A stretch of 64,000 nt of DNA, taken from assembly GCA_043228905.1 (NCBI GenBank), contig JBHGNT010000013.1, positions 16,368,001 to 16,432,000 on the forward strand, written 5' to 3'. Numbering within the stretch: the first letter of the stretch is position 1; every line of letters begins with the position of its first letter. The DNA comes from Azolla caroliniana (lineage: Eukaryota; Plantae; Polypodiophyta). Below the pieces are notes generated by a model that did no database searches, was not told the DNA's origin, and was given only the letters and a program-made list of their open reading frames with translations. The position numbers were made by a program, and so were the translations under genes. This document shows positions 1 through 64,000 of the stretch, piece after piece.

Positions 1-226
1 ATAATTCTATCTCTATAAATTCTTAGCCTGTCTCTCCACTACATTTTATCTCTCTTCTCTCTTACTTTTTGCACGGGCTTCTATGCATCCTTTCCAGCCT
101 TTCTTTTCCCTTTTATTTTGCATATGCACAACTAATCACTTTTGTGTGCACACACATTGCACATGCACATTTTTTATCCCCCCCTTTCGCCTATTTTCCC
201 ACTCTTGAGCACGCCACATCACGACA
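1..226 (-). repeat. 3' LTR (partial) of Gypsy A
   Basis: Near-identical to 14962-15191; ends ...CATCACGACA (TGTCGTGATG on minus). Confidence 0.9.
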
Positions 227-240
227 TCCACCCCCACCAA
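227..240 (-). other. Polypurine tract of Gypsy A
   Basis: TTGGTGGGGGTGGA on minus directly abutting the LTR's TG. Confidence 0.8.
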
Positions 241-399
241 ACCACACATCCTCCGGTATGTGCCAAGAATGGCGGGCTGAGGGTGGTCAATAATTCATTT
301 CCTCCTCCTCATTGACCCTGTGGCTTGTTGTTTGTTCGCCTTTATCTTCGTCAAGGTCATCGAGGTTTGGCTCCCTGTCGTGTCGCTTTTCGAAGATTT

Positions 400-3300
400 T
401 GACCTGTCATGTGGTTATTGGTACTGCTAGCTTAGTCCCATCGAGTTCAGCGAGATGGTAGGGAGCATTATGGTTTGCACTCATTACCACGTACGGCCCG
501 AACCATCGCTTTGCGAATTTCTGCATTGAGCTATGTTGATTGTCGATACTACTATCATATACAATCACCTAGTCTCCTTCTTCGATCTTCTGAGGGCGTA
601 GTCGGTCTGTCTTGTCGAATCGGGCTTTGTTACTTAGCCTAGCCGCTTCTAACCTATCCTTTTCCAACTCCAAGTCTTCGGGTCTTCTCTCAAGTTGCCT
701 TATCCTTGTGGCTAGAAGCTCTTCTCGACTCATCTCGTTTTCCCACGACATCGCTACCCATGAAGCGATCGTGTGTTCAATGGGCATCACCGGCTTTTGT
801 CCGTACATGAGTTCAGCTGGCATGAAACCTGTAACTGAGCTATGAGTTGTTTTGTTGGCCCACAAGGCATAAGGTAGTAACCGAGGCCAATTCCCGACTC
901 GCCCATCACAAGCCCTAACAATGGCTTTTACGATAGGCTCGTGTCCGCATTCTATCTTTCCATTAGCTTCCGAGTTATAAGCGGCCGTGAGAGAGAGCTT
1001 CACTCCAAGTCGGTCAAAGAGCTTTGTAGCTTTGTGAGCGTTCAGCTCTCCTCTGTCGGCCACTATCTTTCTCACACATCCGTACTGGCAGATGATATCC
1101 TCAAGTAAGAATTTACACACCCCTGCCGTCGTTTTGTTTGCTAAGGCTCACCCTTCTACTTGGTTTGTTAGGTCTTCTCTTGCTAGCACCAAATATTTCA
1201 TTTGGCCCACTCCCATCAGCATCGAAACCAAATCCACCATCCATTTGAAGTGTATGATGAGTGGGTAGGTCGGGTGCAACTCGTCCCTATGGCGTACTTC
1301 TCCTTTAACTTCTCAAATGTTGCCCACGTTCCTCTATGGCCCGCCCAAGGACTCTCGTGGAGCTCAGACACCAATGTTGTTTGGTCTTCTTCCTTTATGA
1401 CCACTCGTTGTGGTGTCCCCATCCTTCTCTTCGGGTGCCTCCAGAGGAATCCCCCTCGTAGGAAGTACTTGTACGCTTTCTTTCAGACTCTCTGTGCTTC
1501 CTGCTTCGACCATGAACTATCCACCGTCATTGAGCTTAAGAACTTGCCAATGTGTAGCCACTCCCCTTTGTATTCACTTTCGTTGAAGGCGTGGAGTACT
1601 TGCACATCTTGATCATCTATAGATGCTTGGGCCATCTTAAAGAAGTCAAGAGCGACATCCTCATCTTCAAACACCATGTCGCTTTCGCCCTTGAATCTTG
1701 CCTTGGATAGCATATCTGCCATGGCATTGTTCTTCCCTGAAATGTGGTGAATCTCTGGGTTCATGGATTTGATGTAAGCAATCCACCTTAGCATAGCTAG
1801 GTCAGGTGTTGCACATCCTGAAACCATCCCTAGGATTGGAAGGCAATACGTCTCTATTACCACCTCTGACCCGATTAGGTAATCTTTATCCGCCTTTACT
1901 GCGGACACAATACCCCAAAGCTCATGTTTTACTTGGGCATATCCTCGTTGTCGCTTGCTTAAGACCTTGGCTCCAAACCGGATGGCGTAGCGTGTACCAT
2001 CCTCTCCTTCTTGGTTTATGACCCATCCGATCCCTATTGGACTCGTATCTACCATCACGTAGATGGGCACCCCTTCCTTGTATATGGCTTTTCGTAAAGC
2101 TGGTGCCGCTACCAATATTCCTTTGAACCTCTTCATTGCCTCTGTGTGCTCTTCCTCCCACTTGAACTTCCGCCCCTTCTTAAGTAGCCCATACAAGGGC
2201 TCGGCTAGGTGAGCATAAGGCGGGATCCAGATGTGGTAGAATGCACAGGCACCAAGAAATTGCCTCACCTCTATTTGCGATTTACATTCTTCCTTCATGT
2301 ATGTGATGGCATCCACCTTTGCCGGGGATGACTTCCGTCCGTACGCCCCACACAAGTGTCCCACCACAAGGATCTCCGGTTGGCCGAATGCCGATTTCTC
2401 ACCCGAGAAGGTCAAGTGTGCATCTTCGAGTCTTTGTAGAACCTTCTCGCAATCGGAGATGTGATATGCCACAAAACATCTGCACTCATCTTTGTCCAAG
2501 GTTTCATCTTTCTTCGCTTCAGAGCACCCTTTTATGGGGATGTCATCGAGGAACGACACGGTGATGTCGGGGATGCAATCTCTCAATACCTTGTTCAATG
2601 CATTTACCATGTGGGCTACAGAGTTAGTGCCTCCTTGTGGCAAGGTACACATTCGCACTAGGTCGATAGGCGAATTCATCAACGCTCAGTCCGACCCCTG
2701 CATTTCGAATTGTCACTTGATTAACTGGTTGTAGGTCCTAGATGAAGCGTAAGGTGTCGTTCTTCTTTGGCACAGTGAACCACCGATTCGAGTATGGGGC
2801 GTTTGATGGCTCGAGGATACCCATCTCAATATTTTCCTTGAGTAGTTCAATCAACTTCGGGATGTGAGCTCTCGGAACTGGGATTGGCTTGATGTTCCAC
2901 GGTACATGCGGCACCGTAAAGATCACCATTGGGTCCATGATCTTAGGGTTTACACACCCTATCTCACCTGACGAGAAGGCGAAAGCCCTTTTGTGGCTTT
3001 CGATCATCCTTCTAAATCTTTCCTCCTCCCTGGGAAATAGGAAGCCACCCCCACCAATCCGGAGCTTTTGTCGCGTCTCGTCGGTGAACCGGTGCCTTAT
3101 GCCTCTTGGGTCCCGCAAGGTAGGATCAACCGCTACCCCCTTTATCCGATCCCAACTATTGTTAGGCAATGGGGCAGTCACAGGCTTCACCTTCTTGTCC
3201 ACGGTCTTGTACTTTGTTTGCACCTTGATCATCCTCACTTCCTCAATCAACCGCCCAAGCTCTTCGATGGTGGTGTACATGTCAACTGAGTTGACTGGAA

Positions 3301-4219
3301 TTACATTGTCTTCATTGAGGCCTGAAATGACTACCCTCTCCATCTCTTTGAGAGTGTTGTCGAACGAGACCACCTCCATGGCACCACTTATGGTGTCATC
3401 TTCCCCCAATAAATTACATTGTTTGAGATACCTTTCATATCTCTTGGCCCTAGACTTATCTCTATCACTTAAACTAGTAATTTTACAAGCTCCATTTTCG
3501 GAGAACCAAAATTGTTTCCTATTACATTTAATAGTTTTACAAGGGTTTAGGGTCTTAGTTTGCCTCGGGTTATTTCGGCCCCACTCTTTAATAGCCCGAA
3601 TAAAAAATCCTCTCGGTTCTCCCCTTTGAGGGAGGCTCGATTGCGCTCATGGTTGGGCCTCACCATAAGGAATTGGACCGAATGCTTCCCATCTTGGCTC
3701 TTGACCCTCGCATATGTCGACCCATTGTCTAGCACCTTCGTCTCCATGCGAGCCGTTGTGATGTATGGTTCACCCAAGATGACTCTTGAACAAAGAAATG
3801 TTGTTCTATTTCTATGTCCCCCACCTTCACACGTACATTCGTGCAAGCTCCGTATAACTCCTCGGTTGCTCGGGTTGCCGCTCTAATCTTCCACCCGTGT
3901 TTTGTGTTGATCGGCCACTTTCCATGGACATAAGGTTGATCTCAAAGCCATGGTCGATTAATGCTACAGTTGGCTCTTTTACATCTCCGACCCGTACCGG
4001 TGTCTCCGTTGTTGCTCTCGCCCAATGCGGCCTCGTGTAGTGACTGTCCGCATAGTCTTCGTCTTCCTCGGGAACCTTAGTTGACAATGCATTTACAATC
4101 GCGGGCTTTGCCACTTCTTGCTCCATCGAGAGCCGCTTCCCTCTTCATTAGGTCGATGATGACCTCATGGAATTCTTTCTTGGCAATTCCGAGGACCTCT
4201 CGCAGAGTAAACTCTACGT
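400..4219 (-). pseudogene. Gypsy A pol (protease, RT, RNase H, integrase), broken by stops and frameshifts
   Basis: ALIDHGFEINLM (protease, 3827-4126); WFTVPKKN and LPQGGTNS...FLDDI (RT); VDTSP..IGW and ADMLS (RNase H); LHESPWAGHRG, IVADRGE, EANGKIE (integrase). Confidence 0.92.
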
Positions 4220-4500
4220 TGTCGCGTTGTTATTTCCACATGCATCCGGACAGCTACGACCCGACAGAAGAACTCCAGCCTCAACGCTTCGTCTACGCCA
4301 CGCTCCTCCATTTCCGCGTTGTAGGCTTCCAAGTAAGATGGGACTTTGTCCCCGTTGAAACGGCCGACTCTTTCGACCACTCGCTCAACCGCTTGTTGCG
4401 CTGCTTCTCGCCTCATCACCACTCGTGCCGACTCCAACACCACTTAGGCCACCATCTCCGCAAGTTCATCGTCTTCCGACTCCATCCTCCCTTGCCGCCT

Positions 4501-4518
4501 TTCACGTCACGTTCACCA
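4501..4518 (-). other. Primer-binding site (tRNA-Trp-like) of element B; second copy at 8705-8722
   Basis: TTCACGTCACGTTCACCA versus plant tRNA-Trp 3' end TTCACGTCGGGTTCACCA. Confidence 0.75.
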
Positions 4519-4522
4519 AAGA

Positions 4523-5289
4523 TGTCGCGTTGTTACGCGCGTGCGTGGAGAAAGGCGAGACCACGGGGGTCTTGGACTAGGGAGCGACGGAGCGTAGGAA
4601 GTCGTGCTTCACTGCTTCTGGGGCATCTCAGAAACACACCGGAAGCAACCGAAGGGAGAGAGAGTGAGAGAGAGAGAGCGTGCTTAACACCAACTCACGC
4701 ACACACACGCACACACAGCCCGACCCGACTCACGCCCTTATGTATAGGAAACGCAGGGAAGAAGGGGAGCACCCGACACCAACAAGACGCCAATATACAC
4801 AGACAGACGCAAACGTATATGTATATATATATAAGAAGAATACATTCCCGGCTTCGAGCCGGACTGAGGTAGGTTACAGTAGTCGTCTGCTGCCAAGCCG
4901 CCGTCGGGGAGCTCACGGGCTCGTCGCGCCGAGCGGGGTCTTGCACAGGAGATGAGCTGAAGCAAAACCTAAGCGAACACGAAGGGAAAGAAGAAGAAGC
5001 AGAAGAAACCTAACCCTAAACCTACCGGTATACCCTCTAATGCAAAAATGGGCAACCCCTACACAAAGGGTGTTCCCTTCCTTTTATAGATCAAGGAAAG
5101 GGATGCGTTACAATGTGGAACAAACCCCGACCTACATGGGATCGTCTGTCCCGACTTGACTACTCTTGGGCGCCATAAAGGCGCTCTCGATATTCACACT
5201 AAATGTACGTGGGTGCGTACACACGCTGCACCCCGCCGATGTAGCCAATGTTTCTCGGTTTTCGCCTATGGCCGAAATTCTTCACGACA
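4523..5289 (-). repeat. Shared internal LTR of element B (767 bp)
   Basis: TGTCGCG...CACGACA; PBS on one side, PPT (5290-5304) on the other; TATA-like CTATAAAAGG on minus near 5080. Confidence 0.88.
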
Positions 5290-8011
5290 TCCGCCCCCAC
5301 CTAACTGCACGTCCACCGGTACATGCCAATCTGGTTGAAGGGTGAGAGATTTCGGCTGGTGAGAAACCGGTCTCCCGTGATCCGCATCCCGGCTCGCTGC
5401 CGGTTAGATCTGTCGGCTTCGAGTCTTCCTTCGCGCTCGCCTCCCCGTAGGCTCGTTCGACCCGTCGATGGGTCCTCTGCCGCGATCTCCGTAGTACGCG
5501 TTCTTCCCGCCGTACGCCCGATGTCCTCCGCTTGAGGAATGCCCGTGGCAGCCCGCTTGGCCTCCGTTGTCGAATCATGATGTCCCGATGGTGTTTCGCG
5601 TTGCCTTCGTCCTTCCGCCGCCACCTTCCTTCTCCATGGTCTCACATCGCCGCGTCGGCTCGAACCGCCATGGTCTCCGGAACGGTGTGGAGGATCCTTT
5701 CCGACGTTCTCCGCGCTCGCCTTTCCGCTTTGGCACCTCCGTGTGCCATGTACCCTCGCCCGTTGTTTGGCACTGCCTATGTCGTACTCCGGTTTATTGC
5801 ACGCCTCGTCGGCCCCTTTCCGGCCAGATCGTGCATCGCCGCTCACCCGCATACCAGTGTCCTTTGCATCCGAGGAACACCCCGTAGTAGCCCGCTTGGC
5901 CCTTCCCGTCTCCGTGCTGCTGCAACAGGTCCTGAGTCTTCCGCTTGCCGTCGTCCCCTCGCCCCCACCAGCTTGTCACCCCGGCTTGCCGTGTCAGTCT
6001 TCGTTACTTCGACGGAGCTACCGAGATCTATGAAGCGAGTGTGGAGGATCCTCCTCCGGCCTCTCTTGCCATCCTGATCCCGACCCTATGCAGTCCACTA
6101 GGCACTTGTCACTTCGTTCTCGGCACCTCCCTTGTGCCGTCTTCCGCTTCCTTCGTTCGGCCCCGCCCGCGTCGAACACCGTCCCGTAGTCACGCTTCGA
6201 TCCGGCCCGCGATGGCCACTAGCGAGACTCTTGTTCTGCCCAAGGTGTGCCTTTCCGGCCTGACACACCTCTCCGTGTTTGCCCTTACCGGCTTCTTCCG
6301 AACCTCGTGTCGTCGGGTCCCGTTCCCTGCCGCCACCGTCCTTCTCCCTCGGTCTCACGTTGCCACGTTGGCCGAACTGCCGGAGTCTCCGGATCAGTGT
6401 GAGGGTCCCATAGGACCGGACTCTGTTTCTATGCTTGCCGAAACTCGGGTGTCTTTTGTTTGAGTCCCTCCCGGACTCTCCTCGTGTCTTCCGCGTAGCC
6501 GGGTCCCGTTTCCCGCCGCCACCTTCCTTCTCCCTCGGTCTCACGTTGCCACGATGGCAGCACAGCCGGAGTCTCCGGAACCGGTGTGGGGATCTCGTAA
6601 GACCAGACTTCCTTACGCCCATTGTCTTCGTCACCTCGCCGCCACCGTCAGTATCTTGGTCTTACGTCGACCGCGTTGCCGACTGCCGAAGTCTCTAGAA
6701 CCGGTGTGAAGGATCCTCCGTCGACCGCCCTTCCGTAGCCCTTGCCTTCGTCACCTCGCCGCCACCGTCAGTATCTTGGTCTTACGTCGACCGCGTTGCC
6801 GACTGCCGAAGTCTCGAGAACCAGTGTGAAGGATCCTCCGTAGGCCGCCGATTTGTCTTCCTGACCCTGTCCCGGGTCGTCCTTCTCCGTATACTGAGAG
6901 GGCGTTTTGTTCCGCACCCTCTCCCGTGGTACCGACGTACCGTGTCCTCGGCCTCTTCGTAGGCCAGCTCTCTTCCTCCCTCCTGGAATGGTCATCCGGG
7001 AGTCCGCTCCGCCCGGTTCTCGCTCGGGTTCGTTCGTCTTTCTCCAGATTGCCGAGTCCCGTTCTCCTGTCGCCACCGATCTCTCTTGTCGGACTCACGC
7101 CGGCACTCGGGCCTGCAGCCGGATCGGTGTAAGGAAACCCATAGGACCGGCTTTCATTCTCTTCCCAAATCTCGACCTTCGCCCGGTCGGTCTTTCTCCC
7201 CATGTAAAAGAGGGCGGCTCGTCCCGCACCCTCTCCCGTATTGGCACCTCTATGCCGAATCCGGCCTCGATCGAATGATCCACGACCGGATCACGCTCCA
7301 TCCGTATCGGAATGACAATCTCCTCGTGCCGCTTCCGTCCTTGGCCTCCTCGCAGGCCATTTCCCATCCGACTTCACTGGCATCGTGCCAGGACTCCTCG
7401 GTACCGCCATCCATCTCCTCGGTCTTACATGGCCATACGGGCCCGAATGCCAAGTTCTCCGGAATCGGGTCCGTGGGCTTTCGTCCGTTCCTTCCCCGTA
7501 TCGTCTCGCGGGTGATTCTTGGCCTATCGCTGCTGCCTTCCTCCGCTTGGGACTCGCGTGGGCACTCGGGCCCGACTGCCATCGCCTCGGGAGCAAGTGT
7601 GGGAAGACATAAGGAATCACCCGTCTGTTTTACGCCCTTGTCCGTAGCCACCGGCTCTCCGTGGTTGGCGGTCGTCTTCTTACCGATCGCGCAAGCCCCG
7701 TCTGGGCTTGCTTCTCCAATGACCGGGATCTCGGGCTGACACGCCCGAAACCGCTGGTCCCAACGTTCCGGTTCCGCGATCGATATCTCGGCCTCATCCT
7801 TGGCCGTTCTATCTCCGCAAGTCGAGAGGGCGTTTCGTTCTGCACCCTCTCCCGTGGTACCGACGTACCGATCTTCCGCCGTCGCGTGGGGCAAGTCCGT
7901 CTTCTTAGTCTCGGCTTGCGGCCTCCGTCTTTCCTCTTCCTCAAGCATCGCCTCGAGAGCTGCGTACGCCTCCGCAATCCTAGCCCCAACGCCGATCCTT
8001 GCCGACTCTCT

Positions 8012-8690
8012 TTACCGTTCGGCCTCTTCCCGTTGTGATGGCACGCCGTCGCATACCTTCCTCTTAGCCTTCTCGGCTCGCTCGTTGTCTAGCCGTTGGC
8101 ACACCCTTCCAACCTTCGACCAGTCCTCCGTAAGCCCATTCGCTCCGTCATTGTCTTCGAGCTCAATCCCGATGGCTTCCCGTTCCGCTCGGTCGATCAA
8201 CCTGACGAACAAAAGGACTTTGTCCGCCCCCACCAAACCTTGTTCCCGCTCCGGGAGCCGAGCAAGCCGTCTCTCAAACTCTCGGAACGCCTTGGTCGCG
8301 CCCCGATGGGTTTTTGCCGATGCTACCCACTAGTCAAAGTCGTGCCGTCCCCGGCTCTTCCGCCACCCTCCGTATGCCTTCAGGAGCGCCTCTTCGAAGG
8401 CCTCCCACGAACTATGAGCCTCTCAGAGCTCCTTTATTTCCACATGCATCCGGACAGCTACGACCCGACAGAAGAACTCCAGCCTCAACGCTTCGTCTAC
8501 GCCACGCTCCTCCATTTCCGCATTGTAGGCTTCCAAGTAAGATGGGACTTTGTCCCCGTTGAAACGGCCGACTCTTTCGACCACTCGCTCAACCGCTTGT
8601 TGCGCTGCTTCTCGCCTCATCACCACTCGTGCCGACTCCAACACCACTTAGGCCACCATCTCCGCAAGTTCATCGTCTTCCGACTCCATC
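8012..8690 (-). pseudogene. gag N-terminal remnant of element B
   Basis: VGRFNGDKVPSYLEAYNAEM...KVLLFVRLID...GLTEDWSKV aligns with Gypsy A gag MGRFNGRDITSYLDAYKAKM...KVLLFIKTVD...GLTTDWAMV. Confidence 0.85.
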
Positions 8691-8726
8691 CTCCCTTGCC
8701 GCCTTTCACGTCACGTTCACCAAAGA

Positions 8727-9070
8727 TGTCGCGTTGTTACGCGCGTGCATAGAGAAAGGCAGGACCACAGGGGTCTTGGACTAGGGAGCGACGGAGCGTA
8801 GGAAGTCGTGCTTCACTGCTTCTGGGGCATCTCAGAAACACACCGGAAGCAACCGAAGGGAGAGAGAGTGAGAGAGAGAGAGCGTGCTTAACACCAACTC
8901 ACGCACACACACGCACACACAGCCCGACCCGACTCACGCCCTTATGTATAGGAAACGCAGGGAAGAAGGGGAGCACCCGACACCAACAAGACGCCAATAT
9001 ACACAGACAGACGCAAATGTATATGTATATGTTTCTCGGTTTTCGCCTATGGCCGAAATTCTTCACGACA
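8727..9070 (-). repeat. 5' LTR of element B with an internal deletion of about 420 bp
   Basis: Matches 4523-4826 joined directly to 5249-5289. Confidence 0.88.
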
Positions 9071-10570
9071 ACGCGACAATCAAGGATCCTCTCCTCCACT
9101 ACCTTCTTCAAGTCCGTTGCTTGTTCGATCTTCGAGCAAAGCTTGAAGTTGGGGGGGTTCCCCTTCTCTTTCCATCTTTCGTCGCGTGCTTGAGACAGGT
9201 TCGGCTCTTCCCTTCTTCACGCACCTCGAGTGTCGTATTTCCTTGATGGACCGACTCCCTCGTCATTTTCTACCTTCTTCTCTTCTACCATTACTTCGTA
9301 GTTTTGGCAAGCGGCTTCCACTAAGCCTGTCTTTTCTTCCACCGGATCCTTCCACCCGGTTGCTTCTTGGACCCTTCTTTCCGCTTCATCCGGTTCTTCT
9401 CTTTTGAACTTCCCCTTAGAGAGGCTTCCAAGGATTGATGGACAAAAGTCAAACTCTCCTCTTGCCTCACCTCTTTCCCCACTTGGATCCCAGCCGATAC
9501 CGAGTAGTGGACGGCTTCAACATGTCATGCTTCGGCCTCCTCCATTAGCCTTCTCATGCCCCCTCGGCCTTGATTCAATCCCAAGGGGCGCCTCGTCTCC
9601 GTCTTATAGACCCTATTGTTCCAAAGATAGACAATATCCTTTCTTAGGGCCTCTTGAAAGTCTCCACACTCCCTTCGTAGGTGGTCGGGGTTGTCGCACC
9701 ACATACATCTTTGCGCGAACGGGGGATGCCGATCTTGAGGGCCGCCACTCTCTCTCCTAGCTTGTGCTATTTGGAGATCTCGCACCATCTTTGTCAGCTC
9801 GTCTATTGCCGACCCTCCCGACGGTGCTTCAACCACGTTTCTCTCGGGGACGAACCTTGCATTTGCTTGCTCTCTTTCTTGACGTATTCTACCACCCCTA
9901 GGTTCGTGTGTCTAACTAATGGAGCCTGTGGATGTTTGGCCGTTCAACAAAGACCCATCGTTCCATTCCCTTCTCTTATCAAAGCGGCTACAAACCCGTT
10001 TTACCATAGCCCAATCTGTCGTGAGCCCATCATCAGTTTCGAGGAGGGACCCTAGCTTCTCTCGGTCTCGTGCATCAACAGTCTTTATGAATAGTAGGAC
10101 CTTGCTTGTATCAAGCACCATCTTATTGAGAGCCGAGAGTTGTGCGAAGCACTTCTCAAATTCTTGTAAAAGTACCATAGTATTTCTCCCCTTGCCGGGA
10201 AGCTCAACCCACTCCATTAGATCCTTTTTCGAACTTCTGAGTGAGTCATCAAGGCCGTACTTCTCAAGGAGTCTTTCTTCGAACTCCACCCAATTGCAAC
10301 AGTCCGCTTGGATCTCGAGTACCTCTACGTGGATACTTGGCGTTACCACTCTAGCGAATCCGGTTAGCCTCCTATCTTCGGGGACGTTTCGCATAAGCAT
10401 TTTGGCCTTATAGGCATCCAAGTAGCTCGTGATATCTCTTCCATTGAACCGACCCATTGTGCTGACCACCGTCTCTATGGCTTGGTCTAGGCCGGTGATG
10501 CCTTCTCGGGCATTTCCCAAGCGGTCCACCGCCGCCGCCATCGCTTTAGCAAGTTCTCCTCCTCGCATCT
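9071..10570 (-). pseudogene. Gypsy A gag
   Basis: ORFs 9912-10619 and 9525-9836; zinc knuckle CMWCDNPDHLRREC. Confidence 0.88.
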
Positions 10571-10600
10571 TGGTTCTCCCTTGCCGCCCTTTCACGTCAG

Positions 10601-13114
10601 TTTCAGATCGATAACCCAACCTCGGAGCAACTCATCCGATATTTCGGTGAGTACTCTGTTGCCGGCAAAGGCTATCGGACGCAGGGCGGCGAAGATCCGC
10701 TATTCAGGGAGATAGCTCGAGTGCTCCATGAGTACGGTCACGTGTACCCCCGACCCCCTGTCATGCCAAAAAATCGGGCAGGGATGATCATAGCCACCTA
10801 TGAAGGGATCAAGGTGGACTGGCCGGTGTTGATTGCAGACGGGTTGTGCATGGCAATCGACATGGTACGAGGAAAGGACGGCAAGGAGGGCCGGAAGCTG
10901 TGGCACGCCGTAGCTCAATGGATAACATTGCTCGTGCCGCCGGTCGAGACCGTCCAGCCAAAGAAGCGGCCAAGAGTATCGGAAGGAAGCACCTCGAAGC
11001 CGGCGTCCAAACGACAGCAGCTGCTGGCGTCGAAGGCGACGAAAGGGAAGAAACGGGTCCCAGAACCGGAGGAGGTGTCACCGGTCCGACCCGTCAAGAT
11101 AACCTTACGGAGACCGGGACAGAAGGAACCGGAACCCTTGACGGCACAGACACATGCCGTGACACAGGAAGAGGAAACGGAGGAGCCAGAAGAGCACCTC
11201 CAACGACGGTCAAGAAGTAGGACCGCCGAAACAGGAGGGGAGCGGTCGTACCCGCGAGAGGCAGAAACGCCCCCAACTCAACCTGAGCAAACCACAAGGG
11301 AAGAACCGGAACCGGTGCGTAGGGAACCGGTCTTGTCGACTTCTATAGAAGAAGTCAGTCCAACGGCTCCGGAGACGGCGAGAACCGGAACTCAACAGCC
11401 GGCGAGCCCAGCCAGAGCACACGGCGGCCAAGGAGTAGAACCAGAACGACATATGCAGGCACTCAGGCCAGACAATTCCACAGGGAATGAGCCGACCCGA
11501 CCAGTACAGCAACAGGGCACCAGTAGCATGTGGCTACGGTGGGTAGGCGAGCAAATCGCCGGAGCGGTCGAGTATATAGAGGCGGAAGAGAGAGCGCACC
11601 AGGAACGGTTGCTCGTCACAACCGTAGATCTAGAGACGGCCCGGTCCAGAATCCGGAGCCTTGAACAAGACTTGGACAGGGTCACAAGGGAAATGGCTCA
11701 ATTCGCTTTGACAACACAAGTCCAAGCACCGGTGACTCCGGGCAATGTACAGAATAAAGTGTCAAATCAACCTGTACATAGCAATCAGACCCCGGCAACG
11801 GAAACCGTTCCGGAGAGAAATGCAGCACAAGCCCAAGAGCTTGCGGATTTAAAGGATGAGCTAGCTGCCCAAGAAGCGCTGAGGAGCCGCGAAAGAGAAT
11901 TGAAGACGGCAGCGGAGGCAGAACTCAAAAAGACTGCTGAGAATCTACGCCGGGCCGAGGAGAGCTTACGGAAAGGCCACCAAGCGTACGACCGGCTCAA
12001 GGAGGAGAAGGAGAAAATGCTGCAAGAGAAGGAGAGGCTCCGGAGGAACGCCGAAACAGAAGTAGAGCGCCTGAAAGAGGAACTCCGGCAGGTAAAGGAC
12101 CGGGAGGACCGGAACCATCGCCAGATCAACGGCAAGCTCAAACAAAAAACGGAGGAATTTGAGAACTTGCACCGGGAGTATAAACGGTTGCAAACGGAGC
12201 ACAAGGAACGGACGGATGAGCTCCGGCAAGCAGTTGATCGGACCGCAACCGCATTCGCCAAGGAACAAGCGGAAAACAGAAGACGGTTGGAAGAGGCGGA
12301 GAAGGTTCGGACAGAGCTCCTCAGGCAACAGCAGGCGGAAAAAGAAAGAGCGGCGGAGGTACTGCAGAGGCTGCAAACGACATATCAAGGGCAGCTGACG
12401 CGCTACAGAGAGCAGGCGGAGGATACGGCAAATCTCATCAAGCAGTTGAAGGAGGAGCGACAAGTGGTGGAAAGCAGAGCACAAATGGGAGCAAGTCGCA
12501 TCCAGGATATAATGCGGGCCTGGTTGAACCAGACCAAGAGCTTGATTGACAACGGGTCCGTCAAATGGTGGACCAAGTGGGCCACGAACGCGGTGGAACT
12601 CCAATTGCTCCGGGCTGATGTAGAGAACCGGCGGAAGGAGGGAGATGATTGCTATATGCTGACTTCCGAAGACTTCACCGGCATAAGAGATGAGCTTGCC
12701 GAAGACTTTCAAGCCTTGGCAGAGGACCAACTAGAGCAAGTCCGGCAACTTGTAGCTCAGCTGGACGACGACAGGCTGGAGGCGCAGATCTAGTTTGAAA
12801 GCTACGAGAGGTCCCGGATCCGGGGAGAGAAGGAACGAGAACCAGTTACGGTCAACCTCAGTGATGAGGAACCGTTACTGGAAGGAGACCGGACCGGAAG
12901 TAGTCAAACGGAGATGTCGGAGCCAGAGAGACAAACGGAGCAGCCGGAGTCAGCGAAACAAACGGAGCAGCAGCAGCAAGCAGAGCAGCCGGAGCAGCCT
13001 CAGTCCCAACCGCAACCACAGCAGCAGCAGCAAGCACAGCCGCAACAACCACAACCGGAAGAACAAGTGGAAATTCTTGAACAAAGTAATTTGGACAATT
13101 TGGGTGAACAATGA
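10601..13114 (+). CDS. Retroelement accessory ORF: N-terminal plant-transposon-protein-like domain, long coiled coil and Q/E-rich tail; 5'-truncated, one internal TAG at 12791
   Basis: 690-aa ORF 10721-12793; frame is open back to 10601 and continues in frame to 13114; GIKVDWPVLIADGL motif; E/K/R/Q-rich helical region. Confidence 0.7.
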
Positions 13115-13147
13115 AGGGGCCGAGAAGGGTTCGACGTACAAGGTACT

Positions 13148-13164
13148 GTCCCACGGGCGTGCCA
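13148..13164. other. tRNA-Arg 3'-end motif adjacent to the LTR of element D
   Basis: GTCCCACGGGCGTGCCA versus plant tRNA-Arg(UCU) 3' end GTCCCAC(C/T)GGGCGTGCCA, 2 nt from the LTR. Confidence 0.75.
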
Positions 13165-13166
13165 TG

Positions 13167-13586
13167 TGTTACCGGCCGGCAAGGAGTCCAAAATACGGAG
13201 TGAAGGAATTAATTAGATATGGTTGTAAATGAGCATAGTGTGGACGGACGGACTGGAAACGGTATGCCGTTCCAGATCCGGACGGATCCCGAATAGGTGC
13301 GAGAGGCACCGTTTTGTACTACGGGCCGGAAACCTATTTAAAGGCCCGGACCCCATTGTAATGACAGCTGATAATTAGTGGAGCTTATGTTGTTTATACT
13401 TCTGTCTTGATTTCCGTTCTGTAATCACTGTTATATCTTACGCGTGTAATTAACCAAAGCAATCTAATTGTGTAACCTACGTAAGTCGGTGTAATCGTTG
13501 AATCTTAATCCTATGCCGTAATCACCCTTTGGTGAAGTGTCTCCGTGACACCTTGTGTTAGGCCTTGTCCGGCTAAGCGAATAACA
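13167..13586 (+). repeat. LTR of element D (420 bp)
   Basis: Inverted termini TGTTA/TAACA; CCTATTTAAAGG TATA-like box near 13333 followed by a T-rich R/U5-like segment. Confidence 0.75.
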
Positions 13587-13642
13587 CCGCCATCGCTTTA
13601 GCAAGTTCTCCTCCTCGCATCTTGGTTCTCCCTTGCCGCCCT

Positions 13643-13660
13643 TTCACGTCGGGTTCACCA
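13643..13660 (-). other. Primer-binding site of Gypsy A, complementary to tRNA-Trp
   Basis: 18-nt TTCACGTCGGGTTCACCA equals the recalled plant cytosolic tRNA-Trp 3' end; 5 nt from the LTR. Confidence 0.85.
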
Positions 13661-13665
13661 ATTTA

Positions 13666-15191
13666 TGTCGCGAAGTTTCGCGCACGTGTGTTACTTGGGC
13701 GGGACCACGAGGGTCTTGGACTAGGGAGTACTCAAGGGATAGAGAAGACCCGAGGTTTACTTTACAACAATACTACTTCCTGACCCCTTCCCGAGCAAGG
13801 TCTCATTGCCCTTTGTTTTGTGAGGACGGTGGCTCTTGTTGATCACGACTCGTCGACCTTTCGAGCTCACCGCACGAGCCAAGTGATCAAACGGGTACAA
13901 GCAAGATAAGCATGCACGATGAACGCACAAGGGGAAGATAACACAAACATGAATGCCCGTACGTCTTTATGAGGAGGAGAGGTGCATGGGCACGCCTGAA
14001 CGCTCCCTCGTCACAAGACATCGAACGTACGAGGAAGACAAAAAACACATGCACAAATGCTCGTACCCCTTTATGAGGAGAGGTGCATGGGCACGCCCGA
14101 AACGCTCCCTTGTCACAAGATGGCCGAACGTACAAGGAAGACACAAACACACACACAAAATGCTCGTACGCCTTCATGAGGAGGAGAGGTGCATGGGCAA
14201 GCCCGAACGGTCCCTCGTCACGAGACGGCCAAACGTACAAGGAAGACACAAACACATGCACAAAATGCTCGCACGCCCTTATGAGGAGGAGAGGTGCATG
14301 GGCAAGCCCGAAACGGTCCCTCGTCACAAGACAGCTGAACCTACAAGGAAGACACAAACACACGCACAAATGCTCGTAAGTCTTTATGAGGAAGAGAGGT
14401 GCATGGGCACGCCCGAAATGCTCCCTCGTCACAAGACGACCGAATGTACAAGGAATACACAAACACACTCACAAATGCTCGTACGTCTTTATGAGGAGGA
14501 GGGGTGCATGGGCACGCCCGAATGGTCCCTCGTCACAAGACGGCCGAATGTACAAGGAAGACACAAACACACGCACAAAATGCTCGTACGCCTTTATGAG
14601 GAGGAGAAGTGCATGGGCAAGCCCGAAACAGTCCCTCGTCACAAGACAGTCGAACATACAAGGAAGACACAAACACACACACAAATGCTCCTACGTCTTT
14701 ATGAGGAGGAGAGGTGCATGGGCACGCCCGAAGGAAAAATGGCGATAGTCTCCTCCTCCCAAAACGTCCTCCTGAATGAGCCCCCCTCGACCTCCTTTTA
14801 TAGGAAAAAAAGAAGGGGGGTCCGCCAATTTTGTCTTCAATGAAAAAGGAATAAAATTCCTTAAATCACGCTACACTGTAAGACTAGATTTGAACCGTGC
14901 ACCTCTAGCTAGTAGTCAATGTGACTATTCACTAGCCCATTAACTCTCTCGTATATAATATATAATTCTATCTCTATAAATTCTTAGGGCCATGTCTCTT
15001 CTCTACATTTGATCTCTCTTCTCTCTTACTTTTTGCACAGGCTTACATGCATCCTTTCTAGCCTTTCTTTTCCCTTTTATTTTGCATATGCACAATTAAT
15101 CGCTTTTGTGTGCACACACATTGCACATGCACATTTTTGACCCCCCCCTTTCGCCGGGTTTTCCCACTCTCGAGCATGCCACATCACGACA
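13666..15191 (-). repeat. 5' LTR of Gypsy A (1526 bp)
   Basis: TGTCGCG...CACGACA; TATA CTATAAAAGGAGG on minus near 14792-14804. Confidence 0.9.
13940..14731. repeat. Tandem array of about 105-bp units (about 7.5 copies) inside the LTR
   Basis: ATGAGGAGGAGAGGTGCATGGGCA recurs at roughly 105-bp intervals. Confidence 0.92.
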
Positions 15192-16317
15192 CCGTATTTG
15201 TCGTGTTCGCTTTTTCTACCCATGCTTGGGCCGTCTGACGTATCTCATCTTGCACGGCCCAATCAGCATTTTTTGTTTACTGTCGTGTCGTGACTTGTTG
15301 GACTGCCGCCATAATCGTATTGACGGCAGGCCCTTTGCCTTTGCGTAGTAGACATTGTGTGGCATAATGTCCTAGCTGTTGGCAAACAAAACAATGGACG
15401 CTAGATTCGCCTTTCTCGGCAACTGGTGGTGCATGCCGATCCCCGGTGTGACTTGCTCCTCCCAGTCCTGATTCATTCTTCTGAGTGTACGCGGTAGTTG
15501 TTGTTGGTCCCGGCACGGTTCCTGGTGTCGGTCATCGCCCGAACTTTCATCGTACCGCCGTTGGTGCCGATACTGACAATGTTTCCCGCGAGGCCCATTG
15601 AAGCCGCCCCGTTTGTTCGTCGGACGGCAATTCTCGTAGCGTCAGCCTCTATTATATTTGTGGTTGGCATAGTAGTCTTCATCCTCCGGCTCTTCTTCTT
15701 TGGAATCATTGTTATTTCGGCGATTCTGGTAGTGCCGGTCATCGCGTGGGTTCCGATCCGTATACCAGGGTCGTTCTTCCTGGTGCTTTTGCTCATTACG
15801 GCGAGGGGGGCACTGTGTTTCCACGCTTCGTACTGTGGGCGTGGATCTGTTCAACATATTGTACTCACACTGCTCGATTGTGTGAGCTTTCGAGTGACAG
15901 ATTGGGCAGTGGATTCGCATGTAGCATAAAACTGCGGAATGCCTAGAATTTAAGCAAATCGTGCACTGGATTGCCTGGCGAAAATGTCGTTCCTCATCCT
16001 AAAGTAACGTTTGCCGTAATGAGGACATGGAAAATGTTTCCTCTTCTTCGTCCAGCTCGAGTTAGCGCTCGTTCTATGACCATATCGGCCGTAACTTCTC
16101 CTTTCACGCTATTGTTGTTGAGTATCATCCGTATCGGTCGTCGTAAAGCTGCCATAAATGTCTCCCGAGCCTCGTCCTCCGTCGGGCCTCATTCTAATTT
16201 CCGTTGTAGGTTTTGGAAGCGTAAATTGAAATCCGCTACAGTCTCAGCCGGCAATTGTTTAATTGTATAAAATTGCCCGAGGATTTTGCATTGCGGCACC
16301 CTCGATGAAAGAAACGT

Positions 16318-17194
16318 TTTCGTGCCTCTTGGCGCCGGATCGTTGCGTGAGTTGGGTGGGAACTGCTGGGGTTTTGGACTAGGAGGAAAGAAAATTCTAA
16401 GGCAATTAAGAATATGAATTATATTGTAAGAAAGAAAGATATGAAAAACTCGTGAATCCCATGAGTATAGTGTATTAGTGAGTACTCAAATTAAGAGAGA
16501 AAAAATTTAGTTAGCAAACTCGTGGATCCCACGATTATATTATATTAATCCCTTTGTAAAATAATCAACAACCTCTATACATCTTTCTCTCTTCCTTATA
16601 TAGTGTTGGAAGAGTCTAAGTTTATCCCATGCAAGCATCATGCTTTTCCTATCTTTAGTTTTCATGCACACTACATGTGCATGATTAGCTTTCTATCTCA
16701 TCTTTTCTTTTAACTCGAGTGTCTATGTATGAGTAACTTTTTGGACCATGCATATCTAAAATATTTACATGGGATAAAGTTTAGTATAACTTTAAAATTC
16801 ATAATATGCTAGTATAGTGATAAAGCTTAACATTATTAACATGGAAGTGCAAGGTTCGAATCTTGCCCTATGCATGTAATATATATATTTTTATACTTTC
16901 TTCTATTTACAAATATGTCTCTTCATCCGGTGAGAGACTCACACTGGCCTTCTTCATCCGGCTCTTTCCGGTTCTGCTTCATCCAGTGCTTGCTAGTTTT
17001 CTTTGTCCGTTTCTCACCAACTCTCACCAGCCTTCTTCATCCGGCTCTTCCTTGCCGGTTTACCGATTCCTCTTTGCCGATTTACCGATTCCTCTTTGCC
17101 GGTTCCTCTTCGTCCGGTTCTCACCGGGTATTTCATTCTCTATCCGGATGGACAAAATGCAATTTCCACGTAGTGTGTAAATTACACTATGACA
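16318..17194 (-). mobile_element. Solo LTR (TGTCG-type Gypsy group)
   Basis: Homologous end to end with 21605-22444; flanks ACGT/ACAC; GGGGTTTTGGACTAGG motif shared with LTRs of A and B. Confidence 0.85.
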
Positions 17195-17978
17195 ACACAG
17201 AAAGACCGACTGCAGCTGGTCGAAGGTCGTGATTGCTGGCAGATCCATCTACGAATGCCAAAACGCCGCTCTCCCATCCAGGGTTAATCTGAACTCTGTC
17301 ATTTTGGACTGGTGCGCTACTTCTTCCGAAAGTTTCAGTGCTATGTGATTTGAATTCCAGACATTCAGGAACAGTCGAATGTGGGTTGCAGTGTCGGTTT
17401 CGTCGTTGAAGCAGGGATAAGAGAAGGCCATGCTAGACGTTATGGCGGACGGGGAAAGACCACAGTGTGTGTGTGGTGAGCACGCTTCCTGCTTGTCGCC
17501 GAGGTATTTGGGGAGCGAGAAATCATCTTTGTGGTTCCGACAGTTATCACTGAGGTCATTGAGGCGAGGTTTCTACCGTGCGCGTTCCTCTGCCTGGCGT
17601 GTGATGGACCGTGTGATTGGTTGGTCTTGTCGTGTTGGTTCTCTGGGACGTCTACGACGAAACATCCATTCGTTGTTGTTCGTCTGTGAGGAGACACAGA
17701 TCACCAAGTGTGCCAAAAGTGTTACTGATTAGGAACACGATCTACAGTCAGTCCTTCGACCTAGACCTCAAAGTTACTGCGTTGCAACGAATGGTACCAT
17801 CGTACCGTAATATTTAATGGGATACCTCCCGTATCCTAACAGCGTATAAGGGAGACGAAGACAACCGAACTCCTTAGACCGGGCACTAGTAACCGCACTG
17901 TCACTCACGCCTACGCTCTTACGATTACGCTACGCTACCAAGAATCACAGACACACAGTAGATTAACCACAGATACGT

Positions 17979-19219
17979 TGTCGTGAAGATTTTCGACAAT
18001 GGTGTGAAAATCTAATAAGACGTACGAAATCAAGTGTCAATCATATAAAACAATAATAGTGAATATACTAATTCTAAGTAAATTTAATATCTTAGTACAA
18101 AAGACGAAGATCTTGAATAGATGCACTTTACTACATAAGAAACAGACATATAAGTGTCAACTTATGTGGGTAAGAAGTTGTGAAAGAAAAAGAGAAAATT
18201 TGTGAGATATCCCACATAGACAAGACGAATAAGGCTCTCACCATATATAAGGTAGAGCAAAAGTTATTATCTTTGTGTGGAGCATAGAGAGTTCAAGGTA
18301 ACTTGAACTAAGAGTGGAGGTGGCCTAGCCACTTGTAAAGGTTTTGGCCAACCAAAACGGAACTGGACGGTAACCGGTGATCCGGCGGTATCGGTATCCA
18401 GCATCCGACGACCGACAGCCGCATCGACGGCATCCGGCGGCGGCCACCGGTAACCGACGGCATCCGACGAGGCGACAACCACCGGTAACTAGCGGCATCT
18501 GGCGCTGGCGAGGCGACGACATCCGACGACTAGATAAATAAATATATAAATATATATACATCTACAAGGAGGGCAAGTAACGATTCAAACCTTGCACCTC
18601 CAAGTTAGGAATCAATTGGCTTACCACTAAGCCAAGATATTGAGTTGAAATTATATTTCTATCATTGTACTTTTCCATATAAATTGTCATACATGAGAGC
18701 TAAAATGAGTGACATGGTTATCATGCACCACATGTAATACATGAGCACCAAATGGCAAACATGCATTTTATGCATGTCTTGAACCCTCAAATGCTTGAGG
18801 GTTCAAGACATGCATAAAATGAGTAACATGGTTATCATGCACCACATGTAATACATGAGCGCCAAATGGCAAACATGCATTTTATGCATGAGGGCATCTA
18901 TAAAAGAGGGAATGAAAAAGATCAATGGGGGGGATTCTTTGATAAAAAGAAAGCTTTGTACTTTAAATCAAAATTAATATTAAGAAGAAAATTCGTTATC
19001 CCTTTTGATGATATACCTTGTTCTTGAAATCTAAAGTCAAGAGTTCTTAATCTCTCTCTCAATCTAAAATCAAGCATTCTATCTTATCTCAATCTCTCTC
19101 TCTTTCAATCTATCTTAATTCCTTTCCCGCTAAAGCTTGTGCAAACTTGGAGTCCTTCCGGTCCAAAACCCCGGCGGTTCCGCCTCGCGATCCGCGCCTA
19201 GTGACAGATCTTCACGACA
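17979..19219 (+). mobile_element. Solo LTR (TGTCG-type Gypsy group), inserted in the LTR of element C
   Basis: 12-bp inverted termini TGTCGTGAAGAT/ATCTTCACGACA; flanks ACGT/ACGC; TATA CTATAAAAGAGGG near 18898. Confidence 0.88.
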
Positions 19220-19433
19220 ACGCACAGGGATCAGAGAAGATCAAACTCTATTAAGATACGCTTTCTGCATTCAAAATTACACGCTACCACTATCAGAGGA
19301 TTTCTGCCCTTTATATACACAGGGTCTTTTAGCCGTTCACGCTTCCCGCGTGAACCGTTTACATGCGTTACATTTTTACTATATTCTATATTTTTGCGCT
19401 CCTGTCCATCGGTTACTATTCCGGCGGACAACA

Positions 19434-19990
19434 ACTGACAGCAGGGTACCTACAACTTGTGCACATAATAAAAAACTTGGAGTTTTTTGGATGTTGCTTG
19501 CCCCCATTACTATATGGTATATATGGACAACAAGGTGTACCAAGGTATTTTCAGCACACAAATGCCCCCCTGCTGAATCGATTAAGCTCATCTGGCACAC
19601 ATTAATAACTACACTAAGAGCTGAATATGAGCGGATTGATGGTACTAATGAGGCTGAATTTTCGAAAGCGATGGTGTACTACACCGATGGCTGCAGCAAA
19701 TGGAATGGATATACTGTGGAAGTATGAAGTACCCAAATGGTTGTTCCCCCCCCCCCCCCATTGGATGAACGAGGGGCGTGAAAGACATGGCATGTGGGAT
19801 AGTGAATGTAGGTGATGTGCATGAAAGGATGGCTAGAGCCATATGTGAAAGAGTAAGGTAAATATAAGCAAGATCTCTTGTGTAGGATAGGATAGTCTTG
19901 GCTCGGCCTTCCCAAGAAAGGGATCGAGTTTTATGTATATTTTAACTAAAGGAGTATATTCTTTTTTGGAAAAACATGCACCTTAGGACT
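19434..19990 (+). mobile_element. L1-type LINE 3' fragment
   Basis: WYIWTTRCTKVF...PPAES...W and WKYEVPKWLFPPP, similar to 39791-40058. Confidence 0.65.
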
Positions 19991-20464
19991 AATAACATTA
20001 GTTTTAAATGAAGGAAATCAACAATTGACTATTGTAATGCCTCAATTGGAACCACATCTAATTGCTTTATTCTAGATTGTTCATGCACATGCTCGAACTA
20101 GCAATGTTGGATAAGCGGTTTTCAAGAAAAACTTTGCGTTTGAATGGTTTTTGTTGAGATACAAGCTCAACATTGGCTGGATCGGCTGTGCAAACCGAGA
20201 ACCGGACCGGTGTCACCCGATGCGTAAACCGATACGCAAACCGGTGCGTAATGAGAAGCCGTAGCGGTGCGTAAACCACGAGGCCGTTGGAAAGATATTC
20301 CACATAGGAATATATTTTGGGAGTTAGTGTAGAGCTCAGTTATAAGCATTGAAGTACGTGTTTGTACTTCTGTCAGTCCGTATGGACTTGTATAAAAGTG
20401 CTCACTGAGCACATCCTATGTATAGACTGAGTATTATTTTTTGAAATAGAGTTGTGTGTATTGA

Positions 20465-20533
<69 letters not shown>

Positions 20534-20708
20534 GCGTACAGTGTGTGTCCAAGCTCTCCATTAAACTTGTGTTTTCCTACGTTCTGTTTTTTGTTGCTTC
20601 CGCACATTGTTCTTTTCACATGGTATCAGAGCACGAGGGTCGAGAACCTTTGCAGCCGACCTTAGCTCGAGAAGAAAACCTAACCTTCGTAAAGAACACG
20701 AAAAACAA

Positions 20709-23700
20709 AATGGATAGAGGCATGGCTAGCTCGCTTTCAACCGAGAAGCTTGACAAAAACAATTACGCATCTTGGTCCTACAAGATGCACTAGTACCTAC
20801 TCGGGCATGGATACTGGAGCTATGTCGACGAAGCAAATGACACAACACCCGATTCGACACACAAAGACTTCCTGGCTTGGGAACAGTCCGCGAGCAAAGT
20901 TCTCTAGTGCTTCGCGTCTTGTGTGGGCGAACAGCTTCTAAGCTATATTCGGGATGCGAAAACGCCAAAGGATTCTTGGGGAAATCTGAAAAAGATTTTG
21001 ACCGCAAGCACCACAGCCAGAAAACTCCAACTCCAACAAGCGACAACGCGATTTGTTGATGGTTGATTACACCTCGAAGATCAAAGATATATGCGAATCC
21101 TTAGCCTCCATCGATGTGAACGTCGAGGAAGGCGAGATGGTGCAGATCTGTCTCGGGGAACTGGTGTCAAAGTTCGGAGCGTTCCGAACTGTTGTGTGCA
21201 CAAGGGAGAATACGTCGTCGTTTTTCGACCTACAGTCGATGCTCCTTAAAGAGCAGAACCACGCGAGTGCGTCGATGAGTACACACGCTGATAGCAAGAT
21301 GTTTTACACGGAGGGAGATAGGCCCCGTGGTCGTGGCAGACGAGGCGAGTCGGTGCGCAATGGAGGTGGCCGACGAGACCAAGGAAGAAGGCACCGGAGT
21401 GATGCCGACAGCAATTTCGAACCCTCCGGAAACAGGGGGTCTAGGTGACGAGAACCAACAAGGGAAATCCGTCACGGAATGCTAGTATTGTGGCAAGAAA
21501 GGCCACAAGGAGAGCGAGTGCTAGAAGAAGCGTGCTGATTCGGAGAAAACCGGATCCGGATCCGTACAAACCGACAAAGGAAATCGGCAACGATCGCACT
21601 ACACTATCGCGCCTTTCAGCTCCGGATCGTTGCGTGAGTCATGTGGGAACCACTGAGGTTTTGGACTAGGAGAAAGAAGAATACAATATAAGGCTAGTTA
21701 TGAATAGGTAGAAAGAGAAGTAAGAAATAAAACTTGTGAATCCCGTGTGTTTAGTGTATTTAATCAATATTTAGATTGTAAGAAAGAGAATTTTGATGAT
21801 AAACTCATGAATCCCACGAATATATTAGATTGATCAATCCTTGTAAAATAATCAACAACATCATACATCTTTCTCTCCTCCTTATATAAGGATGGAAGAG
21901 GCTAAGCATAGCTTCATGCTTTTTCTAAAGTGTTCATGCACACTAAATGTGCATGAGTTGCTTTTTACACTATGCTTTTATTTCCTAAATATAATGCTCA
22001 TGCTCGCTAGATGTGCACGAGTAATTTTTTATAGGTGTACATTTTTCTTATAAATAAAGTATTTATGCATTCTAAAAATGCATAACTTACCTTTTAATAA
22101 AAGTAGGTGTAAATAAAGGTCTTATACGTATTAAATCTATATTTAGAACACTAAGGATAAGTTAGTACAATGGTAAGGTTGGGATTTGCCTACGTGGAGG
22201 TATAGGGTTTGAATCCTACCCTATGCATGTGACAATCTTTTCTTCTATTTATAAATTTGTCTCTTCATCCGGTGAGAGACTCTCACCGGCCTTCTTTATC
22301 TGGCTCTTGCCGGTTCTTACCGGGTCCTCCTTACCAGTTTCTCCTTCATTCGGTTCTCACCAGTTCTCCTTACCGGTTCCTCCTTGTCCCATCCGGAGAA
22401 ACCAAAATGCAATGTTCACGTAGTGTGCGAATTACACTACGACAACGCCGAAGGATCCGAAAAAATTGGAAAGGGGGCAGCCTTCGTGACAAGACACAAG
22501 GCGAACTCGATGAAGAAGACCACCCCGAAATCAGACGAGGTGTGGTACGTTGACTCCGGCGAGTCAAACCACATGACGAGCCATAAGGAGTGGTTCTCAT
22601 ACCTTGAGAAACCGATGGAACCAGGAGTAGTCGCAACAAGAGACGACACTCCGCATCCGATCAAGAATGTCGGTGAAGTTCCCCTGAGCCATGTCGGGCA
22701 AAAACGGAAACTCATGAACGTGTTACACGTCCCGACAATCACGAAGAATCTAGTGTCGATCGGGCAGATCGTCGACCAGGGGATACAACTCCGGTTCACG
22801 CATCTCGGGTGCTTCATCGAGGAGGAAGGCCAAGTTATTATGCAAGGGCGTAGAGACGGAAGGATGTTTATCCTCGACACCAATGACGTTGGCACCGCAA
22901 TGTTCGCAAAAGGACAAAAAGTCGAGTCAGATATCGACTTGTGGCACAAGCGGATAGGCCACATCAACTATCAAAGGCTTCAGGACTTGCAATCAAAACA
23001 TGTTGTGTTCGGATTGCCCAAATTCAGTGGCCGGAAGGCCCAAATTTGTGAAGCTTGCCAGCTAGGGAAGCAACACCGACTTCCTTTCCCAAACGAGCAT
23101 CATCGGAGCCGGAACAAGCTCGACTTGATACATTCGGATGTATGGGGGCCGGCACAGAACGTTAGTCTTGGTGGGAGTCGATATTTTGTCTCCTTCATCG
23201 ACGACTACACGCGGCACACGTGGATCTATCTCATTGAAAAGAAGAGTGAAGTCTTCGAATGATTTTGGGACCTCAAAAGCTTCATAGAAAGGGAAACAGG
23301 GAGAAAGATCAAGTGCATGCGGTCGGATGGCGGAAAAGAGTACTTTTCTGACCAATTCAACAATTATCTGCAACAAATGGGAATTCGGCGTGAATTCAGT
23401 TGCAGGTATACGCCGGAGCAAAACGGCGTAGCCAAAAGGAAAAATCGGTCAGTTGTGGAAGCAGTGCGGGCAATGCTGGAAGAAAAGAGCTTGCCCAAGT
23501 TCTATTGGGCCTAAGCGGTGTAAACCGTGGTCTACATCCAGAATCGGATTGGAGACAAAGTGTCGGTGCATGAGCTGTATTTCGGAAGGAAGCCGAATCT
23601 ACGATACTTGAGAGTTTTTGGTAGCATTGCATATGTGCATGTGTCGAAGGAGAAATGGAGGAAGTTGGACGCAAAAGCCGAGAAGTGTATCTTGGTCGGC

Positions 23701-26326
23701 TATTCGAATGAACAAAAGGGTTATAAGTGTTATAACCCCCGAACCAAACAAGCTCGCGTGAGCCGCGATGTTGTGTTTGACGAGTCCACGTCTTGGTACT
23801 TACCTCCGACTCCGGACCTCACCTCCAACTCCGGACCCGAGTTCTGAGGATGAGGTTAGCGAGGTTGAAATGCCTCCGGATGACTGCAAAATCAAGACCC
23901 TCGATGAGAGTCTGATTTCATTTCAGCTAAGTGGAACGAACGAGCGACTGGGTTGGTTTGACCATTCCAAAGAAGAGCCAACGAGTAGTGGAGACTCGGT
24001 CGTGCATTCCCCACGCAGGAAGCTGAGGAGACTGCTTACGCGCAAGGAAAAAGGGAAGAAGAAGATGCCGGAGTACGGCACGGATAAGAGCGAGTCGGAT
24101 CGACGCGAATCCGACTCCGAGAAAAGCGATGACGGGCCTTCGAGAGCGAAGTCCGCGTCGGCCAAGAAAGCCTCAACGTCGGCTAATGAGAAATTACGCC
24201 GATCTACCCGTCATAAGAACCCTGTTGTGCGGTTCGGATACAACGAGTACATGGCACATCATTATGCGTACGTGACGCATGTAGCGGAAGTGCGGGAGCC
24301 GAAGAGCTACGCAGAAGCGGCGAAGGATGCAAATTGGCATGCCGCAATGGAGGAAGAGATGCGCGCATTAGTGGAGAATGAAACCTGGGACCTAGTTGAC
24401 ACGCCGAAGGGTGTGAAGCCGATTGGATGTAGGCGGGTGTACAAGGTCAAGTACAACACCGACAGCTCGGTCAACCGATACAAGGTCCGGTTGATAGCGA
24501 AAGGCTACGTGCAGAAGCACGGTGTGGACTACGACGAGACCTTCACGCTTGTCGCGAAGATGACTACGGTGCGTGTTCTGCTAGTCGTAGTTGCGGCGAA
24601 GGGGTGGCATTTACATCAGATGGATGTCAAGAATGTGTTCCTGCAAGGCGAGCTTGAGGAACAGGTGTACATGGTACAGCCCCCCGGATTTCACTCCGGA
24701 ATGAACACTTCGTCGGTCTACTGGTTGAAGAAGTCCCTTTACGGACTAAAGCAAGCCATGCATGCTTGGAACGCGAAAATCACGCAGCGTTTGCGTCAGA
24801 TGGGATTTGCGACGTCCAAATCAGACTCTTCACTGTTCATTCGGCAAGGTCCACTCGGGCTGATTAGTATTTTACTTTATGTTGATGCCTTGGTCATCAC
24901 CGGCGCCGACCTTGGTGAAATTGAAAACGTAAAGGTCCAGCTCGCAGCATCATTTGACATGAAGGACATGGGGGACCTTCATTACTTCCTCGGGATTGAA
25001 GTGATCAGTACCCCCGAAGGCATACTGATCAGCCAACAGCATTACGTGCTGGGTATGCTCTTCAAGTTCAGGATGGCAGATTGTAAGTCCGTCTCGACTC
25101 CTCTGGATAGAACCGTCAAGTTTGCGACCCGAAGAGGTTTCGACAGATTGTCGGAAGCCTCATATACTTGACTATCACTCGACCAGACCTCAGTTACCCG
25201 GTCGGCATGATTAGTCAGTTCATGGCGCAACCAACGGAGGAGCACCTTCAGTGCGCACAACGCGTACTCCGGTACGTAAATGGCACTAAGGACCGGGGGC
25301 TACTATATCAGATCGATACTGCCTCATAGTTAGTCAGTTACACCGATGCTGATTGGGCCGGAAACGCCGGCGATCGTCGATCCACATCCAGATTCACGTT
25401 CTCTCTTGGGAGCGTCGCGATCACGTGGAGTATCAAGAAGCAGCACCAAAGTCGAGTATAGAGGAGCGGTAGTTGCCACATGCGAAGCCATCTGGCTGAA
25501 ATGGCTACTTAAGGATCTGCAAGTGGAGGTGTCCGATCCGACGACGATCTACTGCAACAACCTCAACAGCATCCAGCTAGCGAAGAACCCTATCTTCCAT
25601 GCCCAGACTAAGCACATTGAGGTGCACTACCACTTTGTCCGCGAGTGTGTCCTCTTCGGTGAAGTCGAACTTCAGTATGTTCTAACGGATTGGCAGACCG
25701 CCAACATTTTCACCAAGCCCCTTGGTCTCGACAAGTCGCGGAAATTCTTGGGTGTGCTCGGGTTGCGACACCTCGATGTGCCGAACTTGAGGGGGAGAGA
25801 AGTCCTGGATGACCACGGAAGGGAGCAGGAAAGGAGCGGAAGAGACCGTGACACCAAATCGAATGACGATTTCGATTTCGGGTCGACTGAAGAAGCCGAG
25901 GGCGGATCCGCAAAAGAGTTTGAAAGCGGATGTGAGGGCAGTAGCCAAAAGAAAGAGCCGAAGCCAGCCAAGCATGGGGGAGATAAAGCCACCAAGGGCG
26001 AGAAGACTAAAGACGAGTTGGAGATAGCCAACTCGGATGAGAGCGAAAACCGATCAGAGGAAGCTGATTCGGTTCAAATGTTTGATTCGGAGATGCCGAA
26101 TCAACCGAGGGCCAAGCGGAAGAAAGGGCAGCCAAAGAGCCGCCAACACCGCGACAGCAAGGGAGCTGAGAAGGGCCGCAAGGGCACACACGTTGACCAA
26201 AAGGATCGAGGCGCACGGAATCGAATAGGACAAGGAGCGCGAGCTAGGCGTGAAGCTAGAAGAAACTGGAGTGGTGATTCGGAAGAACCAGAAGAGCCTC
26301 AAGTTAAGCTTGAGGGGGACTGTTGA
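20709..26326 (+). pseudogene. Copia 1 gag-pol with stops and frameshifts and a C-terminal extension
   Basis: WYVDSGESNHM, LWHKRIGH, LIHSDVWGP, SDGGKEY, QMDVKNVFL, LLYVDALVI, TKHIEVHYHFVRE. Confidence 0.93.
21605..22444 (-). mobile_element. Solo LTR (TGTCG-type Gypsy group) inserted in Copia 1 between gag and protease
   Basis: TATCGCG...CTACGACA; flanks ACAC/ACGC; the empty site in related Copia 2 reads CGCACTACGC (about 53318-53327, minus). Confidence 0.9.
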
Positions 26327-29300
26327 GATACAAGCTCAACATTGGCCGGATCGGTGCGTAAACCGGTACTCAAACCGGTGCGTAACGAGAAGTCGTAGCG
26401 GTGCGTAAACCGCGAGGCCGTTGGAAAGATATTCCGCGTAGGAATATATTTTGGAAGTTAGTGTAGAGCTCAGTTATGAGCATTGAGGTACGTGTCAGTA
26501 CTTCTGTCAGTCTGTATGGACTTGTATAAAAGTACTCACTAAGCACATCCTATGTACAGACTGAGTATTATTTTTTGAAATAGAGTTGTGTGTATTGACG
26601 CTCTCTCTCTCTCTCTCTCCCACGTACAGTGTGTGTCCAAGCTCTCCATTAAACCTGTGTTTTCCTACGTTCTGTTTTCTATTGCTTCCGCACGTTCTTT
26701 TCACAGTTTTTCAAAAAACAACCACATTTAGAATATTCTTTTCAAGTGCAATCTATTTTCAGCTGATTCATGAGAAACTTGTAAAGAGCCATAACATGAA
26801 GGAGGCTTGGATTTAGAAATAATGGTACAATATTTAAGGCACGTTGCTTATGAACATTCTAGAACCATAAAATGCTCTCCATATTGCTTATGCACATTCT
26901 AGAACCATCAATGTTGGATGAGCTCTTGTTAAGAAAAGTTATGGTTATTCAATGATTTTTCAAATGCAACCTATTTTCAAATGAGGCATTTTCAAGTGCA
27001 GTCTATATTCAATTGGTTTATAGCACAAAAGAGGCATTGTCAAGTGCAATCTATATTCAATTGATTTATAGCACGCACCAAGCTTGGATTTATAAATAAA
27101 ACTATATTCATTTTTTAAAGCATTGTGATTGAAAGTCCAAGGCATGGTAAAAAAGTTGAAATTCTATTACTTGTAGCAAAAATGTTGTCCATTTTCGAAG
27201 TTTTGTTGGAAGTTTACGGGTAATAGTAGCTTGCACAAGAGAAAGTTTCAAATGAGACCCCTTAGCATCATCAACTTATGTATTCTTGACATAATGGGGG
27301 ATTTTAACACAAAATTTCTCCATCTTGTAAACCCTTTTAGCACAAACAACCAATTACACAAAAAATTTACCCTAAATAGATGTTAGGGTTCACAAAACTA
27401 TCACCATGATTACAGTGGTTTTTACAAAATGACCATTCCAATTAAAGAAGACCAAAAGATGGGGAAGGGTCAAGCTTTCCATGAAGATCCAAATTTACCG
27501 GTGGCTTTGCAGCCTTGACTACCTTCAAAAGCTATTGCTCTTCCTTGTTGAAGTAATGTCCTCATGGCACTTAATTCTCTCTTCTACAATTGGCGGGCAC
27601 AGGTGGTCAAATGAACAAAACCCTTTCCTTCGAAGCCGCCACTATGTTATGGCTCTTAGTGGTGAAGAAGAAGACCCAAATGTGCTTTGAAGAAGAACTA
27701 AGAAAACCTAAAATTTACAGAATACTAAGAAGAAGAAGAAAAACCTTTCAAAACCCTAATGTGCACTCTCATAACCCAAAATGAGCTACCTGAAATAAGT
27801 CATCATCTCTTCTTTTTTATAAAGGAGGTGCTTATTTTTTACATTAAATGCTTATATTCCCTTTTAGCATCGAAAATGAAAAAAGGGAATAACTCTTTTA
27901 TCTGGATGGGCAAAGATTCAAACTCTACAACCATTTCTACAAAGTCAATGGCTCTAACCATTTTTGTATATACATTCACACCTTTTGATTGTCCCCCCTT
28001 TGCCATTTTCCCTATTGTTTAGCGTCAAACATGCTAAATGGTTGTAATGGCTGTTTCTACAACCATTTGTACAAAGTCAATGGCACTAACCACTAGGCCA
28101 TTTACATTTTGTTATTATATTTGTATTTTAGTATATACATATTCACACTTTGTGGTTATCCCCTTTGCAATTTTCCCTAATGTTTAGCTTCGAAGATGCT
28201 AAATGGTTGTAATGACCATTTTTACATACAATCAATATAATTGTATGCTTTACCCGAGAGAGAGAGAGAGAGAGAGAGAGAATAGTAAATATACAGTTTT
28301 TAGTGCCCATAGAGATGTGAGGCTAAAATTGACTCGAGTGACTTCAGTACAAAAGTTTTCTTAATGCATCTCCTTCTTAAGAAAGTTATACATACATTGA
28401 AGCACAAAGCCTTAATGTTCTTTGTTTAATCCATTATTTCAGTTGGGGGTAAAAGAGGTGGGAGATGTAGTTAAGGATCAATCTCAAAGAATTTTGGAGT
28501 TTTTTGACGTACAAAATTATTGCACATCTTGCTCAATTATGGGTTTATAGTGCAACAACTACAAGACATAACATTGATGCATGGTCCTTTACTGCACCAA
28601 ACTAAAGAGCTACTTTTGAGTTGATTGGTGTTTGCAAGATCAGATGTCATTTTTATGAGTGACTACTAATCTCCTCTATCATTTCTCCATTACATCTCTT
28701 TGATGACTATCAACTTAAGAAACAAGAATCTAAGGTGCATAACTCTAATTATAGATAGTGACAAATCTTAAAACATAGTTAGCATTCCAAATTGTCACTT
28801 GTAACAAAAGACTTCATTTGGAGAGTTGTTATTGTTATTTTCTCCATCAACATTGACTAAGAACAAGTGATTAGTTCTTTTGTACCATTCAATTAGACGA
28901 TGGTACTCATTGTTTTATATAATCTATCATTACTCATCAAATTTGGAGTTACTTTTCTTAAATTTTGTCAAAGTTTTACCAAGTTATGTGATGCCTAGAC
29001 ATTGGGTAGTAACACAATTCACACAAGTTGATCCAAAAGTAGAGGTAGTTTTATCAAGTTGTTATTTTGATGCAAAGACATTGGGTAGTAGCACAATTCA
29101 TAAAGGTTAATCCAAAATCAAAGATGGAGATTGGTTTCCTATTTTTGAGAAATTGGGCATTGCACCATAATCGAGATATGCACAATGCTCTTTTATTTGA
29201 TGATAGGCATAACTCAAAGCATATCTAAGAAAGTTGAAGAGATTACTAATTTGGCCATTTTCTTTATTGAAACAAGAAAAAAATCTTCCCTCAATGGAAT

Positions 29301-29791
29301 GCTCATCTTGCCTAGTGACAATTCAACATGTCTCACCACTCATATAGTGGTGAAGACACTCAATTGTGGTATAGTGTTTTTCACACATTTAAAAATATAA
29401 TTGTGTTTGCAACCCAAAAAAACTAGAGAGATGTTTCCACCAACAAAAAGATAAGAAAATTTTAAAACTCTAAGAAGGCCAAAAATCATTATCAATGAAC
29501 CCAAAAGGAACTTTAGAAGATAGTTTTCTTTTCAACTCGGTGCGCACAGTTATATGCCTAAGAAGTGTGGCTTGGTGTGTGCAACTTAAAAAATTGTGCA
29601 AGGCAAGTGCATGCATCAATTGATGGTGAGGACAAATAGTTCGATGGCAATGAATGCTTTGCATCATGGAGAGAGATGACTCGGAAAGAAAATAGCGAGT
29701 GACCTATGAGATGACAAATATCATTACGTTCGGTGTTGGCACATCACAATTACAGTATGGATCATATACATACAAGAGATTTCTCATTTCA

Positions 29792-32700
29792 CTAGATCCA
29801 AGGAAACAATGCATATTCTGCATAGAAGAGATTCCAAATGAACCTATAATATGTTGCAATACCTTCCTGCAAATGAGAAACGCATATATCAGCTTTAGCA
29901 ACACAATGTTTGTCCAAACATGGATTTTAGGCTAATATGCTTACTTTTGTATATTTTGATGCATCCAATAACCAAGTCTGCAAACAGCAAGAATTCATCA
30001 ACCAATGCACAAATAATAAATTTGAATTGTTTTGATCTCAGCCAGTAGTAATAGAACATTGTTAAGCAAACCTGGTAAATGAGAGCTGAGGCTAAAACTG
30101 CATGACTAATGACCATAATTCCTATTCTAAAAACCTGCACATGATCATACAACATGCTGCTCAAAGATCTTCTGGAAATGATCGAATTCAAATAGTTACT
30201 TAGCAGATTTATTTGAGAAATATAAAATAATGACTAATAAGATGTTTCATTGGTTTAAATTTCCTTACAATTTTAATACATTTTCATGCTTACCTCTTTA
30301 GCCTATTTGAGAAAAATGGCACAATAAAATAAAAGGTACATTTATTTAGGATTAGGACTTTCATACATTTGTGACATCTCATTGATTACAATGCCTAATG
30401 AATATTACAACTTCCCACCTTCAATATATGCTAAAGGTTTTAGAACTTTTCATGTCTATTTCTGTACTGAGAAGTTGTATCTGTGTGAGTGTCCATGGGC
30501 AGCAATTTAATATATTTTGAGTATGACACCATTATCTATACCAAGGGCATGGCTCCTCAGTTCCAACAATCTGTCTCTTTTCTAGGTTGGACTATATCAA
30601 GAGACATTAACAATATGTCTATTTCTATACTAGTCTAGATTCTTAAACCAATCCAGTAAAGTGAACTAAAGTTTCATCACAGAAAGGGCAAAAAATGACA
30701 TGAAACTGGAATCAACATACTCAATTTCATTATATGTTGGGTTCAAATTGCATTAATTACAATGGAATAATAAGACAAGTTAATGATGGTTCAAATTGTG
30801 ATGTGACAGTTAAACTTCAGAGTACCACTCTAATACAGAGGCTCAATGGTCTGAAAACGTTTGTACTCAAATTGTTCTATTTATCAGGGTCAATTCTTTT
30901 GAAATTATCATCGTCGGTGGCTAACCATTGAGGATAATGCTTTCAAATTCTTGATCTATAACTGGAAAAAACCTGAAGAAAGCAGTTGGTCCTAAAACCT
31001 CCCTAACAAAGAAGAATGTACACTCATGGCACATGTGTGTTGTGTTTAGCCTCATAAACAGAATGAAAGCTATAACCAATAAATGAGGAAAGACGAACTC
31101 TTATTTTGGCTATTGGCAACACACTAGCATCCAGATTTGTAACCAATCAAAGTTATGTCTAAGATAGGGTATTAGTTGTTCTCAAATAGATGTCTAAAGT
31201 TACTAGCATGTGGATGGTTGTTATCACGTAGTACCTTATCCAAGCACCCATATTCTCTATAAGATTTTGTGATGCATAAATATAACTATAGAAAGAAACT
31301 TGCACTGAACGCACAATCTAAATAAGACAAATTAAGGATAATCTTCAATCATTCAACTACATGGTTTAGTTCTGTACAAGATTTCAGTAAACTGCAATGT
31401 TATATATAAAAGAAATGAATACCTGTGGAAAGAGATAGGCAGCTACCATGGCACCAAAATAATTTACCAATAGCAATCCAGAGCCAAGAAAAGCAATATT
31501 CTGTACGCCAAGTTTTGTTGCAAATGTGGAAATCTTAAATCTGCATTAAACCCTATCAATTATAATCATAATACAATAATTTGCATATGGTCTAAACCAT
31601 AATCTTTTAAAACGGATTCACAGTAACATATCCTTTCTCTAAGAAAAGAGGAAATATTCCAGCATCCAAAGTCTTAAATGTGGACATTAAGACTTGAGCA
31701 GCCCAGTAAGAACCAGCAGATAAATCCCATAAATTCCTGTGAGTGTGGGTTATGTCAATCCAGAGTACCGCAGTGTCTAGAGGAAGCCTAACCAAAGAAT
31801 TTGAGAGTGACTTATCTTGCATATGCACCAAAACGTTATTCAAACAATGGTACAGTATAACTCATGTCTATCCATTGTCCCTAGAAATGGGCTTACAACA
31901 TGTGCTAACGTGTTCGATTTGCCTCTAGAATATCCTATTGTTTCTCATGGAGAATGTCTGTAGATGGATGAGACCCCTGTTTCACTGATGGGTTTGAATC
32001 TCACTAAGGAAACAATCCAATCAGTGGATGGGAATTTGTGGATATGGAACTTATATAATTAATTGATCAATTAATATGGCTGGGAGTAAAATCTGTGTAA
32101 TATCATTGTGAATAATAAATATACATTGTCACACAACCTAAAAATCTCTGAAACTAACTTGTAGATGGTATATTTCAAGTTTTGACTAGGGATAGTACAT
32201 ATGAAATATATAGTAAACAAATATGGGGTAACAGATTGTGAACATACTTGTAATTTCACCAAGTATAAAGCACTGAAAGGATATTGTTATTAACAATGCT
32301 ATCAGTCATACAGCAGGTTTGTGATCAGGGATGAATGGCATAGTAACTCAACTTGCATATAGTATATACATCATTCACACTCTTGCAGCAGACCATACAT
32401 CCCTATTTAGAATGTTTTCCCAACTGCCAATAACAGAAACCATCTAGGAATTTCAGTGATGTATTAATACAATGTAGAAATTTCAGTGATATATTGGCAC
32501 ATATTTTACTCAATACTTAACTATGTAGAAAAAAAAGTAAGCATCCAAGGGTCTATAACATTAAGAAAATACTCACTTGCGATCTCCCTCTACATCTGGA
32601 AGATCCTTAGTAATGGCAATGACCGTTGCAAATAATGTCACAAAGAATGTGATAAACATGATAGGAGGACTGCAAATAGATTCTTGAATTATAACCTGCT

Positions 32701-35332
32701 CTCAATTATAACATTTTGGTTTAAAAGAAACAAAATCGCATACCTCCACGCAAATTTGAGCCCAAGAGAACTCCTCGTAGCGTAGTATACCCCAAAATTT
32801 AGTAAGAACCCTCGGACCTGAATTCAAGCAATTATATTTCATAAAAGAGTTTTTTAAAGAGATTCTAGAACTAAGTGTCTAGTGGATACAAGATGTTCCT
32901 TCTTTTAATACGAGTGACTGATGCAATTAAGTGTTTATCATTCAGAATTCAAACTGACCTATGCAATTTTCAATGTTATAGTCTACAGATCATCCTAAAG
33001 AAAGAAAGTTAATTTTATAATCGAAATGATGAAATTTTTGCCAGGAATCAGAACATGGCTTCTAGATTAAGCCTTCAGGTGGGAGATGCAAATTGTGGAC
33101 TTGAGAAATTTGAAGAGTGCTTAAGCTGAATAGAATCTTATTGGAATCATAGGAAGATCTAATCCATTTGAACATAGTACCAGAAATTCATCATACCATC
33201 TTAAAAAAACTAAATCAATAGATTCTATCAATGAGTAGAAGTAAATTTACATTAAGAAACATACAAAGTTAGGATGCCTAGAAGAATACAACCAAACCAA
33301 CATTCAAACAGCATACATAGTCCCAAACATAGTTTCCAATACAATTCCTTATCAAATCATTTCCAGTTTATGCATATACATTTAGAGCTTATCTATTTTG
33401 AGACAAGCATATACAATGTTAACGTTGTATCTAGATTACCAAAACAGTAAATAAGAGTATAGAAGTCCTTACTGTTGCAATGATTAGGAATGCTGGTACT
33501 GCAAATCTCTTCAATCTCAATGGTGGAACAGAATAGATTGCACCAAGGAAAAGCCCAAGAGTATATAATCCACTAATAAGAGGTCCAAAATTTGTCGCTA
33601 CAATGGAAATTCCAACTATTGCGAAGATTATTACCAATGTCCATGCCGTAGGAACCGAAAGGTCTCCGGAAGCTACAGGCAAGAAAGGCTTGTTGACCCT
33701 ACATCCACCACAACAATCTCTCTGTCCCTCCCTCTCTAGTAACCTATATATCCATCTATCTTTTTTTCATATTAGGGCTGTACACTAGGAGTACACCTGG
33801 GGTTCAAATCTCATACCTGCACCACTTTACTAGATGCCACAGCAGAACATAAGGGTTAATGCATGACCTTCTACTCTACCCAAAAAACCTTACTAACTGA
33901 GCTATATCCATTTAAGAACAGCTCTGTTTCTCTCTCTCTTGGAGATACATAAGCACACTTTCGGGAGCAGTGATTGAGGACATGAAGGAGTTCTGCAAAG
34001 AAAACTTTAACGCTTCTACACAGGCACAACTTGAGATTCCCTCACGCGCATTAGTCAGTGAGAACAAATCTGCCCTTAAGCACAATGTAAAGTACTTTAG
34101 GCGTACTCCAACTGGATCCATGGATCCTCACACCAGAGACACGGCTTACTTTGGAGAATTCAGAGCATCATCAAGCTTTATTGTGCATGATCTTCTGTTT
34201 TGCTTACAGAGGCTGATACTTGATGCCATCAGAGAAAGACTCATGAGATAGTTCACAGTGTGACTTACAGCTCTCTCCCAGGGATATGTAACTTTAAGTC
34301 TTTATCATGCAATTTGCACCTGAATCTTGGTCTCCAGCACAAGGCTTTGTACTACTTTCCTTTTCTTTAGCCTTTCATCTTATATGGTATCATATCTGAT
34401 CATGGTTGTAACCATAGATTGACATATTCGCATTCGTGGGGTTTCCCATTCGAATGCAAACGAATACGAATACAAATGGGTAGTCAAGTATTCGTTTTAC
34501 CCCCCCCAAAAGAAAAGTTTTTTTTTAAATTTCCTAAGATAAAAAAAAGGAACTTAACAATAAATAGGGATAATAAAAGAGGGACTTGACACTACTAAAT
34601 TTTTATAATAAATGTATAGTCGTTTTATTTTTAATAAATAAATAAAATAAAATAAAGGCTCAATAATTTCTCACTTTTTATTTCCTCAAAATTTATGGAT
34701 ATTTTTATCTTGACATTAAAAATGGTACTTCAAACTAATCATATTTTCAAAGTTCAATCTAATCATATTTGTATAATAAATTTAAAAATATTCGTTTTTA
34801 AAAAATTAATTAATTAAAATAAGTTTCATAAACTCTCTTGACACTATAATCTATGAATGAATAATTGTTTTTTTTTGGTGAAATACATTTATTTAAATAA
34901 GTAAATAAATTTTTATATTTATTTTACAAAACGAATGGTTTTTTAATATTCTTGGGGCCATTTTGTATTCTCGAATATTAAGAATATTGCGCATGGAGAA
35001 TATCGCGAATATCACGCATGTGTCAATCCATGGTTGTAACTTTGGTCACAAGGGTATTTTGCAGACATTAGTATGAAATTTCATTTTCTTTTCTTCTTTC
35101 TAGTTGAAAGAAGACTTTCTATACATACGTCATATTCAAAGTCATATAACGTAATATTCGTGTTCGTGCAAGCATTCAAACGTTTGAAAACGAACACTTT
35201 TGAAAAGGGAAAAATGTGTGCTCCTTTTGTTTTTCATTTTTTTTCATTTATTATCATTACAAATTCAGCTCACCCTAGTGGTAAGGAGTCATGCTATTGC
35301 TGTCTATGTCTTGGGTTCAATTCCCAATTTTT

Positions 35333-35383
<51 letters not shown>

Positions 35384-37197
35384 GTACCATGTCATAGCAA
35401 AATTTTATGTTGGTGTGTTATCATAGTTTTTTTCTTCTTTTTTTATTTTCCTATTATTAGAACTAAGTACAACCTAGTGGTAAGTTGTTGTGCTACTATT
35501 ACTTGTGTCTTGGGTTCAATTCCCAACTTTCTCATATCCTCTTGTTAATGTCATGGCAATTTTTTATGTTAGTGTCATGTTCCTTTTTTTTCTTTTTCTT
35601 TCTTTCTTTGTTATTAGAAATTAGCTCACCCTAGTGGTAAGTTGTTATGCTACTACTACCTATGTCTTGGGTTCGATTCCCAATTTTCTCATCTCTCTCT
35701 TGTTAGTGTCATGTCATAGCAAAATTTTATGTTAGTGTTATGTTCTTTTTTTTCTTTGTTATTAGAAATTAGGTCACCCTAATGGTAAGTTGTTATGCTA
35801 CTACTGCCTATGTCATGTTTTCTTCATATTCTCGAATATACATTTTATGAGTTTTTGATCGTTTCTTTTTTTTCTTTCTTTGTTATTAGAAATTAGCTCA
35901 TCCTAGTGGTAAGTTATTATACTACTACTGCCTATGTCATGTTTTCTTCATATTCTCGAATATACATTTTATGAGTTTTTGAATGTTTGATTATAATTTG
36001 TAATGACATATTTTGATTCAATCTCTATAGTTCATACTCATTTTTTTGTAAAGTTCTAAAGTGAGGATAATAGAGATGTCTTGATTCTTAAGAAGCATAC
36101 CAAAAGTATGCATGTGATACAATGCAAATATTGCAACCATACTTATGTTGGTGGTTCACAATGGATTAGAGTCCACTTATTGGGATTGAGAGTGAATCAA
36201 TATATAATATAGACCATAGTCACTCCAATCCAACTTGTCAATCCAATCCAACTTTGAGATGATTTACCATACACATTTGATTGAATCATTCTCGAATGCG
36301 AATGCACATATGATATGTATGGTTCATTCTATGTTCAGAGCATAGATTGACACATGCGTGATATTCGTCATATTCTCTATGCGTGATACTCTCAATATTC
36401 AAGAACACAAAATGGCCCTAAGAATATTTAAAAACCATTCGTTTTGTAAAATAAATATACAAAAAATTAATTATATATGTATAGTTGAGATAGTTTCTAT
36501 ATATGTATATGGATAAAAACAGAACTGACCTTATAGATGCCAACTAGCAGCTGAAAATAACCTTATTCTAAAACCTTACAAAATGAAAATCACAAAAATA
36601 TTCTAAAGAAATCAGATCACATACTTGTCAATTCCGATATCATATATTTGATTTATGCCAACAATATATCCATTCCCACATAAAAGTGCCAGCAAACCAC
36701 AAAGTGCCTTTGGTAAGAGCCCCCAATCAATAAGATGTGAGTTGTCTATCAAAGCTCTTACAACCACCGCTCTGAAAAATCACAGAATTAATTCCAAATG
36801 TCATAATGTTCTGCATGTTATCATAAACAAAGTTCTCCACTCACGTTGTTCCAATAATTGTGCCCCTGATTGTATGAGGACGAAGAAACCTCCAGAAAGC
36901 ATCTTCAAACTCAGAAATTCGTTGTAGGAGGGGAATTTCGGTATCTACATTGGCTGCATCTCCCTATTCCAAGCAGAAAACAATTTCTGTTTTTTGGGCA
37001 CAAATAAATGGTCATAAAATACCAACATTAACATTAATTAAGAAGAAACTATATAAGTTTTTATCCAAGTTTCTTCCTTTTACAGTCATTTCGAATCTCG
37101 GAGGTTCAAAACTCAACCATCATTTTCGTGAATGAAAGCAGATTGTTCCCTAATGCTGCATTATATTGTGTGTGTCTGTGTGCATATTTGATCGATG

Positions 37198-37269
<72 letters not shown>

Positions 37270-37589
37270 TTGCTCAATGAAATGGTGTGGTTATCTTTTA
37301 CAGCAACGTTAAGTATTTCTATCAGATTGTGTTTTGCTTTATAAACATTTCAAACCAGAATGTTCAAAAATTTAACTGATACTTTAGCGAATGTGGCCAT
37401 CATCTCTTAAACATACAGATAATGTATAAACATACACACATCTATGCAAATATAAAGTACATACATACACACAAATATCCAAATCCATATGAGCGCTCTT
37501 GTTTCTAGGGAGTATCCCGTGCTACAGCTATGATATAGAAAATATCCATATACAAACAAACAAATACATATGTATACATCCACAACCAG

Positions 37590-37628
<39 letters not shown>

Positions 37629-38020
37629 CGCACGCACAGATAGATACAAAAATGCTGAATTTGAATGTAATGGAGACCTTGTACCTTTTGCACAGCATCC
37701 GAGTTATAATACCCACTCTGTCCACCCGAAACGGAGCATGGAACCCCGACATTCTTCTCGCGCCTGGAGAGACTGATAATTCTCCCTGTGCCACAAAGTC
37801 TCCTGAAGGCAGCTCCTTGACGTCTTGCAGTCATCCTGCCAATGCTGCTGCTGCTGCTGCTGCTGCATCGGAAGCGGGGGAGGTGCGTTGCAGAGAAGAG
37901 GAGGGGAGGATCACAATGAACAGTGTTGGAGGGGGAAGAAATGGTCCTGAGAAGGGCAGGGTCGGGGGAAGGAAGGCAGGAGCAGGAGGAGGAGGAGAGC
38001 AAGTGACAGGAAGAATCCAT
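29792..38020 (-). CDS. HST: Homogentisate solanesyltransferase, chloroplastic (plastoquinone synthesis); exons 37685-38020, 36845-36963, 36625-36771, 33473-33698, 32744-32817, 32577-32669, 31423-31540, 30072-30134, 29945-29977, 29792-29866
   Basis: Spliced in-frame translation with GT-AG introns: Ser-rich transit peptide; [12 protein letters not shown]; [24 protein letters not shown]; [15 protein letters not shown]; KDLPDVEGD; [13 protein letters not shown]. Confidence 0.95.
34413..35032. mobile_element. hAT-type MITE in HST intron 3
   Basis: TIR CATAGATTGACA / TGTCAATCCATG; perfect 8-bp TSD GTTGTAAC (34405-34412, 35033-35040). Confidence 0.9.
35255..35940 (+). repeat. Tandem tRNA-derived (SINE-head-like) repeats, 3 complete and 2 truncated
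   Basis: CCTAGTGGTAAG...GGGTTCRATTCCC units near 35270, 35470 and 35627; A-box-only units near 35775 and 35900. Confidence 0.7.
36341..36460. mobile_element. Partial inverted copy of the hAT MITE end
   Basis: Reverse complement of about 34914-35032, beginning CATAGATTGACACATGCG. Confidence 0.85.
37200..37267. repeat. (TG)n microsatellite in HST intron 1
   Basis: Direct observation. Confidence 0.97.
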
Positions 38021-38077
38021 GTCTGAGGAGGGCTGGATAAGCTTCAGATACTCCTCCCGATTGAAGGAAGAACCTAC

Positions 38078-38142
38078 TCTGTATATGTATACTCTGTATA
38101 TATGTGTATATGTATACTCTGTATATATATGATGTGTATGTA

Positions 38143-38206
<64 letters not shown>

Positions 38207-38368
38207 CATAATGTATGTATTGTATACATATGTATATGTATGTGTATATGCATAATGTATGTATGTATCAGTATATGTATATGTACATGCATAATGTATG
38301 TATCGTATATGTATATGTATATGTATATGCATAATGTATGTATTGTATATATATGTATATGTATATGT
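38078..38368. repeat. Compound (TATG)/(TATGTG)/(TA) microsatellite just upstream of the HST start
   Basis: Direct observation. Confidence 0.95.
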
Positions 38369-38464
38369 AAGGACAACTAAGCCAAAACCCCAAGTTTTGT
38401 TCAGTATATATGTGGTGAAAGATTGACCACTTATTAATTGCATGTTTCCAATCTTCATGTATAT

Positions 38465-39698
38465 ATGTGGTAGCTTTTATTCATCGGATACATAGTCAAC
38501 CACAAGATAGGATATCCCGTCGAGCCTTTGAGGCATCCCGATCCTTACATGTGTCTGGAGACACCAACTCTTGGTATAGCATTGTGGTGAGTTGGTTATT
38601 TGCAAATGGCATAGACATCAATAACCTACCTCCCCTTAAGTACAACCATGGGACTGATCAAACTTTAATCTCTCGTGAAGATCGTAATAAAGTGATACGC
38701 CAAGACATATGGCAAATCTACACTCGATACAAATGGATCACCCCACGAGAGCCACTCCCATCTAAAATGGTGTACTATAAGGAACACTTCTTGCACTTCT
38801 CTAAGTTAGGGTTTATTACACGACCAAGATACCTAGATACTTTCTTATCAAATGCACTAAGGGTGGCCATTGGACAACTTAGGATATCATCTCACCAACT
38901 TGAGATTGAGAATGGTTGAGCTAATAGAGTCCCTAGAGAGGAAAGGCTATGTAGGTTATGCCACATAGAGATAGAGGATGAGTATCACTTCACATGCAAG
39001 TGCCCAACTTATGCCGAGATACGGGCGGAATACCAAGACATACTAGGACCCTCTCCCACCCTCTCCAAACTATTAGATACCCCGAGTGTAAAGAGACTAG
39101 GTAGGTATATCTTAGAGCTAAAACAACATAGGGAGGATAAATTACAAAGTGTTAATCATAACCCTTTTACTACTCATCAACATGTACCTAGTGTAATTTT
39201 TCAGGAACATGGGGAGACGATGAATGTGGATACACTTATGCCGCTCGGCCTCTCCCTTGAGGAAGCAGAAATACAAAGAGCAACCAAACGTCCTCGGATG
39301 TTGGGCTTCAACACAAGTCAACGTGGAGTAGAAAAGATTAAGAAGATAAGGGAACGTGAGCTACGCCGACTCGAAGCTATGGTTGGGGTACCTCTTACAT
39401 GGGGACCACGGGCCACATCCACATCATGGCAACCCTTTGACCCCCCGCTTCTCTTCGAGAGACTTGGATGGAAATGAAATTAGGCCTAGTATAGAATCAT
39501 TCTCATTGTAGAACATGTTTTTTATATAGAACATGTTTGTTGTTTTCTTAGAACTATTTAGCTTAAACTCTATTTTATCTTATTTTTATTTTTACTTTCG
39601 ATGAATGGGTAAATATCCCATTTTTGTTGTACACCATTTGTCTCATGGGCCAATTTTGGCCTTAGAAGACGTTAATATATCTTTCTTTCTTTCTTCTT
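38465..39698 (+). mobile_element. 5'-truncated LINE (RTE-X/L2-like C-terminus) with (CTTT)n tail
   Basis: LRISSHQLEIENG*...RLCRLCHIEIEDEYHFTCKCPTY; 3' stem-loop shared with the LINE at 55013-56820. Confidence 0.8.
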
Positions 39699-39709
39699 TC
39701 TACATGTAT

Positions 39710-39713
<4 letters not shown>

Positions 39714-39745
<32 letters not shown>

Positions 39746-40058
39746 AGATATCCTGTCATTAGTATAAACAAATTACAAGATTTTAAACCTCTATGTAATC
39801 GGCGGGGGAAACAACCATTTCGGTGGCTGAAAATGCCAATAAGGAGTAGTGTACCTGGATGTCACAAATGGAGTAGCTGTCCAGATAATAAGAAACTCAT
39901 GCCGTTGAGCAATTTTAGCATCAGAATCTCCCACTATACCATCCCATTGACCCTTCAAAGCATGAACTATCTCTAACCAAATATTAGAAATCACTTCAGC
40001 AGGTGGTGTTTTCAGATTATGGAAAACGAGAGAACACCGAGCTTTCCAAATGTGATCC
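39714..40058 (-). mobile_element. 5'-truncated L1 with poly(A) tail
   Basis: Poly-T 39712-39740; 15-bp TSD TCTACATGTATAGTT (39699-39713, 40059-40073); HIWKARCSLVF...PPKWLFPPP. Confidence 0.9.
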
Positions 40059-41603
40059 TCTACATGTATAGTTGTAGCCACATGCTCACAACATATCACC
40101 CACTTAGAGAGTATATAAGATTGTGTATAGTCATAGCAAGTATATGGACAAAGCAATAACATTTGGACAAGTAGTACAAACGACGAACAAACCAAGCCTC
40201 CCATTCAAGAGGTGGATGTAAGCATTGCATGATGCTACTATACTTTTGTTACATTGTTACTTTTCTCGAGGAATCATGCTTGAGTTTTTGGGTCACGAAT
40301 GTTTAGGAGAATATATAAGCATGTTTCAAATATTTTCTTTCCATCGTGAAGAATTTGAACATATTTCTTAGTTGCTTATAAGTTATTAGTAAATTTATTG
40401 AGTATATTTATCAAGTTTCAGCATCTGTGCCTTACGGCTTTGCAAGGAGTGCAGGTCGGTGTACCGCTTGAATACGGAGCATGTCCACTCTCGATAGCAA
40501 CGTTAGTTGAGGTTTGAAAGGATATACCATGTGACAAATATATTACAAAAGGCACCATTTACAATTTCACTAAGTGGGTTTTTTCAACCCATGTCATACG
40601 TGAAGTCTTTTCTTGTTGTCCACTTAAATGGCCATTATAACTCGAGAGCACAATCATGACTTTCTTAGAGGGGGAAACACAAAACAAGAAAAGGTGTTTG
40701 TTGCTATGTATACAATATCTTTACATGTGGTATAAGGGTATGCAATCTATCATTACATTTTGAGTCTTGTTGGTTTTTATTTTGTTATGGGGATGTACAC
40801 ATGATACAATTAGTATAACCATTAACTATTTTATCATGTTTGATGTGGTAGTCTTGTTGCCTATGGAATGTTTGATAACTCTTGCATAACTTTCACCTCA
40901 TCATACTCCGTAGAATCCAAAAGTGTTTGGTCACTCTTGCTTTCTCACTAAAAGGTGTTGATATGGCAAGAGTAGATTGAAGCTTAAATTCATCATATTT
41001 GTCACATCCTAGTACGAACAATCTTCCTTTGGGGATTAAGCCTTGTAAGACTCAAGTTTTATCACTTGTTTGTCCCTAGTGCCAGCACAATCTTACAACA
41101 AGAAAGAAAATATTAGAATATTTATAGAAATATTCTATTATGTCAACTAGATCCAATTATGTCTTTTAGTGATTACTTTAGGGGTATAGGTAATCACATG
41201 TTAGAACTCGAATCAAATAATGTTGCAATATGTGAATATTCAGATTAGACATGATAATTTCTTTGTTGTTTTCCAATCTCTTCTTCATCCATCACCTAAT
41301 GAAGCCTCCAAAGGAATGAGAGATATATATATCGGGAATGCATGTCATGTATCATCATCATCATTGCTAACTTGTTTCAGACCTAAAGGCGTAAGTGAGT
41401 ATCAGCTTCACAATGTTCAATGTTACAACATATGTATGAAAATTTTGACGGACATTCTTCTGTACATGACTTGGAAAGGTAGAAGGTTGCGGAACTCATT
41501 TAATTTCATTCACAAAATTTATTAAGTATGGGAAGCATCATCATATCGTTAAAAGTTTGTCAAGTTATCGGGGAAGATGAAAACTTAAAAACTAATGTGC
41601 TCA

Positions 41604-43908
41604 TCAATCTCTAGATGCAACATGGTGGAAGTGGCTATGGAGGTGGTGACTGCTAGGTGGAGGTGGGGGAGGATGAGGAAGGTTCGGATCGACTTCTACA
41701 GAGAAGGCAATGTAGTTAACCATGCCATTTCCGAGGTCATCAAACTTGAGGGCAATTAGGTCAGAGTCGGCGTCATTAAGGAAGAGGCCCGCCTTGGCAC
41801 TGAGGGCTTGGAAGAATTGATGGCGAGTGACGTGACCCACGGCCTTGCTACTATTCCGATTGGAGACAAAGTCATCGAAGAACCCACGCAATGACACGCG
41901 GCGGCGCGTGCACTCCGCCCGAACATTAGAGAGGATTGTGGCGAGGCGTGCTTCCTGAGCACGTGACAGCTCCCTAATGCCTTGTTCGAAGCGTTCCGGA
42001 GCGAGGCCGGGTATCTCAGGAACAGTCGGCGGCTATTCAAGACAACAAACCATGAAGCATTTACAATCATATGTTTTAGAAAGATTTTTAACCTTAAAAA
42101 AGCAAATACTCTTTGATATGGATACACAAGCATATGCTAATCTATATACATTTACACAAACACACTTAATTTTTTAGCAATGTTTTATATAACAGGTGGT
42201 AAAGATGTCAAAATGAGGTGAAATCCCACATTCACAACATGTCTGGTTAGTAGAAACATTGCAAGAAAAGGGCATAAACACACACATGCATGCATTCAAT
42301 AAGAGGAAGTCAATGTATATTATGCATAGGTGGTAACCTCTCGCCATGGCGTCTTCTCGAGCTCCTTGAACGTGAAAACGGTGTCGATCTCATCGCAGAA
42401 TGCTGTCCAACAGACGCGGAATTGGGGGTCTTCGGGGACTCTATAGTTGTCACAAAGTGCCCTCACTTCTCGAGGTGTGAGCTCCACGGCCGAGTTGTCC
42501 AACGCGGACGCGAATTGTGTCTCCAGTATGAGCCTTCCTCTCAGCTTGTCAAAATCGCGCATGAACTCTCGTGACCGTATCCGATTCTTATACACAACCG
42601 ACTTTACTTTGTTCTCCACATCTACTACATCCACATTATCTGGGGCCACCTAGTACATTCAAATCACCACCAGTTAATGTGTCCAAAGTAGTTAAATTCA
42701 TCTAATCCATACTCACTACATTATGTTAAAGATTTTTGCTACCCCCTGAACAAACACAAATGTATTGCTGTCATTTTCTTTTTCTTATTTTTTTACCTTC
42801 CAGTGTTTCATTAGCAAGACTTCGAAGCGTCTATCACACGAGATCTTAGAGCTTGTGAGAGCATAATATTCCAGAAAGTCATGTATCGTGATATGCTCTA
42901 AGTTGCCGAATGAAGCTGAAAGGAAAGCATTAGTAACTTCGTGCACATTGAACCTCTCAAGCATCACAGCTGGGTGGCACTTTGCATTGTAGACTTCTTT
43001 GATCCTATCCTGTGTGACATAGCCATCATGGTGCTGCATCCATTCCCCCCCACAAAAACAAAAACAAGAAACAGAAAAGAAGGAAATATTTATTTTTCAT
43101 GTTGTGAGAGAGATCATATTAATAAGTGTGTTTGGTTTTTGGTAAAAGATTCAAGTTTAACATTAAATTTAGCCTTCTCTTTTAAGAAGATCCTAACCTC
43201 ATTAACACATATATATATTTGTTTACCAAATACCTGATCTAACTTGTTGAAAGCCTTGGCTACTAGCTTCTCCCTGAAATCGCTCAACTGAAACAAATAA
43301 AAAAATGTATGTCATCTAGGTAAATCATTATTATGCTTCTTTCAATGTATCAGCCTAACATTCGACAGGATCTAAATGTATAGGTGAAAACTACGCCCTA
43401 AACCCATTATGTAAAGGCGGACTTGAGCATATGACAATTTACCTTTCCCCTTAATCCCCAAAGCAAATCCAAGAAACGGATGTCTTTCTTATTGCACGCT
43501 TCATATGTATTCAAAACTTCGGTAAGTTCCTGTGACATAACCCAATGAATCCCATCCAAAGTTGCTTCCATCGGTGTTCATTACCGTGAAAAGTCTCTTG
43601 TATCAACAAACTTATATGATTCTTCATAATTACCTCTTCAGTGATCTTTACTCTGCAACTCTTCAAGAAATTGACAAACTCATCCTTTTTGAGGTGCTTA
43701 TCCTTGTCAAGCTTTCTCTTTGCTTTAGAAATTTCCTAAAAGATTTAGGGGAAATTTGGAATCAATAAGTCTAAACAACCCCATGAATATTCTACACCAC
43801 TTTACTAGATTCGATACCATTTGGGAAACATACCTCAATACCATTTGCACCGGATTCAATGAAATGGTCTCTTAATCCTTCGAGGATGAAAACCAAAGGA
43901 AGAACCAT
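41604..43908 (-). CDS. Multi-EF-hand protein: calcyphosin-like N-terminal half plus degenerate EF-hand repeats (putative axonemal protein); about 7 exons (about 43833-43908, 43634-43737, 43443-43529, 43234-43287, 42797-43033, 42338-42649, 41604-42032)
   Basis: GANGIE..KDEFVNFL..LRGKLSDFREKLVAKAFNKLD..DGYVT..YNAKCHPAV..FLEYY..D..F..W (calcyphosin pattern), then RIRSREFMRDFDKLRG..TQFASAL and FFDDF..GHVTRHQF..GMVNYIAF; last three exon junctions checked in frame. Confidence 0.8.
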
Positions 43909-45933
43909 AATTGCAACTAGGAAAAAAAATACAACAATTATTGCAACATTAAGTTCTGATTATAAATCTTCGCATATGAAAGTTTTTTTTTCTCGATCGA
44001 TGGATGATCGAAAGTTTTTAGTATATCCTGATTTATGATAGGTGGTAAAATGTACCGCTTTATTCAAACAAATCAATGCAATGAAGCATCCTCTTCCTTA
44101 GAGCATTGGGTCTGATAAAAAAAACAAAAATGGAAAAGATTAGCATTGTACTCCACATCCTCTATTTAATGCTTTCTCCCTATACCATAGGTTTAATTTA
44201 CAAGCTTTTCCTGTCTCTTTAAAGAATATTTCGTGATAGCATGCCATGCATTGGTGGAGTGAGAAACGCAAAATTAAATATAAAACAAAAACAGGAACAA
44301 AATCAAGGAAAGAAAGACAACAGTTTAACCCCATTTTCATAATGTGCTTCATTATACAAAAAAAACAGGGGACGGGGAAAGAGAGAGAATTACAAGATAG
44401 ATTGTTGCAGTGTGTTGTGAAAAAACGGGGGAAAAGGGGGAGGGAAGAAGGGAAGAAGGGAAGAGAAACCATGAATCTATCCTACCTTCTAACAAGAGAA
44501 ATTTAGCCATAGAATTAAAAAGAGGAGAAAACAGAGAGATGGGAAAGGCTGCCAATCCATGGCAAATGAAACGGCGTAAGGAATTTTGTTAGTACCCCTC
44601 ACATGCAGAATTCCTCTGACTTCTACATAACATTTTATGTATCTCCATATACATATATGTATGTAACTTTGGGCTCTCTATTTGAAGCAAATCTTTGTAT
44701 GTAATGTGCTAAGTCTCTAGTCCATCGATCCGCCCATCGTGTTTTTGTCGTCTTGTCCTAGGGGAGACCACTGGAGCCTTCGATGGCATTCCCGGAAACA
44801 AAGAAAAAGAAGAAGAAGCAAGCTCGAGATTCTCAGACAGGGTGAAAAAGGGAGGGGATAGCCGGACAATACCTTTTCCCCCTTTCTCGAACTCCAGTCT
44901 GTAGTCCTCCCGGAAATTACGTCAACGTTTCGTTTACGATGTTTTTTCGGACATTGATCACAAACGCAAGGCCCAACGCGGGTTTTGAAGTGAAGCACTT
45001 CTTTGTTTGTCGCTAGGCCAAAGCCTGTGGTAGATGGGGGGCTACCTCGCTACGATACTTTCTCGCCAAAGGAATGATGAAATGCGTGACCCGACCTAGA
45101 ATATGATTTGTAGATTGCAGTTTGTGCATTGAGAATGAGTTGGTTGAAAAAGATTTACAAGGTATGTGTAAGAAAAGTTAAGGAGTTTATGAAAGAAAGA
45201 AATCCCCCGTTGGTTTGGAGTTTTTTTGCTATAATTTAAATTGATATTGCTTGACATATAATATCTCAAAATGTTTCACACGGAAACAATCTCTTATTAG
45301 TTCATGGGTATAGATTTCTACATGAATATCAATATAAATTTTCCATACTGACAAATATTTTAGCATTATAGTTTTCCCAATTTTATACGGTTCTTAATGG
45401 ATAGCAGTCGTAATGCAAGAAGAGGACTAATCTTTGAAAGTTCTTGTACCCCATTTCTGAAGTCACATTTAACTCACCACCTCTCAAGAAGAGGTAGCGC
45501 TTAGCATTACGAAATATAGGCTTTTACATCAACTTTCCGAACTAGGCTTAGCACAATGGTAGAGTGCGAAGCATCGATAAAAAGAAGGATAGATTGAAAG
45601 TCAAGCAACTTAGAAGCCAAGCAAGAGAAAATTAGATAGATGGATAGATAGATAGTGCTTGTGAGAAATTAGACCCAGACTTACATATAATTTTGTTTTC
45701 CAATTAGAATCAGGAATACCATAGTTTGTTTGAGAAGGATCATCTCAATGTGACCCTTGGTGAAGACAATATTATTCCTCTTCTATTAGGTGGGTGATTG
45801 AAATTTCTCCTTCTCGGGGGAGCCCCAACATATTCGACCATCTTTGTTAATGCAATTGTTTATGTTTAGCAATCATATGGTGCCCCTAGCAAATGTACTA
45901 AGCAAATGTCGACGAAGTAGCTCAACCTTGCCA

Positions 45934-47307
45934 ATGCCGATGCTAATGTGGAAGGTGTCCACATTGCAACCAATATTTCTCCTCCTAAGTTTAGCATCCC
46001 TACCGGGTAAGCACAATGTCCCCCATTCCCACTCTACCACTTACTAATAGCTTAGCAAAATCTAAAACTTAATAATAATAGCTTAGCACAATCTAAAACT
46101 TAATAGTAATAGCTTAGGACAATCTAAAACTTAATAATAATAGCTTAGCACAATCTAAAACTAAATAATATAGCTTAGCACAATCTAAAACTTAATAATA
46201 TAGCTTAGCACAATCTAAAACTTGATGCATGCAGTGTTGTACCTATGAATATTGAGATATTTAAATAAAATGTTGGGGAGGTACCTACCAGTGACGACTA
46301 AGGCGGTGACCTTCACTGTCGCCAACGAGTGCAAGTACACGGTGTGGCCGGGCATTCTCACGAGCGCGAACGTCCCCAGGAATAGCAGCAGCAGCACGGG
46401 GTACGAGCTCCCGGCGGGGCGAAGGGCACAAATGACAATGGCGGCCGGGTGGTCGGGCCGGGTGTGGGGGCGTACGGGTTGCGTGTTTGATGGGTCGGGC
46501 GTGGGGAGCTGCGCATCGGGGGATTGCGCGGGCCGGCTGAGCTGCGATGGCACGGGGGCGGCCCCGCCCACGACCCTCGCAGAGTTCGCATTGCAAGGCT
46601 TGGGTGTGTTGCAAGACTTCTACGACGTGAGCCTCGTAGACGGCTTCAACCTCCCGCTCTCAATCGTGCCCCTCAATTCCACTTGCAAGGTCGCGTCGTG
46701 CAATGCGAGCATAGACTCGGGGTGCCCCGCGGAGCTGCGGGTCCTTAGCCCGGCCACCGGAGCCGTGGTCGGGTGCAAGAGTGCATGCATCGCATTCGGC
46801 ACCCCGCAATATTGTTGCTCCGGGGCCTACGCCACGCCGTCCACTTGCAAACCCACATCGTACTCGCGCTTCTTCAAGGCCGCGTGCCCCTCGGCTTATA
46901 GCTATGCCTATGATGACCCATCCAGCCTTTATACCTGCTCTGCCTCCACTTACACCATCACATTCTGCCCCAAGCCTTCTTCCTCTACCAGGTATTATTA
47001 TTGTAGCTATCAACTTACATGTGCCCTACCATCAAGTTATCACTACATTTTGAATCTTTCTCTCCCAATTTGCATGCAATATATATGTATGTACATATAC
47101 ATTTAGAAATTGGTCAAGGAAATTACAATGTTTTATCACAGTGCCACCCAAACTTCAGCTTCCTCCTCAACGATCGCGTGTGGACCATCGCTAGGAAAGT
47201 ATACCATTCTCGCGGCCGCCTGCCTCATATGCTTTCTCTTGCAGTACTCTGACCTACTACAATATTCGAATAGCCGACATAAGTACGACGATCCCGTAGT
47301 GTACTGA
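45934..47307 (+). CDS. Thaumatin-like protein (PR-5 family); exons 45934-46006, 46292-46991, 47142-47307
   Basis: Signal-peptide exon; NECKYTVWPG, WSGRVWGRTGC, PPTTLAEF, DFYDVSLVDGFNLP, FFKAACPSAYSYAYDD, ITFCP; splice phases compatible. Confidence 0.93.
46046..46223. repeat. Minisatellite of about 31 bp (about 6 copies) in thaumatin intron 1
   Basis: TAATAGCTTAGCACAATCTAAAACTTAATAA repeats. Confidence 0.93.
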
Positions 47308-48806
47308 TTGGCTTCATCATCATGTGAAATGGTGTGGGTTTGCTCAATTTCTACATTTTGTTAGCATATTTCCCTTATGAAAGGCAATGCCACGGTTTTC
47401 TAGCATTTCCCATTGAAACACAATGATTTAGTGTGGATGGTTTGAAACTTGAATTATATATAAAGTATCATGTATAAATGAACACAACATCACACCACAT
47501 CACTTTAGACTCTTGGAACTCCCAACTTAATGTCCATACATCTGTTAAGATTTAGAGTTTCTATAATGAGAAGCCTGAATATGTAATAAGTAACAATTTG
47601 TGCAAACATTTTTACAATGTCCATTGTCTTCCATGAGAATGCTTGCACATTATGTTTTGGCATCTTGCCTCAAGGTGTTATTGCCCATTTTCTGGTTTTA
47701 ACCAAATCTAAGCTCCACATGCCAAATTTGCCATTGCGTTCACTATGGATATGACAACATACATAGCATACATATATAATATATATATATAGCTTCACTA
47801 TCGATATGCCATTGTGTTCAATATATAGCATACATACATATGTAGATGCGTCTAGACTCTATACATACATGCATATATACATACTAGCCCTTCCTTGTAT
47901 ACCTTACGGCCTTTATATTTGGCTGATTGTGGTGCCATACCGCAACTTCAATACCTAGGTTATGGGAAGGATTATTAGGGCTCGACGAGAGTTAATACTA
48001 ATTCTCATAACCAGATACTATCAAATACAGTCAATAGGTATTTTTGTCTTATACAGAGCCCAACATTCAGCATTGATGTTTGCAAGGTCATATGCTAATT
48101 TTGTCCTTCTTTAGCACCTTTCCACTTCTTCTTTAAGTTGAAAATAACTCTAATTTCAAATAAAAACTAATTAGTTTGGTAGCATTATCTAAAAATAGGA
48201 GTGACAATTACAACTCCAAAAGTCACATTTCAAATGTATTTAAATCACTATAGTATCACATATTTTTTTGTGACTTCATCTAAGAATATATATACAAGTT
48301 TATGTGTTAATTCAAATATCTAGTTTGTTATATCTTACCTCTTCATCTCCGTCCCTCAAAGTTATAATCCTTACATGGTATCAGAGTAGAGTTTTGATAA
48401 AAAACCTAAGCGCTATCCTCTTGAGCCATATACCTCTAAACTGCTAGTCATAATCCCTGCACACTCAAAGTTATCCGCAGACAGTATGACTACATCTAGC
48501 AGGAAATACGTCTTAGATAAGTTAATGGAGAAAATTTTCAAAAATTGGAAGTCGAAAATAGAATTGGTACTAGATATTGAAGGGATTCTTGAGGTTGTGG
48601 ATGGCACCTGGGAAGAACCAATAGATAAAACATCAAAAGAATGGAAAACATGGAAGGCTCGAGATAAAATAGCACACTTGGAAATTCTACTACACGTAGA
48701 TGACAAGCAAGCAGACATTATCTCAAGACTCATCACAACTACCGCAATGTGGGCAAAACTAAAAGAGCTATACAAGCCACATGATGGTACAACTAAGCGA
48801 CATACA

Positions 48807-48845
48807 TGTAAACGTAAGTGTTTGCGGAAGCGTAAAACAGAGAAC

Positions 48846-48876
<31 letters not shown>

Positions 48877-51800
48877 CAGAACACAATTTCAAAATTATAT
48901 TGAGACTCTGTACACACACTTTGCTAAATAGCACTATTTATACAAGTCCTCTTGGGACTGTCAGAAGTACCATGTACTTCAATGCTCACACGAGCATCTG
49001 ACACTTACTACGAGACTATAGCTACCTAGTAGTCTATCCTATACTAGGCTTCGGATTGGACTTCCGGTTACGGATTGCACCCGGCCTCCACTGCTTGCCG
49101 GTTCGGTTGCTCATCGTAATACCGATCCGTCTCGCTTACCGGCTCCGGCTTATTCAGCCGATCCGGCTCCAGTTGAGCTTGCCGCTCAACACTCCCCCTC
49201 AAGCTCAACCTGAGGTGGGGTCGTAGTGTCGACCTCTGTGGCAGTCGGTTCTTCCAACCGACTTCTCCTGGCGTCACTCCGCCTTGCTCGCGCTCCTCGT
49301 CCGGTCCGGTCCCGTTTGCCGCGACCCCTTTGGTTCTGCGTGCCTCGACCCTCTCGGTCGGCATGTCTGCTCAATAGGCCCATCTCAGCACTCACGTTGC
49401 TGTGACTCCGGCACTTGCCGATTCGTCGGTTCTCCCACGATGGCATCGACTTCCGCTGTGTCCCTGTCCCCTTGGCTTTCAGTCGATCCGACTCATCCGG
49501 ATCCATCTGTTGGTCTGAGTCAGCTGTCTCTGACTCGTTCCAGCTCTTGTCCGAATCGGTACACTCCGAATCGACTTCCGGTTTTAGGCCTCTCACCACA
49601 TTAGACCACTTTCGAGTCTTGGCCTTCTCCATACTTCCCTCGGCTTCTTCAGCTGGTGAACCGAAATCGAATTCTTCATTCGACTCTGTATCATGGTCAG
49701 TACCGTCGTGATGACCTCCGCACAGCATGCGCTTCTCTTCCTGAGTGCACAATTCTTCTTCACAGCCGCTTGCTCCGACCTGTTCGGATGTGTCGACTTC
49801 CTTCGTCGACTCGGCTTCCTTCATCTTCTTGTCTCCTCTTCTTCCGGCTCTCCTCTTACCGACGGGTTCAACAGTTTTTTGGTTGCCCGTTTCGATAGAG
49901 ACTTTGCCCTTGCTTCTCCCCCTCAAGTGCGGCACGTCGAGATGCTGAATACCAAGCATGTTGGTAAAGTGCTACAACTTGTCCGATCCGAGCGGCTTGG
50001 TGAAGATGTCGGCAACTTGCCGATCCGTATGAACATACCGTAGGTCAACTTCACCGCTCAGGACCCGCTCACGCACGAAGTGGTAGTGCACCTCGATGTG
50101 CTTTGTGCGAGCATGGAACACAGGGTTCCTGGCGAGCTGCAGGCTGCTCATGTTATCACAGTAAATCGGGATCGGGGTCGGTACCTCGATTCGCAAGTCT
50201 CGCAGCAGTCGCCGAAGCCAGATGGCTTCACAAGTGGCAACGGTAGCGGCCCGGTACTCAGCCTCAGTGCTTGACAAAGCCACTGTGGGCTGCTTCTTGC
50301 TGCTCCACGCAACGGCCGCGCTACCAATGGAGAACATGTATCCGGAAGTGGAGCGGCGATCAGACGCATCGCCGACCCAGTCAGCATCTGTGTAACCGAC
50401 AAGCTCTTCGGGTATACCTTGTCGGTATAGCAGTCTCCGGTCCTTAGTGCCGCTGACATACCGTAATATTCGTTGCGCGCACTGAAGGTGCTCCACGGTC
50501 GGCTTCTGCATGAACTGGCTTACCATGCCGACCGGATAGCTGATGTCGGGTCGGGTGATGGTTAAGTAGATCAGGCTTCCGACAACCTGTCGGAACCGTT
50601 TCTCATTGCAGGCCAGTCCGGAGTTGGGACGGAGCTTCTGGTTTTGGTCCAGGGGTGTGGAGACAGGTCGGCAATCCGTCATGCCGAACTTATACAACAT
50701 ATTCAACACGTAATGTCGTTGTGAGAGCAATATGCCGTCGGGGGTCCGGATCACTTCGATCCCAAGAAAATAATGAAGGTCCCCCAGGTCCTTCATTTCG
50801 AATGCGTCCGACAACTGGGACTTGACGCGGTTGATTTCGGGAAGACCCGGTCCGGTGATGACTAAATCATCCACATACAAGAGTATACATACCGGACCGT
50901 CAGAGCCTTGCCGGATGAACAACGAAGAGTTCGACTTAGAGACAGCAAACCCCAGCTAACGCAACCGGTGTGTGATCTTTGCGTTCCAAGCTCGGGGGGC
51001 TTGCTTCAAGCCATAAAGCGACTTCTTCAGTCGGCATACCGCCGATTTGTTCATCTCCGATTGAAATCCGGGGGGCTGAGTCATAAAGACTTCTTCTTCA
51101 AGCTCTCCTTGAAGGAAGGCGTTCTTCACATCCATCTGGTGAAGACACCACCCCCTTGCCGCAGCAACTGCCAGTACCACACGAACCGTCGTCATTTTCG
51201 CCACAGGAGCGAAGGTCTCGTCGTAGTCGATTCCGTGGGTCTGCGCGTATCCCTTCGCTACCAACCGGGCTTTGTATCGGTTAACAGAACCGTCGACGTT
51301 GTACTTGACCTTGTACACCCACTTGCAACCGATCGGTTTACAGTGACGGGGAGGATCAACTAGGTCCCAAGTTTTGTTGGCATCGAGTGCCCGCATTTCT
51401 TCGTCCATAGCGGCACGCCAATTTGCGTCCTTTGCCGCTTCTGCGTAGCTCTTCGGCTCACGCACTTCTGTCACCTTAGTCATGTACGCATAATGATGCG
51501 CCATGTATTCATTGTACCCGTACCGCATGACGGGATCCTTCTGGCGGGTTGATCGGCGCAACGCACCGTCACCTGATTTGAGGCCCTTCTTGGCCAGTTC
51601 GGTCTTCGTTGCCGAAGATCCGCCTTTCTCCTTTCCGGAGTCGGATACGCACCGATCCGACTCATCGTTGCCGGTTTCGAATTCCGGCATCTTCCTCTTC
51701 CCCTTCTCTTTGCGCGTGAACCGTTTCCTCGGTTCCTTGCGCGGGGAGAGCACGACAGAGTCTCCACCACTTGCCGTCTCTTCATCCGACTGGTCGAACT

Positions 51801-54351
51801 GACTCAGTCGCTCATTCGGTCCACTCAACCATAACGATTCCGGACTCACATCTTGAGTACCGGCTTCATCATCCTCTGCCAGGGCTGATTCAGGCTCACT
51901 GGCCTGATCTTCCGACATTGGGTCGGGATCAGAAGTCGTAGTCGGTACGGAGTACTAGGATGCCGATTCATCGAACTCAACATCCCGGCTAACTCGGACT
52001 TCCTTCGTCCGGGGGTTATAGCACTTATACCCCTTTTGCTCTTGAGCATAGCCGACTAGGATGCATTTTTCTGATTTTGCATCCAGCTTTCTCCGCTTCT
52101 GATCCGGCACATGCACATACGCTATGCTGCCGAATATCCAAAGGTGTCTTAAGTTCGGCTTGCGCCCGAAATACAGCTCATGAGCTAACACCTTGTCACT
52201 AATGCGGTTTTGTATGTAGACGGCCGTCTGGACCGCCTCCGCCCAGTAGAACCGAGGCATGCTCTTCTCCTCTAGCATTGCCCTTGCCGCTTCGACGAGT
52301 GTCCGGTTCTTCCTTTCGGCCACACCGTTTTGCTCCGGTGTGTATCTGCAGCTGAACTCTCGCCGAATTCCCTTCTGCTGCAGATAACTAGTGAATTGGC
52401 CGGAAAAATATTCCTTTTCGCCATCCGACCGAAGGCATTTGATCTTCCTCTCCGATTCCCGTTCCACCATCTTCTGGAGGCTCCGGAAACAGTCGAAGAC
52501 TTCGCTCTTCCGCTCAATGAGGTAGATCCAAGTATGTCGAGTATAGTCGTCGATGAAGGAGACGAAGTATCGGCTCCCGCCAAGGCTTACACTTTGTGCC
52601 GGTCCCCACACATCCAAATGGATGAGATCGAGCTTGTTACGGCTCTGGTTCCGTTCGGTGGGGAATGGAAGCCGGTGTTGCTTCCCAAGTTGGCAGGCTT
52701 CACAAATTACGGCTCTCCGGCTGCTGAACTTCGGCAAACCGAAAACGACTTGTTTCGTTTGCAGGTCTTGAAGCCTCCGGTAGTTGACGTGGCCTATCCG
52801 CTTGTGCCACAGGTCGATGTCCGACTCGACCTTTTGTCGTTTCGCAAACAGAGTGGTGCCAAAGTCATTGGTGTTGAGGATAAACATCCTCTCGTCTCTG
52901 CGCCCTTGCGCAATAACTTCGCCCTCATCCTCAATGAAGCACCCGAGGTGCGTAAACTGCACCTGCATCCCCTGGTCGACAATCTGACCGATGGACACCA
53001 GGTTCTTCGTGATTGTCGGAACGTGTAATACGTTCATCAGCTTCCCTTTCTGTCCGACGTGGCTTAGAGGGACTTCTCCGATGTGCACGATTCGGTGAGG
53101 AGTGTCGTCTCCGGTTTCGACTACTCCTGGTTGATCCGGTTTCTCCAGAAAGGAGAACCACTCTTTGTGGCTCGTCATGTGGTTCGACGCGCCGGAATCA
53201 CAATACCACACTTCCTCCGTTTTGGAAGTGGTCTTCTTCATTGAGTTTGCCTTGTGATTCATCACCAAGGCTGGCCCCTTCCGGCCTTTCCGGTTCCGAA
53301 TCCTCTTGATCCGTTTGCGTAGTGCGAGTTTTGCCGGCCATCCTTACCGGTCTTGGCGGATCCGGATTTGTCCGAATCGGCACGCTTTCTCCAGCACTCG
53401 CTTTCCCTGTGGCCTTTTTTGCCACAGTACCAGCATTCCGTAGCGGATTTGTCTTGCCGGCCTCCGGCACTGCCTTGACTCCCCATGCTTGTGGAAGTCC
53501 CGGAACTGCTGTCGGCACGCTCATAGTGCCTCCGTTCCTGCTCTTGCCGGCCGCCTCCATTGCGTGCCGACTCACCTCTTCCACCACGCCCACGGAGCCG
53601 ATCCGTTCCCGTGTACAACATTTGGCTGTCCGGGGATGCACTGTTAGATGCACCTGCGTGGTTCTCCTCTACAAGGAGCATCGACTGTAAATCGAAGAAT
53701 GAGGGGGTATTCTCCCTTGTACACACCGCAGTCCGGAACGCTCCGAACTTGGACGTCAGGCCTCCGAGACATACCTGCACCATCTCCTTTACGGTGACAT
53801 TGATAGAGGCGAGCGAGTCGCAGATCTCCTTTATCCGGCCCGTGTAGTCTGCCACAGACATGTTCTTCTGTCGAACATTGCTCAACTCCTATCTGAGTTG
53901 CAGCTTCCGGGCAGTGGTGCTTGCGGCGAAAACCTTTTTCAGGTTCCCCCAAGCATCCTTCAGTGTCTTGGCGTCACGGATGTGGCTAAGCAGCTGATCG
54001 TCGACACTGGACGCGAAGCAGTACATCACCCTACTTGCCGCCTGTTCCCATACCGGGAAGTCCTTGTGTGCCGAGTCTGGCGCCGCATCATTCGCTCCTT
54101 CGACATAACTCCAGTACCCGTGTCCAAGCAGGTACTGGTGCATCTTGTAAGACTAGGATGCGTAGTTGCTCCTGTCGAGCTTCTCCACCGGGAGCGACGT
54201 AGCCATGCCTCTATCCATGTCCTCTACTGTGTCTGTTTTCGACCTGTTAGGGTTTTCTTCTCAAGAGTAAATGTCTGCAGCAGAGGTTCTCAACCCTCGC
54301 GCTCTGATACCATGTAAACGTAAGTGTTTGCGGAAGCGTAAAACAGAGAAC

Positions 54352-54395
<44 letters not shown>

Positions 54396-54733
54396 CAGAG
54401 AGAGCAGAACACAATTTCAAAATTATATCGAGACTCTGTACACACACTGTGCTAAGTAGCACTATTTATACAAGTCCTCTTGGGACTGTCAGAAGTACCA
54501 TGTACTTCAATGCTCACACGAGCATCTGACACTTACTATGAGACTATAGCTACCTAGTAGTCTATCCTTTACTAGGCTTCGGATTGGACTTTCGGTTACG
54601 GATTGCACCCGGCCTCCACTGCTTGCTGGTTCGGTTGCTCACCGTAATACCGATCCGTTTCGCCCGATCCGTCTCGCTTACCGGCTCCGGCTTATTCAGC
54701 CGATCCGGCTCTAGTTGAGCTTGCCGCTCAACA
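48807..54733 (-). mobile_element. Full-length Ty1/Copia element 2 (same family as Copia 1, younger)
   Basis: LTRs 48807-49191 and 54313-54733 (about 9 substitutions by eye plus indels); TSD ATACA; PBS 54301-54312; PPT 49192-49205. Confidence 0.97.
49186..54219 (-). pseudogene. Copia 2 gag-pol, interrupted by several stops
   Basis: CWYCGKKGHRESEC; WYCDSGASNHM; integrase core; QMDVKNAFL; LLYVDDLVI; GYTDADW; TKHIEVHYHFVRE. Confidence 0.95.
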
Positions 54734-55012
54734 ATACATTAGGTACATTATTCAATATGTGTGTGTTGCAGGAAGAGAAAGATATTTCTACCTTCCTAGC
54801 TACTTGGGAGGAAGCCATGGACGATGCTATTAACGTTGGCAACCTCGTCCCAAAAGATATAAAGATACGCTTAATACTAAACAAACTTGCTGAATCTTGG
54901 GGAACATTCACTACCATGAACAACAACATTAAATCACTTCTAGAGTTACAGTTTGTAAAGAATCACGAGATGGATTCTGTGCAGCGGAATAGATATGAAC
55001 TGTGTGTGTGTA

Positions 55013-56816
55013 AGAGATAGATAGATAGATAGATAGATAGATTATATTATCGTCTTCGGAGATCAAATATGACCTATGAGACCAAAAATATTACATTTCA
55101 CGTGATACGTGTGAAAGTGAGTAGTGACTCTCGATGTTCAAGAACTTTACCAATGAATGTTGCAATCGAGAGTGCACATTGTGGTTGTGAGAGGAATTCA
55201 TGCAAAGATTGGGCTCGATCGAAGAGATGTGGAAAGCATGGTCGAATATGATCAAAGGCAGAGCATTGTATCAAAGTGTGATACTCAGACTCGCGAACTT
55301 GTTTAGGGCAAAGTGTGCATAGCCGACCACTCTCATCACTTGTACCCCAACGCCCTGTTTCACATCGCAATGCATGTGAGCTAAGTCGCATGGAAGCAAT
55401 GGTTCGAATGGCAGATAACGGTATGGGCTCTAACATGTATGGATGTGTACGATTTCCCCGTTCCGCAAACAATATGGTTTTGTAGTTAGGTGCAACATGT
55501 GTAGTATAATGTGTGAAGCGTGAGCCTCCACATTTGTCCCATGTCATGATACATTGGCGTTGCAAAAATGCCTCATTTACAGAGGAATCTAATGATGCAT
55601 CATGAAGCAAGTGTCTCGCATCCCATCTACCAAACCATTTTTCTATATCTTGCATCCAACCGGAACACAAAATTTTGCTTTTATGCGTCTTTTGGATCTT
55701 TTTGCTTGCTTCCCACGCAATTCTAGGAAGTCGATGTGAGGGACTTTTTTGAACCTTAAGCATGTATTCAACAACCCTTTCCATGGCCATGATCTCAATG
55801 GGAAGCGATCCCGTCTCAAGGAGGAGCAGGGTGTAGGGCGTTTGTTTCTTAACTTGTAGAAACTTGGTAAGAAAATGCTTTTGGACATTTTCAAACTCTT
55901 TCCACATAGACTTAGGGATGCTACCGCCCCATACTTCCACCCCATAGAGAAGAACTGGTGTCACCAAAGTGTCAAAAAGATATTTCTTGAGGACCCAACA
56001 CTTAATATCTCCAAGATTGCATGTGTTCTCAAATGCATAGTATGCTCGTTTGCCCGCCTCTAAGCGGCGTGTAGCACATTCATTCCATCTATGATTTGAA
56101 GGAACTTCAAGGCCAAGATATTTGAAGCTTTCCACACATTCAAGTGGCTCATTGTTGTACATAATGCATGGTTTATCTCTTTTTTGGCTCTTCACAAGCA
56201 TAATCTTTGTTTTAGAGCTATTGACACTTAATTTAGTATGCATGCAAAATTTTTCCAATGCCTTCATAAGCTTTTGTGCATCTCCTAAAGTATTTGCAAA
56301 AAGCACTACGTCATCTGCATATAGCAAAAGCATAATCACAACATTCCCAATGGCAACTTCTTCAACACATTCTTCCTTTGCAAACTTGGTAACCATTTCT
56401 TCCAATTCATCAATGCATAGACCAAATAGTGTTGGTGAGAGTGGGCATCCTTGCTTAACACCAATAGTGCTTTTGAAAAAATCTGAAAGTTTATCTTTCA
56501 TGCGCACACAACATATAACCTTCTCATAAATTCGGGAAATTGCAAGCATATATTCACTTGGCACCTCAAGTTCTTCCATTCGCCTCCAAAGATGCTCACG
56601 AGGTACCATATCAAAAGCTTTCTTGAAGTCTACAAAGCAACAATATAAACCTTTACCTCTAAGGCGACTTTCCTCCATTAATACTCGAAGGGTGATAAGG
56701 TGATCAATGGTGCTATGGTGTTTCCGAAAGCCAGCTTGTCCATAAGCTCTCTTACCACTTTTTTCAGCCCATACACTTATCTTTGATTCCATTATACATC
56801 CAAATAGTTTTGCCAT

Positions 56817-56820
<4 letters not shown>
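55013..56820 (-). mobile_element. 5'-truncated LINE (RT and C-terminal Zn motif) inserted in the (GA)n tract of the Copia 3 LTR; (CTAT)n tail
   Basis: Open frame 55098 to about 56815: QAGFR, FVDFKKAFD, GVKQGCPLSPTLF, LLYADD, KYLG, CTLC..ESEYH..C. Confidence 0.93.
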
Positions 56821-56866
<46 letters not shown>

Positions 56867-57431
56867 GAGTGAGTGAGTGAGAGTGAGAGAGAGAGATAAG
56901 GAGTAAGACACAGAGAATACGCAAGGTAAAGTATATTAACAAAGGAGAAAGACTTAACCTTATACAAGGTGGGAGGAGGGTGCTTTATATAGTCATCCTC
57001 TCTCTTCATTAACTACAAGACTCATGCCAGAGCATGGGGAATGTGAAAGCTCATAAATTATGTGTCATAGAATATGATTCTATGACTCATACTAAATGCT
57101 AGAATCCAAAGTGGTGACATAGTAGTGACACTTGACCGTTGGAGTGTTTATTCACTCTCAAGGTGAGTTCACACACTAGACCAAGTTGAGCTTGATTCTC
57201 AACATGCCTCCTCAAGCTCAAGTCGGGTCGGTTTCAGACAGTATCCAAAATATGCTTCGACTCGCGTTCCGAAGTCCGCGTCGACTCGCATTTATGCAGA
57301 GTTACGGAATCCGTGCTCCAGCTTGCATTGTGCGTAGTTGCGAAGTCTATGCTTCGGCTTGCGTCTTTCTTTGTGGCTTTGTGCGGTAGATCGGCTTTTC
57401 GCGACTTCGTGCGCAATTGCGAAATCCACGC

Positions 57432-57817
57432 TGTCGTGAATATTTTCGTCCATAGGCGGAAACCAGGGTGGAAAGGGCAAGTCGGTGGTGTGCAACATGT
57501 GCACACGTATACTAGGAAATGGTGTATAGAAATAAGAGGGGAAATTTTATCCCACATTGTAAGGTCCCTCCCTCCTTGGGCTATAAAAGGAAGGGAGGGG
57601 TCACTTATGAAGGGTTGCCTATTTTTCGTATGAAAGGTATACCACTTAGTCTAGAGTTCTTACCGTTTTAGGGTTAGGGATTCGTTTACGGTTTCCTTAT
57701 TCATCCTCGGTTAGGGTTTTCTCATATTAGTTTTGGTGCGGCCCATGCGGCCACCATTGTTGTAATCATTCGTTCGTTTTAATATAACTTGTTGAGTATC
57801 TTGCCTTGGCTGATCTC
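57432..57817 (+). mobile_element. Truncated TGTCG-type Gypsy LTR inside Copia 3
   Basis: TGTCGTGAATATTTTCGTCCATAGGCGGAAACC resembles the reverse complement of the element B LTR end (5257-5289); TATA CTATAAAAGG at 57581; left flank ACGC. Confidence 0.8.
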
Positions 57818-60800
57818 TCCTTCTATCAGCTTTGTAGTCGGCCCAATCGCGGTCTTGTAGAGGATGCCGCAATCCATTGTGCCGCTCACGTATCGTAGAA
57901 CTCGCTTAGCGCAATCCAAGTGAGTATCACGTGGTGTTTGCATGAATTGGCTAAGGAGACCGACCGGATAACTGAGATCGGGTTGAGTGATCGTGAGGTA
58001 GATGAGATTGAGTCGGCTCACACGCTTTGGTGCCGGAGTTCGCATCTAGTTTGAGATTGCGATCGAGCGGGGTTGTCGTAGATTTGCACTTAGCCATATC
58101 GAACTTGTATAACAAGTTGAGGATGTAGTGCCGTTGAGAGATCATGATTCCGACCGAAGTCCGAATTACCTCGATGCCGAGGAAGTAATGGAGCTCCTTC
58201 ATGTCCGTCATCTCAAACTTGTCGGAAAGGAGGGATTTTACCTTATTGATTTCGATGAGATGCTCACCTCCAATGACTAGGTCATCCACATATAAGATGA
58301 TGACGATCGGACTTGCGGAATCGCTTCGTATGTAAAGGGAGTTATCCGATTTTGACATACGGAAGCCGATTTGATGAAGATATTGCGTTATCTTCGAATG
58401 CCAAGCACGCGGTGCTTGCTTGAGGCTGAAGAGTGGCTTCTTGAGTCAGCATACAGCTTTCGGACGGGTGCTCGAGTTGAAGCCGGGTGGTTGTATCATG
58501 TACACCTCCTCTTCTAATTTGCCTTGTAGAAAGGCGTTCTTTACGTCCATTTGATGAAGGTGCCACCCTTTCGCCGCGACAAGCGCAATTACGGTCCGTA
58601 CCGTTGTCATCTCTGCCACCAGGGTAAAGGTCTCTTCGTAGTCAACTCCGTGCGTTTGTGCGTAGCCTTTCGCTACGAGTCGCGCTTTGTAGCGGTTGAC
58701 GGAACCGTCATTGTTGTACTTTACTTTGTAAATCCATCTGCATCTGATCGCCTTTTTGTGTGGTGAGGTGGGAACGAGATCCCATGTCTCGTTCTTGCAT
58801 AGTGCCTGCATCTCCTTGTTCATGGCTTCGATCCATTGCGGATCCTTGGCTGCTTCGGAAAATGTTTCCGGCTCGCGTACTGTCGCCACCTTCATCATAA
58901 AGGCATAGTGATATGCCATGTAATCGTTGTAGCCGAATCGGTTGACAAGATTCTTTTCATGGGTGGAGCGATGGAGCTTTTCATTTGTAGAGATGAGGGC
59001 TTTCTTAGCTTCGATTGGTACATCGAAGCCGCCAAATTCACTGTCGAGTGAGTGAGTCGACTCATCGTTGTTGAAGCGATCGACTTCGTATTCCGACATT
59101 TTTGCCTTGCCTTTGTCCATCTTCGAGCTGGGTCGTGATGTGCTTTGATCGCTCAAAGGCTCTTGTGGTCCGCTCAGTCGGGTCGTGATCGGACTTTCTT
59201 CGAACATGCGCGTAAGGCGATCTTCATCCTCTATCTCTTGTTCGGCGGATTTCGGGTCGAACGGAGTTGGAGTCAAAGTTGTCTCTGGTGCGTACCAGGA
59301 TGCAGACTCGTCAAAAACGACGTCTCGACTTACTCGAGATTTTCGAGTTGAGGGGTTGTAGCACTTGTACCCCTTTTGCTCCAGTGAGTATCCTACGAGA
59401 ATACATTTCTCTGACTTCGGGTCAAGCTTTTGACGCTTCTCGTTGGGGATGTGCACGTATGCTATCGCGCTGAATATCCGGGTGTGCGATAAGTCCGGCT
59501 TCTTTCCAAAGTATTTTTCGTGCGGAGAGACCTCGTGCACTCCGGATGTTGTGCACCGGTTCATTAGGTAGACGACCGTATTTGCAGCTTCGGCCCAATA
59601 TGACTTGGGCATATGCTTCTCGTTCATCATGGCCCGCACTACTTCGAGGATGTGCCGTTTTTTGCGCTCGGCTACTCCGTTTTGTTGCGAAGTGTGTCAG
59701 CAAGTGAATTCTCGCTGAATTCCTTCCTTTCGGAGATATGCCGTGAAATCGTCCGAGAAGTACTCCTTGCCGCCATCCGATAATATCAGCATCTGCCGAA
59801 TGTAGCCGTCTGCGCCAGTCCCCATACGTCGGAATGGACTATGTCGAGTAGACCTTTGCTCACGTTCCGCTCTTTCGGGAATGGGTGTTGGTGTTGCTTG
59901 CCGAATTGGCACGCTTCGCATACACCTTCAATCTCTTTCTCTTTGAATGTGAAGAGTCTGATGACGACTCCTTTCAATTTCATTGCTTTGATTTTGTTGA
60001 GATTGATGTGGCCGATTCGCTTGTGCCATAGCTCTATGTCGGAGTCTTCTTTCGTGTTTCTTGCGAACATGGCGGATTTCATCTCGTGTGAATCGAGAAT
60101 GAACATCCGGCCCTCTCTTCTTCCGCATGCTATGATTCGGCCCTCTTTTTCGATGAAGCACCCTTCTTGGTCGAATCGTACTTGCATCCCTTGCTTAACC
60201 ATTTGGCCGACCGAGACCAAATTCTTCGTGATGGTGGGAACATGCAAGACATTTTTAATGTATGTTTGCTTACCTCTTTCATCGAACAAAACATTGCCGA
60301 TGTGCCGAATCGGGTGCGTAGTGTCATCTCCAGTTTCGACATAACTGGGTCGCTCCGGCTCTCGAAGTTCGAGAAACCATTCTTTATGAGATGTCATATG
60401 GTTTGAGGCTCCGGAGTCAACAAACCATATGTCCTCCGAATTGAGGGCACTAGTTGAGGTAGAGGCCGACATAAAGTTTGCTCTATGTTTCATCATGAAC
60501 ATTCCGCGACGGTCGGAGTTGTGTGCGTACATTCCGCCACGATCTTCGTAGTCGGAGTTGTGCCCGTACATTCCGCTATAATCTTCGTAGTCGGAATTGT
60601 GCGCGTAATTCATGAGTTGTCGGCTTGTGGAAGCCGATTCGCGCATCTTCTTCGTGGTGGCTGAGCTTTCCGCAATATTCGCATTCGGTTGCGTTTTGAT
60701 GGCTCGGGCCGGAGTGGAAGCTCCTCCTTCTTGCGAAGGTTCCTCGCTGGCTTCCGTTTTGCGGCCGAAATTGGTAGTTGTTGTCGTAGGTCGGACCTCG

Positions 60801-63800
60801 TCCGCCTTGTCCTTGGCCGAATCGGCCTCTCGCTCGTCCGCGTCCTCTTCCTCCGTTTGAGTGCGTGTAGAGCATGTGGCTCTTCCGACTCATTGCTCCT
60901 TGTACGCACGTGGTTTTCTTCGACCAATAGCATTGATTGGAGCTCGAAGGAGGGAGATTTCTCCCTTGCTAGAACGGCGGTTCGCATTGCGCCGAACTGT
61001 GGTGCGAGGCTGCCGAGGCATATTTGCACCATCTCATCATCATCGATACTTACGCTTATTGAGCCGAGTGAGTCGCAAAGCTCCTTGATCTTCAAGGTGT
61101 ATGTTGTGATGGACATGTCTCTTTGTTGAATGTTGTTCAACTCTTGGCGGAGTTGAAGCCTTCTTGCAGTTGTGTTCGCTGCGAAAATCTTTCATAGATT
61201 TTCCCATGCCTCCTTCGGCGTCTTGGCCTCGCGAATGTAGTCGAGTATGTGATCGTGAACACGTGTCGCCAAGCGGAATAGATATGAATTGTAAAGAATC
61301 ACGAGATGGATTCTGTGCAGCGGAATAGATATGAATTGTGTGTGTGTATGAGAGAGAGAGTGAGAGTGAGAGAGACAAGGAGTAAGACACAGAGAATACG
61401 CAAGGTAAAGTATATTAACAAAGGAGAAAGACTTAACCTTATACAAGGTGGGAGGAGGGTGCTTTATATAGTCATCCTCTCTCTTCATTAACTACAAGAC
61501 TCATGCCAGAGCATGGTTACTTCAATCAATAGATTTGAACAATATCAACCAACAAATCGACAAAGACATAAAGCTTGGAAAGGGAAAGCCCTTGAGTCAA
61601 ATAAATCAAGTAACAAGAATGATGGGCAAAGAAGTTATACATATGGAACTCAACAAAGTGGAAGCTTCAAGGTGACATGTAGGTATTGTAAAAAGGATGG
61701 ACACACAAAAAGAGTGTGTCGATTCAAGCAAGGTTATCTAAATAAACCAATCTGGCCACAAGCACACAATATGGAGATCCAAGAAGTTAACGAGCATAAA
61801 CCTGAATACTCTTCGGATAATGGAGAAGGCTAGAATGAAGAAGTATATAACCAAGCATATCCAATCAATATTGAGGGAAGGGGAAAGAAATGAGATCATG
61901 ATACCTGGTTTCTCGATATGGGTCCTACACACCATCTTACATATCGGAGGGATTGGCTAGAGGAGTATCAAGAATTATCAACCCCATTGGGGGTTGTATT
62001 TGGAGACAATGGACAAAAACTAGTAGTGGGAAAAGGTAACATTTGTTTGATAATGGCAAATGATAATCACATAAAAATTGTAAATGTGTATTATGTACCT
62101 CGAGTGGCAAAACACTTACTGTAAGTTGGAAAAGCTACCAACAATGGGTTGACTATTTAATTCACTGAGAACCAGGCCATGATACATCTCCATAAAGGCA
62201 AGAGCAAAGCAATAGTATGTCCAAGGCCATCTATATCATGTGGCAACGAGACAAATAGAAGCATTGCCAATAAAGGTATGTCATAACCATAATCAAGATA
62301 ATGTTTCTTCCACATACCTGTGGCATTGCAGGCTTGGACGCATACATATTCAATCACTACGAGAATGTCAAAAATAGAAATTTGTAAGAGGCCTACCAAC
62401 TATAAGTTTTGGAACCATCAAGTTGTGTGAAGGCTGTCTCAATAGAAAGATGTCACACAAATCATTCTCACCAATTAGCACAAACACTACTGAGCCACTA
62501 CAACTAGTACATTATGATCTATGTGGTCCATTTTCTATTCCATGTATGTTTGGTGCAAAATCTTTCATTACATTCATTGACAACACTACAAGATTCACAA
62601 TAGCCGGTTTCTTGAAGCATAAGGCACAATCATTTTCAACATTTAAAAGCCTTGCAGAAAACCAAACAAATGATACAATCAAAGTCATCTGTAGTGACAA
62701 TGGAGGGGAATTTACTTCAGAAGAGTAGGAAAGGTTTTGCCAACGACATGGGATCCTTCATAAAAAATTAGTACCATACACCTCTTAACAAAATGGGGTT
62801 GCTGAAAGGAAACACCGAACACTTCTTAATGCAACTAAAAGCATTCTAGCAACCAGCAAGATGCACCACCGATTTTGGGAAGATGCAGTGGCAACAATGT
62901 GCAATTTGCAAAATATGACTCCTCACCGTGCTCTGGAAGGAGCTATACCATTCACACTATGGTATGACCAATATCCTGACATGTCACATCTCAAAGTCTT
63001 TGGAGTAGTAGCATATACCTACATACAATCAAAGAACAGGTCAAAGCTAGAGAATCATTGCAGCAAAGGGAGGTTTATTGGATATGGAGATCCCTATGGA
63101 GTAAAAGCCAACAAGATTTATCTCCCTTAGTCAGGTAAAATTGTGTTTAGTAGACTTGTCAATTTTGATGAAGAATATGTGATTTGCGGTCGGGTTAGAT
63201 GATCAGAGACCTCATCCTCGGAGGGCACCTCGTGTGACATCTTTCAACACATGGTAGCCACAAGGGAAAAAGAAATACACTAACACAAGCATGGGCGAAG
63301 AAGTCGACTCAACGTGAGACCTTGAGGAGGAAAAGAAATTTTGTAGAAAGTATGGTGAAGAACCCCAATATACCATCAAGGTACACAATAAAACCCGTCA
63401 ATAAAACCAAGCAAACTCAGTATCATCAGACTCTACAACCAAATGTGCAACATGCATGGGCATCAACGACAAAACCAAGACATACAATAAAAAAAATCAT
63501 CATGGAAACCCTTGACTTGAAGCTGCAACCAGGTCGAAGAAGGAGATCCTTGCCTTGATGAGCTTGGATGACGCGGAAAGGAAGGGGATAGCACAACTCT
63601 AGCACCACTTGAAAGCTGCAACGAAGTCCTCTGCACCATCATCGACCGATGGGGCTGCTGGGAGAAGCAAAGAAGTTGCAAATAACAAGGAACAGATCAA
63701 ACCAACAAAATTAGATAAAAAGGAAGGAGGTAAACTTGATACAATCAGTGGATCATATGGTATATTTAGTAACTCAACAATCCAAAACTACATCAAATCA

Positions 63801-64000
63801 GAAAAAGATGATGATGAACGCTATAACAAAGATGAGACATTACAAAACAATAAAAAAAGGGGCAAGAAAAAGGTAAAACTGTTAAGTGACATCTATGACA
63901 CCACTGAAGACCTCTCAAAGCCCTTCATTGCTGAAGTCGAATCCGACATATCGGCATTTACAACACACATGAAAGACGAAGGAGGGGATCTTGCACTGAT

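What the first reader, a model, noticed from the sequence alone, without database searches (positions are those of the whole stretch)
4216..57817. Gypsy group with apparent sequence-specific integration at CG-centred 4-bp targets (ACGC)
Seen: every insertion with TGTCG-type LTR ends has a 4-bp flank of the same kind. These are 4220-9070 (ACGT/ACGC), 16318-17194 (ACGT/ACAC), 17979-19219 (ACGT/ACGC), 21605-22444 (ACAC/ACGC), 57432 (left ACGC) and the Gypsy A right flank (CCGT). Two empty sites can be rebuilt as ACGC, from the restored host frame and from the paralogous Copia 2. The LTRs belong to different subfamilies, occur in both orientations, and all sit in other retroelements. Known: most plant LTR elements make 5-bp TSDs with little sequence preference, whereas some Drosophila gypsy-group elements make 4-bp TSDs at specific motifs. 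Inference: a CpG-reading integrase that steers insertions into CG-rich TE DNA and away from AT-rich genes.
Basis: partly seen in the sequence, partly recalled or inferred. Interest (0 to 1): 0.85.

Follow-up and report, generated by a model that had tools for sequence, protein, structure and literature searches.

The report
CG-targeting Phygy-type retrotransposons
In what is likely a fern genome, a large group of jumping genes almost always sits in a four-letter site with CG in the middle, a habit already published for the moss "Phygy" group to which they likely belong; their integrase enzyme likely picks the site, which would be enough to explain why they pile up inside other jumping genes.

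Summary
In 1.66 Mb of sampled genome, 73 of 95 outer LTR ends have CG at the centre of the flanking 4-mer and 21 more have its decay products CA/TG. Of 55 paired ends, 46 match as 4-bp duplications with at most one mismatch; none fits 5 bp. tRNA-Met-primed controls give 5-bp duplications, 0 of 17 with CG. The elements share a tRNA-Trp primer site, lack a chromodomain and are about 7-9 kb: the profile of the Phygy clade, for which Neumann et al. 2019 list "4 bp (100%) (NCGN)", tRNA-Trp 81%. Tree membership could not be tested. Corrections: the target is VCGB, not ACGC (50 of 51; classes match background, p=0.59). T at the joining base is avoided, as in retroviruses. Nesting in repeats (81 of 95) equals that of random VCGB sites (508 of 600), so no extra targeting is needed. 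Methylation sensing is untested. The scan noted CpG-centred duplications before in a fungus and Phygy-like elements elsewhere in this genome.

The parts
1..226 (-). Gypsy A 3' LTR, inner part (it continues to 1545 bases upstream of the window, where the outer flank reads TCGT)
   Evidence: 91.3% to 13666-15191; purine tract adjoins at 227 onward
572..3882 (-). Gypsy A pol, broken into several frames: RT 2741-3646, RT/RNase H 1486-2685, integrase core 572-1147
   Evidence: Pfam RVT_1, RT_RNaseH, RT_RNaseH_2 on 1483-2682; 72-91% identical integrase pieces in other genomic copies
4216..4219 (+). Left target copy ACGT (last base decayed from C next to the LTR's TG)
4220..9070 (-). Non-autonomous element inserted in Gypsy A: 5' LTR 8727-9070 (internally deleted), gag-like internal part without pol, 3' LTR 4523-5289, then a short second primer-site/gag start and a 13-base LTR end at 4220-4232 (tandem-type structure)
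   Evidence: LTRs 98% over 304 bases; only gag matches; tRNA-Trp-type primer sites after both LTR ends
9071..9074 (+). Right target copy ACGC
   Evidence: empty paralogues L254 and L257 carry one ACGC
9528..10631 (-). Gypsy A gag (two frames)
   Evidence: 31-64% to gag of other copies
13644..13660 (-). Gypsy A primer-binding site, complementary to the 3' end of tRNA-Trp(CCA); 5-base spacer to the LTR
13666..15191 (-). Gypsy A 5' LTR with internal tandem repeats
15192..15195 (+). Gypsy A right target copy CCGT (left copy TCGT upstream of the window)
16314..17198 (-). Solo LTR 16318-17194 (subfamily C/D) with flanks ACGT / ACAC
   Evidence: 75% to 21605-22444
17975..19223 (+). Solo LTR 17979-19219 (subfamily B) with flanks ACGT / ACGC
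   Evidence: empty paralogue with ACGC
21601..22448 (-). Solo LTR 21605-22444 (subfamily C/D) inside a Copia element, flanks ACAC / ACGC
   Evidence: five empty Copia paralogues with ACGC among ten listed
57428..57817 (+). Left flank ACGC and 5' part of an LTR (57432 onward), truncated; sits in a Copia element

Best explanation
These are copies, solo LTRs and deleted derivatives of one non-chromovirus Ty3/gypsy clade, likely Phygy, that sit in 4-bp target duplications of the form VCGB, and whose integrase likely selects that site itself. Shown: 4-bp duplication, CG centre, avoidance of T at the joining base, tRNA-Trp primer site, D-35-E integrase with a GPY/F module and no chromodomain, and later C>T/G>A decay of the duplicated copies. 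Inferred: as in the foamy-virus intasome, a 4-bp stagger bends the target at its central pyrimidine-purine step and disfavours T at the joining base; the restriction of that step to CG likely needs added base contacts (candidates: the conserved loop around Q349-H350-K355 of the C-terminal domain and an acidic residue at the position of PFV Ala188). Because CG is depleted in gene-like AT-rich DNA and kept in repeats, the motif alone would place most insertions inside other elements.
For: 73 of 95 outer ends CG-centred, 21 CA/TG, 1 other; 69 of 83 further ends from search loci. 55 pairs: 25 exact, 21 one mismatch, 7 two, 2 more; all have 2 or more mismatches as 5-mers. 51 of 55 explained by C>T/G>A; 50 of 51 VCGB vs 50% of local CG sites (p=3e-14). 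T first in 4 of 142 CG-centred ends vs 33% background. Control: 17 of 25 tRNA-Met-primed LTR pairs have exact 5-bp duplications, none with CG. Primer site complementary to ARAGORN-called tRNA-Trp. No chromodomain family hit on two pol ORFs; tails after the GPY/F motif have median 70 residues in 106 of 120 homologues. Phygy row: 4 bp 100% NCGN, Trp 81%, no extra domain. Integrase core matches PFV integrase best (Z 18.7, rmsd 2.7 over 164). Repeat share and CG density of flanks equal random VCGB sites.
Against: No Phygy-labelled sequence could be obtained, so clade membership by tree is untested (the REXdb fasta is too large to read). Six un-nested coding copies are 6.9-7.8 kb, mostly below the Phygy range of 7.7-10.0 kb. 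Phygy was defined from a moss; this host is likely a fern (support 90/92, unstarred). Sites are old insertions filtered by selection. No integrase-DNA contact was shown. An acidic residue at the Ala188 position abolishes strand transfer in RSV integrase (PMC4005685), so the PFV analogy is imperfect. Two of 55 pairs do not match at all and two differ by a transversion. Five of six window sites reading ACGC is more than background predicts (p=0.001, post hoc) and is unexplained.
Confidence: 0.8

Rival explanations
1. The integrase (or a partner) reads methylated CG, so it actively targets silenced repeat DNA without a chromodomain.
For: Target copies decay almost only by C>T/G>A (51 of 55 pairs), so they were methylated at some time; 81 of 95 flanks are repeats; near-invariant unusual residues in the integrase.
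Against: Decay shows methylation after insertion, not before. Repeat share and CG density equal those of random VCGB sites. CCG-first targets are neither clearly favoured nor avoided (class test p=0.59). Pfam finds no reader domain in two pol ORFs.
Confidence: 0.15
2. Only DNA flexibility is read (any central YR step); CG dominates for compositional or historical reasons.
For: 4-bp-stagger retroviral integrases prefer central YR steps (PMC4422553 abstract); CA, TG and TA centres do occur (34 of 178 ends).
Against: In matched pairs the CA/TG centres resolve to CG: all 51 transition-explained pairs give a CG centre, and none of the 25 exact pairs has a CA, TG or TA centre, although CG is only 3.8% of dinucleotides in the sample.
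Confidence: 0.03
3. The CG words are an artefact of mis-set LTR ends or of survival bias, not target duplications.
For: LTR termini themselves are CG-rich; seeds were built from the same sample.
Against: Inner LTR ends abut the primer site or purine tract at the same boundary; outer bases 1 and 4 vary between copies yet match within a pair; empty paralogues hold one copy of the word; other LTR families in the same sample show 5-bp CG-free duplications.
Confidence: 0.02

Closest known systems
Phygy clade, non-chromovirus Ty3/gypsy (Neumann et al. 2019, PMC6317226; passages and supplementary table 5 read)
   Same: 4-bp NCGN duplication, tRNA-Trp primer site, no chromodomain or other extra domain, polyprotein filling the internal region; Phygy nested in other elements was also seen in the moss (PMC6911290 passages).
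   Different: Described from Physcomitrella patens (186 elements); also named in a liverwort assembly (PMC12885004 passages). Here the host is likely a fern, copies are 6.9-7.8 kb, and the motif resolves to VCGB. Sequence identity to REXdb Phygy not tested.
Ginger1 DNA transposons (PMC2836005 passages)
   Same: Gypsy-type integrase with H2C2, DDE and GPY/F; 4-bp duplications CCGG (75%) or CCGT/ACGG (24%), a subset of VCGB.
   Different: Cut-and-paste DNA elements of animals with terminal inverted repeats; narrower motif; no RT. Relatedness of the integrases not tested.
Drosophila ZAM (PMC2527525 abstract)
   Same: LTR element with CG-based sequence-specific insertion, attributed to the integrase by in vitro binding and nicking.
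   Different: Six-base CGCGCg consensus, insect retrovirus-like element; here no preference outside the 4-mer survives correction.
Prototype foamy virus integrase (PDB 3OYM, 4E7K; PMC4422553 abstract and section 14, PMC4005685 passages)
   Same: Closest solved integrase; central flexible YR step; T disfavoured at the joining base.
   Different: Only weak base preference; small neutral residue at position 188, where this clade has Glu or Asp in 86 of 88 sequences.
P. patens RLG1 and Tcn1-type chromoviruses (PMC7466625 passages; table)
   Same: Gypsy elements that accumulate in repeat-rich islands of a seed-free plant.
   Different: They carry a chromodomain; Tcn1 has 5-bp duplications and mostly self-primes.

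Membership tests
Phygy | Clusters with P. patens Phygy in RT/RH/INT trees | not testable with these tools
   REXdb fasta and element table too large to read; no moss-labelled hit among the listed homologues; named hits are from Riccia, Adiantum and Calypogeia
Phygy | Ty3/gypsy domain order RT-RH-INT | tested here: met
   RVT_1 283-457, RNase H 523-652, Integrase_H2C2 779-833, rve 853-944 in one ORF
Phygy | 4-bp target duplication | tested here: met
   46 of 55 pairs within one mismatch at 4 bp; none fits 5 bp
Phygy | NCGN target motif | tested here: met
   142 of 178 ends CG, 34 more CA/TG/TA; 51 of 51 resolved pairs CG-centred
Phygy | tRNA-Trp primer-binding site | tested here: met
   17-base complement of ARAGORN-called tRNA-Trp(CCA) follows the 5' LTR; 32 sites with an LTR end in 1.66 Mb. 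Elements were partly found through this site, so its share among all copies was not measured
Phygy | No chromodomain, no archaeal RNase H, no extra ORF | tested here: met
   No such Pfam hit at E<=0.01 in two pol ORFs; ORF ends about 60 residues after GPY; the 747-aa antisense ORF in the window belongs to a separate nested element
Phygy | Length 7.7-10.0 kb | tested here: inconclusive
   Six un-nested coding copies 6.9-7.8 kb; Gypsy A about 8.8 kb after subtracting two nested elements
Chromovirus (Tcn1, Galadriel) | Chromodomain after the integrase; Tcn1 5-bp duplication and self-priming | tested here: not met
Selgy / TatI (other 4-bp plant clades) | Selgy tRNA-Ala primer and about 5 kb; TatI archaeal RNase H | tested here: not met
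   Primer is tRNA-Trp and copies are about 7 kb; no second RNase H family hit
Ginger1 | DNA transposon with terminal inverted repeats, no RT | tested here: not met
   Direct LTRs, primer site, purine tract and RT present

The most novel reading that the evidence does not exclude
A chromodomain-free gypsy lineage of mosses, liverworts and ferns has kept an integrase that reads the CG step directly, through a rewired target-binding surface (acidic residue at the PFV Ala188 position, conserved C-terminal loop), and prefers it when methylated, giving a sequence-encoded route into silenced DNA shared with fungal relatives and Ginger1.
Probability: 0.15. Interest if true: 0.65.

Novelty: new member of a known kind. 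Interest (0 to 1): 0.3.

Why it matters
Phygy is the one plant LTR clade reported to have a sequence-specific target, yet the published support I could see is one sentence and one table row from a moss. This genome adds a large, likely fern, set with matched controls, narrows the motif to VCGB, and shows that motif density alone accounts for nesting in repeats. It makes a CG-selective integrase a testable object: if methylation mattered, it would be a new way for a retrotransposon to find silenced DNA. As it stands the finding is a confirmation and refinement.

Tried and rejected
ACGC as the specific target: rejected, class use matches background (p=0.59; 0.65 without the window's pairs). 5-bp or 6-bp duplication: rejected. 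A wider palindrome: no position from 5 to 20 outside the LTR passes correction (smallest p=0.02 of 16 tests, 95 ends). Extra regional targeting beyond the motif: none detected (repeats judged only against the 1.66 Mb sample, and today's genome is an imperfect stand-in for the genome at insertion time). The 747-aa ORF at 10550-12790 as an extra ORF of Gypsy A: rejected, it belongs to another LTR family. A non-repetitive flank that looked like a broken PPR gene gave no Pfam hit, so it is not counted as a gene insertion. Phygy reference sequences were sought without success. The structure model (pLDDT 85) confirmed the fold but gave no residue-level map of the C-terminal loop onto PFV Arg329. Metagenome relatives (80 loci) share the primer site and purine tract but their outer flanks were not scored. 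Ten paper searches listed no paper that by title or abstract start reports the VCGB refinement or a fern set; 18 papers hold the word Phygy, of which I read passages of three.
Full report
Setting. The window is G000:C13:16368001-16432000 of a 523-Mb genome. A thaumatin-family host gene at 46249-47103 has ferns as its best full-length named hits (57-59%) and falls in a tree with fern sequences at 90/92 support, unstarred. The host is therefore likely a fern; this is weak, single-gene evidence. Repeat-rich parts of the window keep CG at observed/expected near 1, while 28-34 kb has about 0.25.

Observation. 4220-9070 is a minus-strand, pol-less element: 5' LTR 8727-9070 with an internal deletion, 3' LTR 4523-5289, then a short second primer-site/gag start and a 13-base LTR end, a tandem-type structure of the sort reported as common in plants (PMC11899658, abstract). 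16318-17194, 17979-19219 and 21605-22444 are solo LTRs; 57432 is a truncated LTR. Gypsy A runs from 1545 bases upstream of the window to 15191, with LTRs 91% identical and flanks TCGT / CCGT; it carries the broken pol, which ties the motif to a coding element. Blasting each left flank separately found uninterrupted paralogues with a single ACGC for 4220, 17979, 21605 and 57432; for 16318 two distant paralogues read CCGC.

Genome-wide test. I took 1.664 Mb in 15 blocks: the window with 100 kb each side, and 14 blocks of 100 kb at arbitrary round positions. LTR ends were seeded from inner features only (primer site, purine tract; 31 of 32 and 25 of 26 seeds kept) and extended to the terminus, giving 163 ends, 99 first called outer; 4 of these were decayed inner ends and were reclassified, leaving 95. 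Their central dinucleotide is CG in 73, CA in 12, TG in 9 and other in 1; CG makes up 5.3% of steps in their flanks. Nine of the 95 are the window's own. Search loci added 83 distinct outer ends, 69 CG. Pairing gave 35 pairs in blocks (one mis-pair replaced by two hand-corrected pairs, so 36) and 19 in loci (one duplicate row dropped). As 4-mers, 25 of 55 are exact, 21 differ at one base, 7 at two and 2 at more; as 5-mers all machine-made pairs differ at two or more. In the same blocks, 17 of 25 tRNA-Met-primed LTR pairs have exact 5-bp duplications and none of the 17 contains CG.

The motif. 51 of 55 pairs differ only by C>T or G>A. Resolved, they give ACGC/GCGT 12, ACGG/CCGT 12, ACGT 9, CCGC/GCGG 8, CCGG 7, GCGC 2 and ACGA/TCGT 1: 50 of 51 are VCGB, against 50% of local CG sites (p=3e-14). 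Within VCGB the classes follow background (p=0.59), so ACGC is not special. T stands first in 4 of 142 CG-centred ends against 33% expected. No base preference outside the 4-mer survives correction. That five of six window sites read ACGC is more than background predicts (p=0.001, post hoc); I have no explanation beyond chance among many windows.

Steering. Flanks match a repeat elsewhere in the sample in 81 of 95 cases, against 385 of 600 uniform positions (p=3e-5) and 508 of 600 random VCGB sites (p=1.0); CG density behaves the same way (p=1.5e-7 and p=0.21). The bias towards repeats is real, but the motif's distribution accounts for it. Fourteen flanks had no repeat match and some are AT-rich, so 'all sit in other retroelements' is not general.

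The elements. All subfamilies share TGTCGT... and ...CGACA ends, a similar purine tract and a 17-base primer site complementary to tRNA-Trp(CCA) genes called by ARAGORN, 3-9 bases after the LTR. One copy with uninterrupted frames and an exact CCGG duplication has a gag-like ORF with DUF4100 and a pol ORF with RT, RNase H, H2C2 and integrase core, and no chromodomain hit. The integrase search had 16,112 first-look candidates in the genome, 150 scored (not a copy number). Named homologues come from Riccia, Adiantum and Calypogeia.

Mechanism. Shown: the target word, its length, its decay, the primer and the domain content. From the literature: retroviral integrases favour a central flexible YR step, more so with short duplications, and nearly all disfavour T at the joining base (PMC4422553, abstract and section 14); PFV Ala188 and Arg329 contact target bases (PMC4005685, passages). 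PFV integrase is the closest solved structure by sequence and fold. Inferred: V and B come from the general T rule, the YR centre from bending, and the restriction to CG from added contacts. Candidates are the residue aligned to Ala188, which is Glu or Asp in 86 of 88 sequences though compact and neutral in retroviruses, and the conserved Q349-H350-K355 loop after the first C-terminal strand. Neither contact is shown, and in PFV residue 188 contacts bases outside the duplication. Methylation sensing cannot be judged from decay, which post-dates insertion.

What is known. Neumann et al. 2019 write that, with the exception of Phygy elements with a preference for NCGN, plant target duplications are highly variable, and tabulate Phygy as 186 elements, 4 bp 100% (NCGN), tRNA-Trp 81%, 7.7-10.0 kb, no extra domain. 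Every sequence feature I could test agrees except length, which is at or below the low end. The defining test, a tree with REXdb Phygy, was not possible because the fasta and the element table could not be read; that table may also already show the T avoidance. So these elements work like Phygy and are likely Phygy. CG-based specificity is also published for Ginger1 (PMC2836005, passages) and ZAM (PMC2527525, abstract). Phygy nested in other elements was seen in the moss (PMC6911290, passages) and Phygy is named in a liverwort (PMC12885004, passages). PMC7466625 (passages and supplement legends) does not use the word Phygy. Two earlier notes of this scan bear on the finding; they are leads, not support.

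Verdict. A real, strong and well-controlled pattern, but a new member of a known kind. The additions are a likely fern host, the VCGB refinement, the demonstration that motif density explains nesting, and candidate residues. Interest 0.3.

Noticed in passing
window 10606-13586: A separate LTR-family element nested near the start of Gypsy A, carrying a 747-aa ORF with no Pfam hit and bounded by a 57-base duplication (10549-10605 and about 13587-13657). Related copies occur in several blocks; one solo LTR has a 5-bp GCGCT duplication.
   Followed up: partly
window 13661-13665, 4519-4522, 8723-8726 and sample blocks: The spacer between the LTR's CA and the primer site is 3-9 bases (4 in 19 of 32), longer than the two or so bases I recall for most LTR elements; it may imply longer 3' processing of that end.
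   Followed up: no
L090:4339-9998: Gag-like and pol ORFs overlap by a few bases in different frames, and the stretch just before pol matches the end of ORF1, suggesting a frameshift; no protease family hit was found in either ORF.
   Followed up: no
window 48805-54733: Copia element with an exact 5-bp TGTAT duplication and 89% identical LTRs; its paralogue at 20218-26705 shows no matching duplication.
   Followed up: partly
window 55101-56984: Minus-strand ORF with an RVT_1 domain, likely a non-LTR element, lying beside a 165-base repeat shared by 56875-57037 and 61352-61516 (97.6%).
   Followed up: no
G000:C8:17.80-17.82 Mb, C16:4.99-5.11 Mb, C5:10.105-10.112 Mb: Clusters of tRNA-Trp-like sequences at about 0.9-1.3 kb spacing; 62 pattern matches in the genome, those in 8 loci called tRNA-Trp by ARAGORN.
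   Followed up: partly
block C10 (G000:C10:10053183-10053187): Two elements of this group sit end to end, separated only by the 4-base target word.
   Followed up: no

Follow-up and report, generated by a model that had tools for sequence, protein, structure and literature searches.

What primes the plus strand of an LTR retrotransposon in which a sense copy of a tRNA 3' end stands where a polypurine tract (PPT) would be expected? Initiation from a PPT is regarded as a step that retroviruses and LTR retrotransposons share. The question is raised by a truncated element in a 64,000-nucleotide stretch of the Azolla caroliniana genome (the whole stretch analysed, hereafter the window; contig JBHGNT010000013.1), in which a reading made from the sequence alone had noticed that a 17-mer and TG directly precede the LTR at 13167-13586, with no purine tract abutting it. 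We confirmed this arrangement at 13148-13166 and added two parts upstream of it, a T-loop match (13125-13134) and a hairpin (13136-13146), so that the order read in the window is AAGGGTTCGA, C, GTAC-AAG-GTAC, T, GTCCCACGGGCGTGCCA, TG and the LTR. The features are:

10535..10605, minus strand: 71-bp duplicate of host-element positions 13587-13657, 97% identical, at the junction where the 5' two thirds of the element vanished.
10606..13114, plus strand: 3' portion of the extra ORF located after pol in complete copies; its 5' part is missing and a premature stop lies at 12791-12793.
13125..13134, plus strand: match to the tRNA T-stem/T-loop (AAGGGTTCGA against GTGGGTTCGA in the tRNA), predicted to lengthen the pairing.
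13136..13146, plus strand: 4-bp hairpin GTAC-AAG-GTAC between both tRNA matches, at the equivalent of tRNA position 58/59, with covariation.
13148..13164, plus strand: sense copy of tRNA-Arg(UCU) nt 59-76, one base short, with the CCA end (GTCCCACGGGCGTGCCA).
13165..13166, plus strand: 2-nt spacer TG from CCA to U3, counterpart of the CA after the 5' LTR and predicted to be trimmed by integrase.
13167..13586, plus strand: 3' LTR of 420 bp, TG...CA (TGTTACC...AATAACA), with a TATA-like box near 13335.
13587..13591, plus strand: right-hand target-site copy CCGCC, within the gag start of the host element; the 5-bp length of the target-site duplication (TSD) is known from 8 complete copies.

The orientation of the element had to be settled from its other copies. 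A genome search with window positions 13090-13586 returned 2218 candidates, of which the 40 scored matched at 98-100%. Among the 20 loci shown, the flank after AATAACA differs in each of the 12 that lie in the window orientation, so AATAACA is the outer end of the element. When 20 kb was taken beside nine copies, a second LTR was present in eight, each with a 5-bp TSD, and in all nine the tRNA motif flanked the right LTR on its inner side. Complete copies are ~9.7 kb long and are arranged as 5' LTR, primer-binding site (PBS) for tRNA-Arg(UCG), gag, pol, an extra ORF of about 3 kb, the tRNA site and 3' LTR; in one of them (L022), LTRs at 115-534 and 9358-9777 enclose gag with a zinc knuckle, RT, RNase H, integrase and the long extra ORF, all on the plus strand. 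gag or pol was kept in seven of the nine copies on the strand of the third ORF (gag and pol in sense in five, gag alone in one, pol in sense with part of gag inverted internally in one), and the extra ORF stood alone in two. The left LTR is followed by CAGTTT, a 6-nt spacer, and then TGGCGACCACGAT, a PBS with a 13-nt match to tRNA-Arg(UCG), for which three genes were found; this PBS is intact in six of the eight copies with a 5' LTR, and no minus-strand PPT precedes it.

Because complete copies have gag-pol on the plus strand and a PBS after the left LTR, the window LTR is a 3' LTR, the role that the sequence-only reading had put forward conditionally. Its plus orientation also held up, since one TATTTAA box and six TGTAA words occur on its plus strand and none on its minus strand, and the upstream plus-strand ORF proved to be the 3' part of the extra ORF after pol, on the strand of gag and pol in complete copies. 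The product of this ORF (ORF3) is acidic and coiled-coil-like; it has no Pfam family, and the matches of an Atlas search were all under 0.9, none of them a usable lead. LTR pairs differ at 2-3 positions per 420 bases in the four copies measured, and therefore the window's family was recently active.

The same reading had offered an alternative, in which a minus-strand element has the site as its ordinary Arg PBS and the ORF lies antisense between PBS and gag. Seen on minus-strand DNA, 13148..13164 does read as an inverted primer-binding site, and a minus-strand gag follows the truncation point in the window. That gag, however, is the host element's: nothing of the element remains left of 10606, where the 71-bp duplicate of the host gag start is joined, and because this duplicate fills the break the window layout mimics PBS, antisense ORF and gag. 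Complete copies, in which gag-pol is on the plus strand and the other LTR has a PBS of its own, led us to reject the minus-strand alternative, which is almost certainly wrong.

The 17-mer comprises 17 of the last 18 nucleotides of mature tRNA-Arg(UCU) (nt 59-76 less one base), and the 10-mer upstream matches the T-stem/T-loop. A pattern for the tRNA 3' end had 15 genome matches, namely five intact tRNA-Arg(UCU) genes, none of which encodes CCA, two decayed copies, and eight CCA-bearing copies fused to LTR ends. The purine fraction of the last 15 nt before the LTR is 0.53 in the window and has a mean of 0.57 and a maximum of 0.67 over 113 distinct sites, so no purine tract adjoins the LTR. Four neighbouring elements could be recognised as belonging to other lineages (the host element, a distant Ty3 element and two copia elements), and each has a G-rich or purine-rich PPT; two other direct repeats had no LTR-like flanks.

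The site was found well beyond the window's family. Matches to a relaxed motif pattern number 1322 on the forward and 2487 on the reverse strand (with some double counting among the reverse ones); since a control pattern had 0 and 0, the motif is not due to chance. The window subtype accounts for 1038 sites, with 17 nt rather than 18 in 100 of the 100 copies listed. Sister families, found via the PBS or as bystanders, have the same site before the 3' LTR, with 75-90% pol identity and unrelated LTRs, and some of them have Arg(UCU) at both ends. In a metagenome scan, 119 stretches, all from one accession series, contained the motif, and their LTRs barely match the window LTR (two short matches). 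Where such sites had any protein match, ORF3 or pol lay upstream in sense in 48 of 50 and upstream antisense in none; the other sites were without a match. A search of viral contigs had 0 matches. We compared 113 distinct sites in 40 LTR-start groups (reversed-sequence control, 0 matches): a perfect 4-bp stem occurs in 82, in eight different sequence versions; most spacers measure 2 nt, and the CCA end lies 2-5 nt from U3 in nearly all groups. The tRNA site is thus confirmed as real and lineage-wide.

Pairing predictions bear on what such a site could bind. When a natural 57-nt tRNA piece was co-folded with the minus strand, the tRNA 3' end paired with one bulge, the hairpin looped out and the T-arm paired, at -53.1 kcal/mol for the duplex against -31.1 +/- 4.3 for 500 shuffles (RNA parameters standing in for an RNA:DNA hybrid). 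Two observations count against tRNA priming: the window's family has lost two bases of the T-arm match, and the missing base is kept in all families though a perfect match should bind better. Speculatively, the missing base and the hairpin may make the site pair less well with an Arg(UCU) PBS carried by the same RNA. A G-to-A skew of 22 versus 4 among sites is as wobble pairing would give; decaying copies are also skewed, at ~27 versus 11 by hand count.

The hairpin is where a second explanation enters, namely that the element's own RNA at the site, a CCA-ended tRNA mimic with a hairpin, survives RNase H and primes the plus strand like an unusual PPT. The sense RNA can indeed fold (-16.1 kcal/mol), and the hairpin covaries, with three of four pairs varying on both sides in 25 cells and none of 500 shuffles as extreme (27 distinct, hand-chosen rows of equal length, in which kinship can inflate the signal); the conserved missing base would then need no explanation from tRNA pairing. 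In the T-stem of the supposed mimic, however, 13 cells are broken and no change is compensatory (in 26 of 28 rows the search pattern itself fixed the 3' arm), and the site is not purine-rich. We consider a mimic primer unlikely, also because the letters kept at U3 are the tRNA's in the four events described next and the element's in none found.

In four independent aberrant events, true mature tRNA (with the extra C, up to 57 nt, and CCA) stands at U3 with the family's own spacer. The first (E1; G000:C2:12004217, 12014869 and 12017973, three duplicates) has 57 nt of tRNA, TG and then the U3 of the window family, the tRNA part consisting of 54 nt identical to a gene plus CCA. In the second (E2; C2:12742699), ~50 nt of tRNA lie directly outside a 5' LTR with a PBS after it, and a T replaces A58, which may be a misincorporation at m1A58. 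The third (E3; C3:8094121) has a tRNA piece mixed with the 3' arm of the hairpin, followed by the perfect 18-mer. The fourth (E4; C16:17527333 and 17527821) consists of LTR-LTR junctions reading U5, its spacer, T, the exact 18-mer, AG and U3, in an element that is flanked by the TSD AATAG and whose own 3' site, GGCCCACGTGCGTGCCA, differs from the 18-mer at three places. E4 looks like a two-LTR circle junction that retained the plus-strand primer, and its family also has the mirror junction with the minus-strand primer (L292/L300). The 5' end of one element has three tandem LTRs with two identical tRNA-bearing junctions between them (L089:364-1800).

These events bear on the two primers that the sequence-only reading had proposed in place of a PPT, a second tRNA or a remnant of tRNA-mimic RNA: the aberrant junctions carry tRNA letters that the element lacks, which favours the tRNA and disfavours the mimic, priming itself being what we infer from them. 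Nine long tRNA-CCA fusions comprise five (three events) at U3 and four at the U5 of families with an Arg(UCU) PBS. CCA-bearing tRNA copies at U5 ends, three for Arg(UCG) and five for Arg(UCU) (leaving out fusion L291, whose end is not assignable), mark known minus-strand primers. The element's own 17-mer was retained at U3 in none of nine candidates (all ordinary internal sites) and in neither of two from a motif-LTR-PBS search (one being E1, the other a tandem pair), where the searches could detect an event only if it began precisely at the 17-mer or kept the whole LTR plus PBS. A junction pattern had 32 matches against 16 for its control; the 14 examined gave no new LTR-LTR junction, and two more are E4. 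Further fusion searches yielded no new U3 event: of their four matches, one is a chimera and the other three lie at U5 or PBS positions. In the contigs of 4 of 24 sequencing runs, the matches listed gave neither a start site nor a loose end bearing tRNA.

The four events are not of equal weight. In E1 and E3 the fusion occupies the inner flank of a chimeric element, so that a homology-driven template switch onto the tRNA explains them equally well. Such a switch of the growing minus strand would still set the tRNA 3' end at U3 in primer geometry, without implying routine use. Only E2 and E4 point to a retained primer, and both are in sister families, not in the window's family.

A third explanation builds on this, holding that binding of a tRNA or the PBS by the site has some other function (packaging, dimerisation, strand transfer or pausing), that some other RNA starts the plus strand and that the tRNA-U3 fusions are template-switch accidents. 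E1 and E3 fit template switching. Further, in three inversion chimeras (L064, L071 and L279) a perfect 18-mer connects one family's 3' tRNA site with the U5 of another, the partner being the U5-PBS of a family whose PBS is for Arg(UCU); these are likely mis-jumps at the second strand transfer, which the site would cause, given that all three join it to a U5-PBS. A purine-rich run at 13109-13131 could serve as the other start, but we rejected it as a PPT, since it lies 36 nt from U3 and is absent as a conserved feature in sister families, and no other conserved primer candidate adjoins the LTR. The near-constant distance of the CCA end from U3 is primer geometry, and the site of the window family pairs poorly with its own PBS (-22.3 versus -53.1 kcal/mol with the tRNA piece). 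A role in something other than priming therefore seems improbable to us.

We consider it likely, judging from these sequences and predictions, that tRNA-Arg(UCU) of the host anneals to minus-strand DNA and serves there as the plus-strand primer. In the proposed course, tRNA-Arg(UCG) would prime minus-strand DNA as usual and RNase H would clear the RNA from the tRNA site. The last 18 nt of tRNA-Arg(UCU) would then pair with the site DNA, with one tRNA base bulged, while a DNA hairpin would loop out near tRNA position 58 and the T-arm would pair beyond it. RT would extend the CCA end through the 2-nt spacer into U3, after which RNase H would remove the tRNA and integrase would trim 2 nt; where tRNA removal failed, the tRNA would be copied and appear beside U3. 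In its wider form, the proposal is that the PPT has probably been lost throughout a recently active clade of Ty3/gypsy elements in plants, with host tRNAs priming both strands, the second tRNA docking on minus-strand DNA via a three-way junction around m1A58 and faulty insertions recording the primer.

The lineage is Ty3/gypsy and built like Athila. The domain order gag-PR-RT-RH-INT between direct LTRs with a TSD is that of Ty3/gypsy (protease motif and the four acidic catalytic residues of RNase H recognised by eye). The 13-nt PBS match is the usual Ty3/gypsy feature, and the PPT is lacking. No Pfam chromo match, the mark of chromoviruses, was found at E up to 0.1, and no additional archaeal RNase H (aRH) as in Tat elements (Ogre, Retand, TatI-III), one complete copy having a single RNase H. 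The forward extra ORF in the 3' part, the lack of aRH and the 5-bp TSD are Athila-type features. Among named proteins, those of the liverworts Marchantia and Riccia are nearest (42-47%), with most angiosperm relatives at ~40% in pol. In a quick RT tree built without REXdb references, the site-bearing families form a 99% clade apart from an angiosperm group, which we take to be Athila; 3' ends were seen for some rows only, and the tree leaves deeper forks open.

PMC6317226 (Neumann et al. 2019) places Athila in the non-chromovirus OTA superclade and, in the parts available, treats the PPT as a usual feature and not as a basis of classification. Like Athila there, the Azolla elements have no chromodomain, no extra archaeal RNase H, a forward extra ORF after pol, a 5-bp TSD and a non-Met tRNA PBS a few nt from the LTR; unlike Athila, they have an Arg PBS, no PPT and no Athila ORF-1 match, and form a separate clade with ~40% pol identity to angiosperm relatives. 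Phygy and Selgy, as described in the same source, are likewise Ty3/gypsy of non-seed-plant type without the extra RNase H, but they are short, with a polyprotein filling the interior and no extra ORF, whereas the elements here span 9.7 kb and have a long extra ORF; Phygy also prefers an NCGN target, in contrast to the varied 5-bp TSDs here.

Canonical reverse transcription of LTR retrotransposons and retroviruses, with a tRNA at the PBS and an RNase H-resistant PPT (PMC13191261, PMC10886601, PMC3185511), shares with these elements the TG...CA LTRs, the PBS after the 5' LTR, RT, RNase H, integrase and the 5-bp TSD, and differs from them at the PPT position, where they have the sense tRNA copy with its hairpin. 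An RT that copies a tRNA usually halts at m1A58, 18 nt in, and sometimes passes this base (PMC13191261). The closest parallel for the aberrant junctions is integrase-independent insertion of Tf1 in fission yeast, whose cDNA ends carry copies of both primers that guide aberrant insertions and are visible in these and in tandems; the extension on the U3 side is the PPT in Tf1 and tRNA here (PMC11042837). A primer tRNA retained and copied between the LTRs at a circle junction is also known from MMLV (Colicelli and Goff, as described in PMC12220202), there as the minus-strand primer at U5, whereas here the CCA end faces U3. Helenus TRIMs are LTR elements with tRNA-derived sequence too, but their tRNA-like part lies inside the LTR as a promoter, and PBS and PPT are kept (PMC10886601). 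No description of a tRNA-primed plus strand was found in a literature search that reached few subscription journals or Repbase notes (such elements may be listed in the PMC6317226 supplements), and the available part of the ATHILAfinder preprint (10.64898/2026.03.20.713144) gives no motifs.

If the proposal is true, a successful lineage, with thousands of sites in one genome, shows that the PPT step can be replaced by a tRNA. This would call for an RT able to extend a tRNA paired with DNA and for an RNase H able to remove both tRNA primers. The proposal would bear on the origin of PPT priming and on the control of elements by tRNA fragments, which would have a second site to act on. Annotation tools that score PPTs, or that would orient such elements backwards, would be affected.

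Several other arrangements were seen along the way. Head-to-head LTRs are joined via a read-through copy of tRNA-Arg(UCG) at L053:1500 and L056:91. A chimeric element at G000:C3:8087109-8094714 (L305) was apparently inserted in a tRNA gene, presumably for tRNA-Phe, with a 13-bp duplication. In the window, the host Ty3 element (~230-15200, minus strand) has gag at 9912-10631, RT and RNase H at 1486-2685, a G-rich PPT, a PBS near 13640-13657 that we take to be for tRNA-Trp, and 105-bp tandem repeats inside its LTR (13940-14750). Nested in it are 597-bp direct repeats (4230-4826 and 8434-9030), 98.8% identical and with no clear TG...CA ends, PBS or PPT; the ORFs tested between them had no Pfam match. 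Two related copia elements, at 20218-26705 on the plus strand and 48805-54733 on the minus strand, have (GA)n runs in their LTRs, the PBS TGGTATCAGAGC and normal PPTs. Finally, a short non-coding family (L091:747-3450, L038 and L054), with an internal region of ~2.5 kb and TTAGGG-like repeats in its LTRs, has the same Arg(UCG) PBS and 3' tRNA site and is likely a non-autonomous partner.

What the first reader, a model, noticed from the sequence alone, without database searches (positions are those of the whole stretch)
14885..22222. tRNA-like Pol III cassette (A-box plus B-box, fixed 43-nt spacing) built into the U3 of four different Gypsy LTRs
Seen: TGGGCTAGTGA..GGTTCAAATC (14939 to 14896, minus), TAGTATAGTGA..GGTTCGAATC (16810 to 16853), TGGCTTAGTGG..GGTTTGAATC (18634 to 18591, minus) and TAGTACAATGG..GGTTTGAATCC (22163 to 22206). 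A-to-B start distance is 43 nt in all four, as in tRNA genes, although the surrounding LTR sequence has diverged. Each lies upstream of the LTR TATA box, divergent from it in three cases and co-oriented in Gypsy A. No SINE tail or TSD is visible. Known: Cassandra TRIMs carry 5S Pol III promoters in their LTRs, and TFIIIC-bound B-boxes act as chromatin barriers in yeast and animals. Inference: a retained insulator or Pol III module that may keep the promoter usable after insertion into heterochromatin. Not seen in the element B LTR.
Basis: partly seen in the sequence, partly recalled or inferred. Interest (0 to 1): 0.8.

Follow-up and report, generated by a model that had tools for sequence, protein, structure and literature searches.

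The report
tRNA promoter kept in retrotransposon ends
Several families of jumping genes in this plant carry the same worn-down tRNA-gene promoter just upstream of their own promoter, where it has kept its two protein-binding boxes and their spacing but lost the tRNA fold, so it likely serves as a docking site that helps keep the element's promoter open, although no binding or activity has been tested.

Summary
Observation confirmed: four A-box/B-box pairs, 43 nt start to start, lie in U3 of Phygy-type Gypsy LTRs (tRNA-Trp PBS, 4-bp NCGN target duplications). They belong to three families, not four, and three of the four LTRs are solo LTRs. The cassette is a family-level part: contigs from 3-4 labelled organisms bridge it to its LTR flanks, and an independent U5-motif scan found four more copies. 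It is one shared module: the 10 nt before the B-box are 83% alike across families, the interior 37%, flanks about 31%, and it is the only U3 stretch that aligns across families. Two copies are two-headed (two A-boxes around one palindromic B-box). No TSD, tail or cloverleaf. Against function: only 3 of 8 B-boxes fit GTTCRANNC, family D seems to have T at C56, and B-type LTRs lack it. Best reading: a retained TFIIIC-type docking module, not the element's promoter; binding untested. Closest known: Helenus/Cassandra TRIMs, but these LTRs head gag or gag-pol elements. The scan noted tRNA-like LTR cassettes before in fungal-type genomes.

The parts
13666..15191 (-). 5' LTR of Phygy-type element A (1526 nt, TG...CA, 105-nt tandem array in R/U5)
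   Evidence: ends and PBS; 91% match of 14962-15191 to window 1-226
14929..14939 (-). cassette c1 A-box (sense to LTR A)
14886..14896 (-). cassette c1 B-box, fits GTTCRANNC, CpG-free
14794..14803 (-). TATA box of LTR A, 93 nt downstream of the B-box start
   Evidence: motif match; function inferred
13644..13660 (-). primer-binding site of element A, tRNA-Trp type (isotype assignment recalled; Phygy is 81% Trp)
569..3646 (-). broken pol of element A in Gypsy order RT-RNase H-integrase
   Evidence: Pfam RVT_1, RT_RNaseH; rve E 3e-5, below curated cut-off, read with X at stops
1..226 (-). start of the 3' LTR of element A, preceded by a purine tract; window ends before its cassette
16318..17194 (-). 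solo LTR of family C (877 nt), flanks acgt / acac
   Evidence: empty-site contigs skip 16303-17199 in runs X1, X2, X3
16810..16863 (+). cassette c2: A-box 16810-16820, B-box 16853-16863 (fits GTTCRANNC); antisense, A-box 207 nt from TATA
17979..19219 (+). solo LTR of family D (1241 nt), flanks acgt / acgc
18581..18634 (-). cassette c3: A-box 18634-18624, B-box 18591-18581 with T at C56; antisense, A-box 264 nt from TATA at 18898
21605..22444 (-). solo LTR of family C (840 nt) nested in a Copia element, flanks acac / acgc
22163..22216 (+). cassette c4: A-box 22163-22173, B-box 22206-22216 with T at C56; antisense, A-box 274 nt from TATA
4523..5289 (-). intact LTR of element B: same lineage, no cassette, no RY motifs (negative control)

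Best explanation
The cassette is one tRNA-derived A-box/B-box module shared by several Phygy Gypsy LTR families, which have kept its boxes and 43-nt spacing but lost the tRNA fold, and it likely works as a docking site for the Pol III factor TFIIIC that would help keep the neighbouring Pol II promoter open. Shown: it sits in U3, 90-275 nt 5' of the TATA box, in many copies of families A, C and D; it points either way and in one family both ways; it has no SINE boundaries. Inferred: it was captured once from a tRNA gene or SINE head by an ancestral LTR and then inverted or duplicated, and it is under selection as DNA rather than as RNA. Untested: TFIIIC binding and any effect on chromatin or transcription. 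It is unlikely to make the element's genomic RNA, because it is antisense in most families and a T4 run follows the B-box start within 32-60 nt in 6 of 7 LTR copies.
For: Family-level: contigs of runs X1 and X11 span TATA side, c1 and upstream U3 (table 8 records 1-3, 9); for c3, contigs bridge cassette and upstream flank in all 4 runs, four organism labels (table 8). A scan by the U5 end motif, blind to the cassette, gave further copies L019, L057, L062 and L012. Common origin: one copy per family (c1, c2, c3, L062) gives identity 0.65 in the A-box, 0.83 in the 10 nt before the B-box (not a selection criterion), 0.76 in the B-box, 0.37 in the 18-nt interior, 0.31-0.32 in the flanks; the same 10 nt are only 0.29 alike to the non-LTR A/B repeats at 35.3-35.7 kb. 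Apart from LTR ends and U5, the cassette is the only stretch that blastn aligns between families C, D and L057/L062, and A matches L057 there in reverse. In family D, sites with a 20% or larger variant: A-box 1 of 11 (a purine for a purine), B-box 0 of 11, the 14 adjoining nt 0, interior 6 of 18, upstream flank 13 of 56; Fisher p 0.003, or 0.02 without the B-box. In run X11 (another organism label) summed contig depth peaks on the c2 bin, 35,889 against 36 in the bin before. 43 nt start to start equals the 32-bp gap that is the commonest in yeast tRNA genes, and yeast TFIIIC also contacts bases just upstream of the B-box (PMC11724288, passages). L057 and L062 carry a second A-box on the other strand at 42 nt from the same palindromic B-box. 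Acceptor stem 0-3 of 7 pairs and anticodon stem 0-2 of 5; no ARAGORN or Rfam tRNA hit. TFIIIC sites act as barriers in yeast and animals (PMC12409998, passages).
Against: Only 3 of 8 LTR B-boxes (c1, c2, L057) fit GTTCRANNC; c3, c4, L019 have T at C56, L062 and L012 are otherwise broken. C56 is a TFIIIC contact and C56G abolishes TFIIIC-dependent targeting (PMC11724288; PMC5391098). No variant of 20% or more is listed at 18587, which suggests T56 is the family D majority, though the site is 17 nt from a masked edge. The Fisher test drops to p 0.12 if the B-box is left out and the flank is taken to 18720. Between c2 and c4 the A-box window is only 0.53 identical and TATA, U5 and the block 3' of the B-box are as conserved as or more than the boxes. 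Fixed spacing within family C is expected by chance (P of no indel 0.53-0.70 per pair). c1 shows no depth peak in X11 (87 against 902 and 140). Complete B-type LTRs (window B, L025, L034) and the deleted solo L028 lack it, so it is dispensable in the lineage. [quoted passage not shown]
Confidence: 0.5

Rival explanations
1. Neutral relic: an ancient tRNA or SINE fragment landed in an ancestral U3 and is carried along without function.
For: 5 of 8 B-boxes are broken and family D seems to have T56; B-type LTRs do without it; tRNA-like A/B fragments also occur outside LTRs in this window (35271-35680); an earlier scan note read a fungal case this way (e1-9852194).
Against: Decay is uneven: interior and flanks are at background across families while boxes and the pre-B 10-mer are kept and the spacing is 43 in all 7 ungapped copies; variant sites avoid the boxes in family D. 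CG sites decay often in these copies (14 decayed, 10 kept between c2 and c4), which can explain T56 in single old copies.
Confidence: 0.2
2. A true Pol III gene: the cassette makes a short (about 90-115 nt), mostly antisense RNA that regulates the element (silencing trigger, decoy or primer of small RNAs).
For: Both boxes are kept, upstream DNA is AT-rich and a T4 run follows at +32 to +60 in 6 of 7 copies, the layout described for plant tRNA genes (PMC13578239); a short hairpin around the B-box is kept with two double-sided changes between c2 and c4. The two-headed form would give complementary RNAs.
Against: The transcribed interior is not conserved (0.37); c3 has no T4 until +234; the hairpin is not kept in c1 or c3; orientation differs between families.
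Confidence: 0.15
3. The tRNA fragment was re-used as a binding site for some other (Pol II) factor that reads the palindrome around the B-box; the Pol III likeness is historical.
For: The best conserved stretch is the 10 nt before the B-box plus the B-box; T56 seems tolerated; in L057 and L062 the core is a near-perfect palindrome.
Against: The A-box and its distance are also kept, which a single-site factor would not need.
Confidence: 0.1
4. Landing pad: the cassette attracts elements that integrate upstream of Pol III genes, as Ty3 or TRE5-A do.
For: A/B boxes outside tRNA genes attract TRE5-A (PMC5391098, passages); two earlier scan notes propose this for fungal-type LTRs.
Against: No insertion is seen upstream of the A-box in the four window copies or in L019, L057, L062, L012; Phygy itself inserts at NCGN words.
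Confidence: 0.05

Closest known systems
Helenus TRIMs (TRIMp3; Kojima 2024, PMC10886601; parts 1-4 of 6 read, passages and supplement searched)
   Same: tRNA-derived sequence inside the LTR, with conservation concentrated on boxes A and B and no functional tRNA.
   Different: Helenus elements are 311-1263 bp non-coding TRIMs thought to be transcribed from the Pol III promoter; the one plant case (Selaginella, 120-bp LTR) shows it in sense in the listed sequence. Here the LTRs are 700-1500 nt, keep a TATA box, head gag-pol (A) or gag (family C, L001) elements, make 4-bp NCGN duplications, and carry the module mostly antisense or two-headed. The paper notes that 'not a few' Repbase LTRs hold part of a tRNA but studied only TRIMs.
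Cassandra TRIMs (as described in PMC10886601; PMC7215508 and 10.1101/2023.07.14.548913 seen as listing and abstract start only)
   Same: Pol III internal promoter built into a plant LTR and kept over long times.
   Different: 5S type-1 promoter, non-coding miniature element, and Pol III transcription shown; here a tRNA type-2 promoter, function untested.
Phygy clade of non-chromovirus Ty3/gypsy (Neumann et al. 2019, PMC6317226; passages and supplement file 3 row 15)
   Same: 4-bp NCGN target duplication, tRNA-Trp PBS, RT-RH-INT order.
   Different: No tRNA-like LTR module is mentioned ('tRNA-like' 0 occurrences in the main text); element A also has a 3-kb antisense ORF block after its PBS.
tRNA-gene and ETC barriers bound by TFIIIC in yeasts and animals (PMC12409998, passages)
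   Same: B-box, with or without A-box, acting independently of a tRNA product and of orientation would fit the layout seen.
   Different: Those are host chromosomal sites shown by experiment; not described in plants (PMC13578239) and not shown here.

Membership tests
Helenus (TRIMp3) | tRNA-derived sequence with conserved A and B boxes inside the LTR | tested here: met
Helenus (TRIMp3) | TRIM: short (about 0.3-1.3 kb) element without coding capacity | tested here: not met
   A has gag-pol; a family C LTR end is followed by PBS and a 290-aa ORF 35% identical to A's gag (L001); LTRs alone are 840-1526 nt; family D has no internal region in my data
Helenus (TRIMp3) | Pol III promoter placed to transcribe the element | tested here: not met
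   antisense in c2, c3, c4, L019; T4 run 40 nt after the B-box start in the sense copy c1
Phygy | 4-bp NCGN target-site duplication | tested here: met
   flanks acgt/acgc, acgt/acac, acac/acgc, acgt/acgc, each pair with 1-2 transitions; empty site holds one copy; definition
Phygy | tRNA-Trp PBS | tested here: met
   PBS at 13660-, L001, L058, L042, L100; the Trp assignment of the motif is recalled, no tRNA set was on hand
Phygy | RT/RH/INT group with Phygy in a tree | not tested
   no Phygy reference proteins were available; viral contigs held no relative
tRNA gene | cloverleaf with acceptor, D, anticodon and T stems | tested here: not met
tRNA-derived SINE insertion (per copy) | own TSD and A-rich or simple-repeat tail; absent from sister LTR copies | tested here: not met
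   no TSD of 7 nt or more in c1-c4, no A6 run in any; present across family copies
TFIIIC-bound barrier / type-2 Pol III promoter | B-box core GTTCRANNC | tested here: inconclusive
   3 of 8 copies fit; family D majority appears to be T56
TFIIIC-bound barrier / type-2 Pol III promoter | TFIIIC occupancy and barrier or promoter activity | not testable with these tools
   needs ChIP, gel shift or reporter

The most novel reading that the evidence does not exclude
Coding Phygy retrotransposons of seed-free plants captured a tRNA promoter long ago and keep it, in either or both orientations, as a portable TFIIIC barrier that shields their Pol II promoter from surrounding heterochromatin; this would be a first Pol III-factor chromatin barrier in plants, carried by a transposon.
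Probability: 0.25. Interest if true: 0.85.

Novelty: new variant of a known kind. Interest (0 to 1): 0.52.

Why it matters
Small-RNA promoters in LTRs are described for miniature non-coding elements that use Pol III to copy themselves; Kojima argues their autonomous partners must rely on Pol II. A tRNA promoter kept beside the TATA box of coding Gypsy families, pointing away from the element, would need another job. [quoted passage not shown] If it is a relic, it is still a marker that ties together LTR families whose U3 regions no longer align.

Tried and rejected
No whole genome was held, so genome-wide family alignments could not be made. ARAGORN and Rfam found no tRNA on any cassette. Viral contigs gave nothing by RT protein or U5 pattern. 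Short loci could not be extended. No RNA holder listed, so expression was not examined. The ESM Atlas was unavailable. A host thaumatin-like protein had no close named relative (best unfused named hits ferns at 57-59%), so the host is only placed as a land plant, likely seed-free. Rejected: four independent SINE insertions (shared pre-B 10-mer, no TSDs); a tRNA mimic in the genomic RNA (mostly antisense, stems lost); landing pad (no insertions upstream). Literature searches that found no description of this module in Phygy or other coding plant Gypsy LTRs; the library lacks most subscription papers and Repbase, and the element-level supplement of PMC6317226 was not seen.
Full report
Observation. 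The four motif pairs are at the stated places, each with 43 nt from A-box start to B-box start. A composite scan found 6 such pairs at 43 nt against a shuffle mean of 0.15 and a maximum of 2 in 100 shuffles; three of the six are a non-LTR repeat at 35.3-35.7 kb, c2 and c4 are related, and c3 missed the filter, so the count stands for about three independent units. ARAGORN and Rfam see no tRNA.

The host elements. c1 lies in the 5' LTR (15191-13666, minus) of element A, which has a PBS at 13660, a purine tract and 3' LTR start at 226, and a broken RT-RNase H-integrase pol. c2 (17194-16318, minus), c3 (17979-19219, plus) and c4 (22444-21605, minus) are solo LTRs flanked by ACGY-like 4-mers; contigs of the empty c2 site exist in three runs. 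A 4-bp NCGN duplication and a Trp PBS define the Phygy clade (PMC6317226, passages and supplement file 3); the Trp reading of the PBS motif is recalled and no tree was built. c2 and c4 are one family (C; 73%). Family C is not a miniature element: L001 shows its U5 followed by a PBS and a gag-like ORF 35% identical to A's, and L012 shows its U3 preceded by a purine tract. Family D could not be tied to an internal region. The host is a land plant, likely seed-free; a host protein gave no close named relative.

Family-level, not per-copy. Laying genomic contigs on 14700-17300 gave records spanning c1 and both flanks in runs X1 and X11, and loose ends at c2 that continue as c4-like cassettes. On 18511-18720, 551, 751, 237 and 201 contigs were laid in four runs with four organism labels, and each run has records bridging c3 to its upstream flank. 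A pattern for the U5 end, blind to the cassette, returned 119 loci, 39 of them plant-like LTR ends. Of 13 with enough sequence, L019, L057 and L062 carry the cassette, L025 and L034 are complete B-type LTRs without it, and the rest are deleted, cut or unclear; a profile search added L012 with a broken B-box. No TSD or A-tail flanks c1-c4.

One module, unevenly conserved. With one copy per family, identity is 0.65 in the A-box, 0.83 in the 10 nt before the B-box, 0.76 in the B-box, 0.37 in the interior and 0.31-0.32 in the near flanks. The pre-B 10-mer was not used to pick the copies and is not shared with the non-LTR repeats (0.29), so it argues for common descent. Outside the LTR ends and U5, the cassette is the only stretch blastn aligns between families C, D and L057/L062; A matches L057 there in reverse. 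In family D all 20 variant sites of 20% or more were listed: 1 of 11 in the A-box, none in the B-box or the 14 adjoining nt, 6 of 18 in the interior, 13 of 56 in the flank, p 0.003 to 0.12 depending on whether the edge-near B-box and far flank are counted. Acceptor and anticodon stems are gone. L057 and L062 have a second A-box on the other strand, 42 nt from the same palindromic B-box, and loose ends of that type appear in all four runs. This shows that the module occurs sense, antisense and two-headed.

Against function. Three of eight B-boxes fit GTTCRANNC. C56 is contacted by yeast TFIIIC (PMC11724288, passages) and C56G abolishes TFIIIC-dependent targeting in Dictyostelium (PMC5391098, passages). 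CpG decay can explain T56 in single old copies (14 of 24 CG sites differ by decay between c2 and c4), but one search lists no variant at 18587, so T56 seems to be the family D majority, with the caveat of a masked edge 17 nt away. Within family C other LTR blocks are as conserved and the fixed spacing is not significant alone. c1 shows no depth peak in X11. B-type LTRs lack the module.

Mechanism. Shown: position, family-level presence, shared origin signal, kept boxes and spacing, lost fold. Inferred: selection acts on DNA, and the module is not the promoter of the genomic RNA, being mostly antisense and followed by T4 within 32-60 nt in 6 of 7 copies. Most likely job (0.5): docking TFIIIC, with or without TFIIIB and Pol III, 90-275 nt upstream of the TATA box to keep U3 open, by analogy with tRNA-gene and ETC barriers (PMC12409998, passages). 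Rivals: neutral relic 0.2, short antisense Pol III RNA 0.15, another factor reading the palindrome 0.1, landing pad 0.05.

Comparison and novelty. It works like the tRNA-derived LTR segment of Helenus but fails Helenus membership on size, coding capacity and orientation (PMC10886601, parts 1-4 of 6, passages and supplement). That paper says that not a few Repbase LTRs hold part of a tRNA, so tRNA pieces in larger LTRs are not unheard of. Searches found no description for Phygy or other coding plant Gypsy LTRs; Repbase and most subscription papers were not searched. [quoted passage not shown] The scan has noted tRNA-like LTR cassettes in fungal-type genomes, but no note on this module turned up for this genome. 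Verdict: real, a new variant of a known kind, function open; interest 0.52.

Noticed in passing
window 35271-35941: Three full and two B-less copies of a different tRNA-like A/B unit (43-nt spacing, canonical 5-bp T-stem) in a tandem repeat inside an element with about 140-nt inverted ends (34894-36481), apparently within a host intron; does not share the LTR module's pre-B 10-mer.
   Followed up: partly
window 16600-16800, 18690-18900, 21900-22100, 15050-15190: RY motifs (CATGCA) cluster in U3 of cassette-bearing LTRs (1-13 per LTR) and are absent from the three complete B-type LTRs and from L028 and L052. RY is the site of B3 factors such as ABI3 and VAL (recalled).
   Followed up: partly
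window 4216-4219, 16314-16317, 17975-17978, 21601-21604 and the matching right flanks: All four Phygy-type insertions are at ACGY words, and left and right copies differ by transitions, as expected from methyl-C decay.
   Followed up: partly
window 10535-13657: Element A has a 71-nt duplication of the PBS-proximal gag start around a 3-kb block that holds a 747-aa antisense ORF (10550-12793) with no Pfam match.
   Followed up: no
window 4220-9070: Element B is a gag-only unit with a U3-deleted 5' LTR, an intact 3' LTR followed by a second PBS and gag start, then another LTR end: a partial tandem; no pol found.
   Followed up: partly
window 13920-14732: About seven 105-nt tandem repeats in the R/U5 part of LTR A.
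   Followed up: no
window 16920-17150, 18360-18530, 22260-22400: GC-rich ACCGG/CCGGT repeat arrays at the 5' end of U3 in families C and D, recalling the palindromic repeats of Sirevirus LTRs (recalled).
   Followed up: no
L070 1576-1640: A tRNA-Arg(TCT)-like 3' part (Rfam 28 bits) inside another element nested in a family C LTR; probably the PPT-replacing tRNA copy that other notes report for this genome.
   Followed up: no
L057: A 356-nt 3' LTR that joins a B-type start, the two-headed cassette of L062 and a family C U5: U3 modules appear to be swapped between families.
   Followed up: partly
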